Shown here piece by piece: positions 1-64,000 of a stretch of 64,000 bases of DNA (within the stretch, counting starts at the first letter, position 1; every line of letters begins with the position of its first letter). The translations under genes and the position numbers were made by a program. The DNA is from Bdellovibrionia bacterium (GTDB lineage Bacteria; Bdellovibrionota; Bdellovibrionia; Bdellovibrionales; JAGQZY01). The stretch lies in NCBI GenBank assembly GCA_030424665.1, contig JAUHWN010000003.1, positions 6,996 to 70,995 on the forward strand. Direction: 5' to 3'. The notes beneath the pieces are model-generated. The model searched no databases and had not been told where the DNA came from. It saw nothing but the letters and a program-made list of their open reading frames with translations.

Positions 1-363
1 CTTGAAAATGCCAACGGAACGATAACGCTGGTCATTCCCTATGCGACAATCGAGCCTATTAAACAAAAGTTATCAACTGGCTTTCAGGTGGAGTCAGATC
101 AGACTGATAAAAAATTATGGACCTCAATTATCGAACAGCAAATGTTAGACACTGAGCTCGATATACAAGTTGATCTTGGGCAGACAGAAATCACTCTCCG
201 CGACTTGATGGATTTAAAGGTAGGGGATGTCATTCCTCTCGATCAGGATGCGACCGGTGAATTTGATGTTCAGGTCGAAGGTGTAAAGAAATTTAAGGGT
301 TTTTATGGAATTAATCACGGTACGGTTGCCGTGCAAGTAACCAATAAGAAAGATCGTGATTAG
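1..363 (+). CDS. fliM: Flagellar motor switch protein FliM, C-terminal part (5' end outside window)
   Basis: Frame 1 is open from base 1 with no start codon in the window. The translation LENANGTITLVIPYATIEPIK...ITLRDLMDLKVGDVIPLDQDA...GTVAVQV matches the C-terminal SpoA-type domain of FliM. It sits directly upstream of fliN. Confidence 0.8.
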   Translation, partial: LENANGTITLVIPYATIEPIKQKLSTGFQVESDQTDKKLWTSIIEQQMLDTELDIQVDLGQTEITLRDLMDLKVGDVIPLDQDATGEFDVQVEGVKKFKGFYGINHGTVAVQVTNKKDRD

Positions 364-371
364 GGGGAGTT

Positions 372-746
372 ATGGCAGAAGATAAAATTGATGACCTTTT
401 AAATAGTTTAGAGGAATCAGAAGAGGATTCAAAGCAAGCAGCTCCTGCTGAACCGGAAACGGAAGAGGCGAAGTCGGAGAAGCAAGATCGAAATCTAGAA
501 TTGATTTTGGACATTCCTCTGAAGGTAACTGTTGAACTAGGTCGGACAAAGATGGTTGTGAGTGAGCTTCTCAATCTTGGGCAGGGATCAGTGATCGAAC
601 TGAATAAGCTGGCCGGTGAACCGATGGAAGTTCTCGTCAATGACAAACTAGTTGCACGCGGCGAAGCCGTTGTTGTGAACGAAAAATTTGGTGTTCGTCT
701 AACAGACATCATTTCACCAAGAGAAAGAGTAGAACAACTCAAGTAG
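372..746 (+). CDS. fliN: Flagellar motor switch protein FliN
   Basis: 124 aa. An acidic N-terminus is followed by the SpoA domain LELILDIPLKVTVELGRTKMVVSELLNLGQGSVIELNKLAGEPMEVLVNDKLVARGEAVVVNEKFGVRL. A GGGGGAG RBS lies upstream. Confidence 0.9.
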   Translation: MAEDKIDDLLNSLEESEEDSKQAAPAEPETEEAKSEKQDRNLELILDIPLKVTVELGRTKMVVSELLNLGQGSVIELNKLAGEPMEVLVNDKLVARGEAVVVNEKFGVRLTDIISPRERVEQLK

Positions 747-754
747 GAATTGTT

Positions 755-1972
755 ATGAAGAAAACTCACTTATTACTCAGTCTAATAATGTTACTTTTAC
801 CACTTTCAGCCGTTTCTAAGGTCGTGGTGGACGATGTGAAGGTATTTCGCGAGGGAGATCGATTCGTAGTCGACCTTTTTATGAATAATCCCCCAAAGAA
901 GAGTTCTCTAGAGGTTGATTTCATTCGCGAAACAATTCAGGTAAATGTTCCTGGTGTCAAAATATCTAAAGGTAAGAATCTGACAAGAGTATCGGATAGG
1001 ACAGTGAGAAGTATCTATACCTACGAACCAAGTGGTCGAATCTTGCGGACTCGGGTAATTCTTAAGAAAGGCATAGAGGCTGCGCGCTTCTTACATTCTG
1101 TTTCTTTTGAAAGATACGCCAATAAAATCAGGGTTGTTGTCGACGGAAAGGGTGATGCTGCCCTTGCTTCGAGAACGGGAGAGGAAGTTTCTGTGATTCT
1201 TCCTGTTGAAGAAATAAAACCAGAGAAATTAATCAGTCAGGTTAAATTAAATCCAACAATTCCATCTGCTATTAAAAATACTAAGTCAATTGTAATGCCA
1301 ACTGTATTACCATCTCGGGAGACGGTGGGTTCAGCCACAATTGAAAAGTCCAGCGATGAGTTGATTGCAAGGACAAAAGAAGAGGTTAAGAAAGAGGTTG
1401 AGGGATCTGAAGAAGAGTCTGAAATCCTAATTTCAAAGACAAAAGAGGATAAAAAGACTGAGGCTGATATTCCACTTTTTAAGACGTCTAAAGCAGAGGA
1501 GACGAGCTCAGTTCAACCTTCACTACAGAAGATTCTAATTTCTCTCGCTGTTATTCTAATGAGTTTTGTGGTGGCAGCCTATGCCATTAAAAAGTGGGGC
1601 AATAAAAAGGGCATCACAAATAGCAATCGAAGCATAAAAATCATTGCTCAGCACCATCTTGGACCAAAGCGAAGTATTGCGATTATTCAGGTTGCTGGGG
1701 AGAGCCTTCTTGTGGGAATTACCGAGCAGAACATTAGCATGCTCAAAACTTTGAATCTCTTAGACGAAGATATTCCGCAAAAGAGTTTTACGGGGGCCTT
1801 ATCACAATTTGATCAAGAGAATGATGCCTTCATAAGTAGTGGTAGACCACAGCCTGCTCAGCCAGCGATTTCGGCTAAAGTAAGTAATAACGAAGATAAT
1901 TATGCTCTAACGGGCTTAAGTGAAATTAGAGATCGAATTAATACTCGCCTTCAAGGAATGAAGCAGATTTAA
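755..1972 (+). CDS. fliO: FliO-like flagellar export protein with a long N-terminal periplasmic extension
   Basis: 405 aa. Residues ~260-345 carry the FliO signature: the TM helix ILISLAVILMSFVVAAYAI followed by IKIIAQHHLGPKRSIAIIQVAGESLLVGITEQNISMLKTL. The gene occupies the canonical fliO slot between fliN and fliP. The N-terminal ~260 aa (signal peptide, beta-rich segment, K/E linker) are additional. Confidence 0.7.
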   Translation: MKKTHLLLSLIMLLLPLSAVSKVVVDDVKVFREGDRFVVDLFMNNPPKKSSLEVDFIRETIQVNVPGVKISKGKNLTRVSDRTVRSIYTYEPSGRILRTRVILKKGIEAARFLHSVSFERYANKIRVVVDGKGDAALASRTGEEVSVILPVEEIKPEKLISQVKLNPTIPSAIKNTKSIVMPTVLPSRETVGSATIEKSSDELIARTKEEVKKEVEGSEEESEILISKTKEDKKTEADIPLFKTSKAEETSSVQPSLQKILISLAVILMSFVVAAYAIKKWGNKKGITNSNRSIKIIAQHHLGPKRSIAIIQVAGESLLVGITEQNISMLKTLNLLDEDIPQKSFTGALSQFDQENDAFISSGRPQPAQPAISAKVSNNEDNYALTGLSEIRDRINTRLQGMKQI

Positions 1973-1995
1973 TTCGAATACAGAAGGATAAAACA

Positions 1996-2745
1996 ATGCC
2001 AGGATGGCTCGTTTTCATCAAAATGACATTACTCATTTTAATTGCTCCGGAATTTGCCGATGCGCAAGTGACTTTACCCGACGTTACTTTGGGTTTTAAG
2101 TCGACCGAAAACCCGGAGGAAGTCGTCAGTACAATTAAAATTATTTTAATGCTGACGGTACTGACTCTAGCACCAGCAATCCTTATCTTGATGACCTCCT
2201 TTACGCGAATCATAGTCGTCTTTTCTTTTCTACGCCAAGCACTCGGAACCCAGCAGATGCCCCCCAATCAGCTATTGGTTGGCTTATCTCTATTTTTGAC
2301 ATTTTTTATTATGGGTCCCGCATTCTCCGAAATAAATGATAAAGCCTTAAAGCCCTATTTGAGCTCGGAAATTAGTCAGTCGGCTGCCCTTGATGAGGCG
2401 GCGAAGCCCCTTCGTCAGTTCATGTTTAACCAGACGAGAGAAGAAGATCTCATGCTCTTCTTAAAGATGTCTAAAGTCGATAGCCCACGGACTCGAGCCG
2501 ATGTTCCCACAATGGTTTTAATTCCGGCATTTGTAATTTCTGAACTGAAGACCGCTTTTCAGATTGGATTCATTATTTATTTACCTTTTTTGGTGATTGA
2601 TATGGTCATAGCAAGTGTCTTGATGGCCATGGGGATGATGATGTTACCTCCAGTCGTAATATCACTTCCCTTTAAAATTATGCTTTTTGTTTTGATAGAT
2701 GGATGGAGTCTCCTTGTAGGCTCAGTCGTAAAGAGTTTTGGATAG
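1996..2745 (+). CDS. fliP: Flagellar type III export gate protein FliP
   Basis: 249 aa polytopic membrane protein. It has FliP blocks (FTRIIVVFSFLRQALGTQQMPPNQ, PAFVISELKTAFQIGFIIYLPFLVIDMVIASVLMAMGMMMLPP) and lies in operon order. Confidence 0.95.
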   Translation: MPGWLVFIKMTLLILIAPEFADAQVTLPDVTLGFKSTENPEEVVSTIKIILMLTVLTLAPAILILMTSFTRIIVVFSFLRQALGTQQMPPNQLLVGLSLFLTFFIMGPAFSEINDKALKPYLSSEISQSAALDEAAKPLRQFMFNQTREEDLMLFLKMSKVDSPRTRADVPTMVLIPAFVISELKTAFQIGFIIYLPFLVIDMVIASVLMAMGMMMLPPVVISLPFKIMLFVLIDGWSLLVGSVVKSFG

Positions 2746-2748
2746 TCT

Positions 2749-3021
2749 ATGAATACTGATTTAGTTATGACATTAGGAGCAGAGACATTAAAGACTACGG
2801 CACTGGTCGCCTCGCCGATGCTCATCGCAGCCCTTGCAATTGGTTTAATTATTAGTGTTCTTCAGGCCATCACTCAAATCAATGAGGCAACCTTAACTTT
2901 TATTCCCAAGATGTTTGTTGTTGCAGCTGTCCTTTTAGTCGCAGGAAGCTGGATGCTTGATGTATTAACGGTTTTCTCAACAGGTTTGTTTGAAAATATT
3001 GCAGATTGGGTGAGGCAGTAG
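2749..3021 (+). CDS. fliQ: Flagellar type III export gate protein FliQ
   Basis: 90 aa two-TM protein (LIISVLQAITQINEATLTFIPK motif). It lies between fliP and fliR. Confidence 0.9.
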   Translation: MNTDLVMTLGAETLKTTALVASPMLIAALAIGLIISVLQAITQINEATLTFIPKMFVVAAVLLVAGSWMLDVLTVFSTGLFENIADWVRQ

Positions 3022-3797
3022 TGAATTTGTTTAACTTCAATGAATACGAAATTATTGCGTTTTTCTTAGTACTTCTAAGAATTTCGGCATTCATTGTTAG
3101 TTGGCCAGTATTTGGTAGTGTGAATGTACCTGGACCAGTTAAAATTCTTCTCGCCCTTGTTGTCACTATTTTGATATTCCCGGTTATTGCCATTCAAGCC
3201 ACTTTGCCAGAGCTTGAGTCCTTAGAGATGATAAGTTTCGCATTAAAAGAAGTTTTTACCGGATTGGTGATGGGTTATCTCTGTCGGCTTTTCTTCTTTG
3301 TCGTGAGTATGGCTGGTAACATCATCTCTTTGACAATGGGATTATCCCAAGGGCAATTATACAATCCGGCTTTGAATGCCACCGGAAACTCAGTCGAACA
3401 GTTTTATGTAATCCTCGGAACATTATTTTTTCTCGCGATCAATGGTCACCACTACATGTTAGTGGGTCTCCAGAAGAGTTTTGAATTTATTCCTGTTGCG
3501 ACGGCTTTCGGGAAAGTTGAGATTTTCGCGAACTTTGGAATGGTAGTGAATCAGCTATTTGAGTTTGGTGTTCGCATGGCTGGTCCCGTATTAGTAACAA
3601 TTTTATTCGCTAATATTGCGATGGGTATTATTGGTCGAGCGGTACCACAAATTAATGTTTTGATTACTGCACTGCCAGCCAATATTTTGGTGGGTTTGTT
3701 AGTCTTAATAATTTCTATACCACTATTAATCGCGCAGATGGGTGAACTCGTTGAGTTAATGGCAGAGCACTTGTTTGCATTTATAAAAGAGTACTAG
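3021..3797 (+). CDS. fliR: Flagellar type III export gate protein FliR
   Basis: Polytopic membrane protein in the fliR slot. The GTG at 3021 overlaps the fliQ stop (taGTG) and has GAGG 5 nt upstream. The track's alternative TTG start is at 3006. Confidence 0.85.
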   Translation: MNLFNFNEYEIIAFFLVLLRISAFIVSWPVFGSVNVPGPVKILLALVVTILIFPVIAIQATLPELESLEMISFALKEVFTGLVMGYLCRLFFFVVSMAGNIISLTMGLSQGQLYNPALNATGNSVEQFYVILGTLFFLAINGHHYMLVGLQKSFEFIPVATAFGKVEIFANFGMVVNQLFEFGVRMAGPVLVTILFANIAMGIIGRAVPQINVLITALPANILVGLLVLIISIPLLIAQMGELVELMAEHLFAFIKEY

Positions 3798-3800
3798 GTA

Positions 3801-4871
3801 ATGGCTGAATCGGATCAACAGGAAAAGACGGAAGAGGCGACACAACAGCGTCGCGAAGACTTTCGTAAGAGAGGGCAAGTCGCTCAGACTAAAGAGCTGG
3901 CAACAGTCCTTGTGCTCTTTTCTATGGCATTTGCCTTATTTTTCTTAGGCCGATTTTTTATGTCTCAAGTTATGGAGATTTTCACATCTTCATTTGACGA
4001 CTTCTTCGTGGCCGCTTCAAAGGATGCCTCTTTGTGGCCGGCAGTTCACTATGTGAGTGCAAAAGCGCTTAACATAATAGCGCCACTGGGTCTCATGTTT
4101 ATGATCATGTCTATTATGTCCACTTTGGTGCAAGTGGGAATTTTGCAAAACGAAGAGGCCATGAAGCCAAAGCTTGAGAAGTTAGATCCTACCAAGGGTT
4201 TGAAAAGAATTTTTAGTCTTCGCTCGCTTGTTGAGGGGATTAAGGCTGTCTTTAAAGTGATCTTGGTCATAGCAGTTGTGTATCTAGTACTAGAAAAAGA
4301 GATCTTTAGGGTTCCGCAGCTTATGCATTTTACTGTTGGGCAGACATTTACTTACGTGGGTGAGCTCAGTGTCAAAATCCTCGGAGCTGTGGGGGTCTTA
4401 ATGGGTTTTCTCGCTGCCTTCGATTATTTCTTCCAGCGCTTTGAGCTTGAAAAGCAAATGCGTATGTCTAAGCAGGAAGTCAAAGAAGAAACTAAATCTA
4501 GAGAGGGTGATCCGCTTGTTAAGGCTCGAATTCGTCGTGTGCAAAGAGAAATGGCACAACGAAGAATGATGGAGGATGTACCCAAAGCCGATGTGATCAT
4601 TACAAATCCCACTCATATTGCTGTGGCTCTTCAGTACGACCCTTCTAAGTTTGCGGCCCCTCGGTTGGTAGCTGCTGGCGCAGGGGCCATTGCCCAAAAG
4701 ATTAAAGAAGTGGCTAGAGAGAACAATGTGCCTGTAGTAGAAAACAAGCCTCTAGCGCGCACGATATTTAAAACAATGAAAATTGGTGAAGTTATTCCGA
4801 GAGAGCTTTTTACAGCGGTAGCTCAGGTTCTCTCATATGTATTTAAGTTAAAGAAAAGGGTAAGAGCATAG
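3801..4871 (+). CDS. flhB: Flagellar export switch protein FlhB
   Basis: 356 aa. It has an N-terminal TM domain and a C-terminal domain with the autocleavage motif NPTH (VIITNPTHIAVAL). Confidence 0.95.
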   Translation: MAESDQQEKTEEATQQRREDFRKRGQVAQTKELATVLVLFSMAFALFFLGRFFMSQVMEIFTSSFDDFFVAASKDASLWPAVHYVSAKALNIIAPLGLMFMIMSIMSTLVQVGILQNEEAMKPKLEKLDPTKGLKRIFSLRSLVEGIKAVFKVILVIAVVYLVLEKEIFRVPQLMHFTVGQTFTYVGELSVKILGAVGVLMGFLAAFDYFFQRFELEKQMRMSKQEVKEETKSREGDPLVKARIRRVQREMAQRRMMEDVPKADVIITNPTHIAVALQYDPSKFAAPRLVAAGAGAIAQKIKEVARENNVPVVENKPLARTIFKTMKIGEVIPRELFTAVAQVLSYVFKLKKRVRA

Positions 4872-6968
4872 ATGGAACAGGTATTTTTATTTTTCAAACG
4901 ATTTGAAAAATATACGAAGAACACCGATCTTTTGATCGCAATTGGCCTCGTTTGTGTTCTTGGCGTGATGTTGGTTCCTCTACCATCTTATCTTTTGGAT
5001 ATCGCTTTAACCGGTTCACTCACACTTTCTCTACTCGTCTTGTTGGTGAGTATCTATATCAATAAGACCTTGGACTTCAGTGTCTTTCCATCTCTTTTGT
5101 TGGTGACAACACTCTTTAGACTTTCTTTGAACGTGGCCTCTACGCGTTTAATTTTATCAGAAGGGCATAGAGGAGAGGCAGCGGCCGGTGCTGTTATTTC
5201 ATCATTTGGAAACTTCGTGGTGGGGAATAACTACACCATAGGTTTTATTGTATTTGTAATCTTGGTCGTTATTAACTTTGTCGTGATTACCAAAGGTTCT
5301 GGTCGCGTCGCTGAAGTTGCTGCACGATTTACTCTCGATGCTATGCCTGGTAAGCAAATGTCGATCGATGCCGACTTAAATGCTGGGTTGATCAGTGAAG
5401 AGGATGCTAGGAACCGTCGAAAAGAAATCGAAGCAGAAGCAGACTTTTATGGATCTATGGATGGTGCCAGTAAGTTCGTTCGTGGTGACGCCATCGCCGG
5501 AATAATTATCACGGTCGTTAACCTGATTGGTGGGTTGGCAATTGGGGTGATTCAAATGGGTCTGGATGCTAGTACGGCTGCTGACTATTATACGAAATTG
5601 ACGATTGGTGATGGCCTCGTTTCGCAGATTCCAGCCCTCATTATATCAACGGCCGCTGGTATCGTTGTAACTCGATCCTCTTCGCCTAAGAATGTTGGAT
5701 CAGAGATGGCCAGTCAGCTCCTTGTCTCACCAAAAGCCGTAGCTATTGTTGCGGGAATTCTCACAGTACTCGGGTTGGTACCAGGGCTTCCGACGGCTCC
5801 TTTTATAGGAATAGCTATGGTTCTTGGGATAATCGCTTACATGCTCTTTGAGTACAAGAAAGAAGAAGTGGCTCAACAAGAGGCTGCTGAATTGACTGAC
5901 TCTGAAGAAACTCCAAAAGAAAAAATTGAAAGTCTTCTCCCGCTCGACCTCGTAGAACTGGAAGTTGGTTACGGATTGATTAATATCGTTGAGAGCGAAG
6001 AATCTGGTGACCTCCTTGAGAGAATTCTTTCTATTCGAAAGCAATTTGCAATGGACTTAGGAATCATTGTTCCCAGTATTCACATCAGGGATAATTTGCA
6101 GTTAGCTCCTGGTGACTATCAGGTTCTTATAAAAGGAAATCGTGTAGCTGGTGGGACTCTTAAGCCAGATTATATGCTAGCGATGGACCCGGGCAATGTT
6201 ATGGATCCAATCGATGGTATTCCAACAAGAGAGCCGGCTTTTGGCTTGGATGCCCTTTGGATTAACCCAACGCAAAGGGAAGAGGCCGAAATAATTGGTT
6301 ACACTGTGGTCGATTTGCCGACGGTAATGGCGACTCATATTACTGAGATTATTAGAACTCACGCTCACGAACTTCTAGGTCGACAAGAGGCTTCAAATCT
6401 CATCGATAATTTTAAGAAGTCATATCCCAAGGTTGTTGAGGAGTTGATTCCTGATCAATTGCCGTTGGGTACGGTCGTTAAGGTCATGCAGAATTTGCTA
6501 CAAGAACAAGTTTCTATCCGCGATTTATTGACGATCTTTGAAACCTTAGCCGATGAATCGACTCGTACCAAGGACTCAGAAGTGTTGACAGAAAGTGTTC
6601 GTAAGAACTTAGCTAGAAATATCACTTCTAAAGTTAAGTCCGAAGACAACGCTGTCGCTGTAATGACCTTGGCTCCTCACTTAGAAGAACTAATTAATAA
6701 CTCTCTGATTCAAACGGAACAGGGTGTGCAGTTGGTGATGGATCCGCATCAGGCCCAGGCCTTGATCGGAAATATTGCTGACACCATAGAAACGAATCCT
6801 GAGATAGCCGGGCAGCCTATTTTGTTAACCAGCCCGACTGCTAGAAGACATATTTATAAACTCGTAAACCGATTTTTGCCGCAGCTTATTGTTTTATCTC
6901 ACAATGAACTTACTGCTGACGTAAATGTCAGCTCGATCGGACAGGTGGAGATGGCCCATGCAGGTTAA
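4872..6968 (+). CDS. flhA: Flagellar export apparatus protein FlhA
   Basis: 698 aa. It contains the FHIPEP block (GRVAEVAARFTLDAMPGKQMSIDADLNAG) and a large cytoplasmic C-terminal domain. The start codon abuts the flhB stop. Confidence 0.95.
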   Translation: MEQVFLFFKRFEKYTKNTDLLIAIGLVCVLGVMLVPLPSYLLDIALTGSLTLSLLVLLVSIYINKTLDFSVFPSLLLVTTLFRLSLNVASTRLILSEGHRGEAAAGAVISSFGNFVVGNNYTIGFIVFVILVVINFVVITKGSGRVAEVAARFTLDAMPGKQMSIDADLNAGLISEEDARNRRKEIEAEADFYGSMDGASKFVRGDAIAGIIITVVNLIGGLAIGVIQMGLDASTAADYYTKLTIGDGLVSQIPALIISTAAGIVVTRSSSPKNVGSEMASQLLVSPKAVAIVAGILTVLGLVPGLPTAPFIGIAMVLGIIAYMLFEYKKEEVAQQEAAELTDSEETPKEKIESLLPLDLVELEVGYGLINIVESEESGDLLERILSIRKQFAMDLGIIVPSIHIRDNLQLAPGDYQVLIKGNRVAGGTLKPDYMLAMDPGNVMDPIDGIPTREPAFGLDALWINPTQREEAEIIGYTVVDLPTVMATHITEIIRTHAHELLGRQEASNLIDNFKKSYPKVVEELIPDQLPLGTVVKVMQNLLQEQVSIRDLLTIFETLADESTRTKDSEVLTESVRKNLARNITSKVKSEDNAVAVMTLAPHLEELINNSLIQTEQGVQLVMDPHQAQALIGNIADTIETNPEIAGQPILLTSPTARRHIYKLVNRFLPQLIVLSHNELTADVNVSSIGQVEMAHAG

Positions 6969-8457
6969 GAAGTACGAAGCCAAATCGATGCAAGATGCAC
7001 TTAAAATGATTAAAATGGAGCTCGGCCCAGAGGCCATTATCCTTCAGGCCAAGAACCTTTCAAAGGGTTTTGGTCTTATGAATCAGGGAAGTGTTGAAGT
7101 CACTGCCGCAGTTTCTGAAGGAGTATTGAAGAAAAAGCAGCTCGTTGAATCACGAATGAGAGCGGTTGATAAGGAGCGTTTTTCAGCCATTCCAGCAAGA
7201 CGGCAAAAAGAAATGATCGAAAAGGTTGTTGGTCGTTATTCAAATAACAACAATAAAAATGTTAACATTACAGCGAAACCTTATATATCGATTTCTGATG
7301 ACGAAGCGAGCGAGACGAATGGGTCCCGGGAGCAACTCATCGATGAGGTCATCAATAAGAGTCTAAAGCAGGCTAAGCAGGCAGACACTCAGGTGAATAG
7401 AGACGAGGATGCCCGCAAAAGAGTTCAGAATGCTGCCAAGACGGCACTCGATGCCGGTAAGGATCTTTTTGCGGAAGATCAAAAAGATGCGGCCCCAAAG
7501 GTGGATCAGGCCTCTCGCTCTCAAGTCAGTTCCGGTCCGTCCGATGCTGAGGTTCATCAGTTAAAACAAGAAATAGCTCGCCTTCAATCTGTGATTCAGG
7601 GCTTTCAAAAGATGCCACAGACTTTTGTGACCGCTCACCCGGGAGCTCAATATGGTATTCCTTACGAATTGAATCCCGTTTTCGAAAAGTTGAGTCAAGC
7701 CGGGGTGAGTACTGAATGTGTTGTTGAAATTATTAAAGCGGCTCAAGGTAAAATGCCAGGAGATCAGTTAGTAAAAACACCTATGGTGGATGCTTTCGCC
7801 GCTCGTTACATTCTCGATCATGTGACCACTACTGACAAACCCCTTGAAAGTAAGTTCCACTCTTTTATTGGCCCGTCGGGTGGGGGTAAAACCTCGAGCC
7901 TCGTCAAGATGGCTAGTTATTTGGTGATTAAGAAGAAAAAGAAAATTGCCATCCTTAGTTCTGACATTTTCAAAGTTGGAGCCGTCGATCAGTTAAAAAT
8001 CTACTGTAAAATTTTGAATATTCCTTGTTTTGTGATGCGACCAGGAGAGGATAATGGCGACCTGATTAACCAACTCCATGGGTTCGACCATGTATTGATT
8101 GATCACCCAGGAATGTCTATGTCGAGTATTGAAGAAATCGACTTTACAAAGGGAAGTCTGCTTCCAGGCGTCACTGACCACAAGGTTCACCTCGTATTGT
8201 CTTGTTCTTTCAAAGAGCAGGATTGTCTTGAGTTAGCTCAAAGATTCAAAGTCGCTAAGTTTAACGACATTATTTTTACGGGCCTTGATCTTTCAAGGCA
8301 GCATGGCCTGATCTATAGCGTTCAGCAGAAGACGGGCTGTCCACTTCATTCTTTTGGAACTGGATCAAGAGTTCCTGAGGATTTTGAATTTGCAACAAAA
8401 GAGAGAGTTCTCGATCTCATATTTAAGTTATCAAGTTTAAAGGGTCAAAGAGGTTAA
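6958..8457 (+). CDS. flhF: Flagellar SRP-type GTPase FlhF
   Basis: The ATG at 6958 (MQVKKYEAKSMQDALKMIKMELGPEAIIL, typical FlhF N-terminus) has GGAG 8 nt upstream and overlaps the flhA stop. The track's ORF starts at 6925. The G-domain P-loop is FIGPSGGGKTSSLVKMA, followed by DIFKVGAVDQLK. Confidence 0.85.
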   Translation: MQVKKYEAKSMQDALKMIKMELGPEAIILQAKNLSKGFGLMNQGSVEVTAAVSEGVLKKKQLVESRMRAVDKERFSAIPARRQKEMIEKVVGRYSNNNNKNVNITAKPYISISDDEASETNGSREQLIDEVINKSLKQAKQADTQVNRDEDARKRVQNAAKTALDAGKDLFAEDQKDAAPKVDQASRSQVSSGPSDAEVHQLKQEIARLQSVIQGFQKMPQTFVTAHPGAQYGIPYELNPVFEKLSQAGVSTECVVEIIKAAQGKMPGDQLVKTPMVDAFAARYILDHVTTTDKPLESKFHSFIGPSGGGKTSSLVKMASYLVIKKKKKIAILSSDIFKVGAVDQLKIYCKILNIPCFVMRPGEDNGDLINQLHGFDHVLIDHPGMSMSSIEEIDFTKGSLLPGVTDHKVHLVLSCSFKEQDCLELAQRFKVAKFNDIIFTGLDLSRQHGLIYSVQQKTGCPLHSFGTGSRVPEDFEFATKERVLDLIFKLSSLKGQRG

Positions 8458-8462
8458 GTTTT

Positions 8463-9305
8463 ATGAGTTATCAGAGTCCAAATTTATATGGCCAACACGG
8501 TTCCCACACAAAAGTTTTGAGTATTGCCTCAGGTAAAGGTGGGGTGGGGAAGACGACAATTACTTCAAATCTAGCACTCAGCCTAGCATCTCAGGGTCAC
8601 AGGGTTCTAATACTAGACGGTGATCTGGGCATGGCGAATGTAGACATAATGTTTGGAGTAAGGTCGCAGCACCACATTGGAGATATTCTTCAAGGGAGAG
8701 TGAGTGTCGAAGATGCGATTCAAAGAATCGACAAAAATATAGACCTATTGTCTGGTGGTAGTGGGCTCTACGAAATGTCAAAAATATCTACAGTAGAAAA
8801 AGCGCAACTTATAGAGCAGATAAGTGAGATTGGAACACACTATGACTATATGTTAGTCGATACGGCTCCTGGTATTAGTGACCAAGTCCTCTTCTTAAAT
8901 AGTGCTGCTCAACAAATATGTGTTGTTATTACCCCAGACCCCGCATCGATTGCTGACTCCTATGCACTAATGAAGGTGCTGAATCAGCATTATCGTGAAC
9001 AAAGATTTTCTATTATCTGCAATCAAGTATCAGATGTTGCACAAGGAAAGCGTTTGTTTTCCAAAATTAATGATATCTGTTCAAAGTTTCTGTACTTGAG
9101 TCTTGATTATTTGGGTTCAATCCCTCAAGATAAAGTTCTGAGGCAAACAACACAAACACAAAAGCTTGTAGTTAGATCCCATCCAGACGCTATCTCGACT
9201 GTCTCAATACGAGAAATTGCAAATGAATTAAGTGGTTACAATCAAATAGACAGCTGTAAAGGAAGTCTACAATTTTTCTGGCGCCAGCTCTTAGGTGTGG
9301 CATGA
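8463..9305 (+). CDS. flhG: MinD/ParA-type ATPase FlhG (FleN/YlxH), flagellar number regulator
   Basis: 280 aa. It has the deviant Walker A motif SGKGGVGKTTITSNLA and sits between flhF and fliA. Confidence 0.85.
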   Translation: MSYQSPNLYGQHGSHTKVLSIASGKGGVGKTTITSNLALSLASQGHRVLILDGDLGMANVDIMFGVRSQHHIGDILQGRVSVEDAIQRIDKNIDLLSGGSGLYEMSKISTVEKAQLIEQISEIGTHYDYMLVDTAPGISDQVLFLNSAAQQICVVITPDPASIADSYALMKVLNQHYREQRFSIICNQVSDVAQGKRLFSKINDICSKFLYLSLDYLGSIPQDKVLRQTTQTQKLVVRSHPDAISTVSIREIANELSGYNQIDSCKGSLQFFWRQLLGVA

Positions 9306-9366
9306 AAAGATTTGGACTTTTGAGAACTCGTTCTGTTTGATACCTTTAAGTTATAAGGAAGGTAGA

Positions 9367-10146
9367 ATGTCCTCAAGCTTACTTAAAAAATATAAAGAAG
9401 AGCCTAGTAAGTTAACTCCTCAACAAAAAGATAAGTTGATTATGGAGTATGCGCCGCTCATTAAGTTTATCGCTCAGAAGATAGCCGTGAGACTACCTTC
9501 AAATATCGAGCTCGATGACCTTATTTCAAGTGGAGTAATAGGCCTAATGGATGCCATCGAGAAATACGATCCGACACGCGATAATAAGTTTAAGACTTAC
9601 GCAGAATTTCGTATTCGTGGTTCGATTCTCGATGAACTCAGAGCTCAAGATTGGGTACCCCGTTCGGTTCGAGATAAAGCAAAGCTCTTAGATCGAACAA
9701 TTGGGGAGCTAGAGACTGAACTTGGACGTTCGCCTGAGGACGAAGAAGTGGCTGCGAAACTTAGTATGACCATGGACGAGTTCTACGATCTCGTTAATCA
9801 GGTTCGGCCGGTGAGTGTCCTCTCAATAGATGAGCAGGCTACTTTTAGTAATGTCGATAAGAAGTCTATTTTAAGCATCCTAGAGGGTGCTAAATTAAAT
9901 AATCCATTTAATCAGTTGAACTCTAAGTCAGTAAAAGAAGTCGTCACTCGAGCCATCGAGGAGCTTCCTGAGAGACAAAGACTGGTTCTTTCTCTTTACT
10001 ACTATGAGGACTTAAACTTGAAAGAAATCGGTAAGGTCCTTCGCGTGACAGAAAGTCGAGTTTCTCAACTTCACGCTCAAGCTGTTGCAAGACTTAGAGC
10101 TAAGTTGCAGATCGTTTTCGGCGAACAAGAAATGGAAGCTTCTTAA
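9367..10146 (+). CDS. fliA: Flagellar sigma factor FliA (sigma-28)
   Basis: The ATG at 9367 follows AAGGAAGG. The track's ORF starts at 9295. Sigma-70 regions 2, 3 and 4 are present (DLISSGVIGLMDAIEKYDP..., LNLKEIGKVLRVTESRVSQLHAQAV). It is the last gene of the flagellar operon. Confidence 0.9.
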   Translation: MSSSLLKKYKEEPSKLTPQQKDKLIMEYAPLIKFIAQKIAVRLPSNIELDDLISSGVIGLMDAIEKYDPTRDNKFKTYAEFRIRGSILDELRAQDWVPRSVRDKAKLLDRTIGELETELGRSPEDEEVAAKLSMTMDEFYDLVNQVRPVSVLSIDEQATFSNVDKKSILSILEGAKLNNPFNQLNSKSVKEVVTRAIEELPERQRLVLSLYYYEDLNLKEIGKVLRVTESRVSQLHAQAVARLRAKLQIVFGEQEMEAS

Positions 10147-10173
10147 AAGATTCTTTTTTAATTCATAATTCGC

Positions 10174-10203
10174 AAAGGTCTAGTGATTCACTAGACCTTT
10201 TTT
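10174..10203 (+). terminator. Rho-independent terminator after fliA
   Basis: A perfect 12-bp stem (AAAGGTCTAGTG / CACTAGACCTTT) with a 3-nt loop, running into a T-tract. Confidence 0.8.
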
Positions 10204-10265
10204 AGTGTTTTAATCTTTTCGGGGCTCCTTGTTTCTCTTTAGTGGGTTAGGCTAAAATCGGTAGC

Positions 10266-11528
10266 ATGAAAATCTTGATTACATCTTATGGCACCCGTGG
10301 TGATGTGCAGCCTTATGTTGCCTTGGGGCTGGGATTGGTAGCCCGAGGGCATCAAGTATTGATTGTGACCAGTTCCCGTTTTGAAGAGTTTGTGCGGGGC
10401 CGTGGTCTTGATTTCTCACCTCTTTCGGATGAGTTATTGTCTATATTGGACCGACCTGAAGGAAAAGACCTTCTAGAGAAATCCAATAATTTGATTGGAA
10501 TGCTCAGCCAAGGAATCAAATTAAAAAAACAAGTTGGATATCTCAATGAAGAGCTTCTTCGTCAAAATTGGAAAATAGCAAAAGAGTTTTCTCCTGATTT
10601 AATAATATATCACCCCAAATCCTTTGGAGCACCTCATTGTGCTGAGAAATTAAAAGCTAAGGTTTTGTTTGCTACTCCGATTCCCATTTACATTCCTACT
10701 TCTGAATTTTCTTTTATAAACTTTCCGAGACTCGGTTTGGGTGGTTGGTACAATCGTTTGAGTTTTGGTTTCGTAAAAAAACTAACAGAAGTAGTAACGA
10801 AGCCCTATATCAACAAATTTAGAGATGAAATTGGACTCAAAATAGTAAGCAAGATTGATGTGACTCAGCTTCCACAAGGAGGTGAAATTCCAGTGATTCA
10901 TCTTCACAGTGAGTCTGTGCTTCCGAAGCCGAAGGATTGGCCGAAAACAGCCCATGTCACTGGCTATTGTTTTTTAGATGAAGAAGAAAGCTGGGAACCG
11001 CCTTCGGAATTGACCGATTTTCTTGGTAAAGGGGCTCCTCCTATTTACATTGGTTTCGGTTCGATGACAGGGCGAAACCCAGAAAGTCTAGCCCATATAA
11101 TTGTCGAGGCTTTAAAGAAAACAAATCAAAGGGGAATCATTGCCTCAGGATGGGGAGGGTTAGCTCCAAAGGATTTACCAGAAACTATTTTTTCTATAGA
11201 TCAAGTTCCCCATCATTGGTTGTTTTCTAGAGTTTCAGCAGTCATTCACCATGGAGGAGCCGGATCAACTGCCGCGGGATTGAGAGCTGGACGACCAACC
11301 CTCATCATTCCCTTTTTTGGTGATCAACCTTTTTGGGGCCAAAGAATTTTTGAAATAGGTGTCGGCCCGAAGCCGATTCCACGAAAGAAGTTAACGGTCA
11401 AAAAGTTAAGTGACGCGATTGGGGAGCTTGTAAATACGCCTTCGATCGCTCAAAGGGCCCTTCAAGTGGGAGAGGCAATTCGCTCCGAAGACGGTGTCTC
11501 CAGAGCAATAGAGATAATTGAAAGTTGA
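10266..11528 (+). CDS. GT1-family UDP-glycosyltransferase (MGT / sterol-glucosyltransferase-like)
   Basis: 420 aa. The N-terminal block MKILITSYGTRGDVQPYVALGLGLVARGH and the C-terminal donor-binding block HHGGAGSTAAGLRAGRPTLIIPFFGDQPFWG are hallmarks of this GT-B family. Confidence 0.8.
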   Translation: MKILITSYGTRGDVQPYVALGLGLVARGHQVLIVTSSRFEEFVRGRGLDFSPLSDELLSILDRPEGKDLLEKSNNLIGMLSQGIKLKKQVGYLNEELLRQNWKIAKEFSPDLIIYHPKSFGAPHCAEKLKAKVLFATPIPIYIPTSEFSFINFPRLGLGGWYNRLSFGFVKKLTEVVTKPYINKFRDEIGLKIVSKIDVTQLPQGGEIPVIHLHSESVLPKPKDWPKTAHVTGYCFLDEEESWEPPSELTDFLGKGAPPIYIGFGSMTGRNPESLAHIIVEALKKTNQRGIIASGWGGLAPKDLPETIFSIDQVPHHWLFSRVSAVIHHGGAGSTAAGLRAGRPTLIIPFFGDQPFWGQRIFEIGVGPKPIPRKKLTVKKLSDAIGELVNTPSIAQRALQVGEAIRSEDGVSRAIEIIES

Positions 11529-11633
11529 GTTCTCCATAAAACCAAGTGAACAAAATCTAGAGACTCTCTATCGGTTCGATATTCATTTGGAATAGGAGCA
11601 AACCTTTTATTGAAATTACGATTCAAATGAAGT

Positions 11634-13127
11634 TTACCCACGAACTGAAAGAACTTTATCTTTGATTTTCTTAATCACTCGGGCTTCCATTTGCCGAACT
11701 GCCTCGCGGGTGACTCCCCACTCTTCGCCGATCTCTTGCAGTTTTTTGGGGTCTTCAGAGAGAATACGTTCTTCGAGAATATAGTTTTCTTTTTCGTTAA
11801 GAGTTGGCTTCAGCTCTTCAACCATATTGTTGAGGGTAGCGATTTCCTCAAAGTGCCCAAGAAGTTCATCGGGGCTCACATCATCAGAGCTTTCAAAATC
11901 AAGAAGACGCGTACTTCCGCTAGCATCGACTGGAGCATCAAGACTAATATCTCGACCTTGCATGCGCTTTTCCATAAGTTTGACGTCATCATCACCGACA
12001 CCAAGGCGCGCACTGAGCAATTTGACGGTAGGCTCAAGGCCCTCTTGCTCAATTTTCTTTTTTTCTTTCTCAAGGCGATAGAAAAGTTTTCTTTGATTGG
12101 CCGTCGTTCCGATTTTTACCATTGAGTACTGCTTCATAAGATACTCTTGAATGTATCCGCGAATCCACCAAACGGCATAGGTAATAAGGCGCACACCTTT
12201 ATAGGGGTTAAACTCTTTAACTGCATGCATGAGGCCGACGTTGCCCTCTTGAATGAGATCAATGAGCTTTGCCCCAAACTTTGCGTATTCGGATGCCACT
12301 TTGACCACAAAACGCAAATTGGACGTCACCAAAATCTCTGCATCTTTAGGATCACCCTTTTCTTTATAGCGTTTGGCTATTATTTGCTCTTGTTCTTTGG
12401 TCAGGAGTGGGTACTTGCGAATTTCAGCGAGATACATCCCAAGCCCATCGGTAACGCTGGTTGGGAGGTGAGAGTATTCTTCTTCGGTTTCTTCTTTTGT
12501 CGGTTCCGGGATTTTGTCGACGACTTCGGCCTTGAGGGCCTTTTCACCAGAGTGTTTTTTTAGGTCAGAAGTGGTGTTGTCGACTCCTCGAGAATGAACT
12601 TCAATGGAGTCATGGTCCTTTGGCTTGTCTTTTTGTTGGCTAACTCGTTCTTTTTGCGAAGAGCCTTCGCTTTCCCAAGAGTCATCGTCAAGAATTTCGA
12701 CTTCGACCTTTTTGGCTTCACTCGCCGATGGCACTTCCGAAGAACTATTTGAGCGGATCTTTTTTCTTGAAACCTTCTTTGCTGAGGCTTTTCTTGAGAT
12801 TTTAGTGGCAGTTTTTTTCTTCGCAGTGGCCTTTTTCTTAGAAGGAGCTGATTTCTTTTTGCTAACTTTCTTTGCGGAAGCCTTCTTTGTGACTGTTTTT
12901 TTCTTCGTCATCGACTTTTTTGCGGATTTCTTTTTTTTGGTTTTTTTTGATGTCGACTTTTTCTTTACTGATTTCTTAGCGGATTTCTTCGCCGTAGATT
13001 TCTTCTTCTTTGTCGAAGACTTTTTAGCGGCCGCCTTTTTAGAGGACGATTTCTTTTTTATGGCCGTTTTTTTCTTTTTGCTCGAAGATTTTTTCGCCGA
13101 GACCTTTTTCTTTTTTGCTGCGGCCAT
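11634..13127 (-). CDS. RpoH-family (sigma-32-like) RNA polymerase sigma factor with a lysine-rich N-terminal extension
   Basis: 497 aa. The C-terminal ~275 aa carry sigma-70 regions 2-4 (DLIQEGNVGLMHAVKEFNPYKGVRLITYAVWWIRGYI; LQEIGEEWGVTREAVRQMEARVIKKI) and the RpoH-box-like QRKLFYRLEKEKK. The first ~125 aa are K/A/S/T repeats (AKKSSSKKKKTAIKKKSSSKKAAAKK...). Confidence 0.85.
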   Translation of the reverse strand: MAAAKKKKVSAKKSSSKKKKTAIKKKSSSKKAAAKKSSTKKKKSTAKKSAKKSVKKKSTSKKTKKKKSAKKSMTKKKTVTKKASAKKVSKKKSAPSKKKATAKKKTATKISRKASAKKVSRKKIRSNSSSEVPSASEAKKVEVEILDDDSWESEGSSQKERVSQQKDKPKDHDSIEVHSRGVDNTTSDLKKHSGEKALKAEVVDKIPEPTKEETEEEYSHLPTSVTDGLGMYLAEIRKYPLLTKEQEQIIAKRYKEKGDPKDAEILVTSNLRFVVKVASEYAKFGAKLIDLIQEGNVGLMHAVKEFNPYKGVRLITYAVWWIRGYIQEYLMKQYSMVKIGTTANQRKLFYRLEKEKKKIEQEGLEPTVKLLSARLGVGDDDVKLMEKRMQGRDISLDAPVDASGSTRLLDFESSDDVSPDELLGHFEEIATLNNMVEELKPTLNEKENYILEERILSEDPKKLQEIGEEWGVTREAVRQMEARVIKKIKDKVLSVRG

Positions 13128-13135
13128 AGGATTTC

Positions 13136-13441
13136 CTAAGCTAGAGCATTATCGAGTTTTTCTTTGAGGCTCGATTGAATTTTCCCTTTAAAGGGAGAGA
13201 GCATGAAGGGCAAATCAACCACGATTTCAACACTGGAACCATCGCCATCACCACTGACTCTCAACTGGGCAGAAAACTGTTTTCCCTTGGCCTGACCAGA
13301 ATGATTGGATTCGTTAAAATCAACCTTGTAGGACGGATCCAACTTTTTAAGGTCCGGGTCGTTAGAAATAAAGTCCTTAACCACCTCAAAGGCTTCGGCT
13401 TGGGTCTTAGCAGATTTGGAATTAACTGTTACTTTTGGCAT
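13136..13441 (-). CDS. Small conserved protein, resembles the putative polyhydroxyalkanoic-acid-system protein family (about 90-100 aa)
   Basis: Its layout resembles that family, with a C-terminal ...VEIVVDLPFMLSPFKGKIQSSLKEKLDNAL. The stop lies 8 nt before the sigma gene start, so the two are probably cotranscribed. The start could be 13441 (MPKVTV) or 13477. Family assignment is from memory only. Confidence 0.45.
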   Translation of the reverse strand: MPKVTVNSKSAKTQAEAFEVVKDFISNDPDLKKLDPSYKVDFNESNHSGQAKGKQFSAQLRVSGDGDGSSVEIVVDLPFMLSPFKGKIQSSLKEKLDNALA

Positions 13442-13597
13442 AGATACGAAATTATCGAGAAATTGCCCTTCTGTCATCAGAATATATATCGATCTGTGTC
13501 GAATTTCTCGCTGAGAGGCTTTGCCAAGCTGTGTTGTATCAGGTATTTAAGACTTTGGTTTTTAGCGTCCCGCCCAGGACCCAATAAGGAGAAATTA

Positions 13598-15413
13598 ATG
13601 AGTTTTATGAAGGAATGGAAGAGATCCAGCTACTGTGGAAGAGTTTCAACGGAGCAAGTTGGTGAAACCATTAATCTTATGGGCTGGGTCGATAATCGGA
13701 GGGACCATGGAGGCCTGGTGTTCGTCGATCTCAGAGATCGGGAGGGTACCGTACAAGTTGTTCTGGACCCGAACCAAGGTGCCATGAAAATTGCCAAAGA
13801 TTTCAAGCACGAAACCGTCGTTGCCATCCGCGGAGAGGTCAAAGCTCGCCCTGAGGGGATGATTAACAAAAAGATCCCTACGGGGGCCGTTGAGGTTTTG
13901 GCAGAGACCTGTGAGATTCTCTCTCAAGCGGAAACTCCACCCTTTCAGATCCATTCGACAAATGTATCTGAGGTGCTTAGACTTCAATACCGCTATCTCG
14001 ATTTTCGCACACCGAAACTCACCAACTACATTAAAACGCGCCACCTTCTCATGCAGAAGGTGCGACAATATCTGACCGAGAATGATTTTTTTGAAGTGGA
14101 AACTCCTATTCTCTATAAGAGCACTCCCGAGGGGGCGCGTGACTACTTGGTTCCTTCTCGAGTCCATCAAGGACATTTCTTTGCCCTTCCCCAATCGCCG
14201 CAAACATTGAAGCAGCTTTTAATGATTGGTGGGATGGATCGTTACTTTCAAATTGCTCGCTGTTTTCGCGACGAAGATTTGCGCGCAGACCGTCAGCCAG
14301 AATTCACTCAAATCGATATTGAGATGAGCTTTGTCGAAGCCGAAGACATTATGAGTATGACCGAAGAAATGTTGCAAAAAATATGGAAAGAGTTGAAGGG
14401 TGTAGAGGTGACGGAGATTCCTCGCATGACCTATCACCAAGCCATGGATCGTTATGGTTCTGATAAACCAGATATTCGCTTTGGTTTAGAAATAACGGAT
14501 TTAAAAGATGTAGCCGGAAGTATGGGCTTTCGCGTCTTTGACGATTGTCTATCGTCTGGCGGAATCGTTCGCGGAATTGCTCTCGCGCGGTAAGCTCGAT
14601 AAGCTGACAAGTATGGCTAAAAAAGCGGGAGCCAAGGGACTCGTTTGGATCAAGGTTGACGAGTCCGGCGCTTTGACTTCTCCAATCCTAAAAGCTCTCG
14701 GCGAAGAAAAATGCCAGAAATTATTCTCTGCTCTAACAAATGCTAAGAAAGGTCTCGCACTCCTGGTCGCTGATACCTACGACACCGCAAGTAGTGTACT
14801 CAGTAGTCTACGTCTTCATCTGGGTAGAGAGTTTGAACTCATTGATACGTCGAAAGATGCCTTCTGCTGGGTGACTGACTTTCCACTTCTCGAGTATGCC
14901 CCCGAAGAAAAGCGTTGGGTTGCAAGACACCACCCATTCACGATGGTTAAAGATGAATTTGTCGACAACCTTCTCGGTGATAAGCAAAATCAATCTCCGG
15001 ATACTTATTTGGCCAAAGCCTATGATCTTGTTTGCAACGGTTATGAGTTGGCTGGTGGAAGTGTTCGTATTCATAAGAACGAAGTTCAGCAAGAGATGTT
15101 TAACCTTCTTGGCATGAGTAAAGAAGAAGCCGAAGCTAAGTTTGGATTTTTCTTGGAGGCCTTGAAATACGGAACACCTCCTCACGGTGGAATCGCCTGG
15201 GGAATGGATCGACTTTCAATGATTCTTTGTGGAACTGACGCCATTCGCGATGTGATTGCCTTTCCAAAAACAACTAAGGCAACAGATCTTATGGCAAAAG
15301 CACCTTCGCGTGTTGAGCAGCAACAACTTTTGGAGTTAGGAATTCGCCTCGCGCCATCGGTTGAGAAGAAACTCGCAGAAGGCGAATCCACCCCCGTCGA
15401 TAACGAACTTTAG
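13598..15413 (+). pseudogene. aspS: Aspartate--tRNA ligase (AspRS), reading frame interrupted near 14576-14593
   Basis: The ATG at 13598 follows AAGGAG. The N-terminal part (13598-14593) has the OB-fold and class II motif regions (GWVDNRRDHGGLVFVDLRDREG; FFALPQSPQTLKQLLM; FRDEDLRADRQPEFTQID). It ends at a TAA right after GGIVRGIALAR. The rest continues in the +1 frame (14538-15413: LSRGKLDKLTSMAKKAGAKGLVWIKV...GGSVRIH...PPHGGIAWGMDRL). This may be a sequencing error. Confidence 0.8.
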
Positions 15414-15418
15414 CCACC

Positions 15419-15444
15419 GGTAGAAGCTTCCTTTTGGTAGTGCA
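15419..15444 (+). repeat. Dispersed short repeat, copy 1 (left arm of a 26-bp perfect inverted repeat)
   Basis: GGTAGAAGCTTCCTTTTGGTAGTGCA begins 6 nt after the aspS stop. Its exact reverse complement occurs at 15507-15532. Confidence 0.85.
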
Positions 15445-15452
15445 ATCGCGTT

Positions 15453-15484
15453 AAAAAAAGCCACTCAGTGAGTGGCTTTTTTTT
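15453..15484. terminator. Bidirectional Rho-independent terminator between convergent genes
   Basis: A7 tract, stem AGCCACT / AGTGGCT with a 5-nt loop, then a T8 tract. It serves aspS (+) and the 15511-15990 gene (-). Confidence 0.8.
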
Positions 15485-15506
15485 CTGACCGTTTTGTTGA
15501 CGCTAA

Positions 15507-15532
15507 TGCACTACCAAAAGGAAGCTTCTACC
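15507..15532 (-). repeat. Dispersed short repeat, copy 2 (right arm of the inverted repeat)
   Basis: TGCACTACCAAAAGGAAGCTTCTACC is the perfect reverse complement of 15419-15444. It supplies the last 7 codons and the stop of the minus-strand ORF. Confidence 0.85.
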
Positions 15533-15990
15533 GATAGGTGGCAGAGGTGATCTTCTTCGAAGAGTACTTCTGCCAATTGTCTTTCTTTTAAAAAGTCGAG
15601 TAGGACACAACTCGGGTTTTCGACATCAGATGAAATGATATTGAGCTTTCCACTGGAGCTAATGGGACGGGCGGGAAAGCTTGGTGAATCTATTTTAATC
15701 AGAAAATAGTAATCTTGAGAAGAAATTTGAATGACGCCACAAAACAAAGTTTGTTGAGGAGCAAAAAGGTATTGGCTAGCTTCGTGGGTCCAGAGTGTGT
15801 TTCGAATTTGAGTGACCACTGGTGAGGTCGGTAATTCCCCAAAAGTTGTCTTAGTATTAAAGAGAGGAGTGCTTGCTTGGCAGGTCCAGAAAGGGCCTTG
15901 GGACTGAGCTCTAGCCATTTCGTTAAAGCCAAGTATGAAGACAATAAATAGGAGCAAGAGGTAAAGGTTTGATCGATTGAAGTTTATCAT
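15511..15990 (-). CDS. Secreted hypothetical protein
   Basis: 159 aa with signal peptide LLLLFIVFILGFNEMARAQS and 4 Cys. No recognisable domain. Confidence 0.5.
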   Translation of the reverse strand: MINFNRSNLYLLLLFIVFILGFNEMARAQSQGPFWTCQASTPLFNTKTTFGELPTSPVVTQIRNTLWTHEASQYLFAPQQTLFCGVIQISSQDYYFLIKIDSPSFPARPISSSGKLNIISSDVENPSCVLLDFLKERQLAEVLFEEDHLCHLSVEASFW

Positions 15991-16169
15991 GCTGGTGTGA
16001 TCCTTTAATTCTGCTGCTAACCGATGGAATTCACAGAGTAATTTTATTAAGGTCTTTAGCCTAGCTGGGAATAGGATGAAGTCAATTCAGATTTGGACCT
16101 CGGTCCTGTTCATTTCATTTTGAAACAACCGAATAAATAGTAACCCTTTAATTCGACAGGAGGTCGGAT

Positions 16170-16598
16170 ATGGAAAAGATTAGCGGTATTATTCCAAAGG
16201 CAGGACGTCTGGGAATAAAAAACAACATCGATGGTCCCCAAAGAAGAACTGAAGCTGGGGCCGTTCCCTCAAAGCCTATGCCCAGTTCAATAGAAGCAAG
16301 TGTTAGAGCCCATCGTGAGCGCAGAGATTGGCGGCAAAAAGATTTGGCCCATGCACGAATGGCCGATGGAATCGCCACTGACTTTTTTGTTAAAAACCAG
16401 ATCAAACCAGATCAACTTTCGGTCAGTGAAATTCCGATGGATGATCCTTTAGATCCAGCTCCTAAGGTCATAGGTTCTACAAAAATTGAGCCGAGTCTCG
16501 AGCAACGAGAAGCTATTATTGACGACATGGGGTTCACAGAAGAGGATTTGCAGACAGGACTCTATCCCAAGGGATCTTTTATTGATTACTCTGCATAG
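16170..16598 (+). CDS. Hypothetical protein
   Basis: 142 aa with a strong RBS (AGGAGG 6 nt upstream of the ATG). Family not recognised. Confidence 0.55.
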   Translation: MEKISGIIPKAGRLGIKNNIDGPQRRTEAGAVPSKPMPSSIEASVRAHRERRDWRQKDLAHARMADGIATDFFVKNQIKPDQLSVSEIPMDDPLDPAPKVIGSTKIEPSLEQREAIIDDMGFTEEDLQTGLYPKGSFIDYSA

Positions 16599-16659
16599 AG
16601 TTTTCTCTTAAACAAATTTTCGATCTTTAATGGGTTTTAATCAATTGTTAAAAGCGGAA

Positions 16660-17649
16660 TCAATGGATTGAAATAGAGCAGTAGGAAAGTTCTTGATCGT
16701 GAGAACCTAGAGAACATTCCATCCACTCCCGAAGAACATTGGCCGTTTGATTGGCCTGACTCTCTTCTATTTTACTTCGAGCTGTTTCAATAACAGCGAT
16801 AGCCGGCTCAGAAAGTCGGCTTTCGTCGTTTGAAAGTAGGTTCAATGCCTGATCAATTAAATCGCCAATTTTTAAAACCACAAGCAATCCAGCTTCGAAA
16901 AATTCTCTGCGCCAGTCTTTTTGGTCGATTTGCTCATAAACCATCGGAGCTGAAGGAGAAAAGTTGGCAAAACCATTTTCGAGTTCACGGTAAGCTATAT
17001 TTAAGATCAAGCGTGCCCGTCCCTGAATTCCTGCAATTGAATCTTTAAGTTGCTGACTTTGCTCTTGAAGAACTAATAATTGCTCAGGATCAATATCTTT
17101 ATAAGTTTCCTTTAATTGATCGATTTCGACAAAAATTCGCTCATGAATTCGATCATAGCTATAAAGATCGAGGTCGAGACTCATTAGAGTTTGGTATTGA
17201 TTTAGTGTTTTTTGTGCATCGACCTGTCCGAGAGAAGGACTGCGCAGAAGACTCTTTTTAGTTTTAATCACTTGGCTCCAAAGAAGTTCATAGGGAGCCA
17301 TAAGGGTGTGAAGATTTCTTACATCTTCAGAGAGCTTTTCGATGTCCTGAGCAAAGGGCATTTCGATCTGTGCGGGAGGAGCTTCAGCTTCGGGATCTTC
17401 ATCACCCGGAAGCCCTGGATTAACCGGCTCTGGTTCGGTTTCTTCGACTGTGGGGAAAGGACTATCTGCCAAAGCGGGGTCCTCTTCAGCCTCAGTCACT
17501 GGCGCTGCGAAACCTGAACCCGAAAATGGATTAAAAGCCCCATTGGGGTCAAACGTACCCGTAAAAGCATCTTCGGCCACAGAGTGGCTGCTCGAAAATA
17601 GTAGAGATATTGCAATTAAAAAGGGCGCCAAGGGCTTTAGATATTTCAC
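16660..17649 (-). CDS. Secreted hypothetical protein (acidic/Pro-rich N-terminal part, helical C-terminal part)
   Basis: 329 aa with signal peptide MKYLKPLAPFLIAISLLFSSSHSVAED. No recognisable domain. Confidence 0.6.
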   Translation of the reverse strand: MKYLKPLAPFLIAISLLFSSSHSVAEDAFTGTFDPNGAFNPFSGSGFAAPVTEAEEDPALADSPFPTVEETEPEPVNPGLPGDEDPEAEAPPAQIEMPFAQDIEKLSEDVRNLHTLMAPYELLWSQVIKTKKSLLRSPSLGQVDAQKTLNQYQTLMSLDLDLYSYDRIHERIFVEIDQLKETYKDIDPEQLLVLQEQSQQLKDSIAGIQGRARLILNIAYRELENGFANFSPSAPMVYEQIDQKDWRREFFEAGLLVVLKIGDLIDQALNLLSNDESRLSEPAIAVIETARSKIEESQANQTANVLREWMECSLGSHDQELSYCSISIH

Positions 17650-17766
17650 AGAGGCTTTCTAGCACTCGGGCGAATGGGGGGCGAGATATAATTATGAGCC
17701 CTATTTACAATGACAAATATGGCAAACCACAGGCCGCATGAGACCAGAGTCCTGTAAAGATTTCTA

Positions 17767-18870
17767 TTACTTATCTGCAATCGGTAGTGTGAATTCGACG
17801 TAAATAGCCCCATTATCAAACTTGATGTCCAGGGAGCTACCGTGAAGCTTTAGAAGACTTTGTGATACGGCTAAACCCAGGCCAGTTCCCTGGCTGTGAT
17901 TCATAAAGTCCTCGTCAATAGTAAATGGTTCTAAAAGTTGTTTAATTCTATCTTCTGGAATGGGGTCTGAAGAATTAGAAAAAGTGAGTGTACAGTTTCC
18001 CTTACTGACTTTACAGGTGATTTGGATGGTTTCACCTTCAGGGGTAAATTTGGCAGCGTTTTGCCAAAGTCGATGGGTGACATTGCGAATCGCCTTTGGG
18101 TCTGCTTTAAGGTGAACCTTCTTTAGGGACTTTTTGACTTTTAAATCTTTTTTCTCGATCAGATTTTGTACGTCTTTAGGAATGGGTTCAATGAGATCCT
18201 TGAGGAGGCAGGTTTCTCTTTTAATTTTAATTTGTCCCGTTTCTGCTGAGACAATTTGCAGAACATCTTCGACGAGACGCTTGAGTCGATAAGAACTTTT
18301 AGAAATTCGATCAACATAGAGTTCTTGTTCGGGGTCCATATTACTTTCCCCGAGAAGTTCGACGAAACTTAAAATTGCTGTCAGGGGAGTTTTTAACTCA
18401 TGGTTTACCAAGTACATGAAATTCATTTTTGCAGCGTCGAGACTTTTAAGTTCTTCGAGCGCTTTTTCAAGTTCGATATTTTTCCGTTTAATTTCTTCTT
18501 GCAGTTCGTAGCGTTCGACAGCCCGGTCGACAGCTGTGGTTAAATCCACAGGGTCCCAAGGTTTAGTGACATATCGATAGACTTGACCCGAGTTGATGGC
18601 ATCGATGACCGAGTCGATATCGGTATAACCAGTGAGTAGAATCCGAATTGTATTGGGTTGAATTTTTAGAGAACGGCTAAGAAATTCAACTCCTGTCATT
18701 TCTGGCATTCTTTGGTCGCTAATGATAACTGTAACTGGATTTTCGTCTAGTATAGAAATCGCTTCTGGACCGGAAGTGGCTTTAAAAACCTTAAACTTCT
18801 TCCTAAATAGTCGCTCGAGTGCGTCTACATTATCCACTTCATCGTCAACACAGAGAATTGCATGCTTCAT
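17767..18870 (-). CDS. Hybrid response-regulator receiver / histidine kinase
   Basis: N-terminal REC domain (ILCVDDEVDNV...VIISDQRMPEMTGVEFL...KPWD), HisKA H-box VNHELKTPLTAI, and a C-terminal HATPase_c domain (GTGLGLAVSQSLLKLHGS). Confidence 0.85.
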   Translation of the reverse strand: MKHAILCVDDEVDNVDALERLFRKKFKVFKATSGPEAISILDENPVTVIISDQRMPEMTGVEFLSRSLKIQPNTIRILLTGYTDIDSVIDAINSGQVYRYVTKPWDPVDLTTAVDRAVERYELQEEIKRKNIELEKALEELKSLDAAKMNFMYLVNHELKTPLTAILSFVELLGESNMDPEQELYVDRISKSSYRLKRLVEDVLQIVSAETGQIKIKRETCLLKDLIEPIPKDVQNLIEKKDLKVKKSLKKVHLKADPKAIRNVTHRLWQNAAKFTPEGETIQITCKVSKGNCTLTFSNSSDPIPEDRIKQLLEPFTIDEDFMNHSQGTGLGLAVSQSLLKLHGSSLDIKFDNGAIYVEFTLPIADK

Positions 18871-19062
18871 GAAGTTTTATATTAAATTTGAGCTACTTAC
18901 AGTTCAACAGGAAGATCAATAAGGGGACTATGGCCCCAGTCGTTTTGTATCTTAATTGTAAAATCAAGCCTTAGGTCTGAATTGCGCTGAATTGAGTCAA
19001 GGTTCACTCCTAAAGTGTCGAAAAGAAGTTGATAGGAGATTTTCTCCACGGGAGTGCACTGT

Positions 19063-21417
19063 ATGAAATATACAAGTATTTTGGCAATTTTAGTAAGCAT
19101 GACCTTTCTGCTGACGACAATAAAGTCGGAAGCATTTTCTGGTTATGGATACGGAATGTATGGAGCCATGCAAGCTTGCCCTTTTGGCGTTTCAGGAGCC
19201 AATGGAGCGAGTGACGACGAAGATGCGATTGATGAACTTCGAGGGGATCGTCGTGAATTGCAAGATCAAATTAGAGATTTAGAACGACTAATTGGTCGCG
19301 CTGATGATCGCATTCTAGAACTTCAAGACAAAGTGCAAAGGGTTGTGAATAGCGATTACTGGCCAGCTGTTGAAGAACATATTCGCGATCAGAAAAACTG
19401 TTCTTGCGATTACAGTGTACAGCTTCTTGATCCAGCATTTGCTCCTTCTATTGTCGCTCCCACAAGAGGCAGCAAAGTTATGGTCACAACGATGACCCCT
19501 AGATCAACAAGAGCTCCAGCGTCTGTAAGTCGCGGACCGGCTGGTGTGAATGCCGAAGAGCAAGCACCAGATGGTGTCTGTAACACAGCTCAAGATATTA
19601 TTGATCCCGATTGTGATGGTGCATGTGACCTTCGTCATGAAAATACCGATTTAGACTGCAGACCTCAAGAACAAGCGGCTACCGAAATTGATTGTAGTCG
19701 GCCGGAAAATCGAAGTAACCAAGCCTGTGCGACAGCGGCTGATCCCGAACAAGTTGGCCGATCTGAAGAAACCATCGAAGTTTCAACAGATGGATATTGT
19801 GAAGCGGGAACTGCCGGTTGTTCTCCACGAGAAGTTGCAGTAGATCCTGCACCAACGGGTCGAGACCCAGCTTCTGAACCGGGCTGTGCTGAACGTTTAA
19901 GAGGAGTCGGTGTTACTGACGAGTCCTATATTGCACGTAACTGTGCGCCGAGTTCGGTGAGTGCGGGCTATGATGATGGCGGATCACCTTTTTGTGTATC
20001 ACCAGAAACAGCCCCAATTGTAGTTACTGACAACTGGAGACGAATTTGTATTTCGAATGGTGGAATTCGTGCAGCTGTCTGTGATGGTGCTGCTTATACA
20101 AGAAACGGTGTGAGTTCAAGAGATCGTTCCGATTGTCGAAACGCTCTCAATAGACTTCGCCAAGCTCAAGATCGTAGAGCTTCTCTTGAGCGAAGATTAG
20201 CTGAATACAACGATCAACTCGGTACAATCGAAGATGATCTTGCCGATGCAGAATTTCGCAGAGACTTTGACGATGATCTCGAAGCGGATTGTGCCGATGG
20301 TGAATGTTACACCCGTCGCCACAGAAGAGATCGCGATAGAAATAGTTCTACTTCAAGTATCATTGGTACAATTGGGTCAATTGGTCTTGGTGCTTTAGGA
20401 CTTTACTTAGGAAATCGTCGAGCGAAGGAAGCGATCAATACGAACGCTGACTTGGGTTGGCCGACGAATCCGTACCTCGCCAGTGGATTTGGTTTTCCAT
20501 ACGCTGCTGCCGGGTTATACGGCGCACTTAATGGAGGACTCGGAGCTGGTGGCTTTGGTTGCGGTGCTGGTGGACTCGGTCCTTTGGGAATGGCATCACC
20601 TCTTGCTGCCCTCGGTATGTACGGTGGCGGTCTTGGCGGTGGAATGTTTATGCCGGGAATGGGACCATGGGGAATGGCTGGCCTTGGTGGCGGAATTCCT
20701 GGAATGGGAATGGGCGCTCTCGGTGGCTTTGGTGCCATTGGTGGAGCTATGGCCCTTGGGGGTCTCGGCGCTTACGGAACTCTTGGTGGACTCGGTTACA
20801 TGGGGGCGCTTGGAGCTTATGGTGCTCTTGGAGGACAACTCGGTGGAATTGGTGCTTTAGGCGGACCCATTGGTGGTCTCGGTATGATTGGTGGAATTCA
20901 GGTTGGCGTGCTCGGTGGATACGGAGCCCTCGGCGGCGGACTCGGAGCCCTCGGAACCATTGGTGGTCTCGGCGCCCTTGGAGGTGGACTCGGAGCCTTA
21001 GGCGGTGGTCTTGGCGCTCTTGGAGGCGGACTCGGAGCCTTAGGCGGTGGTCTTGGCGCTCTTGGAGGTGGACTCGGCGCTTTAGGCGGTGGTTTGGGTG
21101 CCCTTGGAGGAGCGCTTGGCGGTCAATACACACAACAACTACTGCAGTTACAAATGCAACAACAACAGCAGCAAGCCGCTCAATTACGAGAGTACACATC
21201 TTTGATGCAAGAATACCAATCCCTTCAATTGAGACTGATGCAGTTTAACGGACTCGGTGGAGTTGGTGGTCTTGGTGGAGTTGGAGGACTCGGTGGCGTT
21301 GGAGGACTCGGTGGAATCGGTGGGGCCCTCGGTGGGGGAACTCTTCTTCCGACAAGTCCTACGACTCCAATTAATTCTTTCCCTGGATCGGGTACGACTC
21401 CTTCGCGAAGTCGATAA
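19063..21417 (+). CDS. Large secreted/membrane protein: coiled coil, Cys-rich region, TM-like segment, Gly/Leu/Ala-rich repeats, poly-Q
   Basis: The ATG at 19063 has GGAG 8 nt upstream. The track starts at the GTG at 19054. The signal peptide is MKYTSILAILVSMTFLLTTIKSEA. About 20 Cys lie between two coiled-coil-like segments. The hydrophobic segment IIGTIGSIGLGALGLYLG is followed by NRRAKE. Then comes ~320 aa of GGLGALG-type repeats, QQLLQLQMQQQQQQAAQL and GLGGVGG repeats. Confidence 0.75.
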   Translation: MKYTSILAILVSMTFLLTTIKSEAFSGYGYGMYGAMQACPFGVSGANGASDDEDAIDELRGDRRELQDQIRDLERLIGRADDRILELQDKVQRVVNSDYWPAVEEHIRDQKNCSCDYSVQLLDPAFAPSIVAPTRGSKVMVTTMTPRSTRAPASVSRGPAGVNAEEQAPDGVCNTAQDIIDPDCDGACDLRHENTDLDCRPQEQAATEIDCSRPENRSNQACATAADPEQVGRSEETIEVSTDGYCEAGTAGCSPREVAVDPAPTGRDPASEPGCAERLRGVGVTDESYIARNCAPSSVSAGYDDGGSPFCVSPETAPIVVTDNWRRICISNGGIRAAVCDGAAYTRNGVSSRDRSDCRNALNRLRQAQDRRASLERRLAEYNDQLGTIEDDLADAEFRRDFDDDLEADCADGECYTRRHRRDRDRNSSTSSIIGTIGSIGLGALGLYLGNRRAKEAINTNADLGWPTNPYLASGFGFPYAAAGLYGALNGGLGAGGFGCGAGGLGPLGMASPLAALGMYGGGLGGGMFMPGMGPWGMAGLGGGIPGMGMGALGGFGAIGGAMALGGLGAYGTLGGLGYMGALGAYGALGGQLGGIGALGGPIGGLGMIGGIQVGVLGGYGALGGGLGALGTIGGLGALGGGLGALGGGLGALGGGLGALGGGLGALGGGLGALGGGLGALGGALGGQYTQQLLQLQMQQQQQQAAQLREYTSLMQEYQSLQLRLMQFNGLGGVGGLGGVGGLGGVGGLGGIGGALGGGTLLPTSPTTPINSFPGSGTTPSRSR
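20977..21102 (+). repeat. Three tandem 42-bp repeats (two GGGLGAL heptapeptides each) inside the Gly-rich gene
   Basis: The unit CTTGGAGGTGGACTCGGAGCCTTAGGCGGTGGTCTTGGCGCT occurs at 20977-21018, at 21019-21060 (1 mismatch) and at 21061-21102 (more diverged). Degenerate copies flank it. Confidence 0.85.
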
Positions 21418-21442
21418 AAAACTTAAAAATTTGATTTTAACA

Positions 21443-21470
21443 ATGGGGCTTTTACAAGCCCCATTTTTTT
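21443..21470 (+). terminator. Rho-independent terminator after the Gly-rich gene
   Basis: Stem ATGGGGC / GCCCCAT with an 8-nt loop, followed by T7. Confidence 0.7.
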
Positions 21471-22086
21471 AGAAGCTGATGCTGGTTTGGGGCACGCGCG
21501 AAACCCTCTCTGTATCTGATCTCCTATTGAAATTATGCTGATAAATCTTAACCCCAGCGAAAACACCCAAAGCACCCAGTCCCCAGTACAGCCATTCCCT
21601 CTTCGAGGACCCTGCCACTCTATGTTTGGTCTCGGGGAGTTTTGGTGAATCTAGTACGCTAACGGAGCTGACAGCGAGTTCCTTTTCGTTTGCTTTTGTT
21701 GATTCATCGGAGGGTTTTTGATTGATGTACTCAAGAACTAAGGGAGGTGGAAAAAGCTCCAAGTCTATCCCACTGCCGTCTGCAAACTTCCAGGCTTTTG
21801 CCAGAAGTACTAATCGCAATTGCTCACGAGAGGTCAACTGGGCACATCGAAGGAGGGCGTAATGAAGTAACTCTTTTGTCGAACCCGTGAGTGTCTGATT
21901 CTCATATTTCTCTATCAGAGACATAAATTGATCACGAGCCTCGTTTAGGGTTCCTTCGTGATAAGTTTTCTGTGCCTTTTCGAAATCCTTGATGAGTAAT
22001 CCCTCAATTTCTTGAGAGGCATTAGCCCAGTGAAGGTTCCATGCACTCAGCGTGAAGAAAAAGATAAGTATATTCAAAAGATTCAT
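21469..22086 (-). CDS. Hypothetical exported protein with a helical (TPR-like?) region and a C-proximal TM segment; last gene of the Tad-like module
   Basis: 205 aa with signal peptide MNLLNILIFFFTLSAWNLHWANA and TM segment WLYWGLGALGVFAGVKIY. Its start overlaps the upstream gene's stop by 4 nt. Confidence 0.55.
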   Translation of the reverse strand: MNLLNILIFFFTLSAWNLHWANASQEIEGLLIKDFEKAQKTYHEGTLNEARDQFMSLIEKYENQTLTGSTKELLHYALLRCAQLTSREQLRLVLLAKAWKFADGSGIDLELFPPPLVLEYINQKPSDESTKANEKELAVSSVSVLDSPKLPETKHRVAGSSKREWLYWGLGALGVFAGVKIYQHNFNRRSDTERVSRVPQTSISF

Positions 22087-22613
22087 AGCTCCCCCAAAGT
22101 ATTTTTTAGATAAATGATGCGATCTTTGTTTGGATCTTTATCAATTTTAGTACCAAGTTTATTTGGGTTGTGAACGGCAACCCAGTAGAGACGGTCTTGA
22201 CTGAGAACTTGTGGAACTTCGGTCTCTGGGATTAAAATACTAACTTCAGATGCCCTCTGTGGGGACCTGAGAAGGCGCAGGGCTGATCCAATTCTTCTTG
22301 TGCTTTTTTCATCTGGATTTTTTCCGTAAAGATCTACAACAGCTTTATTTCCAATTATCGAGTCTAAATTCTTAGAATTTTGAATTTCAAGGGGAACGAG
22401 TACATAGCCCTGGGGAATGTAGGTATCGACCAACTGCTCGATGGGCTGTTTGTGGCCATCGGCATCTTTGAAACTATGAGCAATGAAACTAGAAGTAGCA
22501 ATGAGGAGGGCTCCATAAATGGGCCACCTGAATTGAATGATCTTCGCTTTAATGGTTTTGATTAATAGAGTGCTAGGAGCAGTAATTTCAGGGGCTTTTA
22601 GTGTGAAATCCAT
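22083..22613 (-). CDS. CpaB/RcpC-like pilus assembly protein (short, no obvious SAF domain)
   Basis: 176 aa with one N-terminal TM (WPIYGALLIATSSFIA). The pattern IPQGYVLVPLEIQ...IIGNKAVVDLYG...EVSILIPETEVPQVL...LYWVAVHNP follows the RcpC/CpaB C-terminal domain pattern. This is a motif-level call. Confidence 0.45.
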   Translation of the reverse strand: MDFTLKAPEITAPSTLLIKTIKAKIIQFRWPIYGALLIATSSFIAHSFKDADGHKQPIEQLVDTYIPQGYVLVPLEIQNSKNLDSIIGNKAVVDLYGKNPDEKSTRRIGSALRLLRSPQRASEVSILIPETEVPQVLSQDRLYWVAVHNPNKLGTKIDKDPNKDRIIYLKNTLGEL

Positions 22614-22734
22614 TTTCTATGACCTCGGTAGAAGTTGTTTCAAAATCAAAAAAAAGAATAAGAAGGGCCGAAAGAATCATAATGATGATTAAGAGCTCTA
22701 GGAGGCCCTGTCCCTTTTCAGATAGATACGCCAT
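22588..22734 (-). CDS. 48-aa Flp/TadE-type prepilin-like peptide (not in the ORF track, below cutoff)
   Basis: Hand translation gives MAYLSEKGQGLLELLIIIMILSALLILFFDFETTSTEVIENGFHTKSP. It shares the EKGQGxxE-plus-hydrophobic-stretch motif with the two neighbouring pilin-like genes. It overlaps both flanking genes. Confidence 0.4.
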   Translation of the reverse strand: MAYLSEKGQGLLELLIIIMILSALLILFFDFETTSTEVIENGFHTKSP

Positions 22735-23423
22735 GGTGTCTCTCCTTTAAAGTCGATTTGTGCTCGGCAACGAATAGGATCATTCTCAACTCCTCCAATT
22801 TTTTTTATAAAAGGATCAATGTAGGTGATTTTGTTTGTCCAACTCAGTGGTCTTGAGTTTTTGCGATGAGTGTCCCAGGAATAAGTCCTTCCAAGCCCTT
22901 TAAGAGACTCTGTTTTAGTTACCAGAAGATGGTGAAAACCCGGTTTAATATGAACGTGACACTCTCTTTTCAGAATGGAGTTGCTTCGGCAAAAGAACTT
23001 CTTAAGTTTGACTTTAAATCGACTGATGTGCAGTCGGCTCTTTCCTTGGGCCCCCAGTTCAATGAGGTCTTGTTTTTTCGCGATGTTTTGCAAATTCTTT
23101 CGCAGTCGATTGATTCGAATCAAAATTTTAGCTTTATGGGCTGGAGAGGGATGGGCTCCCAATTTGGCTATCTCAAGCGCGATTTTTGTCCGCAACCGGT
23201 AGACATGTGTGTTGGTATCAATGAGTTTTTGCGAAGCCTTAGCCAAAATCCAGTGGTGTTTAACAATAGTTTTGCGGCAAAGTTGTTTTTGCGCAAAATG
23301 GTTTCCCAGGGAATATCGAAAAAGTGAGCTAGCCAGGATCGACAATATAATTACGGGAAGAAGAAATCCGAAACTGACGAGTAGACTTCCATTATCATCT
23401 TTTGTCATTTGCGGTTCTTTCAA
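22698..23423 (-). CDS. TadG-like pilus-associated protein
   Basis: 241 aa. The N-terminus DNGSLLVSFGFLLPVIILSILA resembles the TadE/TadG-type N-terminal segment. The rest is basic and unrecognised. Confidence 0.4.
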   Translation of the reverse strand: MKEPQMTKDDNGSLLVSFGFLLPVIILSILASSLFRYSLGNHFAQKQLCRKTIVKHHWILAKASQKLIDTNTHVYRLRTKIALEIAKLGAHPSPAHKAKILIRINRLRKNLQNIAKKQDLIELGAQGKSRLHISRFKVKLKKFFCRSNSILKRECHVHIKPGFHHLLVTKTESLKGLGRTYSWDTHRKNSRPLSWTNKITYIDPFIKKIGGVENDPIRCRAQIDFKGETPWRIYLKRDRAS

Positions 23424-23784
23424 AAGGTTTCATAGACATCGTGTTAAAAAGCCTAAGGGGATGATTAAAAAAAGGAATAGGGTGTCCCCAAAGTTCTTGT
23501 TTTAAGTGCAGTTGACGGTTGAAACCCTTTTCAATTTTGACGTCTGACTTTAGGAGAGGAAAGAAGAAGCGACTTCTTTTGCGATATTCATCAAGACAAG
23601 GTTTTTCTCTCTCGACAATACTATGGCAAAGAAGTAATTCATGGCCGGCAAAAAGGTGAAGCTGTCGGGCCATACTCAAAAGACTTAGAAGTATAAAACT
23701 AAAAGAAAACAATAATAAAATTGGGAGGCAAAAGAGCGTTTCTATCGCGGATTGCCCCTTTTCGTTTTTTAAACCTATCTTCAT
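23395..23784 (-). CDS. TadE-like pseudopilin
   Basis: 129 aa. The N-terminus MKIGLKNEKGQSAIETLFCLPILLLFSFSFILL has the G/xxxxE processing-type motif followed by a hydrophobic helix. Confidence 0.55.
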   Translation of the reverse strand: MKIGLKNEKGQSAIETLFCLPILLLFSFSFILLSLLSMARQLHLFAGHELLLCHSIVEREKPCLDEYRKRSRFFFPLLKSDVKIEKGFNRQLHLKQELWGHPIPFFNHPLRLFNTMSMKPFERTANDKR

Positions 23785-23799
23785 CTTTCTACTCTTTTC

Positions 23800-24054
23800 T
23801 TACTGAGTTGCCACACCATTGAAAAAGTCAGACATGTCTTTTTTCTTAGTGTGACTTTCTTGCACCGGAGCGACTTTGATACGTTTTTTACTTCCCCCTT
23901 GAATGGCATAAGTGACTTGGGCGAATTTTGCACTGACCGTTTGATTAAGTGTCCTAACAATGGCTATGGTTGCAACTCCCATTAGGGCAACCAATAGTAA
24001 ATATTCAATCAGACCCTGGCCGTTTTCGTTTTTGTGGAATAGGTGTTTTTGCAT
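23800..24054 (-). CDS. flp: Flp-family type IVb pilin
   Basis: 84 aa. HKNENGQGLIEYLLLVALMGVATIAI matches the Flp motif (G/xxxxEY followed by a hydrophobic stretch). It is the first gene of the minus-strand module. Confidence 0.7.
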   Translation of the reverse strand: MQKHLFHKNENGQGLIEYLLLVALMGVATIAIVRTLNQTVSAKFAQVTYAIQGGSKKRIKVAPVQESHTKKKDMSDFFNGVATQ

Positions 24055-24280
24055 AATTCCTCCTCGATGGCCGGAAAGACTTCAAAATACGGGGCCCTCT
24101 CAGATTGAGTCAGGCTATAAGAAGAACTGTTTCATTCGGTTGTCCCGTTCGAAAATTGAACGTTTCAAAGGAAAACGTTAGTAGAAAAAACGCAGAATTT
24201 TTGCGACGAAAGGGTGAAAAATCCCGACCAAAATACCGATTTATTATACAATTAGAGATCAATTTGTTGAGGGCCTAAAA

Positions 24281-25435
24281 ATGAGAACGTTGACTGAACG
24301 GGCCGCAAAGATTCTCCTATGGAGGATCTTGCTAGCCTCTTTCGTTGTGTTTTCGCTCGGTTGCGAGGAAAACACGGTGGAGGATGGGGGTTCCACGGTC
24401 GACGTCATTCCGTCCGATCCTGATGACCCTTTCTTCCCCGGAGCATTCGTATGTGACGCCTTTAGTGGCGCGGACGATATCACTGATGTCAGTCAGGGTA
24501 TCGTAGGGTCCCTGTTTTATCTAGAAGACGGGGTGACTCCCTATGGTAACGTTCACGACTATATTAATCTCGGTACTGAAGTGACCGATGTCTCTCTCTT
24601 TTTTAACCAGATTAACATTCCAACCCGGCCATGGGATCGCGGGTTTGTAACACGCGATGGAGAAGTCATTCAAACAGAGGATGGAGATACTTTGTATGAG
24701 TGGTTTGCCATGAACATGGATACAGATATTGTTTTAACCAGCGAAGAGCCCGAGGGTGATTATCAGTTCGCCATACTATCAGATGATGGCGCAGTACTTA
24801 CGATCGATGGTCAAGTCATCGTCGATAATGACGGTGATCATCCAACGCGCTTTGGCTGTGCTGATACGCCGATTAGTATCGACCAAGCCAGTCGCCTCGA
24901 GGCGAATATCAAGTACTACCAAGGACCTCGTTACCACATTGCCATGATTGTTATGTGGCGTCCTTGGCCTGAAAACATTGCCGATGTCGATGACCCCGAG
25001 TGTGGAAGAGAAGGGAACTCGAGATTTTTTGATTCGACTCAAGACCCGCCAACACCCCAACAAAGCTATCAAGATTTACTCAATCGTGGGTGGGCTCCTT
25101 TGGGAGCAGCCAATTTTAAAGTGCCTGGAGACATCATTAATATGTGTAACTTTCCGGCACCAACAATTTCTAGTATTCAATTTAATGACCTTGGGTCGAC
25201 CTATGTAGAACTCATGTTTTCTACGAATATTCCATCTAAGTTTTATATAGAGGTCACAAACCTAGCCACTGGAGAAGTCACTCAATCTCCGGTGAGTGAT
25301 AACTATGTGAAAAATCATATGGGTTCAGTCACAAGTCTGGAGCCATTTACACTTTATAAGGCAGAAATAGTCGCGAGTAGTGTTTCAGGAAGAGAGACGA
25401 GAAGCGCCCCACTCAACTTTAGGACGCGTCCATAG
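24281..25435 (+). CDS. PA14-domain exported protein (possible lipoprotein) with a C-terminal FN3-like module
   Basis: 384 aa with a signal sequence ending in a Cys (FVVFSLGCEEN). The PA14 signature is GDYQFAILSDDGAVLTIDGQVIVDNDGDHP. The C-terminal ~90 aa are beta-sandwich-like (YVELMFSTN...YKAEIVASS). The stop abuts the next gene's ATG (TAGATG). Confidence 0.7.
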   Translation: MRTLTERAAKILLWRILLASFVVFSLGCEENTVEDGGSTVDVIPSDPDDPFFPGAFVCDAFSGADDITDVSQGIVGSLFYLEDGVTPYGNVHDYINLGTEVTDVSLFFNQINIPTRPWDRGFVTRDGEVIQTEDGDTLYEWFAMNMDTDIVLTSEEPEGDYQFAILSDDGAVLTIDGQVIVDNDGDHPTRFGCADTPISIDQASRLEANIKYYQGPRYHIAMIVMWRPWPENIADVDDPECGREGNSRFFDSTQDPPTPQQSYQDLLNRGWAPLGAANFKVPGDIINMCNFPAPTISSIQFNDLGSTYVELMFSTNIPSKFYIEVTNLATGEVTQSPVSDNYVKNHMGSVTSLEPFTLYKAEIVASSVSGRETRSAPLNFRTRP

Positions 25436-27514
25436 ATGAAAGTAAAATTTTCGATTCGATATAAGTTTTTGGCTGTTACCACTTTGCTCTTGCTGAGTTG
25501 TGTAACTTTATATTTGCTTCTCGCTTCAACCATTTTTAGTCGCGATAAAACAGAGCTTGTTTTTGATTTAAACAAGTCCACTGTTCATAATATTCGCTCA
25601 GAGATGGAAGCGGTCTTTTCTTCTGTGAGTGATAAGTTAGAGCTTTTTGCTTTGATTTCTCAATCTAAGCTCAAAGTCAAAAAAGAATTTCATCGCATTC
25701 TCGATAATGACGACACAATAGTTTATGTCCATTCTACGAATTCCAATAAATTTCAAAAGACGAGTGAATACAGTCAAAAGAAGTTTCTTCAGACTTATGG
25801 TCTTGAGGAAAAGTACTTTAAAGAAACCCTTCCGGGTATTAGAGCCGTTCCGATGGATGAGATTAAAGCCAATGGTCTTGCCTATTGGAATGCGACAGTG
25901 GATGGCGGTCCATTTTTAGTTGGAGTTGGTCGAAGTGTTGTACAAGAAGATTCCCGTGGCGTGGCCGTTTCACAGTTTGCTGTTATTAGTTATGTGCGAA
26001 TGGATCGTATCGCCAAAATGATAAACGAACTTCGAACCAACGAGGTGAGTATTGTCAGTGATCAAGGACAAGTTATTGTTGGCTACGGAGCGAAAGAAGC
26101 AAAGCCATGGGAGCTCTTTAGTCTTGCTCAAAGGAATCCTTTGAATTTAGGTGTTCTTGAGTATCAAGATCAGCAGGGTAAAAAGATGCTCGGCGGATTT
26201 TCTAAAAGTACGAAAAATCGTTTTTATGTACTTTCGCGGGTCGCGTCTGACAAGGTATTCGCTGTGGTCGAGAATCTCGTCTATCGCTCCATTGTGTTCG
26301 GCCTTATTATTGTGACATTGACCTTTATTGCCGCGATATTATTTTCACGCTCTATTACCCGACCTCTAGACACTCTCGTTGATGGTATGAAAGAAGTTTC
26401 TGGGGGAACATTATCTAAGCATATCGAATTGCGAACGATTGACGAAACAGCAGTTTTAGCCTCTTCTTTTAATCGAATGATTGATGATTTAAAAGAGTCT
26501 CGAGATCAACTTGAAGAGATAAATCGCGATCTCGAACAAAAAGTAAAAGATCGCACTAAAATGCTCGAAGAGCAGAATCGCGCGGTCAAACAGGCTCAAG
26601 AAGCATTGCTAAAGACGACCCGCCTCGCCTCGGTTGGAGAGATTGCGGGTCGCGCAGCTCATGAAATTCTCAACCCTTTAACGTCGATCATGACCAGAAT
26701 TAAGAAGGTGAGCGATAAGATAGAAGGTAATGCTGTCACAGATATTCAGTTTTTGGCCGAAATTCAGTCGAGCTGGGAAAACGACTTTAAATCGGGTGGC
26801 TTTGAAAAGTTGATTGCAGAGTGGCAGAAACCCTCTGAGGTAGATCAAGACAGTAATCTGTGGAACGAAGACATGAGTCATCTTAAAGAGGTGAATAAGA
26901 GTGTTGTCGATCAACTGACCTCATTGACGAACGATATGAAATTCCTGCTGAGTGAGTCTCAGAGAATTAGTAAGATTGTTCAGAGTATGAGATCCCTGTC
27001 TATAGTTAAGGGGAACAAGGCCAAGTATTCGGCCCATAAGCTTCTTCATGAGTCTGTGAATATAATGGGTGACCTCTTTGCACAGAATGAAGTTGAAGTC
27101 GTTGAGTGGTACGAAGCCAAAGAAGATGAAATTGTTGTTGATCGCGATGAATTCATCCAGAGTTTGACGAACCTTCTGCGCAATTCTCTGCAAGCAGTTC
27201 AAGAGATCGACAGGGACGGTTACAAACCGAAAATAGGATTGTTAACACGAATCGAAGAAGGCGAATTGATTATCGAAGTTGTTGATAACGGCACAGGGAT
27301 CGAGCCAGAACATAGAACTAAACTTTTTGAAACCCAGTTTTCTACAAAAGATCGCGAAGAGGGGACCGGCTTGGGCTTAAGCATCTCAAGACGATTTATT
27401 CGCGCCTACGGTGGTGATATTAAATTCATGGGTGACAACGAAAATTGGAACGCAGTCTTTCGTATTACGCTTCCCGCAAAAGAAGTTGAAAGACCGATGG
27501 AGGCCGCAGCATGA
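25436..27514 (+). CDS. Sensor histidine kinase (two TM, ~260-aa periplasmic domain, HAMP, HisKA, HATPase_c)
   Basis: 692 aa. TM1 is FLAVTTLLLLSCVTLYLLLAS and TM2 is IVFGLIIVTLTFIAAILFS. HAMP region: RPLDTLVDGMKEVSGG...FNRMIDDL. H-box: AAHEILNPLTSI. G-boxes: DNGTGIEPE and GTGLGLSISRRF. Confidence 0.85.
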   Translation: MKVKFSIRYKFLAVTTLLLLSCVTLYLLLASTIFSRDKTELVFDLNKSTVHNIRSEMEAVFSSVSDKLELFALISQSKLKVKKEFHRILDNDDTIVYVHSTNSNKFQKTSEYSQKKFLQTYGLEEKYFKETLPGIRAVPMDEIKANGLAYWNATVDGGPFLVGVGRSVVQEDSRGVAVSQFAVISYVRMDRIAKMINELRTNEVSIVSDQGQVIVGYGAKEAKPWELFSLAQRNPLNLGVLEYQDQQGKKMLGGFSKSTKNRFYVLSRVASDKVFAVVENLVYRSIVFGLIIVTLTFIAAILFSRSITRPLDTLVDGMKEVSGGTLSKHIELRTIDETAVLASSFNRMIDDLKESRDQLEEINRDLEQKVKDRTKMLEEQNRAVKQAQEALLKTTRLASVGEIAGRAAHEILNPLTSIMTRIKKVSDKIEGNAVTDIQFLAEIQSSWENDFKSGGFEKLIAEWQKPSEVDQDSNLWNEDMSHLKEVNKSVVDQLTSLTNDMKFLLSESQRISKIVQSMRSLSIVKGNKAKYSAHKLLHESVNIMGDLFAQNEVEVVEWYEAKEDEIVVDRDEFIQSLTNLLRNSLQAVQEIDRDGYKPKIGLLTRIEEGELIIEVVDNGTGIEPEHRTKLFETQFSTKDREEGTGLGLSISRRFIRAYGGDIKFMGDNENWNAVFRITLPAKEVERPMEAAA

Positions 27515-28815
27515 GTAGCGAGAGAGCAAAGAGCCTTCAAGAGATTGAAGAGCAGAAGAAAAATAAGTTAAGAGACGTCTCTTATAATCGTCGAATCTTA
27601 GTCGTCGAAGATGAGCCTGAGATTGCCGACTCCTATCGCAGACTTCTTGGGCAGCCCATTCAGCAAAGAAAACAAAGAAGATCTTCGCGAGGTGGAATGC
27701 AAAAGATGGCGTCGGCCGGGAGTGAGAGTTTAGAAAGAGAAAAGTTTATTATCGATATTGTCCACACGGCTGAAGATGCCCTAGTGCGCATTGAAGATTC
27801 TGTCGATGAAAATCGACCCTATGCCATGGCCTTTGTGGATGTCTTACTCGGTGAGGGAAAAGATGGAATTGAGCTTGTTCGCGAAATATTTAGCATGGAT
27901 AGTGACATCAATTGCGTATTTGTTACAGCTTACCAAGATCGTTCGGTTGATTCGATCCACGATCTCCTCGGACAGGAAAATAGCAACCGTTGGGATTACC
28001 TTAATAAACCCTTCTCTGATGGGGAAATTCTGCAAAAGGCTCGAAGTTCGATTAGTCTTTGGAACATGAGGCAACAAAGAGATCTCAAGCAACAGGAACT
28101 ATCGGAGGCGCGATCTCGATTACTGAGTTCTGAAAGAATGGTTTCAGTGGCAGCGGTAGCTAGAGGCGTTGGTCACGAGTTCGGAAATATACTCCTGCAT
28201 ATCATGGGTCGAGCTGAGCTCTCACGAATGGGCGAAGAAGAAGACATGAAGCACGGTCTCGATGTCATTCTTAAGGCCTGTGAAACAGCTACAGGTATTT
28301 TAGAAAAATTTAACGGCCTTGCAAAGCCGAGTGAAGAAAAGAAGAAACATCAGAGTATATTGGCTATGCAGCCTTTGAATGAAGCTTTAGATTTGATGTC
28401 TCACCAGTTGATGAGTTTTGAAGTCAACATCACCGCAAATGAAGATGATGTACTAACTTGTGAGGCTTCCAGTCATTCGTTGGTACAAGTCTTTGTAAAT
28501 TTAATTATGAATGCCATGGACGCCATGGGCGAAAGTGGCCGCATAGATATTTCATTGAAAGATGATGGAGATTGGGTTGAGTATCGAGTGAGGGATTTTG
28601 GCCCAGGAATTCCAGAACACATAATTGATCACGTTACAGAAGCATTTTTCACAACTAAGGGAAACAACGGGACAGGTTTAGGATTAGCCATCTGCCGCGA
28701 GATTGTTGAAATCGAGCACGGTGGTGAGTTCGTTGTTAAAAACCATTGTCAGCAAGGCGCAGAATTTGTGATCAGAGTGCCAAAAACGCAGGCATGGGAG
28801 GGGAAAAGTGAGTAG
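27511..28815 (+). CDS. Hybrid receiver / histidine kinase
   Basis: 434 aa. REC domain (RILVVEDEPEIADSY...FVDVLLGEGKDGIELV...KPF), then H-box GVGHEFGNILLHIMGRAEL and HATPase_c (DFGPGIPEH, GTGLGLAICREIV). It overlaps the upstream kinase gene by 4 nt. Confidence 0.85.
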   Translation: MSSERAKSLQEIEEQKKNKLRDVSYNRRILVVEDEPEIADSYRRLLGQPIQQRKQRRSSRGGMQKMASAGSESLEREKFIIDIVHTAEDALVRIEDSVDENRPYAMAFVDVLLGEGKDGIELVREIFSMDSDINCVFVTAYQDRSVDSIHDLLGQENSNRWDYLNKPFSDGEILQKARSSISLWNMRQQRDLKQQELSEARSRLLSSERMVSVAAVARGVGHEFGNILLHIMGRAELSRMGEEEDMKHGLDVILKACETATGILEKFNGLAKPSEEKKKHQSILAMQPLNEALDLMSHQLMSFEVNITANEDDVLTCEASSHSLVQVFVNLIMNAMDAMGESGRIDISLKDDGDWVEYRVRDFGPGIPEHIIDHVTEAFFTTKGNNGTGLGLAICREIVEIEHGGEFVVKNHCQQGAEFVIRVPKTQAWEGKSE

Positions 28816-29233
28816 TGAAAATGATTTGAGCATCGTTGTCGTCGATGACGACGCATTGGCCAGATCAATTATCGTCGAGTTCTTACAGTCCTTTGGATAC
28901 TCGAAGATTAAGCAATTTGGTTCTGGAGATCAGGCTATTAAATATATACAAGATGTGAATAACCCTGTGGATCTTGTGCTTTCCGATTGGGAAATGCCCA
29001 ATGGCACCGGTTTAAGTTTATTAAAAGCAGTACGCTGTAATACCGTTCGCAAGGACCTTCACTTTATGATGGTCACAAGTCAGCGCTCCCAGGAGCGATT
29101 TAAAATTTCTCAGGCTGCAAAATGGCGGGTTGATGCCTATTTAATTAAGCCTTTTCGCGGTAAAGTCTTGCGCGAAAAAGTAGACGAACTCGCCCAAAGT
29201 GCCATGCGGGAAAGAGCGAAACAGGCCAGCTAA
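28808..29233 (+). CDS. Single-domain CheY-like response regulator
   Basis: 141 aa with a GTG start after GGGAGGGG. REC residues: VVVDDD, LVLSDWEMPNGTG and YLIKPF. It overlaps the upstream gene by 8 nt. Confidence 0.85.
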   Translation: MSSENDLSIVVVDDDALARSIIVEFLQSFGYSKIKQFGSGDQAIKYIQDVNNPVDLVLSDWEMPNGTGLSLLKAVRCNTVRKDLHFMMVTSQRSQERFKISQAAKWRVDAYLIKPFRGKVLREKVDELAQSAMRERAKQAS

Positions 29234-29367
29234 TTATGTAAACTCAGTTCCCTTTTAAGTGAGATTTGGGAACTCGATTTTAGTCAGTATGTGTCCTCGA
29301 TCAAGGTTTGTAGGACTGTGTGAATTTTTTAAGGTGTGGGATAATTAAAGTGAGAAAGAGGAACTGG

Positions 29368-31122
29368 ATGAGAATCCTTTTAGGCACTTTAATTTTAATC
29401 TTCTTAGTATCGTCGCCGGTAAGTGCACAGGTGGGTGATAGCTTTGAAGTGGATATCACTTTTGATATGATCGACCGATCAACTTCAACGTTTTTTATAA
29501 ACGATCAAGATGGATTATTAGAGCCTCCTTTTTATGTCTACCAGGCCAATGATGGTCTCACGGGTTTATTTAACAAAAATATAAATGTGGGTGATGGTAG
29601 TGATGGGGTTTTTAACGCGACAACTTACGCTCAGTTTAGTGAGGGTGGCGATTTGTCCGGCAATATCATTCGCCTGAATCTAGCAACCTATCCGGAACTC
29701 AATGTGACCGAATTTGATCTCGAAGCCGGATGGACCATTGAGCCCATCGGTAACACTCCCTTGATTATTCGGAGCACTGGGACTGTAAATATTGCTGGAA
29801 CCATAGATTGTTCTGGAGAAGATGGCGAAGACGGCCGTGCTGGTATGGGTGATCGCGATGTGGTTTCATTGGGTGGCCAAGGTGTTTGCGGCGGTGGCAA
29901 CGGTGGAGATGGTGGATATCAATCGACCAACGCTACAAATGGTACAGAGGTCGGTGTTTTACCTATCGGGCCTGGTCAGGCGGGTGGTCGAAATACGGCT
30001 GATGCCAATGGGGCCGGTGGCGGTGGCGGCGGTGGTGCATTCGCTCCCGATACCCCTGGACTCGATGGTCCTTCAGACGGAAAAGACAATGGTGGTTTTG
30101 CCCTTGGCGGTCCCCGTGGAACTTCTTTTGAAGACAATGTGATTGCCACACAAGGTGGCGGTTCCGGTGGCGGCGGCGGCGGATACGCAGATTTCGGCGG
30201 TTCCGGTGGAACCGGCGGCGGTGGCGGTGCTGGCGGTGGCTCAGTTTATATATTCGCTCGCGGTAATATTGATATTGATGGTTTTATAGATGCCAGTGGC
30301 GGTGATGGTGGAGCTGAAGCCGACACCAGTGGCCCTGGTGGTGGTGGCGGTGGTGGTACCGTCTTTATTATTTCTCGAGGTATTATTAATGTTGCGGGTA
30401 ACGTCAATGCCGAAAGGGGCCAAGGCGGTAGTAGCGCTGGCAATGATGGTGATGGTGGTCAAGGTCGAACTTTCGTTAATGATCTAACCGACGACAATGA
30501 CTTTGGCTTTACAGGAGTTGCAGCCAATGTTCTTCCGCCTGCACTTTTCGCGGACTGGGGAAAGACTTTGTCTCGAGTTGCTGGACCGGCGGCAGTGGCG
30601 GATCCGACAGAGGTGAGTCCCGCTGATTACTACGAAATCGAAACTCAAGTTCTCGATACTGAGGCTCGTTCCTTTGAGGTCACAGACTTTACTGTCTATG
30701 GTAATAATCCTGGAAATGGAATTGTAGTCGTGCAAATGAAGGGCGCTCGCACCGAGGCAGCTCTAGAGCTGACTGATTACGAAACCTTGGCTTCGGGTAC
30801 CACCAAGGTCTTTCAAGACTCTCGTTTTTATAAAGTGAGAGTACGAGCCACAAATACAAGTCGACAAAATCCACTTCAAATCACGGGATTGGTTGTTAAT
30901 TTCTCAAAGTCTCAAGTGAATAGTTTTGAATTCAAAAGTGATGGGGGCGGTTGCGGAGCTATTTTACCGCTTGTGGGCTCAGGAGGCTCTGGCCCGGGTA
31001 ATGCCGATGGTTTAAGAGAAGCTCTATGGTGGCAGTCGCTTCTACTTTTGACCCTACTCCTCGCTCCCTTGAGTCTTATATTTTTCCGAAGGAAAAAAAG
31101 ATTTCAATTGAGCACTATTTAG
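29368..31122 (+). CDS. Exported glycine-rich, probably beta-helical surface protein with a C-terminal TM-plus-basic tail
   Basis: The ATG at 29368 (MRILLGTLILIFLVSSPVSAQ) follows GAGAAAGAGGA. The track starts at 29320. Poly-Gly runs (GAGGGGGGGAF, GGGSGGGGGGY, GGGGGAGGGSVYIFARGNIDIDG, PGGGGGGGTVFIISRGIINVAG) alternate with short beta-strand-like segments. The C-terminus is GGGCGA...WWQSLLLLTLLLAPLSLIFFRRKKR. Confidence 0.7.
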   Translation: MRILLGTLILIFLVSSPVSAQVGDSFEVDITFDMIDRSTSTFFINDQDGLLEPPFYVYQANDGLTGLFNKNINVGDGSDGVFNATTYAQFSEGGDLSGNIIRLNLATYPELNVTEFDLEAGWTIEPIGNTPLIIRSTGTVNIAGTIDCSGEDGEDGRAGMGDRDVVSLGGQGVCGGGNGGDGGYQSTNATNGTEVGVLPIGPGQAGGRNTADANGAGGGGGGGAFAPDTPGLDGPSDGKDNGGFALGGPRGTSFEDNVIATQGGGSGGGGGGYADFGGSGGTGGGGGAGGGSVYIFARGNIDIDGFIDASGGDGGAEADTSGPGGGGGGGTVFIISRGIINVAGNVNAERGQGGSSAGNDGDGGQGRTFVNDLTDDNDFGFTGVAANVLPPALFADWGKTLSRVAGPAAVADPTEVSPADYYEIETQVLDTEARSFEVTDFTVYGNNPGNGIVVVQMKGARTEAALELTDYETLASGTTKVFQDSRFYKVRVRATNTSRQNPLQITGLVVNFSKSQVNSFEFKSDGGGCGAILPLVGSGGSGPGNADGLREALWWQSLLLLTLLLAPLSLIFFRRKKRFQLSTI

Positions 31123-33539
31123 AATTGAATTCCTAGAAAGACTTCGCCTTTAAAGCTCGAGGAGAAGTCTCTTTCACCGAATTTTATTTGTCTGTAGTTG
31201 GCTCGCGGCTCTAGGGTTAATAGAAAGTGTTCAAAATCAAATAGGATCACATGCCAAGAGGGTTGGATTCCCCACTCTAGAACTTGATCACCAGCTCGAA
31301 GACTCAACTCAGTTTTGAAGCGGTGGTTGCGACTCAATGGGTAGTCGACCATCACATAGGCCCCGTAAACAAATTTTTGTCTAAAGGCAATGGCTTCGGC
31401 ACTTGCCCTGTAAACTTCACTGACTTCACCAAAGCTAATACCGTAGTTAAAAAGGTAGTCCTTCTGTTCTGCTCCCAAGTCGACGGACCAAACAGTTTCT
31501 TTGAGGCGAGGAGTTCCTTCGGTTTGCCCGAATACCACCTCTTTCCATGTACTCTCGTGGTATTCGGCATCGAGATACAATAAGTGACTACCAAAATAAT
31601 CAAGAGCCATACCGATTTTTCCGTTGATAAGTTGAAGACCCGCAAATTCACCACTAGAGCTTTCGGACCCTTCGAGCTCATTGACGACATAGGCCGCCCC
31701 GTAGCTCATCCAAAACCGATTTTGTGGAGGTTCTTCTGGAGTCGGTGCCACCTCTACGATGGGCTCGGGGGTCGGCGTTGGTTTTGGTTTAGCCACAGGT
31801 TTTGGCGTCGGAGTGGGCTTTGGCGGTGCTTTCCTCACATTAATGCTCTTGCTGATGCGCACTGGAGTTATTGATTTAGCCTTGGCTCGAAGATCTCGCA
31901 TATTGAGTTCTTCGATTTCACTAAACAAACCCATTCGGCCGTCATTGGCTCCACCGGCAACCCGCCAATAGATATTTCCTTCGGCTGTCGTCTCCCAAAA
32001 ATAGCGCGTCGTTTTGACTTTTTGAGTGTGTAGTAGATCCCTAAAATCCGAGCGCTTAGAAATTTCGATGACATAGTGATCAGCTCCGTCAACCTTCTCC
32101 CAGGCAAATCCAATCTCTATGCGCTGGCCAAAATCTTTACTACTTTTTTTCTTAGATTGAGCGGCTGATTTTCCAATGATCACTGCAGATAAGGTCCCTA
32201 CTAAGTCAAATCGATTCGAAGAATTTTTGTAACTTCCTTGCTCCTCTTTTTTGTCCTGCTTTTGATCGTTCTTTGAAGAATCATTAGGGTCAGTGGTTCC
32301 AGGTTTATTTTTTTCTTTGGAGTTTGATGGACTTCTTTTTGACTCTTCTATTTTCGACCTTTTAACTGCCGATGTCGATTTCAATTTTGGGGCACTTAAA
32401 GGCCTTGGAGTGATAAAAATGGGATTTGAATAAAGGGGAGGAATTTCAAAGCCATCTTCATCAAGGGCGATCACTTCCCAATGTTTTTGGCCCACTTCAC
32501 TTGGACGAATATTTTTACTCGTTCCTTTGGCTTCAAAACTCTTTTCATCGGATTCGTTTTTAAGCTTTAATTTGAATTGATCGATTTGTGCGCGACTCAA
32601 CCATTTAAAAGAAACATCAGTTCCCGCAGGAACTCGGTCCCGCGGTAGTGGAGAAATCAGATGAACGATGGGCGCTGGTCTGACCTCAATGGTTTTTGCT
32701 AAAGAAAGTTCATTTTGACCTGCGACTCTAACGTAGTAAGTCCCTGGAAATAGAAATACATCTTGCTCTGAAAAGTCAGAGCGGATGGGAATTATTGTTT
32801 CTTCGTTTCCTAGTTTTTCGAGGCTAATACTTTCTGCAGGCCCTTCCCATTGAATGGGATAGCGGATTGGGAAGGTGTGGGAGTAAACTCTTTCGAATTC
32901 GTTGCCCTTAACTCGCATTTCAAGGGAGACTTCATTCACTTCAAAACTTTGATCACTATTGAACTGGGTGAGGGTTCCCGAGTCAATTCGTGTGACCTTT
33001 TCTGTTTCAGGCGATGAGAGCTCGACTGCTCCATCAATGACTTCAAGTTCGAAATTATCTTTGAAGGATCTGATTTCAATCTGCGAACCCTCTTCGGCCG
33101 ATATACTATAGGATTTGGTTTCAAGAGTTGTGTTCTTAGAAAGTCTCCCTGTACGAAGGGCTCCCTGCTCAAACTTTAAACGGATCTTTTTATCGGCCTG
33201 TTCGGTTTGCTCTTGCTCCAAAAACACAAGAGTGTTTTCTGATAGAGAAAGTTCGACCTCATTATCGAGAATTATTTTTGCCGAAGAGTTGTCGAGGGTG
33301 AGAAGAGTGTCTTTGTTGTAAATTTTTGAAGCGGCTCTGCCATCTTCCCAAATCAGATTGTTGAGAGATCGTCTTCGAACGTTGTTGTGAACAAATTGAA
33401 TTTGGCCAATGATGGCCTCGCTATTTTCAATCTTGTTTTTAGAAAGCCATGGGATATGGATCACTTGTAGGTCATTGAGTAGCCAAGTGCTCAGAATAAT
33501 TAATATGCTAGTTGCGATTGATATTAGCCAGCGATCCAC
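31119..33539 (-). CDS. Large envelope protein: N-terminal TM, FecR-like domain, Ig-like middle, Pro/Lys linker, C-terminal probable beta-barrel
   Basis: 806 aa. TM: LISIATSILIILSTWLL. FecR-like: IGQIQFVHNNVRRRSLNNLIWEDG...TLLTLDNSSAKIILDNEVELSLSENTLVFL. Linker: PPKPTPTPKPVAKPKPTPTPEP. The C-terminal region has alternating hydrophobic residues and ends in ...VFLGIQF (terminal Phe). Domain calls are motif-level. Confidence 0.55.
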   Translation of the reverse strand: MDRWLISIATSILIILSTWLLNDLQVIHIPWLSKNKIENSEAIIGQIQFVHNNVRRRSLNNLIWEDGRAASKIYNKDTLLTLDNSSAKIILDNEVELSLSENTLVFLEQEQTEQADKKIRLKFEQGALRTGRLSKNTTLETKSYSISAEEGSQIEIRSFKDNFELEVIDGAVELSSPETEKVTRIDSGTLTQFNSDQSFEVNEVSLEMRVKGNEFERVYSHTFPIRYPIQWEGPAESISLEKLGNEETIIPIRSDFSEQDVFLFPGTYYVRVAGQNELSLAKTIEVRPAPIVHLISPLPRDRVPAGTDVSFKWLSRAQIDQFKLKLKNESDEKSFEAKGTSKNIRPSEVGQKHWEVIALDEDGFEIPPLYSNPIFITPRPLSAPKLKSTSAVKRSKIEESKRSPSNSKEKNKPGTTDPNDSSKNDQKQDKKEEQGSYKNSSNRFDLVGTLSAVIIGKSAAQSKKKSSKDFGQRIEIGFAWEKVDGADHYVIEISKRSDFRDLLHTQKVKTTRYFWETTAEGNIYWRVAGGANDGRMGLFSEIEELNMRDLRAKAKSITPVRISKSINVRKAPPKPTPTPKPVAKPKPTPTPEPIVEVAPTPEEPPQNRFWMSYGAAYVVNELEGSESSSGEFAGLQLINGKIGMALDYFGSHLLYLDAEYHESTWKEVVFGQTEGTPRLKETVWSVDLGAEQKDYLFNYGISFGEVSEVYRASAEAIAFRQKFVYGAYVMVDYPLSRNHRFKTELSLRAGDQVLEWGIQPSWHVILFDFEHFLLTLEPRANYRQIKFGERDFSSSFKGEVFLGIQF

Positions 33540-33625
33540 ATCTAACTTATCGGAATAGCTAGCTTTTTATTGGCGTTTCTGGAGTCTAATTCGGACCTTC
33601 GGCGGGTCCTAAAAAGTGCATTAAA

Positions 33626-33841
33626 TTACTTCTTCTTTTTGCTGGCTTTACGTCGCTGGGAGATCTGGTCAAGAATGGCAAACGCTTCGGCGCGAAGGTC
33701 ATTTTCGTAGACGAAACGATAAAATCCCTCAATTTCGGGGCTCTGACGAAACTTCTTCATAGAAGATGGCATGTTTTCACTGGTAGTGAAGTCGATGGTA
33801 CCGTCGCTAGCTACGCGAACCTTTTTTCTGCTTTTAGTCAT
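33626..33841 (-). CDS. Small basic hypothetical protein
   Basis: 71 aa with a GGGGAGAA RBS. It has K/R-rich termini. Family not recognised. Confidence 0.45.
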   Translation of the reverse strand: MTKSRKKVRVASDGTIDFTTSENMPSSMKKFRQSPEIEGFYRFVYENDLRAEAFAILDQISQRRKASKKKK

Positions 33842-33961
33842 AGATTTTCTCCCCTGGACCTAGTTCTATCGGTCAAAACCGGTTCTGGTCAAGTTAGGAC
33901 CTTGGTTTTGGTGGGATTTGTGTTACAAATTCCTGTGAAAGTGGCCAATTGGGAGGGATCC

Positions 33962-34819
33962 ATGAAAGTTTTGAGTGGAAAAGAAGTCGCAAAAGTTCGA
34001 TCCGATGACCTCAAGGCCCGGGTGGCCCAGTTTAAAGAAGCCAAAGGCCGAGCCCCCGAACTGGCAGTGATTTTGGTCGGAGAAGACCCAGCCTCCCAAG
34101 TCTATGTTCGCAACAAGGGCAAAGCCTGCGAAAAAGTGGGTATTCACTCCATCGAAAAAAAGGTACCAGCGGACATTACTGAGGCCGAACTCTTTAAATT
34201 GATCGATGAATTTAACGAAAGTAACACGGTCGATGGAATTCTTGTGCAGTTCCCACTGCCAGGGCACCTTTCTAAGGAAAAAGTGCTAGCGCGAATCCAA
34301 CCCATGAAAGATCCCGACGGTCTCACCTACGAAAATCTCGGTCTGCTTTGGGCTGGGCAAACACGAGTGGCTTCGTGCACTCCATTGGGGGTGATGAAAA
34401 TTCTAGAACACTATCAAATTCCGATCGAAGGAAAGAGGGCCGTTGTTATCGGTCGAAGTAATATTGTGGGTAAACCCATGGCACAACTTCTTAACGAAGC
34501 CAATGCTACCGTTAGTATTTGTCATTCGCGAACCAAAGATCTTCACGCCTACACTAAAGAGGCTGATATCGTCGTTGTTGCTGCTGGCAAACCGCGGTTT
34601 GTTGGTAAAGAAGCTTTTAAAGAAGGGGTCGTCATTGTTGATGTGGGTATTCACCGAATTGAAGTGGATGGTAAAAATAAACTTTGCGGTGATGTTCGTT
34701 ATGAGGAGCTTGAGGGGTTAGCATCTGCGGCCACCCCCGTTCCTGGTGGGGTTGGCCCGATGACAATCCAGATGCTATTGGAAAACACTTTGCATCTGGC
34801 TGAATTGAGAAATCAATAA
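33962..34819 (+). CDS. folD: Bifunctional methylenetetrahydrofolate dehydrogenase / methenyl-THF cyclohydrolase
   Basis: The ATG at 33962 follows GGGAGGGA. The track starts at 33902. Motifs: PELAVILVGEDPASQVYVRNK, DGILVQFPLP, VVIGRSNIVGKPMAQLL and PVPGGVGPMTI. Confidence 0.92.
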   Translation: MKVLSGKEVAKVRSDDLKARVAQFKEAKGRAPELAVILVGEDPASQVYVRNKGKACEKVGIHSIEKKVPADITEAELFKLIDEFNESNTVDGILVQFPLPGHLSKEKVLARIQPMKDPDGLTYENLGLLWAGQTRVASCTPLGVMKILEHYQIPIEGKRAVVIGRSNIVGKPMAQLLNEANATVSICHSRTKDLHAYTKEADIVVVAAGKPRFVGKEAFKEGVVIVDVGIHRIEVDGKNKLCGDVRYEELEGLASAATPVPGGVGPMTIQMLLENTLHLAELRNQ

Positions 34820-34820
34820 A

Positions 34821-35303
34821 TTAGAAGCTCTTTTTAGTCTTCCAAATTCTGTACTTAAGAACTTCGCCTTTTTTCGTGTAAACAACGATTGGAAGACGAG
34901 AGTTATATCGAACCGTAAGTACTGGTCCACCAACAAATCGAGTTGTCATTGTAGGATCATTGCAACCCATAAGAGTAGTTGTCGTCATACCGAGCTTAGA
35001 GAGATAGGCGGTAAAACCCCAACCATCAACATTCACTTCCTCGATCTCGCCGTAGGTGTGATAGTGGTTACAAGCATCAGTTTTCATCATGCTTCCAACC
35101 ATGATTTCAACTTTAGACATGTGTTCTTTTTTAAGGGGTTTGAGGTAGATGACGTTTCTAACTTCATCAGCTTCAGGCATAGGGAAGGCTTTAAGATAAC
35201 CTTTTGCTTCTTTTGTACCAGCCATTGAATTGAACACGGTTGTAATTTCAGCTTGAGCGAACTGAGCTCCCAAAACCATCATCAAGATAACCAAAAATTT
35301 CAT
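34821..35303 (-). CDS. eco: Ecotin (periplasmic serine-protease inhibitor)
   Basis: 160 aa with a signal peptide. The C-terminal RYNSRLPIVVYTKKGEVLKYRIWK closely parallels E. coli ecotin RYNSKLPIVVYTP..VDVKYRVWK. The conserved Cys pair and DGWG block are present. Confidence 0.85.
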   Translation of the reverse strand: MKFLVILMMVLGAQFAQAEITTVFNSMAGTKEAKGYLKAFPMPEADEVRNVIYLKPLKKEHMSKVEIMVGSMMKTDACNHYHTYGEIEEVNVDGWGFTAYLSKLGMTTTTLMGCNDPTMTTRFVGGPVLTVRYNSRLPIVVYTKKGEVLKYRIWKTKKSF

Positions 35304-35463
35304 TTGTTTCTCCTTAGAAAATTTTGGCTGGAGACTAAATTAATTCTATTTTGGAAAGTAGAAGTTTTTGAAATTTGTTATGGCTATGCAAGTCAAACTC
35401 TGTGTAACTGTGCATTAGTGATTTGTTTTTACATCGTAATTTACGGAACAAACATTATTTCGA

Positions 35464-37104
35464 TTAACATTCAGGTTCAGTCGGAGTGTAGGGGCGTGCC
35501 CTGGGAATACTGTAACCATTGGCTTCTGGGTCACCTATGAGTGAAAAAATTCCCAAAAACTTTGTCACATAACTAACGCGAAATTTTGGAATCATATTAA
35601 ATTGCACCATGGTCCAAAACTGAAAACCTTCGTCGTGAGCTCTTTCAAGACTCGAAACTTTTCCGCGGACATGACCTATTCCCCAGTTGTAAGAGAGAAC
35701 GGCCAAGTGTGGATCTTTAGGAAAGCTCTTTAAAAGCCAGGCAAAATATTTGGCGGCAGCTTCAGAAGCCTTCTTTAAATTGGCTCGTTCGTCACAGCGA
35801 TTGTGAACTTTCTTGCCGTTTGAATGAATCAAATCAAAAACGCGAAGATTCATTGGGTTTCCTCGGCCCGTAGCCTTCATAATTTGATAGGGACCGACTT
35901 CACCATCAGCTCCAATGCGAACCGGGTAACCAGGGCTCGTAAAGTAATCGGACTCCGTCCAAGTAACCATCATTAATTCCTGAGGAACTCCATGTTCATC
36001 AAAGTAAGGTGTAATCTCACCCAAACGCGGAATCAAACCGTTGATATAGTTCTGCACGCGATCGGTCGTCTTAAAAGAATTTCGTTTCTCTATGACCTTG
36101 TCGCGAGTAAACGACTCCCTGAATTTTTTTGTAACATAAGAGTTCCAATTGATTCTTAAATAACCTTCATTTTTTCCATCGTCGATGTGGGGCGGTTCGT
36201 CTTCGAGTGGAACATCAGCAACTAAGTCGAGTTCCCGGTCAGTAGTAAACAAACTCATAAAAAGACTTGAGTCATCTTTAAAGAAAATCTGAAAAATCCA
36301 ATCTCCGCTGTTCGTGTTTCCAACGAGAAAGGCCGATTTTATATTAAACGTTTCTTCAAAGTCTGACTTTGCACAGGCTAGGTTGAGGCTCTCATCGGTT
36401 TCATTGGTTTCAATGAGTTCAGCGCGGAAGCAAAATTGATCCGATACATTGGCCTGGATCCAAGCCGGGCCATGGGCGACCTCGACACTCGTAATGTTAA
36501 CTTCTGCTATAGATCTGGTGTGTGCCTTTAGCTGAGCCGAGTGACTCGAAGGACTGGCTCCATAGCTTTTAAAATGAGCTTTATTATTTCGCAAAACAAA
36601 ACCAGCCACGGCATTTGGATTTTTTGCTCCCCCTAAAAAGAGCATAATCATACTGAGATGGCACTTCCGATCAAAACAAGTCAGCATGGTCGTGTACTTG
36701 TGATTCGAAGGGTCTTTGAGTTCTTCAGATTTGAGGTGATTTCCATCTTCTTCCATTTTTCCAGAAAACTTGAGAAGTGTTTTTTGCTCACTGAAAGGAT
36801 CGATCAGCTCGATTTCTAAGTCATAGGTTTCATTCTTGTAGGAGTTTTTCACTTGGATGAGTGAGTTGCCCAATTTTTGATTTCCAAAGTTATAGGCATC
36901 AATTTTGGTTTTTACATCTTGCAAGAGGTGATCATTTGAAGCAGCGGTATAGGGGACGTGATCACCTGGGCGAATTCCTCCTGTATAGTCGCGAAGCTGC
37001 CTGAGCATCAGACTATCTGAGGCCTCCATACCAGCAGTACAACCACCGAGATGGACCGAAATTAGAATTGCATAAATAGATACTAAACCACGCGACCAAC
37101 CCAT
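35464..37104 (-). CDS. Lipoprotein with a C-terminal lytic transglycosylase (SLT) domain
   Basis: The probable start is 37104 (MGWSRGLVSIYAILISVHLGGC, lipobox LGGC). The track starts at 37146. SLT motifs: WTESDYF, GPYQIM and AVLSYNWG. Confidence 0.75.
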   Translation of the reverse strand: MGWSRGLVSIYAILISVHLGGCTAGMEASDSLMLRQLRDYTGGIRPGDHVPYTAASNDHLLQDVKTKIDAYNFGNQKLGNSLIQVKNSYKNETYDLEIELIDPFSEQKTLLKFSGKMEEDGNHLKSEELKDPSNHKYTTMLTCFDRKCHLSMIMLFLGGAKNPNAVAGFVLRNNKAHFKSYGASPSSHSAQLKAHTRSIAEVNITSVEVAHGPAWIQANVSDQFCFRAELIETNETDESLNLACAKSDFEETFNIKSAFLVGNTNSGDWIFQIFFKDDSSLFMSLFTTDRELDLVADVPLEDEPPHIDDGKNEGYLRINWNSYVTKKFRESFTRDKVIEKRNSFKTTDRVQNYINGLIPRLGEITPYFDEHGVPQELMMVTWTESDYFTSPGYPVRIGADGEVGPYQIMKATGRGNPMNLRVFDLIHSNGKKVHNRCDERANLKKASEAAAKYFAWLLKSFPKDPHLAVLSYNWGIGHVRGKVSSLERAHDEGFQFWTMVQFNMIPKFRVSYVTKFLGIFSLIGDPEANGYSIPRARPYTPTEPEC

Positions 37105-37471
37105 ACGTCGTTCTAAGGAGCAATGGAAGTGCCACGAGAAACACATGAAAACCGAGTATGGGCAGTTTCGTCGAGTAATAATTACAGAACTGACCGCATT
37201 TTGAACGAAAGCTCGCGAGTCACAAATTTTGTTAGTTTGCCTAATAGTTTAACAGAGACGAAAAATCGAAGGTTTGATCCTATTCGCAATTTTTATCCTC
37301 TTAGTAGGGTATTTTTGAAAGGGAGTAAAATTTGATAGATAGAATTGAATTTTAAAGCCTAGAATATGGGAATAGACCTTGCTACTACTTTCTATTACTA
37401 GAGTGGGATTTTAGAACTGGTACTGAGTCAAAAGCATTGACTACATATCAGTGTTTATTCAGGAGACTTGA

Positions 37472-39286
37472 ATGAAAATCCTAGTCCTATTCTTTTCTAT
37501 TGTTTTAATAAGCTTTCCCATGACATCGATTGCCCAGCGAGATTGCCAGGATCACATTCGTGATCTAATTGGTAGTCCCCATTTGAATGATCCGGGTATT
37601 TACCAAAATGTTTGGAATCGAGAAATCATTCAGCAAAGGGGACTTGAATTGGCCCCGGTGGAGTCTCAATCAGAAAATTTATTCCCAAATATTAATGTCT
37701 TTTTGCAACGAGCCAGTGAAGAAGAGAAATCTGTATTGTTTGGTCTCTTTGGACCAAAGAAGTCTTTGGGTAATATTGGTTTAACTAAACAGATGGCCTC
37801 GATTCTGTCGGCTGATGACGACTTACGAGGGATTATTGGTAGGCGTCTTGAAAACAATGAGCCAATATCATCTGTGACTATGTCCGAGATAATTTATTCA
37901 ATTAGGATGAGTTTTAGAAAGACTTATAGTGAAAGTCGCGAAGCCATCAGTGAAATTCGAAGTTTAGAAGAGAGATTGGCGGAATTACTCAAAGCATCTG
38001 GTGAAGATCGAAACCGGCAACAAGTCGACCTTCTAGTAGACAGAATTATGAGACTGCAAAATTCGATTTCTCATTTTGAGGAAAAAGAAAGTCTTTTTGA
38101 TTATTATGAACTTTTCGATGAAGATGTCGCCGCATATATTTTAAATGATTTAATTCTAGTAGGGATTATTGAATCAGGAATAATCAGTCCCCGCTATATA
38201 ACGAATAAACAAAGGATTCGATACTACTTTTCAAATCCTTTTTCGGATTTTTATCAGAGACGATTGACCTATTATTTGTATAGCGAACCGATTGATGGCT
38301 CTTACAATCTTGATCGTAGTATTTTTTCTTTAGAGTCCTATAGAGATAGTGAAATTTGGAATCCAATATTTACATTGATGACCGGAGGCGTGCTTGTTTC
38401 ATTGGGAACCCAGGGACATATTCTTAAGGAAATGGTGTCTGTCGGCCTCCCTTCGATCCTTGCAATTTCTAGTGTATTACCTGGCTCTGTTACCCAAAGA
38501 CTCGTAGCATTTTTTAGAAGAGCAATCTATCAGTCACGATTTAAGTCAATTCGAGATAAAGTGGGCGTAATGATCAGAGATGGGAAATTTGGTTTTACTG
38601 AGGAAAGTGGACATGGTGAAGAAAATGACTCTTACGACCCCGTCGAATTTGAAGTGATTGACCCTCTAGATCCTATTCGAATAAGTCGTCAGATTCTTGA
38701 GGCTCCAAATGCAGAACAAAGGGCGCAAGTCGTCAGTCATATGGTCGAGCGAATTGAAAAAGAAATATTAGTTTCATATTCGGCTCTACTTGCTCAAGAC
38801 AGAGATATTTATCCAATTATGAAATACTTACGAATGTGTAACCAATTGAATGAATGCAGCCCTTACAAGTCGCCGAGAAGAGTGTTACGCAAAGCTCAGT
38901 TACTTCTCGACCGGCACAATGTTATTTTGACAAGAAAACAAAACGTTCTATCTCCTTTGAAGGCTAGTTTGCTTCAAGTTAAAAGTAATTTAGAAGAAAC
39001 AGGCGATTCATCGGAGAGTGTTGAGCGAATCACCTTGCAGCTTGAGAACGTAGAATTACTTATCAGATTGAGTCAAAAACTCTTGGAGGGATACGAAGTA
39101 GTAACTAATTTATTAATTCATGGATTTCGATTTAAAGAAAATTACCAGGAAATTATTGATGAACTCTTGGCTATTGAGCTACTGATGTCAAATTCAGGAT
39201 TAATAGGTGATGTCTTGAATCCAGAATGGATCCTCCCTCAGCTTGAAGAGTTGGGTGTTTCGATCGATGAAGGTGGCTTCCATTAG
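37472..39286 (+). CDS. Large hypothetical protein (signal peptide, internal hydrophobic segments), AT-rich gene
   Basis: 604 aa with signal peptide MKILVLFFSIVLISFPMTSIAQ and a GGAGA RBS. No recognisable domain. Confidence 0.55.
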   Translation: MKILVLFFSIVLISFPMTSIAQRDCQDHIRDLIGSPHLNDPGIYQNVWNREIIQQRGLELAPVESQSENLFPNINVFLQRASEEEKSVLFGLFGPKKSLGNIGLTKQMASILSADDDLRGIIGRRLENNEPISSVTMSEIIYSIRMSFRKTYSESREAISEIRSLEERLAELLKASGEDRNRQQVDLLVDRIMRLQNSISHFEEKESLFDYYELFDEDVAAYILNDLILVGIIESGIISPRYITNKQRIRYYFSNPFSDFYQRRLTYYLYSEPIDGSYNLDRSIFSLESYRDSEIWNPIFTLMTGGVLVSLGTQGHILKEMVSVGLPSILAISSVLPGSVTQRLVAFFRRAIYQSRFKSIRDKVGVMIRDGKFGFTEESGHGEENDSYDPVEFEVIDPLDPIRISRQILEAPNAEQRAQVVSHMVERIEKEILVSYSALLAQDRDIYPIMKYLRMCNQLNECSPYKSPRRVLRKAQLLLDRHNVILTRKQNVLSPLKASLLQVKSNLEETGDSSESVERITLQLENVELLIRLSQKLLEGYEVVTNLLIHGFRFKENYQEIIDELLAIELLMSNSGLIGDVLNPEWILPQLEELGVSIDEGGFH

Positions 39287-39523
39287 TTTATTAAAGGTTT
39301 TTTGAGGATCCTGATGATGCGCCACACAAACCATCAGAGGGGCTCAATAATATGCGGGTTTGCTTGTACTTAGTCGGCCAAGAGCTTTTTATTCTACTTG
39401 AAGTATCAATCATTCGGTTTTAAATATTGCTTTCGCGACTCTATAAATGCTGGATTCCTTATCTCTAAATCTGTTGGATGGTTTCAACTACAGGAAGGAA
39501 CCCTAAATCTTGTAGGAGTAATC

Positions 39524-40612
39524 ATGTCTGACTCTAAAAAAACCCCACTATATCAATGGCACAAAGACCACCAGGGTCGAATCGTAGATTTTGCTGGTTG
39601 GCAGATGCCCGTGCAGTACGTGGGAATTAAAAACGAACACCAGGCAGTGCGCGAGCGCGCCGGGCTTTTTGATGTCTCTCACATGGGAGAAATTCTTGTT
39701 GAAGGCCCCAAGGCTTTAGAAACCCTTCAGTGGCTGACGAGCAACGATGTTTCAAAACTCAAGGAATACCAAGCCCAGTACACTTTGCTCATGAATCCCG
39801 ATGGTGGAATCGTTGATGATATGATCGTTTATTGTCTCGATAAAAATCACACTAAGTTTCTTCTGTGCGTAAATGCTGCCAACGAAGCTAAGGACTGGGA
39901 GTTTATTCAGCAACATAATAAAGGAGCTGAGCTTCGCAATGTGAGTTCAGAGTGGGGGCAAATTGCACTTCAAGGTCCGAAGGCCATGGAAATCTTAGCG
40001 CGGGTATACGGTGACGATGTAAAAGATCTAGCTGGATTTTATGTCCTGCCGACACCCTATAAAGGAACTCCGAGTATGATTGCTCGAACGGGCTATACCG
40101 GCGAAGACGGAGTAGAAATTTTTGTTAAATGGGATCAGACTCTGAATCTTTGGGAAGATCTTCTTGAGGCCGGTAAATCTGAAGACCTCATTGCATGTGG
40201 ATTGGGGGCTCGAGATACCTTGCGCCTCGAAAAGAAGTTTCCTTTGTACGGGCAAGAACTCACGGATGCGACCAATCCCTATTCGGCCGGACTCGGTTGG
40301 GTCACAAAACCGAAAGCCAAGGACTTCCTCGGAAGGGATAAAGTCCTCGCCGAAAAAGAAGCTGGAATTAAACAGAAAATGATTGGCTTTGAACTGATCG
40401 AAAAGGGGGTTCCCAGAACCGGTTACTCCTTGATTTCCTTTGACAATCAGGAAATCGGCAAGGTAACTAGTGGGACAATGTCGCCTTCTCTGGATCGCCC
40501 CATCGGCATCGCTTACATTGACGCGGGTCACAGTGAGGTGGGTAGCGAATTTTATGTTGAAATTCGCTCTCGGAAAGTTAAGGCTAAGGTCGTTAAAACT
40601 CCTTTCGTATAG
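39524..40612 (+). CDS. gcvT: Glycine cleavage system aminomethyltransferase (T protein)
   Basis: The ATG at 39524 follows AGGAG. The track starts at 39398. Motifs: [37 protein letters not shown] and [14 protein letters not shown]. Confidence 0.92.
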
Positions 40613-40623
40613 TTGAGGGAAAA

Positions 40624-41010
40624 ATGGGATTTCATATACCAGAAGAAAATTATTATACAAAAGATCATGAATGGGCCCAAGTTGACGAGAATATCGTAAC
40701 TGTTGGGATTACTGAGTTCGCCCACGATCAACTCGGTGAAATCGTCTATATTGAGCTTCCTGAAGAAGGCCAAAAGGTCACGCAAAACGAAGCTTTTGGC
40801 GTGGTTGAAAGTACGAAGGCCATGAGCGATTTAATTGCTCCCGTTTCTGGTACTGTTATTGAGGTCAATTCAGAGCTCGAAAACGACCTCAATATATTAA
40901 ATGACGATCAAATGAACCAAGGTTGGATGATTCGTATAGAGATGGAAACTGAGAAAGAGCTCGCCAATCTCATGAAATCAGTGGATTACAAGAAGCTCAT
41001 TGGTAACTAG
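40624..41010 (+). CDS. gcvH: Glycine cleavage system H protein
   Basis: 128 aa. YTKDHEWAQVDENIVTVGITEFA is present, and the lipoyl-lysine motif is VESTKAMSDLIAPVSG. Confidence 0.92.
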   Translation: MGFHIPEENYYTKDHEWAQVDENIVTVGITEFAHDQLGEIVYIELPEEGQKVTQNEAFGVVESTKAMSDLIAPVSGTVIEVNSELENDLNILNDDQMNQGWMIRIEMETEKELANLMKSVDYKKLIGN

Positions 41011-41041
41011 AGTTCTTAAATAAAATCAGGGTTTTAAATAG

Positions 41042-41070
41042 GCAGCGATAAAAAGTCGCTGCTTTTTTTT
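41042..41070 (+). terminator. Rho-independent terminator after gcvH
   Basis: Stem GCAGCGA / TCGCTGC with a 7-nt loop, then T8. Confidence 0.75.
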
Positions 41071-41176
41071 ATTCCACTCAAAGAATCATTGATCTGAAGG
41101 CAATTTTACCTTACAACTAGGGGCTCATTTCGATTGGAATTGATAGGCCTCGGTCACTCAGTTCGAAAAGTGCATT

Positions 41177-41261
41177 GCCCGCGTGGTGGAATTGGCAGAC
41201 ACGCTAGACTTAGGATCTAGTGCCGCAAGGCGTGGGGGTTCGACTCCCTCCGCGGGCACCA
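41177..41261 (+). tRNA. tRNA-Leu (anticodon UAG), CCA encoded
   Basis: Perfect 7-bp acceptor stem GCCCGCG/CGCGGGC. The D-loop is AATTGGCAGA. The anticodon arm CTAGA-CTTAGGA-TCTAG places TAG at positions 34-36. The long variable arm TGCCGCAAGGCGT is class II. The T-arm is GGGGG-TTCGACT-CCCTC and the 3' end is ACCA. Confidence 0.9.
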
Positions 41262-41500
41262 TCTCACTTCAGATAAACTTCGTGAATTTAATTCTTTATA
41301 TCGGTTCGGGTTCGGTCATGTGGCTCGGTCCACACTCCCTTCACCTCTCACCTCATAAAAATTTAATTCACTTGTTTCTCTGTGTGAGAGATTGAGCCTC
41401 GCCCCTCGCTGTGCTCGAGGCTCTCAAATTACTCTCCGCGGGCAAATCTCACCTCATAAAAATTTAATTTACTCGTTTCACTTTGTGAGAGAGTTGGGCC
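41262..41500 (+). repeat. Tandem degenerate repeats of the tRNA-Leu 3' end plus downstream sequence (att-like remnants)
   Basis: The 23-nt sequence TCTCACCTCATAAAAATTTAATT is perfect at 41346-41368 and 41447-41469, within ~53-nt units of about 85% identity. A diverged copy (TCTCACTTCAGATAAA..AATTTAATT) follows the tRNA at 41262. CTCCGCGGGCA from the tRNA acceptor/T region recurs at 41434-41444. Confidence 0.75.
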
Positions 41501-41707
41501 TACTTCTATCGATCCATACAGTTGTAAATTTTCTTCAACTATCAAATTGTACTTAACTGTGGTTCGTAATGAGTCATTTTCAGGCTTCAATCTAATTTTG
41601 GGGCAGATATTTTCAAAAATGTATGGGTTTTTTAGTCCGCTAAAAAGAGATCATTGATTCATAGGTTGGGGCCTCACAGATCAGCCTCAATAAAACGGGG
41701 GAAAATC

Positions 41708-43108
41708 ATGAAAATTTTAATGTTTTTTAAAACTCTATTTTTATCATTGTTAGTAACAATCAATGTACAGGCCTTCGATGTCGGTGGACTTGTCGGTGAT
41801 GGTGAAGGAGGATATTCGGACGTAGGATTTGGTGGCATAGACGGTTCTGGAGACCTCGGAATTTCAGATGCTGATCTTGGCGGAGGTTTTGGAGTTTCTG
41901 ATGGTCAAGATTCCGAATCAGGCGCCAATGCAGGGTCGGAAAGTTCTGCTGATCCTTATGGCGGAGGAGAGGGTGGCGATGTCCTTGGTGGTTCCGGCAC
42001 TGATAACCTAGGGAGTCCAAGTAATGGAACCCGTGGGATGATTGAGACATTTACCAAAAATGCCATCGACCAAGCTCTTCCCAGTAAATCACAGGTTCAT
42101 AGAGATTTTATAGCTCAAGGAATTATAGATCGAAACAAAGATTTTATCGATCATGTCGATGGTATGTCACATTTTAGTCCAGACAACTTTAATGACCTTG
42201 CAAACGAAATCGATAAAGAAATTCAAGGTATCGTAGATTCACTTTCACAGCTCACAGGTAAAATTACAGTCGATAAAGTAAACATGCTTAACTACAAAAT
42301 CGATCAGTACTCTAAAAACTTATCCTATCACTTACTCGAGTCTTTAAAGAAAGCTAAAATGCTCGATCCATTGACTCGACTTGGGCTTAAAGGAGTTCGA
42401 ATTGTCGTAATGGAAGACCTTCCGAGCTCTCTCTATGCTAAAAAACTGGATATCATTTACCTTTCTCGCCAAGATATAAAAAAGTATGGCGCTGTCGTTC
42501 TCTATCATGAACTCATGCATGCGGGTTTAGAAAAAGCGAAAAAATCAGGTGCCATTTCAGAAGAGAATTATATTCAACTTAGTGAGCTCAATCAGACGCA
42601 ATTTGGACATTTAGACGGCTATGTGGGTAATGCTAGAGGCTACTATAAAGCCGACGGTTACGCCTACCAAGAAGCCTTGGTTATAGGCTGGAGTTATCAA
42701 AGACTTCTTGCGCGAATGAAATATCTACCAGAAGGTATGCAACCAAAGTCAGAGCAATACTTGAATGACATTAAAAACAATATTCCGATCATTTGGCTTG
42801 AAAAAGATAGAGCATTGCGCATGATCAGCTCGACTACTAAAAATCAAAATCAAGTGTATGAGGAATTTACTAGTCATTTTCTAAAAGCTCAATCTCCGTT
42901 GAGGCTCAGCATTCTCGAAGTTCAATCCCAAGTACGAGATGAGCTACCTGATCTGTGTACTCCTGGCACTGTGAAAATTAAAATAAATAGGTACTGCGGT
43001 AGTAATTACGAAAACTTTTATGCCACCGATAGTTGGACCTGTAGCAGTAACTATCGATTCAATGAAGTAACGCACACCCCATGTGGACAATTTACCCCCG
43101 ATAAATAG
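41708..43108 (+). CDS. Secreted hypothetical protein with an HExxH motif (possible zinc metallopeptidase)
   Basis: The ATG at 41708 gives MKILMFFKTLFLSLLVTINVQA. The track starts at 41654. A G/D/S-rich ~100-aa N-terminal region is followed by VVLYHELMHAG and a Cys-containing C-terminus. The protease call rests on the HExxH motif only. Confidence 0.5.
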   Translation: MKILMFFKTLFLSLLVTINVQAFDVGGLVGDGEGGYSDVGFGGIDGSGDLGISDADLGGGFGVSDGQDSESGANAGSESSADPYGGGEGGDVLGGSGTDNLGSPSNGTRGMIETFTKNAIDQALPSKSQVHRDFIAQGIIDRNKDFIDHVDGMSHFSPDNFNDLANEIDKEIQGIVDSLSQLTGKITVDKVNMLNYKIDQYSKNLSYHLLESLKKAKMLDPLTRLGLKGVRIVVMEDLPSSLYAKKLDIIYLSRQDIKKYGAVVLYHELMHAGLEKAKKSGAISEENYIQLSELNQTQFGHLDGYVGNARGYYKADGYAYQEALVIGWSYQRLLARMKYLPEGMQPKSEQYLNDIKNNIPIIWLEKDRALRMISSTTKNQNQVYEEFTSHFLKAQSPLRLSILEVQSQVRDELPDLCTPGTVKIKINRYCGSNYENFYATDSWTCSSNYRFNEVTHTPCGQFTPDK

Positions 43109-43133
43109 TTCACATTATTTTTTGCAAACCGAG

Positions 43134-43159
43134 GCGACCCTTCTGAGGGTCGCTTTTTT
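43134..43159 (+). terminator. Rho-independent terminator
   Basis: Stem GCGACCCT / AGGGTCGC with loop TCTG, then T6. Confidence 0.8.
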
Positions 43160-43248
43160 ATTTAGGTAACAATGAGCTAGCTCGAAGTTAATTAGTACCT
43201 TGTTAAAGGCACTTGAAAATGAGAGAGATTTTTAGTAGGAAGTCGTAC

Positions 43249-43479
43249 ATGACAGATAAAGAATTAAAATTGGGTGGGATTTACGAGCACTATAAGGGTA
43301 AGCGCTATGAGGTTATCGATGTGGTGAGACATAGCGAAACTCTTGAAGAAATGGTGCTATACAAAACTCTCTACAAAAGTGAGTTAGGTCCCCTCTGGGT
43401 GCGGCCCAAAGAAATGTTCCTTGAAGTGATCGAGGTAGACGGAAAAAAAGTCGATCGTTTTCGATTTGTTGAAGGGTAA
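43249..43479 (+). CDS. DUF1653-family small protein
   Basis: YEHYKGKRYEVIDVVRHSETLEEMVLYKTLY...LWVRPKEMFLE matches the DUF1653 pattern as I recall it. The ATG at 43249 follows AGGAAG. The track starts at 43213. Confidence 0.65.
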   Translation: MTDKELKLGGIYEHYKGKRYEVIDVVRHSETLEEMVLYKTLYKSELGPLWVRPKEMFLEVIEVDGKKVDRFRFVEG

Positions 43480-43534
43480 GCTCGTTTTGAGCCCTTGTGT
43501 GAACATCTTTAAGGTTTGAACTTTACCATGTAGT

Positions 43535-45208
43535 TCACTCGCTGAAATGATCAATACATTGTTGCGTATGACTTCTCAGTAGTGATATTTGTTCTTCCCA
43601 CGTTGTTAGCCTTCGACCCATTCGAGTTCGATTTCTCTTAGAGTGTTTAAACCAATGCTCAGGATCAAAAAGGTAACCCATTATTTCTCCACTCCTGTTA
43701 TAAATGTAAAGATTGGTGCCATCGGTTTTGAAAACATAGGGGCCTCCCAAAGCGCTCGGATTGAGAGTGTGGAATCGGGAGGTGTTTAGTACATCCTTAA
43801 TAATCTTTTTTCCGATAGATTTTGGAAAATCAACGAGATTGAGCTGCTCGATTCGATAATTGACCACATCGACATAAAGTGTTCTTACCATCTGAGCGGA
43901 CCAGGCAGCTAGTCCCTTTAAAGGGACTTTTCCGTCGACCTTTTCTTCGAAGTTAATTCCCATTTCATATTGGCTGAGGTTAGTACCTTTCTGCATTAAG
44001 GCTTCGATTTTAGCTGAGGGCTCAAAATCCTCCCCCAATTCAAGTCTTGCCTGGGAGACATACTCTTCAAAAAATTTCAGAAGAATTGAGCGTTTCTCTT
44101 CGAAGTCAGAAGTTAAAGCGACAAGAGACTGCAGAGTATACAGGGCAAACTGTGCACCTGGCTCATCAAGAGCGACCCATTTCTTATAGCCTTCAACATT
44201 ATCTGAATTCCCTTTATTTAGGGTGTAATTAGAAACATTTCTTTCTGGGTCAAACATGTTCGAACTTGCATCGATGGCAATATCCCTTAAGTCTCTAAAA
44301 ATAATATCCTCAATATGTCCAGATGATTCGTCAAATGAGACTGTGGTATTTTGTCCGTGCGATGCATGGAAAATTCCATAGCCATAATTAAATATCGCTA
44401 TCTTGCGCGCAAAAAGCGGAACGAGCTTATCTCTGATGAATTCGAATCGACTTATTCCATTTTTCTCAGCGAGACTGTTGACTATTGAAGGATCGCCTAT
44501 AAACCCGAACCATGGAGCGACTCTTTTCGAAGATCCATCGGGATGAGAGATGAAACTGGGTCTAACAATATTTGATATTATGAGAGACCCATCAAAAGGA
44601 CTTTGAACACTAAGCCTTTGAGCCACCTCGGGGACTAAGGTGATTGTTTCAAGGTCTTCGTGTACTCTCGCCATATGAGTGTTGCTATAGTAGTCTTTTG
44701 CGCGAGCATCTCTTGCAAAAGTTGACTTCCAAAAGAAAGGAGTCATTTCGGGAGATTCTGTGCTCCAAATCCACCACGTATCGTGACTGGCCACTTTGAC
44801 GGCATTGGCTTTGGTAAATAGGGATTCAGCAAAAAACTTCCGCAACCATTGGTATTGCTCTTCATCGAGGAGAACCTGCTCTTTAATTTCAATTGCCTGA
44901 AGCCTAAGACTGCCAAGGGCAGGTAGTTGCTGAGTCGAAAAGCTCACCTTCAATGAAGGGTTGTAGCGTCTCAATATGTCAGCAGAAATGACGTAAACTT
45001 TTTTTGTTTCTCTTCCAAAAATTTCTCGCCCAACAGTGTTAAAGAAATTGTCTCGATCCAGGTAGAATTGCTCACTTTCTGAAACCCCTTGAAGTCCCCA
45101 AGCAGCTAGTTCTATAGTCTCACTTTCTTGAGCCAACAGAATCGCAGATGAAAAAACCAAAGCGACGGCAATAAATAGAGATTTTATTAGTGAGGCCTGA
45201 AACTTCAT
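43535..45208 (-). CDS. Secreted hypothetical protein; weak motif resemblance to the IucA/IucC (NIS synthetase) core
   Basis: 557 aa with signal peptide MKFQASLIKSLFIAVALVFSSAILLAQE. The segment FHASHGQNTTVSFDESSGHIEDIIFRDLRDIAID resembles the H-x-Q-N ... R-D block of IucA/IucC enzymes. No other support. Confidence 0.5.
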   Translation of the reverse strand: MKFQASLIKSLFIAVALVFSSAILLAQESETIELAAWGLQGVSESEQFYLDRDNFFNTVGREIFGRETKKVYVISADILRRYNPSLKVSFSTQQLPALGSLRLQAIEIKEQVLLDEEQYQWLRKFFAESLFTKANAVKVASHDTWWIWSTESPEMTPFFWKSTFARDARAKDYYSNTHMARVHEDLETITLVPEVAQRLSVQSPFDGSLIISNIVRPSFISHPDGSSKRVAPWFGFIGDPSIVNSLAEKNGISRFEFIRDKLVPLFARKIAIFNYGYGIFHASHGQNTTVSFDESSGHIEDIIFRDLRDIAIDASSNMFDPERNVSNYTLNKGNSDNVEGYKKWVALDEPGAQFALYTLQSLVALTSDFEEKRSILLKFFEEYVSQARLELGEDFEPSAKIEALMQKGTNLSQYEMGINFEEKVDGKVPLKGLAAWSAQMVRTLYVDVVNYRIEQLNLVDFPKSIGKKIIKDVLNTSRFHTLNPSALGGPYVFKTDGTNLYIYNRSGEIMGYLFDPEHWFKHSKRNRTRMGRRLTTWEEQISLLRSHTQQCIDHFSE

Positions 45209-45627
45209 GACACTGACATTTGCAATCGAGAATCCAGTAGAGAACTGAACTTTATTTCAGATTTACCTCTATTTGCAAAATAGCGGGTTATGAGCCCCTA
45301 GTGAGCCGTAATTCCAAGAGTAGACTGTCTATTTTCTAGGATTTGCAGGCAAATATCGGTTCCTAATGAGTGGATCCCAAAGAAATGTTTTTTGAACCCC
45401 CAGAGTTGGATGGAATAACAGTCGATCGTTTTAGAAATATACCGTCTCAATACAATACGTAGATCTTTAATACAGTCGCAAATCATCAAATCAAATACAT
45501 ATCGTTTATACAATGAATGAGTCTCAGATCGAAATATTTGAGTTCTCGGCCCAAAAACTATGGAATAGACCTTGCTCATTATTGTCATTGGGTGGTTTGA
45601 AAAAGTTAATTAAATTTGGGGGGCCGA

Positions 45628-46362
45628 ATGAAGCTTAGTTTCGTTTTTGCGATGGTCATCGCACTTATTTTTTCTGTGAATTGTTCTCAATCCAACAATA
45701 GATTGCCAACAAAGACGAGTGTTAATACAGATAGAGAGTCTGGTAACCGAGGGGGAACCATTCCGAGCGTGCCAGAAGCTGATAATGGCAACAACTCTCC
45801 AAGTTCTACTCCGACTCCTACGCCTGTTCCAAGCCCTACTCCTGCTGCTCTCACTGGAAATCAAAAAGTGGTCAATGATGCCTATCAATTCTTTTTTGAA
45901 AGGGATGCTGAGCAAGCTGGTCTCGATTACTGGGTCCAACAAATTGTCAATCGAGGCAACGATAGTGAATCTCGAATAAGTGTCTTAGCCGATATCGTCA
46001 TTTACTCAAATGTTGCAAATGGAGATAGAGCTAAGTCGATTAATAATGACAACAAAATCAATGAAGCAATCGATTTAATCCGAGACGCCGATAGAACCTT
46101 TCCCAACTTTTTAAGGGAGGAGTATATCAATGCAATGTATCTAATGTATTTTGGTAGAAATGCAGAACAGGCTGGGTTGGATTTTTGGATAAGTCAGTAT
46201 AACCGAGCTAGTGAGTTTTCTGCCAATATTCAATTTGAATCAGATTTACTCCACGGTGCCCAAGGCATTGACCGAACGGCAGTGCTTATCAATGCCAATC
46301 GAAGGGCATGGGCTGAAGAAATTTTTGATGAGGTCAATTCAACTCCACAGTGGTACCAGTAG
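45628..46362 (+). CDS. Exported protein with two DUF4214-like repeats
   Basis: Signal sequence MKLSFVFAMVIALIFSVNC, then a Pro/Thr/Ser linker. Two repeats, FFFERDAEQAGLDYWVQQI and MYFGRNAEQAGLDFWISQY, fit the DUF4214 pattern. Confidence 0.6.
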   Translation: MKLSFVFAMVIALIFSVNCSQSNNRLPTKTSVNTDRESGNRGGTIPSVPEADNGNNSPSSTPTPTPVPSPTPAALTGNQKVVNDAYQFFFERDAEQAGLDYWVQQIVNRGNDSESRISVLADIVIYSNVANGDRAKSINNDNKINEAIDLIRDADRTFPNFLREEYINAMYLMYFGRNAEQAGLDFWISQYNRASEFSANIQFESDLLHGAQGIDRTAVLINANRRAWAEEIFDEVNSTPQWYQ

Positions 46363-46410
46363 ATGTTATGCCCCCATATTTTAAGTGGGGGTATAATCCA
46401 ACTCTCAAAG

Positions 46411-46440
46411 GAAATTCTCGTATAAAGAATTTCTTTTTTT
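46411..46440 (+). terminator. Rho-independent terminator
   Basis: Stem GAAATTC / GAATTTC with a 9-nt loop, then T7. Confidence 0.7.
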
Positions 46441-46441
46441 G

Positions 46442-47479
46442 CTAGATATCGTCTTCTGAGTAGGGAAGGCCAAGTCGAATCCACTCTTTTATCACTTTAA
46501 TTTCCTCTTTGGTTGCCGGTGGGATTTCTTTTATTACATCGTCAGCAGAAATATTGAGAGGCATTGGATCAAAGAAAAACTCATCTTCGTCGACTCTTCC
46601 GATCAGAGCTCCAATGAAGTGACTTTCGTGGGGATCTTCTTTGTTGAAAAGTAGCGGATTAGTCTGAGCCCACCCGAGAAGGGCTTGGTAGGTGCTCATA
46701 TCTATACCGCGACTTCTTAGTCCGAAAGAGTTGTGGCAAAGAATGCACTTAGGACCCAGGACTTGGTTTCGAAGAGAAAGCCAGTTGGGTTTTAGTTCAG
46801 TTGTCGTTTTTAAATACGAAGAGCCATCGCTGTACTCAGCCATTCCTTGGTTGATCCATTTCATAAGAAACTCTTTTTGCCCTTCACTTACGACTAAGGC
46901 TTCTCCGCCAGGCTTTGCTGGAAAGGGCATGCTTTTAGATAAAATAGATCCCAATATTTGTGAAATATCATTTCGAGTTGTTGTGTAATCCTTGTATTGA
47001 GAGTGGCAGGTGAGGCAGCGGTTGGGTTTAAGAACCTTATCTTTAACCTCTTGAAATGAAATATAAACTTTTGGCTTTGGAAGAGTGTTGGAGTCATTCG
47101 AGGTTTCAGGGGCTCCAGACTCGATCCAATTCGTGAGAAGTTGCTTTTCGAGACCCGGCAATAATCCCTCTTGGAGGGGCGGCATCCGTCCGGGACCAGG
47201 AGAGTTAATTCGAGCGAGTATTTTTCCTGCCGAAGCTTTAACCACTTGGTAGTTTTCAAAGACCTGATGGCGACCAGTGTGACAGCTAATGCAGTATTTA
47301 TCGAGAACCTGGGACTTGATATCTGCAAATCCCAGTGTTTCTGTCTGTGGTTTTTCAAAAGTTTCGGGAACAGGGTCATGACGAGAGCCTTCACTAAAAT
47401 ACTTTCCACAGGACGAGAGGCCCATTGCAAAGCAAATCAAAGTAATCGATTTTAATATTTTTTGGTGAAGTCGAGTCAT
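46442..47479 (-). CDS. Triheme c-type cytochrome lipoprotein
   Basis: 345 aa with lipobox AMGLSSC. Three CxxCH motifs are present (CISCH, CLTCH, CILCH). Confidence 0.7.
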   Translation of the reverse strand: MTRLHQKILKSITLICFAMGLSSCGKYFSEGSRHDPVPETFEKPQTETLGFADIKSQVLDKYCISCHTGRHQVFENYQVVKASAGKILARINSPGPGRMPPLQEGLLPGLEKQLLTNWIESGAPETSNDSNTLPKPKVYISFQEVKDKVLKPNRCLTCHSQYKDYTTTRNDISQILGSILSKSMPFPAKPGGEALVVSEGQKEFLMKWINQGMAEYSDGSSYLKTTTELKPNWLSLRNQVLGPKCILCHNSFGLRSRGIDMSTYQALLGWAQTNPLLFNKEDPHESHFIGALIGRVDEDEFFFDPMPLNISADDVIKEIPPATKEEIKVIKEWIRLGLPYSEDDI

Positions 47480-47509
47480 TGTTCAGTCCCATTTTTCTCT
47501 GAGGAATAT

Positions 47510-48001
47510 TTACTGAATTCCTCTTGGTGCTTCGCCAGTTTCTGAAAACCAAAAATTGTCGGCTGCTTCCTCGCGTCTTTGTAATTGGGCATCAAATCGC
47601 GCCTTAGCTCCACGGCTGATGAAAAAGTGCATGCGATCGCCATTTCGAGTGTAAAGCTTGGGATCAATATCGGCGTAAGCATTGTTTGCCATGGCCCATG
47701 CGCACCAGCCACCGTAGGTCGGTTCATACTTAAGGGGATTCGCAATAAATTCATTAAGGTTTTCTTGAGAAGAAAAATAGTAAACGACTCCACCGTAGTT
47801 TGTCGATATACTTTGATTTCCGGGAATGGCTCGATCTACGGTAAAATAGGCGACTGGGTCGTAACCTTTGAGTCCGAGTTGAGTTTGCTCTAGGTTGTAG
47901 TGAGTCAGCACATCAGCTCGATCTTTTTGTTCCAGTGTTCTTTGGGCCAAAGCGAATTGTGAAAAGATCAGGATTAAAGTCGTTAAAATTAAATTATTCA
48001 T
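47510..48001 (-). CDS. Exported YHS-domain-like protein
   Basis: The ATG at 48001 follows GGGGGAAC and gives MNNLILTTLILIFSQFALAQ. The track starts at 48067. GYDPVAYF...YGGVVYYFSSQENLNEFIANPLKYEPTYGGWCAWAMA fits the YHS-like family pattern from memory. Confidence 0.6.
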   Translation of the reverse strand: MNNLILTTLILIFSQFALAQRTLEQKDRADVLTHYNLEQTQLGLKGYDPVAYFTVDRAIPGNQSISTNYGGVVYYFSSQENLNEFIANPLKYEPTYGGWCAWAMANNAYADIDPKLYTRNGDRMHFFISRGAKARFDAQLQRREEAADNFWFSETGEAPRGIQ

Positions 48002-48581
48002 AGGTTCCCCCTGTTTGTTTTCACCATTTAATTCGCACTTGAATAAAAAATGTAACTGAAGAGGCAAAAAATAGACTGAATTTAACTATTTAGAATACCG
48101 AAGGATTTGGATATTCCTTGAAGGAAAGTCATGGCGAGTTGAATCTGGGGAAATTGACTCACCATCAGTTTTCTTTTGCAGTGAAAAAATTAGAAAACAC
48201 CTATAGGGTCCCTCGATTTTTTAAGAAGCATTTATTGTTCCGCTTTCTTTTTTTCTAAACCCGAGTGGAGAATCGGTAGGCGATGAGTGCGAGCAAAAAC
48301 AATGTTACCAAAGAAAGTCTCAAATTTTTCATATATAAATATCGGAAGTCTATAAGAAATTCTATAAATTTCGAGCTGCTAGAACTAATCTTCGTTTGCA
48401 TTAGGCGGCAGAACCTCTCCAGGTTGTGGCATGATAAACTCCGTATTAGCTCTTTCGTTGCATAGCCTCTGAAGTTCCTGTTGAATTAAAGGGCCATGGG
48501 CGCTACCAAAGGTTACAAGTCCATCACCGGGCTGTTGAATAGCCCTTTGTGCAGCCGTCCTACTTCTCGCATCTGACGTAT

Positions 48582-49373
48582 CTAAGAATGAGTTAAATAA
48601 GTAAAGGTTTGAATAAATAGCGACCGAACTCCTGGGTGCTCAAATCGAGCGACATAGGTATCTATTTCTTCGTCTGTAAAGCGCCTGTTGTTTTTAAAAC
48701 CACTATTTACATAGTCTCTAAAAGCAACATACTGATCGGGAGTCATATGCCCCGCCATTCCGAGATCGATAAGGCTATCATAGCCCTCGTCCATCATATC
48801 TATGTAGTCCCCTGCGAGTTCTTTTTGTTCCGTGTCGTCGAGCGCAACATTGCGGATAGATCGAAAAGCTTCTGGGTTTGTAGCGCGTGCAATAATATCA
48901 GGGCTATACATTAAGTGCATGACCGCATCAGTTTGCTCAGGGGTCAGGATTTCTGAAAACGTGCCTCGCAAGCCCGTATAGTCGGCTACCATGGCCTCAT
49001 AGGGCGTGCCATTAGATAGTTCTCCAGGAGATACTTCTAAACCAAGCCATTGAAGTCTTCCGCTTTCGACACTTTGAAGAATAAGCGCGACATCGGATCG
49101 TTCCTCTCTGATTCGAGCTGCATTATCTGGCTGAGCAATGTACTCGTCAATCGAAGCTCTAAAGCCATCAAGAGACTCGGCTCCTTCTAGTAAAGCCATA
49201 ATTTCTTGGTTTTGATTTGTAAGATGAGAAGAGAAGTGAGTTGAGATACTAGCACCACCGGAATTCATAGTTGGAATTCCCTGGCCGTTGGCTGAAAAAC
49301 TACATTCGTTTGCGAACAAACTCCGAGTGAAGGTAATAAAGCTAAAAATAATAATGAATCTAAAATATTTCAT
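48582..49373 (-). CDS. Secreted hypothetical protein
   Basis: Signal peptide MKYFRFIIIFSFITFTRSLFA. No recognisable domain. It overlaps the upstream gene's end by 4 nt. Confidence 0.5.
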   Translation of the reverse strand: MKYFRFIIIFSFITFTRSLFANECSFSANGQGIPTMNSGGASISTHFSSHLTNQNQEIMALLEGAESLDGFRASIDEYIAQPDNAARIREERSDVALILQSVESGRLQWLGLEVSPGELSNGTPYEAMVADYTGLRGTFSEILTPEQTDAVMHLMYSPDIIARATNPEAFRSIRNVALDDTEQKELAGDYIDMMDEGYDSLIDLGMAGHMTPDQYVAFRDYVNSGFKNNRRFTDEEIDTYVARFEHPGVRSLFIQTFTYLTHS

Positions 49374-49945
49374 CGTTTCACCACCCATTTAGCTGCTGGC
49401 GAGGCAAAAACTTTCTTCTTCAATCGGTCTTGTTCTTTCACAAAATTTTTGCAGCTCTTTGATTTAAAACAAAGAATTTTTATTTTAATGGCGAAGTTCG
49501 TCCATTCCCTTGTATGTTGGGGATGAACAAACTGGGCGGATGCTTTTTTGAGATCTTGCTTACAAAATATCCGAGAATTTTTATCGGTATTTGTTATCCA
49601 CGCATTTGGGCCATAAATCGGAGTTAAGCACTTTTTCACCAGCTTAGCACTCGTAAACATTAAAAAGGAGTCTAAAAAGGCGTACCCTTTTTTATTGGCA
49701 ATTTTAACTAATCCTCGAAGGTATTGTTGTCTTTGTTTGAGTGGAAGGTCTCTTAGCTCTTGGGCTGAGGGCAATTGAGGGCTAATAACACTTGAAGGTT
49801 TTCTTGACGCTCGTTTTTTTGGGGCAGTAATTATTTTTTTAGAATTATAGATTCTTCTTTTTTTCTTCGTCTTTGCGGAAATATCACTCTGTCCAAAACT
49901 AAAAAATGCAAAGGCAATAGTTAAAGCAAGAAATGCTTTACTCAT
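49370..49945 (-). CDS. Secreted basic hypothetical protein
   Basis: Signal peptide MSKAFLALTIAFAFFSFGQS, then a K/R-rich region and 4 Cys. The track starts at 49966. Confidence 0.5.
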   Translation of the reverse strand: MSKAFLALTIAFAFFSFGQSDISAKTKKKRRIYNSKKIITAPKKRASRKPSSVISPQLPSAQELRDLPLKQRQQYLRGLVKIANKKGYAFLDSFLMFTSAKLVKKCLTPIYGPNAWITNTDKNSRIFCKQDLKKASAQFVHPQHTREWTNFAIKIKILCFKSKSCKNFVKEQDRLKKKVFASPAAKWVVKR

Positions 49946-50137
49946 AAAACCACCAATCCCTCTCATCTACTCTCAGTTATTATATCTTTAATTGAGACAA
50001 AAGACAGCATGGCCTTCAAATCGGGTTTAATCGCTTCAATATGAAACAATAGGTGAGAAAAGGTACAAGTTCTCCTGTTGGTATAGGAGTCGACAGCTCC
50101 CGTATCAATTTGAGATTCGGGAACAATCAATGACTAA

Positions 50138-50169
50138 TGCAATTGCGCTACCAAAAGGAAGCTTCTACC
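50138..50169 (-). repeat. Dispersed short repeat, copy 3
   Basis: CTACCAAAAGGAAGCTTCTACC (50148-50169) is identical to 15511-15532. The 10 nt of flank (50138-50147) is also similar to the other copies. The repeat's last base is the first base of the EgtD-like gene's stop codon (50169-50171). Confidence 0.8.
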
Positions 50170-51179
50170 TAAAGGGGGTTGACGGTGGTTTTTTTGACAC
50201 ACCAAAGGGAATCGACAAAATTTCGTTCGCTATCAAAGAAGTTTTCGACTTGTAAAAAGCCCGTTTCGTTAGCCATGCTTTGAATATCTTCGAGCAGATA
50301 TTTGTTCGAATATTCGAGGTGAATCGGTTCATAGGCTTTGAAGTGAAAAGTCTTTTCGATCTCTTTGATAAATACGGATTGGTCCTTGAGTGAAACTAAG
50401 TAGCTTTCCATCGCTCCAATGACTGGGTTGTAAAACCCATAATGGGTGAAATTCTCAATGTTAAAAGTTCCACCCAGTTCATTGTTAATTCGACGAAGGA
50501 CATTAATATTGAAATCAGCTGTCACGCCTTCAGTGTCATTATAGGCTTGGGTGAGGCGTTTAAGGTCCTTTTTTAAGTCAAAGCCAATGAGCATATAATC
50601 GTCGGGGTTAAGATGCTTCCAAATTATTCGTAAGAAGACGAAAGCTGCCTCAGGATTGAAATTTCCGATATTAGAGCCGAGGAATAGCAAAACATTTCTG
50701 CCTGCGGAGTTTTCACGAATATCGTCGAGGGCATCAATGTACTCTCCAACCACTCCTTTTATTTTCAAACCATCAAACTCTTCTTTAAACTTTGTGGTCA
50801 TATTGGCTACAGCAGATTCTGAAATATCGACTGGGATATAAGTGAAATCCATTCCCTTTCGCATAAATTCATCGATAAGAACCTTAGTTTTTCGGCCATC
50901 GCCCGCGCCGAGCTCGATAAGATTAAAGTGTTCCTTGCCTATGGCTCCGGCAATATTGCCTTTGTTTTTCTCAAAAACTTCAAATTCACATCGTGTGGGA
51001 TAGTAGTCTACTTGATCTGTGATCTTCTCGAAGAGAATAGATCCGCGCTCGTCATAGAAATACTTCGAAGGTATGTATTTTTTCTGGGCTGAAAAACCAG
51101 TGAGAACATCGAGGGCGAATTGCTCCTTGAGAGCATCTTTTTTCTGATTTCGAATCGAATCGAGTACCTTATAGTCCAT
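50169..51179 (-). CDS. EgtD-like SAM-dependent L-histidine N-alpha-methyltransferase family protein
   Basis: 336 aa. KYFYDERGSILFEKITDQVDYYPTRCEFEVF, LIELGAGDGRKTKVLI, FLGSNIGNF, AYNDTEGVTADFNINVLRRIN and HLEYSNKY follow the EgtD/Methyltransf_33 blocks. Confidence 0.8.
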   Translation of the reverse strand: MDYKVLDSIRNQKKDALKEQFALDVLTGFSAQKKYIPSKYFYDERGSILFEKITDQVDYYPTRCEFEVFEKNKGNIAGAIGKEHFNLIELGAGDGRKTKVLIDEFMRKGMDFTYIPVDISESAVANMTTKFKEEFDGLKIKGVVGEYIDALDDIRENSAGRNVLLFLGSNIGNFNPEAAFVFLRIIWKHLNPDDYMLIGFDLKKDLKRLTQAYNDTEGVTADFNINVLRRINNELGGTFNIENFTHYGFYNPVIGAMESYLVSLKDQSVFIKEIEKTFHFKAYEPIHLEYSNKYLLEDIQSMANETGFLQVENFFDSERNFVDSLWCVKKTTVNPL

Positions 51180-51310
51180 AACTTACCCTTATCTGGTCTT
51201 TATTTGGCTTTTATTTGGAACGGTTGGTCACGACCATTGGCCCGTGGGCAGACTACCGCCTCAATCCCCTAGGTCAAGGGATGACACTGGGATTTGACTG
51301 GAATCAAACG

Positions 51311-51333
51311 AAAAAAGGGCTCCAGTGGAGCCC
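51311..51333 (-). terminator. Rho-independent terminator (minus strand)
   Basis: Read on the minus strand, stem GGGCTCC / GGAGCCC with a 3-nt loop is followed by T6. Confidence 0.65.
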
Positions 51334-51403
51334 TCAAGAGTGGGGGGGTTAAATGTTATAATCTCAGACATTGAAGTCATTGAGGTTTAATTTAAATCTC
51401 TCG

Positions 51404-51688
51404 CTATTCTTTATCGTGCTTAGCTTTAAAGATGGCCCTAGATTCGCCTCTTTCAGCCCTACGGATCCGTCTTGCTTCTTTCTGCGTAACTTCTCCATCT
51501 TTAAGGGCGCGACGCTCAACTCTTCGTGCTCGACGTCTTTTGCGGCCGATTTTCTTAGCCTCTTGGTTATCTATACTTCCATTCTTAACTCCATGGGCGG
51601 TTCTCAACACCTGTCCGCGTCTGGCGTCGGCATCGAAGCTAAAACTAAATATGAGAGCCAAGCTCATCAGTGCGATTAGAGTTTTCAT
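51404..51688 (-). CDS. Small secreted, highly basic hypothetical protein
   Basis: 94 aa with a strong RBS (AAGGAGG) and signal peptide MKTLIALMSLALIFSFSFDA. An R/K-rich helical region follows. Confidence 0.5.
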   Translation of the reverse strand: MKTLIALMSLALIFSFSFDADARRGQVLRTAHGVKNGSIDNQEAKKIGRKRRRARRVERRALKDGEVTQKEARRIRRAERGESRAIFKAKHDKE

Positions 51689-51974
51689 AAGTCCTCCTTA
51701 CCTGCTTTCATAACCAAAACACAGCAGGTATGAGAAAGTTTCGCGAAGTCGTTATTTTTTTTGAGGCTGTTCAAAGTTTTTTGAAAAACCCTAGTAAATC
51801 TATAGCTTTATCTGGTTTTGAGATATCCTGCCAACACAAGAGCTCCAGGAGTTCGGACCAGTTTGAGCCGAAAGTAGGGGATCTTTGTAAAGAATCAGGC
51901 ATATATAAGTTTAAAGAAGACTTATTCTATAACCCTGTGTTAATGTTTAGGAAGTGTTGAACAGGAGATTGGAA

Positions 51975-52490
51975 GTGAAAGCTCTATTGTTGATGATTGC
52001 GATTCTCAGTCTTTCTTTTTCGGCGGGTGCTTCCGAAAAAGAACTCCTATTGGCGAGTCTCAAGGGTGAAATGTCCAAGGTCGACTCGTTAATCTCAAAT
52101 GGAACCGATGTGAATTTTGCCAATGGTAAAGGCTTAACTCCTCTTATGTTAGCTGCCCTCAAGGGACATACCCAGGTGGTTCAAAAGCTGGTCGGAAGTT
52201 CGGCGGATATTAATCTTAAAGATTCATCGGGCCATACGGCAATGATGGCGGCTTGCCAGCAAGGGCATACCAATGTTGTGGATATCTTGTTGAAAGCTGG
52301 TTCGGATATAAACGATGCTAACGCAAAAGGTGCGACTTGCCTCTTTCTAGCGGCTCAAGCTGGAAAAAAGGATATGGTGCAATTCCTTGTTTCAAAGGGT
52401 GCCGATAAATCTAAGAAAAACAATGCTGGGCTTTCGCCGAAAGAAGCAGCATCTCTATCTAATCATTCTGATATAGCTTCGATGCTGTAA
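51975..52490 (+). CDS. Secreted ankyrin-repeat protein (paralogue 1)
   Basis: The GTG at 51975 has AGGAG 8 nt upstream. The track starts at 51954. The signal peptide is KALLLMIAILSLSFSAGA. Ankyrin repeats are present (GLTPLMLAALKGHTQVVQKLV, GHTAMMAACQQGHTNVVDILL, GATCLFLAAQAGKKDMVQFLV). Confidence 0.85.
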   Translation: MKALLLMIAILSLSFSAGASEKELLLASLKGEMSKVDSLISNGTDVNFANGKGLTPLMLAALKGHTQVVQKLVGSSADINLKDSSGHTAMMAACQQGHTNVVDILLKAGSDINDANAKGATCLFLAAQAGKKDMVQFLVSKGADKSKKNNAGLSPKEAASLSNHSDIASML

Positions 52491-52587
52491 TTCTCGATAT
52501 TTTCATTTGATCAAAATTTCTCTCCTAGGGCTGTACTTTTTTGGGACTAAGTAGTCTAATATAATCTAGATTCAACTAGGGGAATCG

Positions 52588-53100
52588 ATGCGAGCACTGA
52601 TTTTTTGTATTAGTCTTCTTGCCGCCAATTATGCGCAAGCTACTGGCAAAGAGCTGATATTGTCTGTATTAAAAAATGATATGGGTAAAGTCGAATCCCT
52701 GATTTCTGCAGGTATAGACGTTAATTATGCCAATAAAAAGGGCATAACTCCTTTAATGCTGGCTGCTCTGAGTGGAAACTTAACAATCGTTAAGTACCTT
52801 GTTTCAAAGGGAGCGGACTTAAATAAGAAAGATGATAAAGGAAATACAGCTTTTCACGCCGCTTGTCGGGTGGGGCACAAAGATGTAATTGCTGAGTTTC
52901 TCGATAAGGGTGTCGACATTAATTCGGTCAATAAAAAGGGTTCAACCTGCCTTTTTCTTTCGGCCCAGGCTGGAAAAGTCGAGGCCATTGATTTGCTGAT
53001 TTCTAGGGGTGCTGACAAGTCCCTAAAAAATGTAACGGGCTTAACTCCTAAAGAAGCTGCTAGCATGTCTAATCATTCAGAGGCAGCCTCGAAACTTTAG
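52588..53100 (+). CDS. Secreted ankyrin-repeat protein (paralogue 2)
   Basis: 170 aa with signal peptide MRALIFCISLLAANYAQA. It is colinear with, and roughly half identical to, the upstream ankyrin protein, including the C-terminal LTPKEAASMSNHS. Confidence 0.85.
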   Translation: MRALIFCISLLAANYAQATGKELILSVLKNDMGKVESLISAGIDVNYANKKGITPLMLAALSGNLTIVKYLVSKGADLNKKDDKGNTAFHAACRVGHKDVIAEFLDKGVDINSVNKKGSTCLFLSAQAGKVEAIDLLISRGADKSLKNVTGLTPKEAASMSNHSEAASKL

Positions 53101-53785
53101 CCCCACAAAGAACATCTTCTCCAGTTTCAAAAACGAAGATCTGTGTTCTTGCCAAAATCATTACCAAAGCAAGACCAAGGATGACCGCTTTCAAATAGGT
53201 GAGGCTCTTGTGACTCACTTTGTTCTTAACAAATGAAAATAGGTAAGATTGATAACTGAAAATCGGAATTGTGCCAAACCAGAAGGCGATAATTAATAGC
53301 AGTGAATAGTTAAATTTCAATGAGAAGGTTATTAGGAGTACAAGGTAAAAATAAGAACAAGGAAGTAAAAGGCTAAACAAACCGAAGAGAAATGGCCTTG
53401 ATTTTCGCCTTTTGATAACTTGATTTTGTGCCGCCTTTTTGAGGTTAATGAATAACTCTGACTTTGCAAGTTTTCGACTCGATAGCCAAAACAAAAGAAG
53501 AGTTGATAAAATCGCTAAAAGACCCAACCAAGGGTAAGAATGACTCCATTGAAATAATTGTGTTCCCATCAAAGAGAATAAACTGGCGGCTATAAGATAG
53601 GCTAGAAGTCGACCTAAGTGGTAGATAAAAAATCCATTCTTCGTGGTTGAAGTATTTGCCAATGAGAAAAGTGGGCCGCACATGATTCCACAGTGGAGAC
53701 TCGAGAATATTCCTAAAATCACCATTGTAAGCGGTAGCAGAAAAAAAGGAATTTGGGAGCTAAGATTGAGGATAAGGTCCGGCAA
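53069..53785 (-). CDS. DsbD_2 / TauE-SafE-like membrane protein associated with the cco cluster
   Basis: 238 aa polytopic protein with the Cys motif SLHCGIMCGPLF in the first helix. It lies immediately downstream of ccoG. Family call is from memory of cco-linked genes. Confidence 0.55.
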   Translation of the reverse strand: MPDLILNLSSQIPFFLLPLTMVILGIFSSLHCGIMCGPLFSLANTSTTKNGFFIYHLGRLLAYLIAASLFSLMGTQLFQWSHSYPWLGLLAILSTLLLFWLSSRKLAKSELFINLKKAAQNQVIKRRKSRPFLFGLFSLLLPCSYFYLVLLITFSLKFNYSLLLIIAFWFGTIPIFSYQSYLFSFVKNKVSHKSLTYLKAVILGLALVMILARTQIFVFETGEDVLCGAKVSRLPLND

Positions 53786-55205
53786 TTTTTAACTCTCTTG
53801 TTTTATAGATGACTTTTGAATCAAAATCGATGATTTCAACTTTAACTCGTATGTCTTTCATTTCGTTAAAGGCTTCAGCCCGAGTTCGAATAAAGAAGGG
53901 TGCTCTTTGGCTTTTCTTCGTATCAACAGTTAAGTTTTGTAATGGAAAAATAAGTTCAGCATGAGCTGGGCTATTTTGAATTCGTGCGATCAGCTTATGG
54001 GGTTTGTGACTCTGATTTTTTATATTAATGCTAAATTGATTGAGGACAAACTTTTGCCCTTGTTCTTCAACGATCTGAAACGGGCTGTTTTTAGTTCGAG
54101 TGACGTGTATTGCAAGATCAGTTCTTCCACCGATCGCAATGGTCGCTCCTACAATTATGACTAATAGTAAGATCCCATAACCAAAGACACGTGGAGAAAG
54201 TAATTTGCTCGGTATCTTTTTTAAGTCATTGATTGAGGCATAGCGAATAAGTCCTTTGGGCCGATTGAGTTTTGTCATAATTTCATCACATGCATCGATA
54301 CAACGAGTACAGGCAATACACTCAAGTTGTTGTCCTCGTCTTATATCAATACCTGTCGGGCAAACTGAGACGCATTTAAAACAGTCAACACAATCCCCAG
54401 CATTTGGGTCCGATTTTTTTCCTCGAGGTTCGCCACGATTGTAGTCATAGGTTACCGTTTTACTGTTTTCATCCATGAGGACGGACTGAAAGCGACCATA
54501 AGGGCACATGATGATACAGAATTGTTCTCTGAACCATCCAAAGTCGAAGAGGATAACTCCAGTAATAAAGGCCATTATCACAAAAACGGTCCAGCTTTCG
54601 GCAGGAGGAGCACTCATCATATGAAATAGGTTTTCTCGACCCACGAAGTAGGCCACAAGGGTATGACTGATCACCAGTGATAGAAAGAGAAAGAGTCCCC
54701 ACTTAGTTGAAAGCAAAAAGAATTTTTTAAGATTCATCTCTTGCTTGTAGAATTTAATTTGCTTTTGCCGGTTCCCTAAAAGCAGCTGCTCAATTCCTCT
54801 AAAAATAGTTTCAATAAACACTGTTTGTGGGCAGGCCCACCCACACCAAACGCGCCCCCACAGTGCTGTGACCAAAGCCAGTACTAAAGCTCCTCCACCC
54901 AAAATAAAAAATACCTTTGGTGCATCATGGGCAAAAAAGATAAGACCGAAAAAGTTAAAGACACGATCAGGGATATTAAAGAGAAGTGCTTGCTCACCAT
55001 TAATTTCTATCCAGGGAAGAGCAAAAAGGACAAAGATGAGAAAGATATGCATGAGTCGTCTTTTATTCTTCCAGAAGCCAGAAACTTCAGCTGGGATAAT
55101 GTTGACGTGATCTCCGTGTTCATCGGTGGTGGAGAGTCTTTCTTCGGGTAGGTTTCTAAAATCTAATTGACTCATCTTCTTTAACTTTCTCGAAGTGGAC
55201 CCCAT
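53760..55205 (-). CDS. ccoG: cbb3 oxidase accessory protein CcoG/FixG (4Fe-4S ferredoxin-type)
   Basis: 481 aa with TM helices. Motifs: CGWACPQTVF and CIIMCPYGRFQS. Two ferredoxin clusters are present (CVDCFKCVSVCPTGIDIR, CIACTRCIDACD). An alternative start is at 55175. Confidence 0.88.
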   Translation of the reverse strand: MGSTSRKLKKMSQLDFRNLPEERLSTTDEHGDHVNIIPAEVSGFWKNKRRLMHIFLIFVLFALPWIEINGEQALLFNIPDRVFNFFGLIFFAHDAPKVFFILGGGALVLALVTALWGRVWCGWACPQTVFIETIFRGIEQLLLGNRQKQIKFYKQEMNLKKFFLLSTKWGLFLFLSLVISHTLVAYFVGRENLFHMMSAPPAESWTVFVIMAFITGVILFDFGWFREQFCIIMCPYGRFQSVLMDENSKTVTYDYNRGEPRGKKSDPNAGDCVDCFKCVSVCPTGIDIRRGQQLECIACTRCIDACDEIMTKLNRPKGLIRYASINDLKKIPSKLLSPRVFGYGILLLVIIVGATIAIGGRTDLAIHVTRTKNSPFQIVEEQGQKFVLNQFSINIKNQSHKPHKLIARIQNSPAHAELIFPLQNLTVDTKKSQRAPFFIRTRAEAFNEMKDIRVKVEIIDFDSKVIYKTRELKIAGPYPQS

Positions 55206-55224
55206 GTGAGGCCCACGAGTTCAC

Positions 55225-55836
55225 TTAATTGAAGCTGACTTCATTGCCTTCAGGCGCTTTAGGATTCGTTGGACTGGAGCCTTGAATTGAGCGAATGTAG
55301 ATAGTTACATTCTGTACTTGCTCATTATCAAGGACGGCCTCCCAAGGGGGCATACCGGTTCCTGCGATTCCGGATCGAACGACGCTCGCAATATTTCCCA
55401 TGCTCACATCATCCATTTTCCAAAAGTTATCGGCGAGGTTGGGGCCAATCAATCCGCCACCGTCGGGTCCATGGCAGGAGGCGCAGTAGGTGCCGAAGAC
55501 AACTTTTCCTTTTTCGACAAGGGAAGAGTCTGAGGCGAGTTTAATAAACTCTTCTTCAGGAAGTGTTTTTCGTTTCGCCTTAGCATCGGCCCGCATCTTA
55601 TCTATTTTTTGAGCACCTTGGGCGATTTGTTCATTCAGAGACATTCCTCCGCCATCGAGGTGGTAATGGATAAAATAAATGAAGCTGAAAATTATTGCTC
55701 CAAAGAAGGTCCAAAGCCACCACATGGGTAGTGGATTGTCGAGTTCTCTAATTCCGTCGTAATCGTGGTCGAGTAAAAGACTTTTTTCGTCGTCGAGAAC
55801 TTTTACATCTTTATCTTCAAATTGATCATTACTCAT
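55225..55836 (-). CDS. ccoP: cbb3-type cytochrome c oxidase subunit CcoP, short single-heme form
   Basis: 203 aa. It has the N-terminal CcoP block DHDYDGIRELDNPLPMWWLWTFF and a single CxxCH (CASCH) with GMPPW. Confidence 0.8.
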   Translation of the reverse strand: MSNDQFEDKDVKVLDDEKSLLLDHDYDGIRELDNPLPMWWLWTFFGAIIFSFIYFIHYHLDGGGMSLNEQIAQGAQKIDKMRADAKAKRKTLPEEEFIKLASDSSLVEKGKVVFGTYCASCHGPDGGGLIGPNLADNFWKMDDVSMGNIASVVRSGIAGTGMPPWEAVLDNEQVQNVTIYIRSIQGSSPTNPKAPEGNEVSFN

Positions 55837-55837
55837 A

Positions 55838-56005
55838 TTAGTTGTCCTCGCTTTTTAAAGGTAACTCACTCAAATCTTTAAAGTGCTTGCGATTCGATTT
55901 TTTAAAAATCCAAACAATGGTGCCAAAAAATACGGCCATAAAAATGAGCATTGCAATAACGTTTAAATATCCCAAGGTGAAATACGAAAATGCTTCTTGT
56001 TTCAT
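55838..56005 (-). CDS. ccoQ: cbb3 oxidase small subunit CcoQ/FixQ-like (55 aa, below ORF-track cutoff)
   Basis: Hand translation gives MKQEAFSYFTLGYLNVIAMLIFMAVFFGTIVWIFKKSNRKHFKDLSELPLKSEDN. This is one TM followed by an xSNRKxF...PL..ED tail, as in FixQ. GAGG lies upstream, and the gene sits between ccoNO and ccoP. Confidence 0.6.
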   Translation of the reverse strand: MKQEAFSYFTLGYLNVIAMLIFMAVFFGTIVWIFKKSNRKHFKDLSELPLKSEDN

Positions 56006-58215
56006 TCCTCACCTCCGCTCTTTGAATTTGAACGAGCAGATTGAACAACCTCTGAAGAACCCGATGGGGCTCCAGATACTTCTGCTGAACCCACGCTCGT
56101 CTTTTGACCGAGAGCTTGTAAATAGGCAATAAGGGCTACGATCTGCTTATTTTCTAAACCCTTAGGTGCCCCTTTTTCTTCGAGAAATGCAGCAATTTCT
56201 TTGGCCTGTTCCTCGGCGTGTTTATCTGCATTTCCAACTTCATCATCTGAGTAGGGCACACCCAACTGTTTTAGGACTGAGAGTTTTTTGCGGATGTGCA
56301 TGAAATCGACTTTTTTCTCTGCGAGCCAGGGGTAGGGTGGCATAATTGATTTATCAACCATTGAGCGTGGGTCGATCATGTGACTGTAGTGCCACATGTG
56401 ATCGTACTTCTTGCCCACTCGAGCTAGATCCGGACCAGTGCGCTTGGAACCCCACTGAAATGGATGGTCGTACATGGATTCAGCGATGGTCGAGGCAGCA
56501 CCGTAGCGAGCATAGTCGGATTCGTGCTTAAGGATTTGTTGAGAGTGGCAGACGTAACAGCCCTCTTTGACGTAGATGTCTCTACCCTCTTGTTCAAGGG
56601 CGGTAAACGGAAGCGTTTTTACATCTTGTGGAACGTACTTGTGAATAGAAAGAGTCGGAACAATTTCAATCACAGAGCCAACTAGAACAGCGAGAAAGGC
56701 GAGAACAGAAAATAATCCAGCCATTCCCTCTAGTCTTCTATGGGGAGCCTCGCCTTCAGAAGATGTAGGAACGAGAGCGTAGGCTTGGTATGTCTTTTCT
56801 TCGACATTCTTAGGAGCTTTTTGAAAGGTTTTAATGACATTGTAAACCATGATGAGGTAACCGGCGATGTAGAGAAGTCCGCCAAAGGCTCTGACATAAT
56901 ACAGAGGCATAATGTTCATAACTGTTTCTACGAACTCATAAACAGGATATCCGTTTTCACCGATTTCCTTCCACATAAGACCTTGGGTAATTCCAGCAGA
57001 AACCATTGAGATGTAGTAAGTGAGAACACCAATCAGTGCGACCCAGAAGTGGTAGTTCATCAACTTCTTGCTGTACATTTCTGTTTGCAGAAGTTTTGGT
57101 AAAATATAGTAGACCATTCCAAAAGTCAGAAGGCCATTCCAACCGAGGGCTCCGGAATGAACGTGCCCAATAATCCAATCGGTGTAGTGGGCAAGAAGAC
57201 TGACAGACTTGATAGATAGAAGTGGGCCTTCAAAAGTACTCATGCCGTAGAAGGTAACGGCGGCGATGAGAAACTTAATAATGGGTTCTTCTCTTAATAA
57301 GTGCCAAGCGCCCCGTAACGTGAGAAGACCGTTGATCATGCCACCCCAGCTCGGTGCCCAAAGCATTAAACTAAAAACCATCCCCAGTGTTTGTGCCCAC
57401 TCAGGAAGGGAAGTGTTGAGAAGGTGGTGGGGGCCCGCCCAAATGTAAATAAAAACAAGTGACCAAAAGTGAACGATCGAAAGGCGATAGGAGTAGATGG
57501 GGCGTCCGGCGGCCTTAGGAATATAGTAGTACATGAGGCCAAGAAATGGTGTGGTTAAAAAGAAGGCAACGGCATTGTGCCCGTACCACCATTGAACTAG
57601 AGCATCTTGAATTCCTGCATAGACGGGGTAGCTCTGCAGAAAACTCACTGGAATTTCAATAGAGTTTACTACGTGGAGAAGGCCTACTGTGAGGATCGTC
57701 GCTATGTAAAACCAAATAGATACATAGATGTGCTTCTCACGCCTTTTCGCAAGAGTTGCAAAAAAGTTGATTCCAAAAATGACCCAAACAACTGTGATCA
57801 TCAAGTCGATCGGCCATTCTAACTCCGCATATTCTTTACTCTGTGAAAAACCGAGAGGGAGAGTCACTGCCGCTGCTAAGATGATCGACTGCCATCCCCA
57901 AAAATGGATTCGACTAATTTTATCGGACCACATTCTCGTCTTTAAAAGTCTTTGCGAGGAATGGTAAATTCCTGCAAAAATAGCATTTCCAGCAAAGGCA
58001 AAGATTGCCGCGTTGGTATGCAGGGGGCGAATGCGGCTAAAGGTTAGCCATTCTAAGTTGAAGTTCAATTGCCAGAATGCCATCTGAAGTGCTGCCAAAA
58101 GGCCAACGAGAAAGGCAGTTCCTGCCCAAACCATTGTTGCAATCAGAAACATCCTTACAATCTTGTCGTCGTATTTAAAGCTCTCGAGCTTACCTTCCAT
58201 TTTCCTCTCCATCAT
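56002..58215 (-). CDS. ccoNO: Fused cbb3-type cytochrome c oxidase subunits I and II (CcoN-CcoO)
   Basis: 737 aa. The N-terminal ~480 aa are the polytopic heme-copper subunit (HFWSLVFIYIWAGPHH, GHVHSGALGW). The C-terminal part has the CcoO anchor helix, the heme motif CYVCHSQ and YDHPFQWGSKRTGPDLARVGKKY...WHYSHMIDPR. Confidence 0.9.
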   Translation of the reverse strand: MMERKMEGKLESFKYDDKIVRMFLIATMVWAGTAFLVGLLAALQMAFWQLNFNLEWLTFSRIRPLHTNAAIFAFAGNAIFAGIYHSSQRLLKTRMWSDKISRIHFWGWQSIILAAAVTLPLGFSQSKEYAELEWPIDLMITVVWVIFGINFFATLAKRREKHIYVSIWFYIATILTVGLLHVVNSIEIPVSFLQSYPVYAGIQDALVQWWYGHNAVAFFLTTPFLGLMYYYIPKAAGRPIYSYRLSIVHFWSLVFIYIWAGPHHLLNTSLPEWAQTLGMVFSLMLWAPSWGGMINGLLTLRGAWHLLREEPIIKFLIAAVTFYGMSTFEGPLLSIKSVSLLAHYTDWIIGHVHSGALGWNGLLTFGMVYYILPKLLQTEMYSKKLMNYHFWVALIGVLTYYISMVSAGITQGLMWKEIGENGYPVYEFVETVMNIMPLYYVRAFGGLLYIAGYLIMVYNVIKTFQKAPKNVEEKTYQAYALVPTSSEGEAPHRRLEGMAGLFSVLAFLAVLVGSVIEIVPTLSIHKYVPQDVKTLPFTALEQEGRDIYVKEGCYVCHSQQILKHESDYARYGAASTIAESMYDHPFQWGSKRTGPDLARVGKKYDHMWHYSHMIDPRSMVDKSIMPPYPWLAEKKVDFMHIRKKLSVLKQLGVPYSDDEVGNADKHAEEQAKEIAAFLEEKGAPKGLENKQIVALIAYLQALGQKTSVGSAEVSGAPSGSSEVVQSARSNSKSGGEE

Positions 58216-58369
58216 CTATAAGGATTTCGTCTTCTTCATCATTTAAAATTCGCCACTTTGGCGAATACAGGTCAGAAAATTGATTGTGATCGGCAGCCCA
58301 AAAAAAGGCATAGATAAACGAGCCTGCCAATATCACTGAGAGGGCGAGCATTACATAGATAATTTCCAC
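58190..58369 (-). CDS. ccoS: cbb3 oxidase maturation protein CcoS/FixS-like (59 aa, below ORF-track cutoff)
   Basis: Hand translation from the GTG at 58369, after AAGGAGGG, gives (M)EIIYVMLALSVILAGSFIYAFFWAADHNQFSDLYSPKWRILNDEEDEILIDDGEENGR. This is one TM plus an FxWAxxxxQFxDL motif and an acidic tail. It lies between ccoI and ccoNO and overlaps both. Confidence 0.65.
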   Translation of the reverse strand: MEIIYVMLALSVILAGSFIYAFFWAADHNQFSDLYSPKWRILNDEEDEILIDDGEENGR

Positions 58370-60474
58370 TGACCCTCCTTCATTCTATAAAAACTAAACA
58401 TAATTACTAAAATTGAACTCATAGGCATGAGCAGTGCTGCGACAAGAGGAGTAATATAACCCATCAAAGCGAGTACTGCGCAAACTACATTGTAGCTAAT
58501 TGAAAAGAGGCTCAACCAGGTGAGCGTTTTAATTATGTGATGGCTGAGTGCGAAGACTTGTGGAATGTGCTTGATTTGGTTGTTGAGTAGTACGATGTCG
58601 GCTGTTTGTAATAGCTTTTCGATAGGACCGGCCATGGCAACGGAGACGTGAGAAGCCGCAAGCGCAACGCTATCGTTAATTCCATCGCCAATCATCATTT
58701 CTTTGCCTGAATGTCTTTTGATGATCTGGAGCTTTTCTTCAGGAGAAAGTTCAGAATAATACTTATCTATTCCGAGGTTCTCGCCAGTGAATGCGACACT
58801 TTTTTCATGATCACCACTTAAAATATAAGATTCAAGTTTGATTTTCTTTAAATACTCGACACTCTTTTTGGATTGATCCCGCAATTCATCTTCGAGACTA
58901 AATCGACAAATAAGGTCTTCGTTTGCATAAAAGTCGACGACATTATTATTATCCTCGATCGCATTTGAGTCGGCCCTGCGAACTGAATACTGGATCCCTG
59001 CATATTCACCAAAAACACCCTTTCCCAACTCTTCGTGCACCGGAAACTCTTGGCGTGAAAAAAATCGAATATCTTGGCTATCGGTTTTGAGATGGCGAAT
59101 AAGGGCTTGAGCCACCGGGTGTTGGCTATGACTTTCTAGGTGAAGGAGGATCTGCTTCTGTGCTTCTTCGAGCGGATTTGACTGTTCGATCACCTTGAGT
59201 TGGCCTTGGGTCAACGTACCGGTCTTGTCGAAAAATATGTTTTTTACTTCAGAGATTTTTTCGAAAATGTCGGCACTTCTAACCAGTAGCTCTAGATTGC
59301 GAGCTCTCTGTAGACCTAAGCTGAGAACGAGTGGAAATCCAAATGCAAGGGCGCAAGGGCAGGCGACAACGAGAAGAGCGAGGGTGCGGTCGAAAGCGGC
59401 GAGTTGATCTCCTATGAGCATAAAATAGCTAAATCCAGCCAAAGAGAGAAGGAGGACTCCAATTGTAAAGTTCTGTCCTAAGCGATCGATAAAGCTCACA
59501 AAATTTGAGCGATCGAGTTTTAACTGAATCGAATCATTCAGAATTTGACCAATCCGCGTTTGATCTTTAAGTGAAGAGACTTTGTAAGTGAGTTGTGGAC
59601 TGAGCAACTGCGTGCCGGCATATATAGGAGAGCCCGGTCCTACCAGATAGGGAGTGGATTCACCAGTAAGCAAACTTTGGTTAACGTAAACTGAAGCGGT
59701 CCCCATGCGACCATCCCCCGGGATAATTTGATCTTGCAGCACTTGAATTTCATCCTCAGGGCCGAGTTCTGAGGCTTTTTTCTGTATCCAGCCCGCTTCA
59801 GTTTTTACTTTGTAAGAATAATGATCGGGAATGATTTGTACTTTTGACTCCAAGAGTGCCTTGGCTTGAAATTTTTTAAGAAAGAAACGTCCTATTAAAA
59901 GTAAGAAAATAAGGTTGGCAATAGAGTCGAAGTAAATTCCCTCGGATCCGGCCAGTAGATTATAAAGGCTCAACAGGGTTCCCAAGCCGAGAGCAACCAC
60001 AATTGGCGTATCAATACTGGCTTCTCGTCTTTTGAGACTCGCCCAAAAGCCATTGAAAAAAGTTTGTCCAGAATAGAGAAGGCTTGGAAGCAAAAATAAA
60101 AAGCTCCCCCAGTTAAAGAGCTGGGCAAAGGAGCCCTCAGCTCCCGTGTAGACGGCGCTTGAAAAAAGCATAATGTTCCCGGCACTAAAGCCGGCGACAG
60201 CGAGTTTTTTTAACTCTCTCTTATGCTCTTTTCGTTCCTGGTTATCCTTATCTGTGAGCTGGATTTCGCGACTGGGATGCCCCAGTCTTTCAAAGTGCTC
60301 AGTGAGGTCGTGACATATTTTCTCATTCTCGGCCTTAAGTTTAAGCTGGCCAGTGGCAATATTGAGATCAAAAGACTGAATACCAGAAAAGTTCTGTGCC
60401 TCTTTCTCCAGTTTAAACGCACACTTAGGGCATGATATATTCTCGAGCTGATAAGTTCTCAATTGATTTTCCAT
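58351..60474 (-). CDS. ccoI: Copper-translocating P1B-type ATPase CcoI/FixI
   Basis: 707 aa. N-terminal metal-binding-like motif CPKC, TM motif CPC (VVACPCALAF), phosphorylation site DKTGTLT, and hinge GDGINDS. Confidence 0.88.
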   Translation of the reverse strand: MENQLRTYQLENISCPKCAFKLEKEAQNFSGIQSFDLNIATGQLKLKAENEKICHDLTEHFERLGHPSREIQLTDKDNQERKEHKRELKKLAVAGFSAGNIMLFSSAVYTGAEGSFAQLFNWGSFLFLLPSLLYSGQTFFNGFWASLKRREASIDTPIVVALGLGTLLSLYNLLAGSEGIYFDSIANLIFLLLIGRFFLKKFQAKALLESKVQIIPDHYSYKVKTEAGWIQKKASELGPEDEIQVLQDQIIPGDGRMGTASVYVNQSLLTGESTPYLVGPGSPIYAGTQLLSPQLTYKVSSLKDQTRIGQILNDSIQLKLDRSNFVSFIDRLGQNFTIGVLLLSLAGFSYFMLIGDQLAAFDRTLALLVVACPCALAFGFPLVLSLGLQRARNLELLVRSADIFEKISEVKNIFFDKTGTLTQGQLKVIEQSNPLEEAQKQILLHLESHSQHPVAQALIRHLKTDSQDIRFFSRQEFPVHEELGKGVFGEYAGIQYSVRRADSNAIEDNNNVVDFYANEDLICRFSLEDELRDQSKKSVEYLKKIKLESYILSGDHEKSVAFTGENLGIDKYYSELSPEEKLQIIKRHSGKEMMIGDGINDSVALAASHVSVAMAGPIEKLLQTADIVLLNNQIKHIPQVFALSHHIIKTLTWLSLFSISYNVVCAVLALMGYITPLVAALLMPMSSILVIMFSFYRMKEGQWKLSM

Positions 60475-60780
60475 TTATTCCTCACAACCTCCACAGAGCA
60501 GGGAGTGAACCAGCCGTTCTTAAATGTATTCGCCCTAGAGATTATCTTCGAGACAAGATGGCTCATATAAGGAGGATTACAAGGGACAGTTTTTTCCCAT
60601 AATTAAAAATCCTGAGACATGCTTGTAATTTTAACAATAAAACCAAGTTGGTTTTCTTCTAACCATAAGATCTTCTTATGGGAAGGTGCTCTAAAATCAA
60701 CTGATTCCACTTTGGAACCAGTTTCCCTTTGACGGTCTAAGAAAAATTTAGTTTAAAGATTCGACCTGGAGGGGGTTCAT

Positions 60781-61173
60781 ATGAAAAATATTTTTCTTAC
60801 AATTATTCTGTCACTTTTTGTAGGGACTGGATTTGCCCACGAATTAAGCTCCGACGGAATTGGTTTCTCGGTCAGTGAAGGAAACCTAAAAGGTGAACTT
60901 GTCATGAAAGTGCAAGATTTAACCAAACAACCAACTCTTTGTGATTATACCTTCGACTCTTTTAAGTATGTCGAGTCTTTGAAAGCTCTCCTTATTGATG
61001 TTTCTAGAGAGCAATGTGGATTGGAAGCCGAGGGAATCGGTCATGGTCAAATGACCTGGAGACTTCCAATGGCCTTGCGTGGATATTCTGAGCTCAAGGT
61101 GGTTCTTAATGGTGTCGTTATTGGCTCTATTGTTTCGGGTCCACGAGAAAATAAGTTAGTTCAAGAGCAATAA
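60781..61173 (+). CDS. Small secreted hypothetical protein
   Basis: 130 aa with a GGAGGGGG RBS and signal peptide MKNIFLTIILSLFVGTGFA. Confidence 0.5.
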   Translation: MKNIFLTIILSLFVGTGFAHELSSDGIGFSVSEGNLKGELVMKVQDLTKQPTLCDYTFDSFKYVESLKALLIDVSREQCGLEAEGIGHGQMTWRLPMALRGYSELKVVLNGVVIGSIVSGPRENKLVQEQ

Positions 61174-61225
61174 AGAGAAGGTTTCGAGGGGATAGATAGT
61201 GAATCAAATTTTAGGGGGAAATAAA

Positions 61226-62776
61226 ATGAAGGGATTTGTACTAGCAGTTTTAGTTTGCTGCTTTTCATGGACAGCATGGTCCCAAGTCAAAATTGATCCA
61301 TCACTTGCTGGATTTGTTCGAGGAGAAACGGGTCATGCCTATGTCAAAGTCCTCGTACTTATGGAGTACATTCCCATGGAAGCGACTCCAACGATCTACA
61401 ACCGCCAAGAAGTTGTTGATTATTTAAAATACCAATCTCGAGGCGCTTGGTCCTATATCAACAATCACCTCGGAGATAATGAACCGACGGTAAATAACCA
61501 TCTTCAGCCTCTTTACCTCTTTTGGTTGAATCAATCCTTCTCGGCTAATTCGACGCCAGAGGGGATTCAAATTTTGGCTCGAACTCCTGGAATTAAAAAA
61601 ATCTACGCCGATCACTCTATTGAGTATCAAGATCCAATTGCCGGTCGCTGGGCTCAACCCAATTTTCCGGGGTTAGAGAATGATTTACCTTATAACTTTA
61701 AAGCCATTGGTTTAGATCGCTTGATGGCGGAACTTCCCGAAGTCAACGGTCAGGGCGTATTGATGGGATCCATCGATACAGGTGTCGATGCCACACATCC
61801 AGATCTCCAAGGCAAGGTGCCTCTCTTCTTCGATTCACAAAATGGTCAAGTAACAGAACCTTTTGATATGCAATTTCACGGAACACACACCATTGGAACA
61901 ATGATTGGTACCCGTGAAACTGGAATTGGTATTGCTCCCAACGCCCAGTTAATTGCAGCCGGAGGTCTTCAATGGGAAGGTCAAGTCCGTGCGATGGAGT
62001 GGATGCTCAACCCTGACGGTAACGACCAAACTATGAACGATATGCCGAGAGTGGTTAACAACTCTTGGAACTCGCGAGCGGCACCTGACCAAGAGTTTCA
62101 TTACAGAGCTATTTCTGCTTGGGAAGCCGCTGGAATTTTACCTGTCTTTTCGGCTGGAAACTCGGGCCGTAGTGGCCCTCGATCGATCACTCCGCCTAAG
62201 GAGCATCCTGCGACTTTAGCTGTGGGGAACCTCCAACAGGACGGAACTATCAACGAAAGTTCAAGTATTGGACCTGCAGTTTTTGAAGGCAATGATATCC
62301 AGAAGCCAGAGATTTCTGCTCCGGGAACGGATATTAAATCGACAATGCCTGGTAATCAATATGGTGAGCTCACTGGAACGTCAATGGCAGCGCCCCATGT
62401 GTCTGCGGTTGCAGCTCTCGTTTTCCAGGTGGCTCCAAATCTGACTCCTGCCGATGTTAAGAGTCTTCTTATTCGCACGGTAACTCCGCATAACCAAATT
62501 GGTGCACTCGACGGTGTTGGTAACTGGAATCCGAAGTATGGATACGGAAAGTTGAATGCTTACAATGCGGTGAGATCGGCACTTGAAATGGCCAGAAGTG
62601 GTAACTTAACAATGAGCTTTAATGCTGTGTTACCGCGCCAAATGCAAATTGGTCCTCGTTTGAGTAGCCAAGAAGTACTTGAAATGGCAACGCCTCGTTT
62701 ACATCAGGTACTCAATATGCCAAAGCGTTTTGAAGGTCGCACTTGGTTAACGCTGGATCAAATTTATTCTATGTAA
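61226..62776 (+). CDS. Secreted subtilisin-like serine protease (peptidase S8)
   Basis: The ATG at 61226 gives MKGFVLAVLVCCFSWTAWSQ. The track starts at 61199. The catalytic triad blocks are GSIDTGVDATHPDL, HGTHTIGTM and GTSMAAPHVSAVAAL. Confidence 0.88.
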   Translation: MKGFVLAVLVCCFSWTAWSQVKIDPSLAGFVRGETGHAYVKVLVLMEYIPMEATPTIYNRQEVVDYLKYQSRGAWSYINNHLGDNEPTVNNHLQPLYLFWLNQSFSANSTPEGIQILARTPGIKKIYADHSIEYQDPIAGRWAQPNFPGLENDLPYNFKAIGLDRLMAELPEVNGQGVLMGSIDTGVDATHPDLQGKVPLFFDSQNGQVTEPFDMQFHGTHTIGTMIGTRETGIGIAPNAQLIAAGGLQWEGQVRAMEWMLNPDGNDQTMNDMPRVVNNSWNSRAAPDQEFHYRAISAWEAAGILPVFSAGNSGRSGPRSITPPKEHPATLAVGNLQQDGTINESSSIGPAVFEGNDIQKPEISAPGTDIKSTMPGNQYGELTGTSMAAPHVSAVAALVFQVAPNLTPADVKSLLIRTVTPHNQIGALDGVGNWNPKYGYGKLNAYNAVRSALEMARSGNLTMSFNAVLPRQMQIGPRLSSQEVLEMATPRLHQVLNMPKRFEGRTWLTLDQIYSM

Positions 62777-62828
62777 TTAAAATTCTTTTCTGAGAAACCT
62801 TAAGGGGTTTTAAAGTAAAGAGGGGGGT

Positions 62829-62860
62829 AGGAGAGAAGCTTTTGTTTCTCTCCTTTTTTT
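62829..62860 (+). terminator. Rho-independent terminator after the S8 protease gene
   Basis: Stem AGGAGAGAA / TTCTCTCCT with an 8-nt loop, then T7. Its 3' end touches the stop of the convergent gene. Confidence 0.75.
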
Positions 62861-63947
62861 ATTCTTCGTCTTGTTTTTTGATTTCCTCGGTTTCTTGATT
62901 GGGGTCGATCTCACTGGTTTTGACGTATTCGTTGCCTCGAATCTCGGGGTCGATTTCAGGGTAAATTTCGCCGGTACCGGGCTCACCATCGGAAGCTTCA
63001 CTGTTAGCTAATGGGAGAGCGTCTTCAATGTCCTCAGTTTTTTCAAATTCCTCTTCCTCGGTGGGAGCGGCAGCTAGCTCCGCGGGAGATTTTCTTTTGG
63101 ACATTGGCTTGAGTTTAGTAACCAGAAATTGACCAATGAGTTTCGCAAGAAGCTCTGCTCCTTTTGTGTTTATGTGCACGAGATCGGTAGTCCACCTCAT
63201 GCCGGTTCGTCTGCGAGTTTCGCCGACTTGTTCCCATAGGAAATAATATCGAAAGAGAGTTTCACGCATTAATGATCCGCCATCATAGTCTCTGGCGATT
63301 CGACCTACTTGACCTTGACCGAATATGAGATCTTGAAGGGCTTTGTTAAAATCAATAACGATACAATTGTTTGTGCCACCAACCCTGCGAATGACCTCGG
63401 AGTATATGAGGCTTTGTTCTTGCCCCCAGCCATCGACAGTTTCCCCGATCGTTGGCAAGGTGAGCAATACGATTTGAGCGTCGGAGACACCTTGAATAGC
63501 TCGAACAAGATTATTGTAGCGGTCACCAAAATCGTCGGGACCATCGCTAGGGTGATTTCTTGCGACAATCCGTCCCCACATTCCCATGTGGCCGTGTCTT
63601 GAATTTACGATATCGAAAGTTCCGACAAGTATGAAAATATATTTGAAGTTCTTTGTCTTAATCCACGGTACCTTTTGGTAAAGATCTTCAACACAAGCGA
63701 AGTTGTATCCACCATTATAAAACTCGTAATCGGAGAGGCTCTTTTTTTCGGTAATTCGACCGATGAGATTAGCCGCCAATTCACCTCGAATGTTGCTGTC
63801 TCCAAGGAGAAGTACTGAAGTTTTTCCAGGCGAAGTGTCGATGACTGCAGTAAATTCTTTTCCCGATAGAGGGGGGCGCGGCGCGAATTTAATCGTCCAA
63901 ATGAGGAGTGTTATTAGTATTAGGACGCAAAGTATAATAATCATCAT
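62859..63947 (-). CDS. Membrane-anchored SGNH/GDSL-family hydrolase with an acidic C-terminal tail
   Basis: 362 aa with an N-terminal TM (MMIIILCVLILITLLIW). Block I is VLLLGDSNIRGE and block V is DLVHINTKGAELLA. The C-terminal ~70 aa are E/D-rich. Confidence 0.65.
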   Translation of the reverse strand: MMIIILCVLILITLLIWTIKFAPRPPLSGKEFTAVIDTSPGKTSVLLLGDSNIRGELAANLIGRITEKKSLSDYEFYNGGYNFACVEDLYQKVPWIKTKNFKYIFILVGTFDIVNSRHGHMGMWGRIVARNHPSDGPDDFGDRYNNLVRAIQGVSDAQIVLLTLPTIGETVDGWGQEQSLIYSEVIRRVGGTNNCIVIDFNKALQDLIFGQGQVGRIARDYDGGSLMRETLFRYYFLWEQVGETRRRTGMRWTTDLVHINTKGAELLAKLIGQFLVTKLKPMSKRKSPAELAAAPTEEEEFEKTEDIEDALPLANSEASDGEPGTGEIYPEIDPEIRGNEYVKTSEIDPNQETEEIKKQDEE

Positions 63948-64000
63948 TGGATATTTTAAAGTTTAACGAAGTCCGTATTGATTTCAATTGTTTATGGGAA

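Follow-up and report, generated by a model that had tools for sequence, protein, structure and literature searches.

RpoH-type sigma factors are compact, tightly regulated alternative sigma factors of about 285 aa that carry no N-terminal domain. Control of E. coli sigma-32 runs chiefly through DnaK/J and FtsH, proteases of this kind requiring an unstructured site at which to initiate. Lysine-rich tails like that of histone H1 occur on CarD of some myxobacteria, on chlamydial Hc1/Hc2, on Pseudomonas AlgP and on Pseudomonas PhaF, which is encoded near PHA genes. In Streptomyces, DdbA fuses an H1-like Lys-rich domain, which binds and condenses DNA, to a DksA-like modulator of RNA polymerase (PMC3643593). 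The N-terminus of mycobacterial sigma-A is disordered, with a positive half followed by a negative one, and has been proposed to act as a gate for DNA entry; it varies in length and, one short element excepted, shows little sequence conservation (Hubin et al. 2017, PMC5511352). In Bdellovibrio bacteriovorus HD100, deletion of the gene for the sigma factor Bd3314 was not achieved in a study that also described the neighbourhood of bd3314 and fliA (bd3318), that remarked on nothing of Bd3314 beyond its larger size (373 aa) and that judged its RpoH box to be absent (Lambert et al. 2012, PMC3464611). Expression of this B. bacteriovorus orthologue is reported to be constitutive or attack-phase and not purely stress-induced.

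The window, as we call the whole 64-kb stretch of DNA that was analysed, encodes on its minus strand a sigma factor of 497 aa plus stop (11634..13127) whose N-terminus reads MAAAKKKKVSAKK.... The ORF with its tail is not an artefact, since the independent Logan assembly ERR3428543 encodes the same protein letter for letter. By sequence and by shared synteny with aspS and fliA it is identified as the Bdellovibrionia orthologue of Bd3314. Residues 223-497 (11634..12461, minus strand) form the core, which consists of region 1.2, sigma-2, an RpoH box, a short region 3 and sigma-4. Pfam places region 1.2 at residues 227-256 (38.9 bits), region 2 at 266-333 (55.5 bits) and region 4 at 442-489 (35.6 bits), all above their cutoffs, which gives the protein a sigma-70 family architecture. 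The core passes the RpoH subfamily model NF005143 (272.6 bits against a cutoff of 241), RpoH outranks RpoS by some 110 bits as its best family match, and its closest PDB match is E. coli RpoH (8hkc_E, E=6.8e-48, aligned over residues 226-490); against the equivalog models TIGR02392 (275.6, cutoff 323.1) and NF005693 (211.7, cutoff 315) it stays below the cutoffs. With an RpoH box defined as Q(R/K)(K/R)LFFNLR between regions 2.4 and 3.1, the element QRKLFYRLE at residues 345-353 (12069..12095, minus strand) is accepted as a variant of it: aligned to the E. coli box QRKLFFNLR it is identical at six of nine positions, the change of F to Y being conservative. This differs from the verdict of absence given for Bd3314. 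The variant is conserved in 48 orthologues, all of which share Q345, L348, Y350 and L352, with R346, K347 and F349 at least 90% conserved. AlphaFold2 (AF2) of the full-length protein predicts helices from residue 228, with pLDDT 80-98 in the core. On these matches the core is classified as RpoH-type, group 3, and the standard sigma regions and RpoH-box-like element that an earlier sequence-only reading had placed in the last ~275 aa are indeed there; every other factual element of that reading, namely the ORFs, the gap between them, the tail and the linker, holds as well.

What sets the protein apart is the stretch in front of the core. Its first 125 residues (12753..13127, minus strand) are a polycationic head. 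The head contains K58 S23 A19 T11 V5 I3 R3 M2 P1, that is 46% Lys and not one Asp or Glu, so that the sequence-only estimate of about 125 residues, roughly half of them Lys, was accurate. Clusters of two to four Lys alternate with two or three small residues (S/A/T), the charge is about +61, and no other ORF of the window has a comparable Lys tract, Lys making up 6.2% of the other long ORFs. AF2 assigns the head pLDDT values of 35-45 and no secondary structure. The same reading had called the tail histone-H1-like, a description that is apt for composition and does not extend to family membership: the HC2 model PF07382 reaches 17.5 bits (E=0.0046), well short of its cutoff of 40, and a linker-histone globular domain is absent. 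Recent slippage or repeat expansion is rejected as the origin of the tract, as TRF returned just two trivial short arrays and no DNA tandem-repeat signature.

Between head and core lies an acidic, Ser-rich linker (residues 126-222; 12462..12752, minus strand), close to the ~90 aa first estimated, with S16 E16 K12 D9 and a net charge of -11. Its pLDDT is below 50, as it is across residues 1-226, so that the whole extension is predicted to be disordered. The compact acidic helical domain that defines Sigma70_r1_1 was not found: Pfam gives no match to it in residues 1-226 even at E<=10, and AF2 places no helix before residue 228. The acidic character of residues 126-222 is the sole likeness of the extension to region 1.1. 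Two copies of a short hydrophobic-acidic motif, which across the clade takes the form (V)xAE(I/V)(I/V)(D/E) at a variable distance from region 1.2, are found in the linker. The first, V-E-V-E-I-L-D-D-D (residues 141-149; 12681..12707, minus strand), marks the basic/acidic junction; the second, A-E-V-V-D (residues 200-204; 12516..12530, minus strand), lies within KALKAEVVDKIPEP, which recurs near-verbatim in homologue P0014. A pattern of [AVPGE]E[IVL][IVL] is present in 159 of 171 unique extensions, compared with 16 of 171 in composition-preserving shuffles. The idea that motif or linker docks onto the core was rejected, since the extension is uniformly disordered in the AF2 model of the full-length protein.

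A tract of this composition raises the question of whether it is translated at all. The protein could start internally, with the upstream frame left open as an A-rich, T-poor by-product that happens to lack stop codons; the composition of a T-poor coding strand is enough to yield long open frames, a 187-aa poly-Phe ORF (12604..13167) runs on the opposite strand, and the Shine-Dalgarno (SD) sequence at M1 is only moderate (TAGGAA, 4/6). We nevertheless give this reading hardly any credence. As internal in-frame starts only M73, V132 and M231 come into question, none with a better ribosome-binding site than M1 and all with a weaker SD, which favours the start at 13127 over an internal Met, as first proposed; moreover, M231 sits inside conserved region 1.2, and a start there would drop conserved residues including the invariant D227. 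More than 150 orthologues begin MAK... or MKK..., the MAK start, basic head and AEIV motif are held at the amino-acid level in orthologues of 45-70% identity, and the arrangement of stop, SD and start that couples the sigma gene to the upstream gene is preserved as well. Absence or frame-shifting of the tract in close relatives had been named beforehand as grounds for giving up the claim, and the opposite was found in L002, a relative with ~93% DNA identity to the window in the adjacent aspS gene, where the tail is retained in frame across one indel of five codons (15 nt).

The comparison with L002 also bears on how much of the head matters. The head shows 17:11 codon differences (non-synonymous to synonymous), compared with 6:11 for the linker and 2:51 for the core. 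This ratio, the highest for the head, together with the indel between such close relatives and the very wide spread of head lengths among orthologues, would be expected if the long Lys tract were a nearly neutral low-complexity expansion, with function confined to a short basic N-terminus and the motif and the additional ~90 aa of this lineage lacking a specific role. That account seems to us improbable: 55 of the 58 head Lys are conserved, with substitutions only in spacer residues, acidic residues amount to two E in L002 and none over the 125 positions of the window head, and the tandem-repeat signature of recent slippage is missing. The codons, too, are arranged in a way that avoids long A-runs: AAA and AAG are interleaved, the longest A-run in the head coding DNA is 8 against 11.3 expected, and only 3% of random synonymous codon assignments cap A-runs at <=8. 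Judged from these comparisons, the tail is real coding sequence, translated and under selection, although the large size of the head in the window lineage may not be functionally needed, since heads evolve quickly and differ in length among orthologues.

Canonical RpoH was said from the outset to have no such extension, and the outgroup proteins (Myxococcota and 'Deltaproteobacteria' MAGs) agree, with 288-289 aa and none. The alignment with RpoH of Bdellovibrionota and Myxococcota that had been proposed as a check thus gave a divided answer, with the extension running across the Bdellovibrionales and absent in outgroups including Myxococcota. It is therefore not peculiar to the window's gene: essentially all Bdellovibrionales orthologues have an N-terminal extension, of 27-236 aa, in which a basic head at the extreme N-terminus is followed by the conserved motif and by an acidic linker running into region 1.2. 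The basic head has a median length of 34 aa and a median net charge of +9, the segment after the motif a median of -10; head length ranges from about 10 to 140 aa, and some extensions total 27-28 aa. The window head is the most Lys-rich found, and the extensions of the window and of L002 (236 aa) are the longest; in the lineage of the window the head has grown to 125 aa. The scanned B. bacteriovorus strains resemble the window in having proteins of 366-371 aa with a ~100-aa basic-then-acidic extension and an upstream 101-aa gene, whereas the window head is about four times longer than that of Bd3314 and far richer in Lys. Taken across the orthologues, the extension is a lineage-specific, charge-segregated feature of the whole order, intrinsically disordered by prediction. 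Literature searches on Lys-rich sigma extensions brought up no description of such a feature in Bdellovibrio, and the papers found on Bdellovibrio sigma factors describe neither the extension nor the partner gene of Bd3314; as far as these searches show, the basic-then-acidic sigma extension of the Bdellovibrionales is previously undescribed.

The second conserved component of the locus is a small gene (13136..13477, minus strand) directly upstream of the sigma gene. Its longest ORF is 113 aa, and the true product is probably 101 aa from M13 (ATG at 13441), because more than 60 orthologues begin MPK there. The small protein passes PF09650 (PHA_gran_rgn; 29.0 to 29.5 bits, cutoff 26.6), as do 36 of 38 orthologues, and falls short of TIGR02610 (18.2, cutoff 40.25); in size it is similar to the 'putative polyhydroxyalkanoic acid system protein' of PF09650/TIGR02610 (~90-100 aa). 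No PHA genes lie near it, the neighbours in more than 60 loci being aspS, the sigma gene and fliA, so that 'PHA-system-like', as the protein had been called, is justified by the PF09650 match and by neither TIGR02610 nor gene context. AF2 gives it a confident model (pLDDT 91.4) that resembles a short version of Bet v 1/SRPBCC, a fold defined here as the beta-alpha-alpha-beta(n)-alpha helix-grip; Foldseek matches in the PDB include TTHA0849, PR-10 and CoxG (E from 2.7e-5, TMq 0.6-0.67). The subfamily is small and clade-specific: in a set of 1.84 billion proteins, 210 representatives reach E<=1e-3. The possibility that PF09650 is tied throughout the family to sigma factors or to Lys-rich tails was rejected by a metagenome scan with a sister subfamily, whose members are coupled to a 2Fe-2S ferredoxin-like gene, and the pairing with a sigma factor is accordingly specific to the Bdellovibrionales subfamily. 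In the same context, an RpoH-like gene was seen 3.2 kb from a small gene of the sister subfamily, behind rpsO-pnp-dut.

In 66 of 80 loci the small gene directly precedes the sigma gene and is read in the same direction, within a conserved order of aspS / small gene / sigma / fliA, and the gaps across these 66 loci are mostly 1-20 nt, sometimes -4 or -8, often with TAGGAG; this supports the sequence-only suggestion of a partner gene, here conserved and tightly coupled, as far as gene arrangement can tell. Three lineages lack the partner, and their extensions are no longer than 27-28 aa. In the window the junction (13128..13138, minus strand) is as first read, the upstream gene ending with TAG at 13136-13138, 8 nt before the sigma ATG at 13127. 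This stop codon overlaps the SD-like TAGGAA, which, with the 8-nt gap, suggests that the two genes are translationally coupled. From the gene spacing we infer that they are also cotranscribed; a promoter and terminator scan of 11400-13800 gave no match on the minus strand, of which only the missing terminator between the two genes is informative, and a search of Karunker et al. for transcription start site and operon data on bd3314/bd3315 turned up only a qPCR primer entry. The idea that the small protein is an acidic chaperone neutralising the tail was rejected: its median net charge is +3, mildly basic, and shows no co-variation with head charge (rho 0.11, p 0.37).

As an overall explanation we favour, with confidence about evenly divided, an orthologue of Bd3314 with a charge-segregated extension, in which the head serves as a polyanion tether and the acidic linker as a gate. 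The head would bind polyanions electrostatically, DNA without sequence specificity being the most plausible of them, and such binding would retain free sigma factor or holoenzyme at the nucleoid and aid the search for promoters. The linker may act as an intramolecular counter-ion or gate, which either pairs with the head or, before promoter engagement, covers the DNA-binding surfaces and the cleft of RNA polymerase. Both the mycobacterial sigma-A extension and region 1.1 of sigma-70 are thought to gate in a comparable manner. Candidates for points of control are the conserved motif, which might be a docking site, and the SRPBCC-like protein, which might be a partner that senses a ligand. We speculate, as a rather doubtful elaboration, that the extension and the coupled 101-aa protein form an unrecognised control module for an essential RpoH-type sigma factor in Bdellovibrionia: the small protein, possibly in response to a hydrophobic ligand, would dock on AEIV(D/E) and switch the head between nucleoid-bound and linker-masked states, replacing or supplementing the control by DnaK, FtsH or an RNA thermometer that Proteobacteria use.

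A different account, unlikely in our view, is that the extension mainly sets the amount of the sigma factor as a disordered handle, a degron or a chaperone-binding region (for FtsH, Lon, Clp or DnaK), that polyphosphate might bridge it to Lon, and that nucleic-acid binding is incidental. The precedent of sigma-32, with its control by DnaK/J and FtsH, speaks for this, as do the full disorder of the extension in AF2, the short conserved linear motif, which is typical of a recognition site, and the position of the extension in place of the short N-terminus of canonical RpoH. A degron or handle would not, however, need 58 Lys and no acidic residue over 125 aa; the head keeps charge rather than sequence, which is a better fit to electrostatic binding, and the locus has no linked gene for a protease or a chaperone.

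A whole order of predatory bacteria has thus equipped an RpoH-type sigma factor with an N-terminus that is charge-segregated and predicted to be disordered, and has given it a small gene as dedicated partner. The basic-then-acidic sigma N-terminus known from actinobacterial housekeeping sigma factors would then have been invented independently, which suggests a general physical solution for controlling encounters between sigma factors and DNA. The 125-aa polylysine version is the extreme of what can be regarded as a natural 'dose series' of heads. Bdellovibrionota package their DNA with histones (PMC11789641), and a polycationic sigma tail could thus bear on transcription initiation on coated DNA. 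The genetic tools of B. bacteriovorus and its orthologous pair (bd3314 and the upstream gene) make the hypothesis directly testable.

Set against the described systems, the window protein resembles each of them in part. With E. coli sigma-32 (RpoH) it shares the core, residues 226-490 aligning end to end, but it has a predicted disordered N-terminal extension of 222 aa where E. coli RpoH has about 14 residues. With mycobacterial sigma-A it shares, according to the structural prediction, a disordered extension N-terminal to region 1.2 that runs from about +61 to -11. There is no sequence homology between the two, and they differ in that the extension here is borne by a group 3 RpoH-type sigma factor, whereas sigma-A is a group 1 housekeeping sigma factor. 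The conserved elements differ as well: that of sigma-A is a helix abutting region 1.2 and contacting the actinobacteria-specific beta-prime i1 insert, whereas here it is the AEIV(D/E) motif, whose distance from region 1.2 varies, and no such helix is predicted. The NCBIfam model NF004565, of a Lys-rich actinobacterial sigma factor, aligns over window residues 8-490, across the tail. As in DdbA and the H1-like tails, a low-complexity K/A/S/T polycation is joined to a protein that acts on RNA polymerase; unlike the H1-like tails, the tract of the window has few Pro, no (S/T)PKK or KPAA repeats and an acidic linker after it, and unlike DdbA, CarD, Hc1/Hc2 and AlgP, the protein that carries it is a sigma factor.

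The gene at 11634–13127 (minus strand) encodes a 497-aa sigma factor (N-terminus MAAAKKKKVSAKKSSSKKKK) with an RpoH-type core. Pfam locates Sigma70 regions 1.2, 2 and 4 in its C-terminal part, and the RpoH models score highest, with RpoS about 110 bits lower. The RpoH subfamily model NF005143 is passed at 272.6 bits (cutoff 241), and the RpoH model TIGR02392 gives 275.6 bits, below its equivalog cutoff of 323.1. The nearest solved structure is E. coli RpoH (8hkc_E, E=6.8e-48, query residues 226–490), and in that alignment QRKLFYRLE of the window protein aligns with the E. coli RpoH box QRKLFFNLR. Both the RpoH-family assignment and the RpoH-box-like sequence proposed in the sequence-only reading are thus borne out.

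The same reading had described a lysine-rich N-terminus of about 125 residues followed by an acidic, serine-rich linker, and the composition agrees. Residues 1–125, the head, contain K58 S23 A19 T11 V5 I3 R3 M2 P1 and not a single acidic residue, while the linker (residues 126–222) has S16 E16 K12 D9 and a net charge of -11. Lysine makes up 6.2% of the other long ORFs of the window, none of which carries a comparable tract. The tract lacks tandem-repeat structure at the DNA level, and the protein recurs unchanged in an independent assembly of run ERR3428543. AlphaFold2, run on a 48-sequence alignment, gives residues 1–226 a pLDDT of 35–45 and no secondary structure, and predicts a confidently helical core from residue 228.

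The coding strand here is poor in T, so an open frame by itself is little proof of translation; an untranslated lysine tract is nevertheless very improbable, as four lines of evidence support its translation. Firstly, a close relative recovered by the genome scan, the Bdellovibrionia MAG 7_bin.39 (L002; about 93% DNA identity to the window in aspS), encodes a 506-aa sigma factor in which the tract is kept in frame despite a 5-codon indel, with 55 of 58 lysines conserved and changes confined to the S/A/T/V spacers. Secondly, the longest A-run in the AAA/AAG arrangement of the head is 8, against a mean maximum of 11.3 under random synonymous assignment, and only about 3% of simulations reach a maximum of 8 or less, as expected if selection acts against slippery poly(A) in a translated message. 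Thirdly, within its first 240 codons the frame offers only four possible starts, M1, M73, V132 (GTG) and M231; the best SD-like sequence belongs to M1 (TAGGAA, which overlaps the stop of the upstream gene), and M231 lies within conserved region 1.2, past the invariant D227. Fourthly, more than 150 orthologues (45–70% identity) begin with MAK.../MKK... and a basic stretch. Translation thus probably starts at 13127 rather than at an internal methionine beyond the tract. A 187-aa poly-Phe ORF on the opposite strand (12604–13167, plus) mirrors the AAA/AAG-rich coding strand; it is an artefact, not a gene.

Between the window and L002, codon differences number 17 non-synonymous and 11 synonymous in the head, 6 and 11 in the linker, and 2 and 51 in the core (residues 223–497). 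Constraint is graded along the protein, with charge rather than sequence constrained in the head. We consider it quite unlikely that the long tract grew largely neutrally from a short basic N-terminus that alone is functional.

The extension is a clade-wide feature rather than one private to the window protein. Almost all of the best 120 database homologues are 311–464 aa long, with 48–192 residues ahead of region 1.2. A species-level genome scan for the sigma locus yielded 80 loci, and essentially all those from Bdellovibrionales, Bdellovibrionaceae and Pseudobdellovibrionaceae, complete B. bacteriovorus and Bdellovibrio sp. genomes among them, carry an extension of 27–236 aa. The outgroup proteins, of 288 aa in the Myxococcota MAG L076 and 289 aa in the 'Deltaproteobacteria' MAG L077, have about 14 residues ahead of region 1.2, in agreement with the earlier statement that canonical RpoH has no such extension. 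The extensions of the orthologues share a common plan. They open with a basic head (medians 34 aa and net +9), continue with a short motif that most often reads AEIV, AEVV or AELV and then D or E, and end in a linker that is acidic or variable, with a median net charge of -10. Of 171 distinct extensions, 159 contain the motif, whereas composition-preserving shuffles give a mean of 16 and at most 27; in the window protein it is present twice, as VEVEILDDD (141–149) and AEVVD (200–204). The extension is thus disordered, charge-segregated and under charge-conserving selection, with a conserved linear motif. The window protein is its extreme polylysine example, its head, at about +60, being by far the most charged of those compared. 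Other lineages have long extensions independently, namely L014 (JAYVND010000807.1; 493-aa ORF with about 210 aa ahead of region 1.2) and the homologue P0005 (192 aa), where a short basic head precedes Ser/Thr/Gly-rich and acidic stretches. As these are built differently, length expansion seems to recur and the polylysine form to be specific to the window's lineage.

Next to the sigma gene on its upstream side, in the same orientation, lies a small gene (13136–13477, 113 aa), whose TAG stop is 8 nt ahead of the sigma ATG. Its orthologues start MPK(V/F)x(V/I) at the position of M13 in the window ORF, which makes a 101-aa product, with its ATG at 13441, the probable one. The small gene occupies this position in 66 of the 80 loci, mostly with gaps of 1–20 nt, sometimes -4 or -8, and its stop is often embedded in TAGGAG or TAAGGA. 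This tight, conserved spacing and the lack of a terminator-like site between the two genes in the window make co-transcription, as suggested earlier, and translational coupling well-supported predictions. The label 'PHA-system-like' holds in part: the product and 36 of 38 orthologues pass PF09650 (PHA_gran_rgn), but the product does not pass TIGR02610, and no PHA genes lie nearby. Its AlphaFold2 model (pLDDT 91.4; beta, two alpha, four beta, long alpha) matches only Bet v 1/SRPBCC-fold structures in the PDB (TTHA0849, PR-10, CoxG; E from 2.7e-5, TMq 0.55–0.67), than which it is about 50 aa shorter. The subfamily is small: 1.84 billion proteins yielded 210 representatives at E<=1e-3.

The charge of the small protein does not track that of the tail. 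The gene is absent from the outgroups and from three Bdellovibrionales MAGs (L062, L066 and L068). The extension is 27–28 aa in L062 and L066 (chromosomes about 2.1–2.3 Mb), with a K-run and an AEV(I)/VEIV-type motif, and the N-terminus of L068 is comparably short, rich in K and equipped with VEIV, which hints that partner gene and long extension may have been lost together. A sister subfamily (92–95 aa; metagenome contigs L082–L157, e.g. L102 3926–4842) overlaps by 4 nt a gene for a plant-type 2Fe-2S ferredoxin-like protein of about 180 aa (SSCGGCATCSDC) with a long charged tail; on longer contigs the same strand also carries, about 3.2 kb upstream, an RpoH-like sigma gene with rpsO, pnp and dut after it. 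Since this subfamily is coupled to the ferredoxin-like gene and not to a sigma factor, the sigma pairing is a specific Bdellovibrionales trait.

The conserved gene order is aspS (divergent; 61 of 80 loci), small gene, sigma and fliA (convergent; 45 of 80). With its FliA/WhiG sigma-28 gene at 9295–10146 (plus), the window locus corresponds to the surroundings of bd3314 in B. bacteriovorus HD100, in which bd3318 is fliA. Lambert et al. 2012 (PMC3464611) described bd3314 as a constitutively expressed 373-aa sigma-70 homologue whose deletion was unobtainable among 287 isolates screened; in the lists of Karunker et al. 2013 it is among the attack-phase-specific genes. Lambert et al. judged the RpoH box to be lacking, whereas our alignment reveals a conserved variant. 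The literature located on bd3314 mentions neither the extension nor the upstream gene. In this genome only, a GT28/UDPGT-type glycosyltransferase gene (EryCIII-like; 10266–11528, plus) lies between sigma gene and fliA; L002 and the other 79 loci lack it at this position, and the sigma C-terminus differs exactly at the junction (VLSVRG* versus VLSNQGGTRV*), which suggests a recent insertion beside 11634. The window aspS (13590–15413, plus) is split into two overlapping ORFs (13175–14593 and 14538–15413) by a 20-nt deletion at about 14582 relative to L002, where it is one intact ORF; either a fault in the assembly or the disruption of an essential gene accounts for the split.

As for function, we infer that the polycationic head may bind polyanions, of which DNA, bound irrespective of its sequence, is the most plausible, and would so keep sigma or holoenzyme on the nucleoid; the acidic linker could act as counter-ion or gate, and the motif and the SRPBCC-like protein as regulatory contact points. 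The earlier interpretation of the tail is plausible, though better framed as a clade-wide feature. The disordered extension might instead be a handle for proteolysis or chaperones, which we regard as unlikely. That Bdellovibrionota DNA is coated with histones (PMC11789641) adds to the interest of a polycationic sigma tail.

The sigma gene family and its essentiality were already known, as were, from other phyla, sigma factors with charge-segregated N-termini and transcription proteins with H1-like tails. The basic–motif–acidic architecture on an RpoH-type sigma factor, its order-wide conservation with a defined motif and the coupled SRPBCC-like partner appear undescribed. Two precedents bear on the proposed mechanism: mycobacterial sigma-A has a disordered N-terminus, positive then negative, for which a role in limiting the access of DNA to the cleft has been proposed (PMC5511352), and DdbA joins a DNA-condensing H1-like domain to a DksA-like RNA-polymerase modulator (PMC3643593). 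NF004565, an NCBIfam model of Lys-rich actinobacterial sigma factors, aligns over residues 8–490, tail included, which underlines compositional convergence. When tested, the extension belonged neither to the H1/Hc2 families nor to region 1.1; what survives of the 'histone-H1-like' description, and of any likeness to region 1.1, is a functional and compositional resemblance.

Follow-up and report, generated by a model that had tools for sequence, protein, structure and literature searches.

Gene content of the span

The window is a 64-kb stretch of DNA, within which a 14.5-kb span (positions 19063-33539) was analysed. An ORF scan found 12 ORFs of at least 50 aa in this span (G1 to G12), which together with one conserved 48-aa pilin-like ORF makes 13, not the 15 consecutive genes claimed in a first-pass annotation; further genes are ruled out because the intergenic gaps (51, 84, 15, 226 and 86-134 bp) are too short. 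The positions which that annotation had assigned to its ORFs were correct. As it also proposed, housekeeping genes are absent from the span, and all products carry a signal peptide, a membrane helix or signalling domains as read from the translations. The domain assignments hold in Pfam, some of them (Flp_Fap and TadE) below the gathering score.

Genes G7 to G10 form a plus-strand signalling operon (24281-29233). G7 (24281-25435), the first gene of the conserved core described below, encodes a 384-aa lipoprotein with a PA14-like domain and a C-terminal FN3 domain (Pfam fn3). The PA14 assignment (PF07691) is marginal, scoring 28.1 bits against a gathering score of 24 but matching only profile positions 59-112 of 147 (54 positions). 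Within the G7 family, PA14 is detected in 10 of 29 members (E<=0.01) and fn3 in 26 of 29; the family profile matches FN3 structures (E 1e-8), and sequence search returned no solved PA14 relative. Most G7 homologues have a lipobox Cys, and every named one among the 426 homologues belongs to Bdellovibrionota.

The start codon of G8 (25436-27514, plus strand) directly abuts the G7 stop (25435/25436). G8 encodes a membrane histidine kinase of 692 aa with a TM helix, a periplasmic domain of about 250 aa, a second TM helix, HAMP, H-box and HATPase in that order (Pfam HAMP 48.4 bits, HATPase_c 65.8 bits, HisKA weak), and family searches found no recognisable family for the periplasmic sensor domain. 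It is followed on the same strand by G9 (27511-28815), which overlaps G8 by 4 nt (27511-27514) and encodes a cytoplasmic REC-histidine kinase of 434 aa (Response_reg 38.5 bits, HATPase_c 89.8 bits), and by G10 (28808-29233), which overlaps G9 by 8 nt (28808-28815) and encodes a single-domain CheY-like response regulator of 141 aa (Response_reg 69.3 bits). Two-component hallmarks are visible in the translations as the H-boxes HEILNPL and HEFGNIL and as acceptor Asp contexts. G10 is the sole dedicated response regulator and has no DNA-binding domain by Pfam; its orthologues in other classes are REC-TPR or REC-REC-TPR proteins.

G11 (29368-31122, plus strand) encodes a 584-aa protein consisting of a signal peptide, a Gly-rich beta-solenoid, a jelly-roll domain, an [AGS]-C-G motif with an invariant Cys, a TM helix and a basic tail. 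The C-terminal motif is shared by its homologues. The AF2 model, built from 64 sequences, has a mean pLDDT of 86.2 and a pTM of 0.81; it has no PDB fold match at E<=1e-3 and weakly resembles viral Gly-rich and tailspike models (TM-score on the query <=0.26). Neither Pfam nor NCBIfam matches G11. Two Gly-rich low-complexity proteins had been proposed to bracket the locus, a description that fits G1 and does not fit G11, which is predicted to be an ordered solenoid.

On the minus strand, G12 (31119-33539, 806 aa) combines an N-terminal TM or signal helix, a FecR beta-sandwich, four Ig/FN3-like domains, Lys/Pro-rich linkers and a 10-stranded outer-membrane beta-barrel. FecR (PF04773) is matched at residues 77-173 with 29.6 bits against a gathering score of 24, and the AF2 model (45 sequences, mean pLDDT 82.6) places the FecR beta-sandwich at residues 43-205. 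By Foldseek, the C-terminal barrel resembles OpcA (2vdf; target-normalised TM 0.61, E 2e-5), and matches of the Ig array are generic. Because the TM helix begins at residue 2, G12 has no cytoplasmic domain; the helix may either be cleaved off as a signal peptide or stay on as a membrane anchor. The stop codons of the convergent G11 and G12 do interlock as TTAG at 31119-31122, as first reported, but this is not a conserved feature, since in a 97%-identical strain (L001) an additional 402-aa ORF separates the two counterparts.

The Flp cassette (21469-24054) lies on the minus strand and is led by G6 (23800-24054), an 84-aa Flp-type prepilin (NENG|QGLIEYLLLVAL...) in which the cleavage context NENG|QGLIEY gives a G-X4-EY motif followed by a hydrophobic run. 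It matches Flp_Fap with E 1.7e-6 and 28.2 bits, below the gathering score of 32.2, and its homologues in two other loci (L002 and L003) match Flp_Fap too. G5 (23395-23784, 129 aa, NEKG|QSAIETL...) is a putative TadE-like pseudopilin by its prepilin motif and by a Pfam match of E 0.0019 and 18.7 bits, below the gathering score of 22.9. With its hydrophobic, pilin-like N-terminus, G4 (22698-23423, 241 aa) is a candidate for a large TadG/KilN-type minor pilin; searches of Pfam, NCBIfam and PDB sequences gave no match and detected no Tad homology. The 48-aa ORF (22588-22734, MAYLSEKG|QGLLELL...), below the 50-aa threshold of the scan, has a class-III prepilin signal (G, X4, E) followed by a hydrophobic helix, and counterparts are conserved in L001 (8307-8453), L002 (1050-1229) and L081 (698-880). 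This brings the class-III prepilin signals in the cassette to four.

The two remaining genes of the cassette encode membrane proteins. G3 (22083-22613, 176 aa) has an N-terminal TM helix and a beta-rich domain that by eye may be RcpC/CpaB-like, a likeness unsupported by any HMM; no PDB sequence matched at E<=10 and no Tad homology was detected. G2 (21469-22086, 205 aa), the last gene, overlaps G3 by 4 nt (22083-22086) and has a signal peptide, a helical domain and a C-terminal TM helix, with no family match in Pfam or NCBIfam. Overlapping or abutting genes occur within each module, as had been noted. Among the surveyed loci, G2 homologues are found only in L001 (86% identity) and L002 (31%). 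A metagenome scan for G3 yielded a single short contig (L081), on which the local gene order is unchanged and a G4 homologue occupies the corresponding position. None of the tested ORFs of at least 100 aa in the 64-kb window matched, by Pfam, a TadA/CpaF ATPase, a TadB/TadC platform, an RcpA/CpaC secretin or a TadV/CpaA peptidase.

A 226-bp spacer (24055-24280) does separate the flp gene, ending at 24054, from the divergent PA14 gene, starting at 24281. Its best sigma-70-like match (24270-24243, minus strand, 10 of 12 positions) points towards flp, and it has no Rfam match. Between the window and L002, this proposed shared promoter region is conserved only at the two ribosome-binding sites. 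The spacer is a lineage-specific junction of two modules.

At the other end of the span, G1 (19063-21417, plus strand, 784-787 aa) begins with a signal peptide, a GYGxYG motif, a coiled coil, a Cys-rich domain and a TM helix. Next comes a low-complexity region of about 250 aa rich in Gly, Leu, Ala and Met, and the protein ends with a Q-rich coil and a Gly-rich tail. The low-complexity region has 21/42-bp DNA repeats, and tandem repeats were located at 20913-21110 and 21250-21323. Although G1 has no Pfam or NCBIfam match, its N-terminal 446 aa have 86 representative-cluster homologues at E<=1e-3, and the six that were fetched share its architecture; G1 belongs to a Gly/Met-rich membrane-protein family of its own, unrelated to the other two units of the span. 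Between the convergent G1 and G2, a GC-rich hairpin of 10 pairs followed by a T-run (21442-21465) looks like a terminator by its match to the consensus, and is the strongest such site within 18700-34000.

Synteny of the span in Bdellovibrionota

The conservation of the span was surveyed by tblastn of all window proteins against 80 Bdellovibrionota loci centred on PA14 homologues, 31 of which were fully sampled with full flanks. As the loci were picked via the PA14 gene, all counts are for PA14-bearing loci. PA14 identities range from 31 to 97%, so the loci do not derive from a few near-identical genomes. Matches to G8, G9, G10, G11 and G12 occur in 62, 53, 48, 39 and 38 of the 80 loci, and those to G1 to G6 in just 1 to 3 each. 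Among the fully sampled loci, all five partners (G8-G12) are complete in 25 of 31, and the three signalling genes (G8-G10) accompany PA14 in 27. The other four have no partner at all and look like paralogous PA14 copies; one of them (L066), for example, is a second copy in the same MAG as a complete block (L011).

In Oligoflexia-type and Bacteriovoracia-type loci, the gene order has been rearranged in at least three different ways without breaking up the core. In two Oligoflexia loci (L013, L074), PA14 is followed by a co-directional FecR gene, in the loci L055 and L076 the FecR gene diverges from the kinase operon, and L057 has another gene order again with the core still linked. A REC-GGDEF ORF, or a REC-bearing ORF of similar size, follows the FecR gene in L006, L009, L014 and L018, and was confirmed by Pfam as REC-GGDEF in L006. 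Extra ORFs between G11 and G12 are found in several genomes, including the 97%-identical strain, and the genes flanking the core differ freely among genomes. In other genomes, the genes upstream of PA14 resemble in sequence rpsD, a glutamine amidotransferase, a cytochrome-c-domain protein, PutA/aldehyde dehydrogenases and PhoD.

ORFs with prepilin signals adjoin PA14 only in the window, L001, L002 and L003, down to a PA14 identity of 51% (L003), and there may be a lineage-specific functional link between the Flp cassette and the PA14 core. A G1 homologue within 10 kb of PA14 was found only in L001 among the 80 loci. Judged by synteny, the single system that the first-pass annotation had put forward is therefore upheld for the core (24281-33539), which co-occurs in 25 of 31 loci, and fails for the Flp module and G1, which are present or absent independently of it. 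A literature search found nothing on the six-gene core.

Comparison with known systems

An analogy to the hit locus of Bdellovibrio was part of the original proposal. Published work does show the hit genes bd0108 and bd0109 to lie at a cluster of Tad/flp pilus genes (bd0109-bd0119; PMC5430801), and the hit-locus proteins have been described (PMC3818213), but Tad machinery is absent from this window. By motif and location, the Flp cassette resembles the non-TAD flp genes of Bdellovibrio and like organisms, flp3 (bd3297) and flp4 (bd4000) (PMC5430801), as here too a Flp prepilin with G-X4-EY is located away from Tad machinery; it differs in that the pilin gene is the first of six, among them TadE-like, TadG-like and small-pilin genes. 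The flp gene of the window lies 13-14 genes after fliA, and B. exovorus flp3 (a11q_630) lies 13 locus tags after fliA (a11q_617; tags from PMC5430801), which we mention as a lead only.

The Kil Tad pilus of Myxococcus has dispersed "Tip" clusters of TadE/F/G-like minor pilins (PMC12075869). The Flp cassette resembles them in layout, since its pilin-like products carry class-III signals and increase in size from 48 to 129 and 241 aa, the 64 kb contain no pilus machine and the lineage is predatory. It adds a major-pilin-like Flp and two non-pilin membrane proteins.

G12 couples a FecR-family periplasmic domain to an outer-membrane beta-barrel, as Fec-type cell-surface signalling (FecA, FecR, FecI) does, and the locus likewise encodes a cytoplasmic signalling output; it is plausibly an outer-to-inner-membrane relay. 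Unlike the Fec system, however, G12 has no cytoplasmic anti-sigma domain, and its barrel, fused to the FecR protein itself, is 10-stranded and OpcA-like and not a 22-strand TonB-dependent transducer. No ECF sigma factor is found in the cassette or its conserved relatives, the sigma genes of the window being fliA and rpoD only, at least 11 kb from the cassette, and the output of the core would instead be a kinase cascade ending in CheY.

Lipoprotein co-sensors are used by the Rcs and Cpx envelope-stress systems, RcsF acting with OmpA/C/F and NlpE with CpxA. By analogy, the core would combine a lipoprotein, an outer-membrane barrel and a multi-step phosphorelay that report the state of the surface or outer membrane. 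Its parts are different, namely PA14/FN3, Gly-rich solenoid and FecR-Ig-barrel proteins with a terminal regulator devoid of a DNA-binding domain, and no sequence relationship was detected with Pfam or NCBIfam.

The C-terminus of the G11 family, with a Cys signature ([AGS]-C-G), spacer, hydrophobic helix and basic cluster, recalls the MYXO-CTERM, PEP-CTERM and GlyGly-CTERM sorting tags. The likeness is one of tripartite layout only, as the curated NCBIfam CTERM models gave no significant match to 10 C-termini of the family; the best scores were Heimdall-CTERM with E 0.09 for one homologue and PEP-CTERM with E 9.2 for G11 of the window.

A proposed sensor cascade and its alternatives

With a probability of about 0.6, we read the span as three adjacent, separable units, of which the core is a Bdellovibrionota-wide six-gene envelope-signalling cassette with a proposed sensor cascade, the Flp cassette a dispersed set, and G1 unrelated. 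In this cascade, the G7 lipoprotein, the anchored solenoid G11 and the FecR-Ig-barrel protein G12 would make up the extracytoplasmic sensing part and relay what happens at the outer membrane or cell surface to the HAMP kinase G8 via its periplasmic domain. We infer that G8 and the REC-kinase G9 would then act as a two-kinase cascade phosphorylating G10, and that G10 would influence motility, pili or polarity by contacting a target protein and not through transcription. The Flp cassette would provide a dispersed Flp pilin with a set of minor pilins and would need a Tad machine encoded elsewhere.

The first-pass annotation assigned the roles differently, with fibres as outputs and PA14 as the sensor. 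Given that the sole dedicated response regulator lacks a DNA-binding domain and is a REC-TPR or REC-REC-TPR protein in relatives, the exported proteins are unlikely to be transcriptional outputs, and co-sensors are the more likely role. The abutment of the PA14 and kinase genes and the overlaps within the operon also count for sensing, as does the REC-GGDEF or other REC-bearing ORF next to the FecR gene in four loci. An extension that we regard as speculative and improbable would make G12 a single-polypeptide trans-envelope tether, with FecR, Ig domains and TonB-like Pro-rich spacers bridging the distance between an inner-membrane helix and its own outer-membrane barrel, and forming with the PA14 lipoprotein and the solenoid an undescribed contact or mechanical sensor that turns prey or surface contact into CheY phosphorylation via the two kinases in predatory Bdellovibrionota.

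The core could alternatively be an adhesin or surface-structure operon in which G7, G11 and G12 are the surface products, the barrel helping to display a solenoid fibre, and the kinases do no more than control the activity or localisation of these products. PA14 and FN3 domains are frequent in adhesins, the G12 barrel resembles that of the adhesin OpcA, and G11 has an anchor like those of surface-sorting tags and a weak likeness to phage tailspike and fibre beta-helices. However, the curated sorting-tag models do not match, a 10-strand barrel seems narrow for passenger export judging from known autotransporter barrels, and the conserved pairing with two kinases and CheY, as well as the translational coupling of PA14 to its kinase, would be more typical of co-sensors; this alternative seems possible but doubtful.

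A single apparatus for contact sensing and adhesion made up of all 13 to 15 genes, with Flp fibres and the two Gly-rich proteins as outputs and the PA14 phosphorelay as sensor, appears decidedly unlikely, and the synteny result already tells against this model. It would account for the envelope or signalling nature of all products, the tight packing of the genes and the divergent arrangement of Flp and PA14 in four related genomes, and B. bacteriovorus predation requires Flp pilins (PMC5430801). Yet the kinase operon occurs in 27 fully sampled loci where, except in L001, neither a pilin-signal ORF nor a homologue of G1 is found within 10 kb, and its upstream neighbours elsewhere are unrelated, housekeeping-looking genes. 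In addition, the spacer is unconserved relative to L002, G1 is convergent with the Flp cassette and set off from it by the terminator-like hairpin, and G10 has no DNA-binding domain and therefore cannot directly drive fibre expression. The opposite extreme, a chance juxtaposition of unrelated envelope genes with no system beyond the HK-REC/HK-CheY operon, could draw on the freely varying flanks and on the extra ORFs between G11 and G12, but is contradicted by the synteny counts, as 25 of 31 complete loci, from several classes and also after rearrangement, have G11 and G12 together with the kinase operon; we consider it very improbable.

To our knowledge, little is understood of the way in which Bdellovibrio-like predators perceive prey or surfaces. 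The six-gene cassette, conserved in several classes of the phylum, is a concrete and testable candidate for envelope or contact sensing; it encodes an unusual protein that fuses FecR, Ig domains and a barrel, and a Gly-rich solenoid to which no solved structure is related. Treating the Flp cassette and G1 as separate units averts a misleading 15-gene "system" annotation and shows which genes belong in one deletion. The Flp cassette itself represents a further pilin and minor-pilin cluster encoded apart from a Tad machine, and dispersed pilin clusters have recently been tied to prey range in Myxococcus (PMC12075869).

Gene content of the locus

The window comes from the chromosome of a Bdellovibrionia bacterium. 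A six-frame ORF listing (50-aa cut-off) recovered the genes of the first-pass annotation at their reported places, along with the 226-bp divergent spacer between G6 and G7 (24055-24280), the abutting or overlapping gene junctions and the interlocked stops TTAG at 31119-31122. Fifteen genes had been claimed for the span, but there are 13, namely 12 ORFs (G1 to G12) and a 48-aa pilin-like ORF below the cut-off (22588-22734, minus strand) that overlaps the ends of G4 and G3, and the gaps between genes are too small for others. The higher count may derive from two genes directly upstream of G1, a second REC-HisKA-HATPase hybrid kinase (17767-18870, minus) and a 329-aa secreted coiled-coil protein (16660-17649, minus), whose conservation is limited to L001, a Bdellovibrionia MAG.

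The locus is flanked upstream by a flagellar export cluster with fliA (755-10146), rpoD and aspS, and downstream by folD, ecotin and an SLT transglycosylase. The aspS reading frame is broken into a pair of ORFs, 13175-14593 and 14538-15413, that overlap. A 20-bp stretch (TCGAAGAAGCCCATGGCTTT) found in the 97%-identical L001 is missing from the window around 14580, and the frame shifts where the GAD insertion domain begins. The split reflects either a misassembly or a genuinely disrupted aspartyl-tRNA synthetase gene. The genes for the serine-protease inhibitor ecotin (34821-35303, minus) and a large SLT-domain lytic transglycosylase (35464-37146, minus) lie just downstream of folD and could have predation-related envelope functions; neither is linked to the cassette in other genomes. 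Further along, a single 737-aa ORF (56002-58215, minus) combines COX1 (CcoN-like) and FixO (CcoO) domains, representing a fused cbb3-oxidase subunit, and adjoins FixP, FixG-like and P-type ATPase genes.

Synteny across Bdellovibrionota

The PA14 protein encoded by G7 has 426 homologues, and every named one belongs to Bdellovibrionota. A profile built from 29 of these homologues yielded 80 genomic loci, each with flanks of at most 10 kb per side, against which 21 window proteins were compared by tblastn. G8 matched 62 of the 80 loci, G9 53, G10 48, G11 39 and G12 38, whereas matches were scarce for G6 (3/80), for G2, G3 and G4 (2/80 each) and for G1 and G5 (1/80 each). Of the 31 loci whose flanks were complete, 25 contained all five PA14 partners and 27 the three signalling genes. 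The four without any partner look like paralogous PA14 copies, such as L066, a second copy in a MAG that also holds a complete block (L011). One PA14-family paralogue is encoded by L058 (JBBRLF010000080.1), binned as "candidate division WWE3"; it is otherwise seen only in Bdellovibrionota, and wrong binning is the probable explanation.

Genomes with the block include Bdellovibrio sp. qaytius (L024), Pseudobdellovibrio sp. HCB154 (L040) and many MAGs of Bdellovibrionales, together with Oligoflexia and Bacteriovoracia-type MAGs. The core genes remain clustered even where their order has changed: in L013 and L074, co-directional PA14 and FecR genes are followed by convergent G11, CheY, REC-HK and HK genes, in L055 and L076 the kinase operon and the FecR gene are divergent, and L057 shows a further, different order. 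Genes upstream of PA14 elsewhere, as judged from sequence, include rpsD and genes for a glutamine amidotransferase, a cytochrome-c-domain protein, a zinc-ribbon protein, PutA/aldehyde dehydrogenases and PhoD. In L001, an extra 402-aa secreted ORF without a Pfam match (16895-18103, plus) sits exactly between G11 and G12, corresponding to window position ~31120, the place of the interlocked stops in the window. Unrelated ORFs occupy the same junction in L007, L027, L033 and L069, which suggests that insertions here are variable.

The observations in the first-pass annotation were largely correct, but its interpretation of the whole span as one surface sensing/attachment system was only half right. 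Judged by synteny, the criterion set in that annotation, G7 to G12 (24281-33539) form one unit, while G1 to G6 lie outside it.

The Flp cassette and G1

The minus-strand Flp cassette (21469-24054) comprises G6 (23800-24054, 84 aa), G5 (23395-23784, 129 aa), G4 (22698-23423, 241 aa), G3 (22083-22613, 176 aa), G2 (21469-22086, 205 aa) and the 48-aa ORF, whose conservation extends to L001, L002 and a metagenome contig (L081). Class-III prepilin signals are present in G6 (NENG/QGLIEY), G5 (NEKG/QSAIE) and the 48-aa ORF (SEKG/QGLLE), and G4 has a hydrophobic, pilin-like N-terminus. Pfam agreed with the domain calls made earlier for the span, although some scores fall under the curated thresholds, as for Flp_Fap in G6 (28.2 bits, gathering score 32.2) and TadE in G5 (18.7 bits, gathering score 22.9). 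G3 and G2 are small membrane proteins with no detectable homology, and a metagenome scan with a G3 profile returned only one contig of 1.1 kb. Neither RcpC/CpaB as an identity for G3 nor TadG for G4 was supported by Pfam, NCBIfam or PDB sequences, and both were rejected. G1 to G4 and G11 matched no family in Pfam or NCBIfam, and NCBIfam added nothing to the Pfam result for the proteins of the span.

When the loci were scanned for prepilin motifs (a class-III G-X4-E signal together with a hydrophobic run), convincing pilin-like ORFs were confined to the window and to L001, L002 and L003. The PA14 proteins of these three loci are 97%, 70% and 51% identical to that of the window, respectively. 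The Flp cassette lies beside PA14 only in this subclade, and the next relative, L005, has rpsD at its position. None of the ORFs tested in the 64 kb was identified as a Tad ATPase, platform protein, secretin or prepilin peptidase. Flp genes outside the TAD operon are known in Bdellovibrio and like organisms, where flp3 (bd3297) is silent and dispensable and flp4 (bd4000) is needed for predation and independent of FliA (PMC5430801). The Kil Tad pilus of Myxococcus bears interchangeable tips that are built by four dispersed TadE/F/G-like clusters (PMC12075869). The cassette conforms to such dispersed flp or TadE/F/G-like clusters, a kind already known. Its distance from fliA, 13-14 genes, matches how far apart the locus tags of fliA (a11q_617) and flp3 (a11q_630) stand in B. 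exovorus (PMC5430801), which is a positional lead only.

The spacer contains ACCGATTT, suggestive of a sigma-28 (FliA) promoter. Such a promoter upstream of the PA14 operon was rejected, as the upstream regions of 61 loci held CCGAT-type motifs, whether or not TAAA preceded them, at a frequency not above that in shuffles. Neither the spacer nor the locus matched Rfam for a riboswitch or known RNA. A conserved regulatory element serving both sides of the spacer was likewise rejected, as in comparison with L002 nothing in the spacer is kept except ribosome-binding sites.

G1 (19054 or 19063 to 21417, plus, 787 aa) is convergent with the Flp cassette, with a strong hairpin between them. Its linkage to the PA14 block is seen only in L001, and the L002 contig stops short of the expected G1 position. 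G1 is a member of a real protein family: its N-terminal 446 aa matched 86 representative clusters, 18 of them at E<=1e-10, and six fetched homologues (among P0252-P0337) have an identical overall layout. This consists of a signal peptide, a GYGxYGGMQxCP motif, a coiled coil, a Cys-containing domain and a TM helix, followed by a ~250-aa Gly/Met/Ala/Pro/Tyr-rich region (for example, GGMYMPGMGPWGM), then a Q-rich coil and, at the C-terminus, a conserved basic ending of the ...GRTR type. The composition of the rich region recalls GroEL-type GGM tails or elastomeric proteins.

The core as a candidate envelope sensor

G7 (24281-25435, plus, 384 aa) is a lipoprotein, with L-[TSA]-[GA]-C in most homologues, carrying a PA14-like domain and an FN3 domain. 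PA14 scored 28.1 bits in Pfam (gathering score 24) over 54 of 147 profile positions, with a weak fn3 match. Within the 29-member family, fn3 was detected in 26 and PA14 in 10, and the family profile matched FN3 structures in the PDB at E 1e-8. G8 (25436-27514, plus, 692 aa) has clear HAMP and HATPase domains and a ~250-aa periplasmic domain, flanked by two TM helices, that matched no known family. G9 (27511-28815, plus, 434 aa) is a REC-kinase (REC and HATPase in Pfam), and G10 (28808-29233, plus, 141 aa) is a receiver domain alone.

The two unusual proteins of the cassette are a Gly-rich solenoid without a solved relative (G11) and a FecR-Ig-barrel fusion (G12). G11 (29320 or 29368 to 31122, plus, 600 or 584 aa) was modelled with AF2 from 64 homologues (mean pLDDT 86.2, pTM 0.81). 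The protein begins with a signal peptide, after which come a Gly-rich beta-solenoid that is ordered and a jelly-roll domain (422-514). A linker, in which one Cys is invariant within an [AGS]-C-G motif, then leads to a TM helix and a basic tail. It matched no PDB fold at E<=1e-3 and showed a weak likeness to viral Gly-rich and tailspike models. The C-terminus matched no curated CTERM sorting model, and MYXO-CTERM and PEP-CTERM were rejected. G12 (31119-33539, minus, 806 aa; FecR at 29.6 bits, gathering score 24) was modelled with AF2 from 45 homologues (mean pLDDT 82.6) as a helix (2-23), a FecR beta-sandwich (43-205), three Ig/FN3-like domains (215-392), a Lys-rich disordered linker (397-468), a fourth Ig-like domain (474-546), a Pro-rich linker (559-600) and a 10-strand beta-barrel (608-805) that, among solved structures, comes closest to the barrel of OpcA (target-normalised TM 0.61).

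Relatives encode additional receiver proteins. The G10 orthologue is REC-REC-TPR in Bacteriovoracia-type loci and REC-TPR in Oligoflexia-type loci (CheY orthologues with TPR fusion at L055 11456-12745, L076 18293-19636 and L013 14967-15719). A Pfam-confirmed REC-GGDEF gene lies just downstream of the FecR gene in L006 (19608-20525), near-identical GGDEF-bearing ORFs occupy this position in L009 (19105-20091) and L018 (19099-20010), and L014 has a REC ORF of similar size. These proteins hint at cyclic-dinucleotide and protein-scaffold outputs. An identification of the REC-GGDEF neighbour as the Bd0367 orthologue was dropped, since its PDB sequence matches are generic REC-GGDEF proteins (PleD, WspR-like); the Bd0367 paper contains no gene-neighbourhood information. 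Neither G10 nor the related response regulators have a DNA-binding output, and the pathway therefore most likely acts post-translationally.

Exported proteins that are co-encoded and translationally coupled with a sensor kinase are usually co-sensors. G7, G11 and G12 are proposed to relay to G8 some event at the outer membrane or the surface; alternatively, these three may be an adhesin set under kinase regulation. As co-sensors, they would feed a kinase cascade of G8 and G9 onto G10, which would bind directly to a motility, pilus or polarity target and modulate it. In its working, the core would resemble Fec-type surface signalling and the RcsF/NlpE lipoprotein sensors but belongs to neither, and it is without an anti-sigma domain, ECF sigma factor or TonB-dependent transducer.

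Our literature searches found nothing on the six-gene cassette and no paper joining Bdellovibrio with "PA14 domain", and those joining Bdellovibrio with FecR returned irrelevant papers only. As far as we found, G7 to G12 constitute an undescribed envelope-signalling cassette conserved across the phylum, and we regard it as a probable envelope sensor of the two-component type, equipped with novel accessory parts.

Follow-up and report, generated by a model that had tools for sequence, protein, structure and literature searches.

The locus analysed here raises the question of what is encoded by a bacterial gene whose product ends in a long Gly-rich half without charged residues over most of its length, and on which side of the inner membrane that half resides. 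The gene lies in a window of 64,000 nucleotides of contig JAUHWN010000003.1 (positions 6,996 to 70,995, forward strand), from the Bdellovibrionia bacterium assembly GCA_030424665.1. An initial annotation, made from the sequence alone, had described the product as a 785-residue chimeric protein consisting of a signal peptide, a Cys-rich ectodomain between coiled coils and a transmembrane (TM)-like segment, which would leave an elastin- or silk-like half in the cytoplasm.

The Gene Is Real and Under Strong Purifying Selection

The open reading frame was listed on the forward strand at 19054..21417, where a GTG start gives 787 amino acids; translation from the ATG at 19063 gives 784. The span 19063-21417 proposed initially was borne out, with a length of 784 rather than 785 residues. 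The gene and its flanking signals are as follows:

19050..19054, forward strand: Shine-Dalgarno-like GGGAG, 8 nt 5' of the ATG at 19063 (direct sequence reading)
19063..21417, forward strand: complete gene, 784 codons plus stop (ORF listing, homologues, dN/dS of 0.044 against genome L002)
21442..21465, unstranded: terminator-like hairpin AATGGGGCTT-TTAC-AAGCCCCATT of 10 pairs, 5 of them G-C, then a T run, between two convergent genes (terminator scan, sequence)

Comparison with L002, a 92.5%-identical genome from an independent assembly, gave a dN/dS of 0.044 for the whole gene and of 0.006 from residue 501 to the end, the part that contains the Gly tract, where 56 synonymous changes were counted vs. 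a single non-synonymous one. All three indels were in-frame and restricted to repeats: a 42-bp repeat differed in copy number (+3 and +4 amino acids), and the region of an 18-bp repeat was 6 amino acids shorter in L002. The gene is real and under strong purifying selection, and its tract evolves through repeat slippage while the composition stays. An artefact, be it a misassembled repeat or a non-coding or decaying reading frame, is as a whole effectively refuted. Short-read assemblies can collapse or expand tandem repeats, the source assembly looks metagenome-type, and the nearby aspS is interrupted; however, the same gene, differing only by in-frame repeats, is carried by L002, its dN/dS is low, it has hundreds of homologues, some of them in complete Bdellovibrio genomes, and Bd3304 of B. 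bacteriovorus HD100, the orthologue inferred from gene order, was detected by proteomics.

As noted initially, the gene is richer in G+C (0.47-0.53 along its length) than its surroundings (about 0.40-0.45). This surplus was confined to codon positions 1 and 2, reflecting Gly/Ala codons, and GC3 of the gene (0.22-0.42) was equal to or lower than that of the neighbors (0.38-0.47). The surplus is therefore a composition effect that gives no sign of foreign origin, and it fails as a distinguishing mark.

An Undescribed Family in Predatory Bdellovibrionota

A sequence-cluster search retrieved 351 representatives at E<=1e-3, 67 of them at E<=1e-30, and a genome scan with the motif WGxGMYGGMQxC retrieved 40 loci, 38 of which carry the label Bdellovibrionota; the gene neighborhood is the same in the remaining two, whose labels are Bacillota and Proteobacteria. 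All the relatives found come from bacterial genomes or assemblies, complete Bdellovibrio genomes included, and the family spans periplasmic and epibiotic lineages of obligate predators. Its members share a signal peptide, the motif WGxGMYGGMQxC and two long helices enclosing a small Cys-containing region, followed by a Gly-rich hydrophobic segment, a GWPT...FGC block, a charge-free Gly-rich tract, a heptad helix rich in Gln and a tail whose last residue is Arg. The window protein carries the WGxGMYGGMQxC motif after its signal peptide, the GWPT.PY ... GGFGC block, the motif PGMGPWGM, the charge-free tract, the Gln-rich helix and the C-terminal Arg. Since all modules occur together and in the same order across this large Bdellovibrionota family, the architecture is ancestral, and the idea of a chimeric protein was abandoned.

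Searches of Pfam, NCBIfam, PDB sequences and PDB folds returned no significant match, in agreement with the earlier statement that no family of this architecture has been characterised. The proteins (Bd3304/Bd0565-like) form an undescribed family that appears confined to predatory Bdellovibrionota. We infer that Bd3304 is the HD100 orthologue, an assignment made from gene order and not from the sequence of Bd3304, and that a second HD100 paralogue lies near Bd0565. The supplementary proteomic data of PMC12546842 identify Bd3304 by 18 unique peptides; its log10 abundance of 6.3-6.8 reached a minimum at 3-4 h and a maximum at 6-7 h.

The N-Terminal Half Is a Predicted Exported Stalk

The N-terminal half comprises the following features:

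19063..19134, forward strand: Sec signal peptide, residues 1-24, cleaved after SEA (n-, h- and c-regions; S at -3, A at -1)
19135..19212, forward strand: conserved N-terminal motif GYGMYGAMQACPFG with invariant Cys39 (family alignments; family form WGTGMYGGMQxCPY)
19216..19338, forward strand: stalk helix 1, residues 52-92 (AlphaFold2 helix, pLDDT 89-97)
19393..20037, forward strand: lineage-specific insertion between the stalk helices, residues 111-325 (alignment gaps, pLDDT, dN/dS)
20038..20337, forward strand: conserved segment (W325, C329, C340, C358), stalk helix 2 and a C-x4-C pair (invariant alignment columns, AlphaFold2)

The sequence of the signal peptide is MKYTSILAILVSMTFLLTTIKSEA, and all homologues have AQA/AQ-type sites at the equivalent position of the family alignment; for the h-regions of the family, the 12-residue Kyte-Doolittle mean has a median of 2.2. 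In the motif that follows, G31, G34, Q37 and C39 are invariant. Helix 1 recurs in the model of a Bdellovibrio orthologue, and helix 2 (residues 352-411) was modelled by AlphaFold2 with a pLDDT of 91-97, the C-x4-C pair being C410 and C415. The signal sequence and the two heptad or coiled-coil segments of the initial annotation were thus recovered, the latter as helices with a pLDDT of about 90-97. The nearest structures in a fold search of the PDB were antiparallel coiled-coil stalks, none of them significant.

The count of about 20 Cys proved correct (20, at positions 39, 113, 115, 173, 184, 188, 199, 211, 222, 246, 253, 275, 294, 311, 329, 340, 358, 410, 415, and 500), but a Cys-rich domain as such did not emerge. 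Eight are conserved in the family, in alignment columns that are invariant or at least 90% Cys: C39, C113, C329, C340, C358, a C-x2-4-C pair and the Cys of FGC (C500). All eight occur in the window protein, whose 12 remaining Cys sit in the lineage-specific insertion. This insertion of ~200 residues faces gaps in 27 of 28 aligned homologues, and relatives have at that point a short acidic or a Pro-rich linker. It holds 13 of the 20 Cys, C113 alone among them being family-conserved; its residues 118-271 were modelled as disordered (pLDDT <50), its dN/dS vs. L002 was 0.09, and a Pfam profile scan gave no family match for it. The Cys-containing part maps to no well-known family; the Gly tract is indeed a common feature of the family, but of one that is itself uncharacterised.

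The Hydrophobic Segment Is a Doubtful Membrane Anchor

Between the stalk and the Gly-rich half lies one candidate TM segment:

20353..20412, forward strand: Gly-rich hydrophobic segment SSIIGTIGSIGLGALGLYLG, residues 431-450, doubtful as TM, with NRRAKE next (hydrophobicity, AlphaFold2)

The TM-like stretch followed by NRRAKE is present as described, although its identity as a real TM helix is doubtful. The window copy is borderline, with a Kyte-Doolittle 19-residue mean of about 1.7 (hand calculation) and a summed Hessa dG of +2.8 kcal/mol, the fifth lowest in the family, vs. family medians of 0.89 and +6.6 kcal/mol. Only 1 of 159 family members reaches a Kyte-Doolittle value of 1.6 or more; since the presumed TM segments of neighboring proteins are also underscored (0.9-1.1), these scales discriminate poorly here. 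AlphaFold2 modelled a helix at 431-463 with a pLDDT of 50-59. The net charge of the 15 residues before the segment is +4 and that after it +1, the reverse of what the positive-inside rule expects for a cytoplasmic Gly-rich half, which speaks against the topology originally derived from this rule; in Bdellovibrio orthologues the net charge is about 0 on both sides. Conserved Cys occur before the segment, and the invariant Cys500 lies after it.

A Gly-Rich Half With a Charge-Free Tract, Repeats and a Gln Helix

The C-terminal half was divided into six features:

20413..20562, forward strand: N..N.LGWPT.PY ... G.YGA..GG.G.GGFGC block, residues 451-500, ending at invariant Cys500 (family alignments)
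20563..21126, forward strand: charge-free Gly/Leu/Ala low-complexity tract, residues 501-688, including the family motif PGMGPWGMAG (composition, dN/dS)
20962..21110, forward strand: 42-bp tandem repeat x 3.5, seven GGGLGAL heptads (Tandem Repeats Finder, 90% matches, score 235)
21127..21240, forward strand: Gln-rich heptad helix, residues 689-726 (family form ...SLQQE.Y.L..R.QQ.Q; family conservation, AlphaFold2)
21241..21414, forward strand: Gly-rich (GLGGVGG), then Pro/Thr/Ser tail ending ...FPGSGTTPSRSR, with C-terminal Arg (family comparison)
21250..21315, forward strand: 18-bp tandem repeat x 3.7, GLGGVG units (Tandem Repeats Finder, 85% matches)

The Gly/Leu/Ala/Met tract, the seven GGGLGAL heptads with their 42-bp DNA repeats, the poly-Q helix, the GLGGVGG repeats and the Pro/Thr/Ser tail were all confirmed. 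In the block, G465, W466, P467, G477, G487, G499, and C500 are conserved in the family alignments. The tract consists of 47% Gly, 19% Leu, 13% Ala, and 6% Met, vs. family medians of 36% Gly, 23% Met (maximum 40%) and 2% Leu; relatives usually have a Gly/Met tract, of which the window copy is the Gly/Leu/Ala extreme. Met and Leu interchange in the tract across the family, and the constraint therefore falls on flexible hydrophobic residues together with Gly. Between residues 463 and 709 there is no Asp, Glu, Lys, Arg or His, a charge-free run of 245 residues (family median 196, range 40-490). The 21-bp period matches only 66%, as compared with 90% for the 42-bp period, so that the amplified unit is two heptads. 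The tract is unstructured in the models of both the window protein and the Bdellovibrio orthologue, and the Gln helix was modelled at 690-727 (pLDDT 52-58). A C-terminal Arg was found in 123 of 128 complete family members, P774 and R784 being nearly invariant. The proposal that the tract is self-associating or elastomer-like finds its support in composition.

The Gene Neighborhood Resembles an Accessory Tad Locus

The flanking genes, both on the reverse strand, are:

17767..18870, reverse strand: divergent neighbor, a sensor-less hybrid response regulator-histidine kinase (REC-HisKA-HATPase; Pfam)
21469..24054, reverse strand: convergent operon including a TadE-like minor pilin (23395-23784) and a Flp pilin (23800-24054) (Pfam, conserved order)

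Of 42 loci, 36 contain a kinase from the same BLAST cluster, in most cases immediately next to the family gene. The convergent operon also encodes proteins of 176 and 241 residues and an exported one of 205 residues that has a hydrophobic segment at its C terminus; its Pfam matches to TadE and Flp_Fap are both under the gathering score, and its order is conserved across loci. The arrangement tadA2-rcpA2-kinase, family gene, ... TadE-like-Flp is found again in most loci. In the window, the locus comprises the kinase and the Flp/TadE operon but lacks the genes for the secretin and the ATPase, which are also missing from the locus of L002; linkage with these two genes is not obligatory. The second paralogue lies directly 3' of genes for an OmpR-type regulator and a HAMP kinase, and gene-order maps showed no secretion genes in its vicinity; one paralogue adjoins an L,D-transpeptidase gene. 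Two further observations concern the window itself: aspS, nearby, is split by a frameshift, and a copper-type P-type ATPase is encoded elsewhere, unlinked to the family gene.

Judged by synteny, the locus matches 'tad locus 2' of HD100 (bioRxiv 10.64898/2026.07.08.737194; bd3306/bd3307 in PMC3818213), with flp3 corresponding to bd3297 (PMC5430801). Deletion of rcpA2-tadA2 left predation unimpaired and flp3 is reported to be silent, which makes it unlikely that the family takes part in the main Tad pilus.

Discussion

We tentatively favor the reading that the family gene encodes a wholly exported, self-associating envelope protein tied to a Tad-like locus. The entire chain would cross the inner membrane, and the weakly hydrophobic Gly-rich segment would serve as a membrane- or self-associating element rather than as a stop-transfer anchor. 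The two helices probably pair into an antiparallel stalk that carries the small Cys-containing region and the insertion on its tip, and this stalk would be stapled by disulfides if the Cys are as close as the presumed pairing suggests. Association would take place at the coiled-coil elements, the N-terminal stalk and the C-terminal Gln helix, between which the Gly-rich part would act as a flexible, cohesive spacer. Molecules joined in this way could build up an assembly of elastic, gel-like or tethering character in the predator envelope, with the adjacent kinase and the Tad-like machinery coupled to the production or the function of the protein. The C-terminal Arg may, as a speculation, shield a non-polar unfolded tail from tail-specific proteases.

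A different topology, which we regard as possible but rather unlikely, is that of a type I inner-membrane protein whose periplasmic stalk would be a sensor or adhesion module and whose cytoplasmic Gly tract and Gln helix would form a condensate-like scaffold feeding the adjacent kinase. Charge-free Gly/Gln/Tyr/Met-rich tracts resemble prion-like domains, the neighboring kinase has neither a sensor nor a TM domain, and two-component genes lie beside both paralogue types. The window segment, too, sits at the classical hydrophobicity threshold, precedes NRRAKE and is modelled as a helix; however, that helix is of low confidence, the family median is far under TM values, the flanking charges are reversed or, in Bdellovibrio, near 0, and the invariant Cys500 beyond the segment brings the conserved Cys to eight, an even count. 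The protein might instead be the dedicated cargo of the locus-2 secretin/ATPase, taken as a T2SS-like exporter with Flp3 and TadE-like pseudopilins, and be displayed at the surface or released, its hydrophobic Gly tract acting as a non-specific glue or as a glycine-zipper membrane inserter against prey outer membranes. We consider this unlikely: the gene remains strongly constrained in the window and L002, whose locus contains neither secretin nor ATPase, predation is intact after rcpA2-tadA2 deletion and flp3 is reported silent, secretion genes are not found near the second paralogue, and the Pfam glycine-zipper models were unmatched, although in most loci the gene is divergent from the kinase-secretin-ATPase operon and convergent with the pilin operon, the variable stretch that separates the stalk helices is of a kind for which rapid evolution would be expected at an exposed surface, and Bd3304 peaks in the late and attack phases.

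We judge it very unlikely that the protein, like Met-rich copper-resistance proteins, uses its Met residues to buffer Cu(I)/Ag(I) or oxidants in the periplasm under adjacent two-component control. The Met content of the family tract, the OmpR-type regulator and HAMP kinase directly upstream of the second paralogue and the copper-type ATPase of the window, though unlinked, would fit such a role; yet the window tract, with Leu/Ala in place of most Met, shows the strongest constraint, the tract contains no His, Cys, Asp or Glu, and metal-binding families in Pfam and NCBIfam were unmatched. We also entertain, as a quite improbable extension of the exported, self-associating reading, that Bd3304-family proteins might build a cohesive charge-free phase outside the cytoplasm, a counterpart of abductin rubber or of FG-nucleoporin gels. 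Coiled-coil stickers (the disulfide-stapled stalk and the Gln helix) would network a Gly/Met or Gly/Leu spacer into an elastic envelope, or would gate or seal the Tad-like secretin, during prey attachment, entry and exit, the variable region tuning contacts.

Abductin (Gly/Met), the hydrophobic domains of tropoelastin and flagelliform silk consist of long, near-uncharged tandem repeats of Gly and hydrophobic residues. The likeness lies in such repeats dominating a long, nearly charge-free domain; by composition, abductin is closest to the Gly/Met usual in the family and elastin to the GGLGAL and GLGGVGG of the window copy. The window protein differs in being bacterial and Sec-exported, in its coiled-coil flanks and conserved Cys and in having no Lys/Ala cross-linking domains, and no homology to animal elastomer families was found in Pfam and PDB searches. 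The FG/GLFG domains of nucleoporins likewise join a charge-free disordered tract of Gly and hydrophobic residues to coiled coils, and in most genomes the family gene is also near a gene for a large channel, the secretin, which is absent at the window locus; however, nucleoporins use Phe where the family uses Met, Leu, Tyr and Pro, and a barrier role finds no support in the family. With glycine-zipper proteins (SlyB/PCP-type lipoproteins, CdzC/CdzD bacteriocins) the protein has in common exported, hydrophobic GxxxG-rich stretches and self-assembly, but it is far larger, has no lipobox and possesses a coiled-coil stalk and a Gln helix. Gly-zipper_Omp, Gly-zipper_YMGG and Rick_17kDa_Anti were not matched by hmmscan at E<=10 (window protein) or E<=5 (four homologues).

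Accessory proteins of Tad/Flp (type IVc) systems (RcpB, RcpC, TadD, TadG) are similarly encoded inside a conserved Tad-like cluster, but the cluster of the family is accessory locus 2, dispensable for predation, and the gene persists without secretin or ATPase; Pfam and NCBIfam scans gave no match to Tad, Rcp or Cpa models. Braun lipoprotein Lpp resembles the family in its periplasmic coiled coil and basic C-terminal residue, and one paralogue is the neighbor of an L,D-transpeptidase gene. In the PDB sequence search, Lpp appeared among weak coiled-coil matches (E about 0.35-0.6), which are non-significant noise. An Lpp-like peptidoglycan tether was not supported: the cleavage site is of SPase I type (SEA|F) without a lipobox, the last residue is Arg and not Lys, and the protein is ~10 times larger. 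Mms6, MamG and MamD are small integral magnetosome membrane proteins with bacterial LG-repeat hydrophobic tracts that are thought to self-associate; the window protein differs in its coiled coils and lineage and shows no homology to them. To our knowledge, exported bacterial proteins with 150-490 charge-free Gly/Met or Gly/Leu residues have not been described.

The composition of the tract matches that of animal elastomers and gel-forming domains. Predators must deform and seal the pore at prey entry, and if the family forms an elastic or cohesive envelope material, it would be a new class of component in the cell biology of prey invasion and would offer a natural Met-to-Leu substitution series for the study of such materials. 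If it is instead a membrane-anchored cytoplasmic scaffold, it would explain the input to the neighboring sensor-less kinase. On either reading, Bd3304 and its paralogue are a concrete, genetically tractable target.

The Gene and Its Product

The ORF listing contains a GTG-initiated ORF (19054..21417, + strand), within which an ATG at 19063, the start taken in the initial annotation, with GGGAG 8 nt upstream, gives a product of 784 aa. Translation bore out the initial annotation of this ORF: a signal peptide, 20 Cys, a hydrophobic stretch at aa 431-450, a Gly/Leu/Ala tract of 188 aa (47% G, 19% L, 13% A) and a Gln-rich segment at aa 689-726, followed by Gly and then a Pro/Thr/Ser tail, are all present. 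Charged residues or His were sought between positions 463 and 709, and none were found. The following elements were detected in the gene and between it and the convergent gene.

Repeats and hairpin of the window gene
20962-21110: tandem repeat, 42-bp unit, 3.5 copies, 90% matches (Tandem Repeats Finder)
21250-21315: tandem repeat, 18-bp unit, 3.7 copies (Tandem Repeats Finder)
21442-21465: terminator-like hairpin with a 10-bp stem, between the window gene and the convergent gene

A 21-bp period fits the array poorly (66% matches), so amplification acted on a unit of two heptads that differ in their codons. The G+C content is raised, as had been noticed, but the excess is confined to codon positions 1 and 2 and carries no foreign mark, GC3 being 0.22-0.42 in the gene vs 0.38-0.47 in its neighbours. 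Codons for Gly and Ala, rather than imported DNA, account for the raised G+C. A foreign origin was ruled out by this GC3, which is not elevated, together with a backbone (fliA ... rpoD ... aspS ... folD) that is syntenic with Bdellovibrio.

The genome scan also identified a near-identical locus, L002, in a Bdellovibrionia metagenome-assembled genome (JAUICP010000002), with 92.5% identity of the DNA over 19 kb and, for the protein, 96% identity across residues 1-500. Between the two proteins there are 20 substitutions and three indels, each of the latter in-frame and within repeats: the GGGLGAL array shows changes of +3 and +4 aa, the GLGGVG array one of -6 aa. Nei-Gojobori dN/dS between them is 0.044 for the whole gene and 0.09 for the Cys-rich stretch; for the part starting at residue 501 it is 0.006, with 56 changes synonymous and 1 non-synonymous. 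The gene is real and constrained, and its repeat number drifts while the protein sequence of the tract stays tightly held.

A New Protein Family

The initial annotation had described a chimeric protein with a Cys-rich domain of about 270 aa. Neither point held: the window protein belongs to a large undescribed family, and most of the supposed domain (aa 111-325) is an insertion limited to its own lineage, where most relatives have about 30 acidic residues and some deep branches Pro-rich linkers. A word-indexed search with the whole protein returned one relative (P0001, 706 aa, with identical module order), because low-complexity words swamp the candidate list; the wider family was recovered by N-terminal alignments and a full HMMER scan. 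When 1.84 billion representatives were searched with a profile built on the N-terminal 500 residues, 351 proteins matched at E<=1e-3, of which 67 reached E<=1e-30. The genome scan gave 40 loci, 38 of them labelled Bdellovibrionota and including Bdellovibrio bacteriovorus strains, other Bdellovibrio species, Pseudobdellovibrionaceae and unclassified Bdellovibrionales; the remaining two, labelled Bacillota and Proteobacteria, share this Bdellovibrio-type gene neighbourhood. In B. bacteriovorus genomes there are two paralogues.

Searches of Pfam (window protein, E<=10; four homologues, E<=5) and NCBIfam (E<=1) gave weak coiled-coil noise only (e.g. Prefoldin, DivIC, THO7-like, SMC-like), hence the stray names 'septum formation initiator' and 'THO complex subunit 7'; relatives are named 'hypothetical protein' or bear spurious coiled-coil names. 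A profile search of the PDB produced no match below E = 0.1, an exact-sequence look-up showed the window protein to be absent from the protein collection, and a full-text literature search (Bd3299-Bd3307; Gly/Met-rich Bdellovibrio proteins; abductin and Bdellovibrio) found no description of the family. The window protein clearly falls into a new family, for which eight conserved Cys together with five motifs are diagnostic. Database records carry its sequences as hypothetical proteins.

Modules of the family, from N- to C-terminus
1: signal peptide
2: WGxGMYGGMQxC(P)Y
3: helix 1
4: F.F.H.E...C..Y.G
5: variable linker
6: F...EW...C....G.V....C...........C
7: helix 2
8: EGG.C..C (C-x4-C in the window protein)
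9: Gly-rich hydrophobic segment
10: N..N.GWPT.PY...G.YGA..GG.G.G.FGC
11: charge-free tract with PGMGPWGM inside
12: Gln-rich heptad helix (...SLQQE.Y.L..R.QQ.Q)
13: Gly/Ser/Thr/Pro tail, last residue Arg

The constrained, repeat-evolving charge-free tract ranges from 40 to 491 aa across the family, with a median composition of 36% Gly, 23% Met and 2% Leu, and it precedes a second heptad helix and a C-terminal Arg conserved in 123 of the 128 complete proteins. The window protein and that of L002 have the Leu-richest tracts of the whole family (19% Leu, 6% Met). The type of composition is therefore what is conserved, namely Gly with a flexible hydrophobic side chain and no charge, and not Met chemistry. 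A Met-based metal or oxidant buffer, suggested by the Met content of most tracts, is contradicted by the Leu-rich window copy and is improbable.

Predicted Structure and Topology

AlphaFold2 modelled the full window protein from 29 sequences with a mean pLDDT of 52. Behind the export signal, long helices at 52-92 and 352-411 are confidently modelled (pLDDT about 90-97), with short elements around 100-108, 275-294 and 324-341, whereas residues 118-271, 490-689 and 727-784 fall below 50. The hydrophobic segment was modelled as a helix at 431-463 (pLDDT 50-59) and the Gln helix at 690-727 (52-58). In the model of a compact Bdellovibrio orthologue (342 aa), equivalent helices (49-92 and 182-239) lie around a small Cys-containing region. 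Foldseek against the PDB found no match for the full-length window model and none significant for the compact orthologue (best E = 0.39), for which the top non-significant folds were antiparallel coiled coils of the dynein-stalk or seryl-tRNA-synthetase type. If the two helices pair and the Cys lie close together, as we presume, they would make a hairpin stalk of about 6-8 nm, stapled by disulfides. The variable insertion would then sit at its distal tip and both Gly-rich chain ends at its base.

The initial annotation had put the Gly-rich half in the cytoplasm on condition that the TM-like segment is real, and such a topology requires the hydrophobic segment to act as a stop-transfer anchor. 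In the window copy this segment is borderline, with a hand-calculated Kyte-Doolittle 19-residue mean of about 1.7 and a summed Hessa dG of +2.8 kcal/mol; the family medians are 0.89 and +6.6, and only one of 159 members reaches 1.6. The flanking charge is +4 before and +1 after the segment in the window copy; in Bdellovibrio both flanks are nearly neutral. One of the eight conserved Cys, the invariant Cys500, lies beyond the segment. Weak family hydrophobicity, these charges and Cys500 lead us to lean towards full export. The same scales also under-score the presumed TM segments of neighbouring proteins (0.9-1.1), and a type I membrane topology, with a scaffold in the cytoplasm, is therefore kept as the main rival, although we consider it rather unlikely.

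Genomic Context

ORFs of 41 related loci and the window were clustered, and the following order recurred.

Recurrent gene order (arrowheads mark direction)
Left: aspS ... / TadA-like ATPase (T2SSE) < secretin < REC-HisKA-HATPase kinase
Middle: family gene > (amidohydrolase >)
Right: < exported 290-350-aa protein < 160-aa protein < 240-aa protein < TadE-like protein < Flp
After Flp: < small Ala/Lys-rich protein / folD >

The counterpart of this arrangement in B. bacteriovorus HD100 is 'tad locus 2'. The hit locus (Bd0108/Bd0109), considered for its Tad context and a 42-bp deletion, was rejected: its genes are arranged differently, and the locus in question spans bd3297-bd3307 rather than bd0108-0121. 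In HD100, tad locus 2 has been described as a duplicated rcpA-tadA module (bioRxiv 10.64898/2026.07.08.737194), bd3306 and bd3307 are annotated 'pilQ' and 'cpaF' (PMC3818213), flp3 is bd3297 (PMC5430801) and bd3318 is fliA. Gene order points to Bd3304 (Q6MI66, 'uncharacterized') as the HD100 orthologue; on one side of it lies Bd3303, a metal-dependent hydrolase, and on the other Bd3305, a response-regulator receiver. Bd3304 is expressed at the protein level, with 18 unique peptides in a time-resolved proteome; its log10 abundance goes from 6.61 in attack phase down to 6.29 at 4 h and up to 6.83 at 7 h, a course that Bd3305 parallels (PMC12546842). Published work reports that predation is unimpaired by rcpA2-tadA2 deletion, that flp3 is silent and that these locus-2 genes have expression profiles distinct from those of core tad genes.

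The secretin and ATPase are missing from the locus in the window and L002, which keep the kinase and pilin operon; a secretin was sought among the scanned window ORFs and none was found. In their position stands an unrelated protein.

Feature in the secretin/ATPase position
16660-17649: 329-aa exported protein, acidic, Pro-rich, no family match

Related loci have there the secretin (rcpA2; 30 loci) and the TadA-like ATPase (27 loci). As the kinase stays when both are missing, it is the most constant partner of the family gene, and the secretin link is frequent, not obligatory.

The second paralogue lies after an OmpR-type regulator and HAMP kinase and before an L,D-transpeptidase and citrate synthase, which by gene order places it between Bd0562 and Bd0569 in HD100; Bd0565, unannotated and with 12 peptides, is the likely candidate. 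At L007, L008, L015, L025 and L029, which are Bdellovibrio second-paralogue loci, the regulator and kinase are always upstream and a 505-aa L,D-transpeptidase always downstream.

About 60 nt upstream of the start codons of the Bdellovibrio loci L010-L036, a conserved element, CCTGACGAT-N8-AACGATAGAAG-T-run-ATCCTTTTCAGGAGA, was found in a dozen genomes; it contains a direct repeat, ACGATA, about 12 bp apart, and may be a promoter or regulator site. The upstream region of the window gene has only a loose likeness to it. Regex scans upstream of 17 orthologues found no sigma-28 or sigma-54 promoter, and a sigma-70 scan of the window stayed at chance level.

Other Features of the Window

Upstream of the family gene, a flagellar export cluster (755-10146: fliO, fliP, fliR, flhB, flhA, flhF and a MinD/ParA-like gene) is closed by a fliA-type sigma factor gene and followed on the opposite strand by an rpoD-type sigma-70 gene (11634-13127), a backbone syntenic with the Bdellovibrio bd3304-bd3318 region. 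Between fliA and rpoD, a segment of ~1.4 kb (10204-11646) with a GT28/UDPGT-type glycosyltransferase gene (10266-11528) is missing from the otherwise collinear L002 and marks a recent insertion or deletion. The aspartyl-tRNA synthetase gene (13175-15413) is split into overlapping ORFs (13175-14593 and 14538-15413), whereas in L002 a single ORF of 752 aa covers it; the split is apparently due to a frameshift around 14540-14590, from sequencing error or in a pseudogene.

A second Gly-rich exported protein (29320-31122, 600 aa), unrelated to the family gene and without Pfam match, has poly-Gly tracts and a C-terminal hydrophobic segment followed by RRKKR; the local rise in G+C at 30-31 kb is due to its gene. 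Just past the Flp gene (24281-28815), signalling genes lie densely packed in a neighbourhood peculiar to the window's lineage, and an ordinary-looking cbb3-type oxidase region (53069-60474) is unlinked to the family gene.

Signalling and oxidase-region features
24281-25435: PA14 and fibronectin-III exported protein
25436-27514: HAMP histidine kinase
27511-28815: REC-HATPase hybrid
53069-53785: DsbD-like protein
53760-55205: FixG-like ferredoxin
56002-58215: fused CcoN-CcoO
58351-60474: heavy-metal P-type ATPase

Possible Function of the Family

In the mechanism that we tentatively favour, the whole chain would be exported, and the stalk and Gln helix would be two association modules with a flexible cohesive spacer between them. 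Natural elastomers and self-assembling triblock protein gels are built on this plan. The protein would therefore make up an assembly in the predator envelope that is self-associating, elastic or tethering, and whose regulation or action may be tied to the adjacent kinase and Tad-like genes. The tract is alike in composition to abductin, elastin and FG-nucleoporin cohesive domains, and the gene is alike in position to those of Tad accessory proteins, although every family-defining sequence test for membership of these families was negative.

A role as cargo dedicated to the locus-2 secretin, or as its adhesin, would agree with the many loci in which the two genes lie together, but it fits poorly with the absence of the secretin from the locus in the window and L002, and we find it quite unlikely. 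That the gene is an artefact is scarcely credible given its dN/dS and the peptides of Bd3304.

Returning to the exported assembly, the terminal Arg may, speculatively, shield a non-polar unfolded tail from a tail-specific protease; one such protease, Bd0967, is abundant in HD100 (PMC12546842). The L,D-transpeptidase neighbour of the second paralogue and the invariant C-terminal Arg raise the question of a putative link to peptidoglycan.
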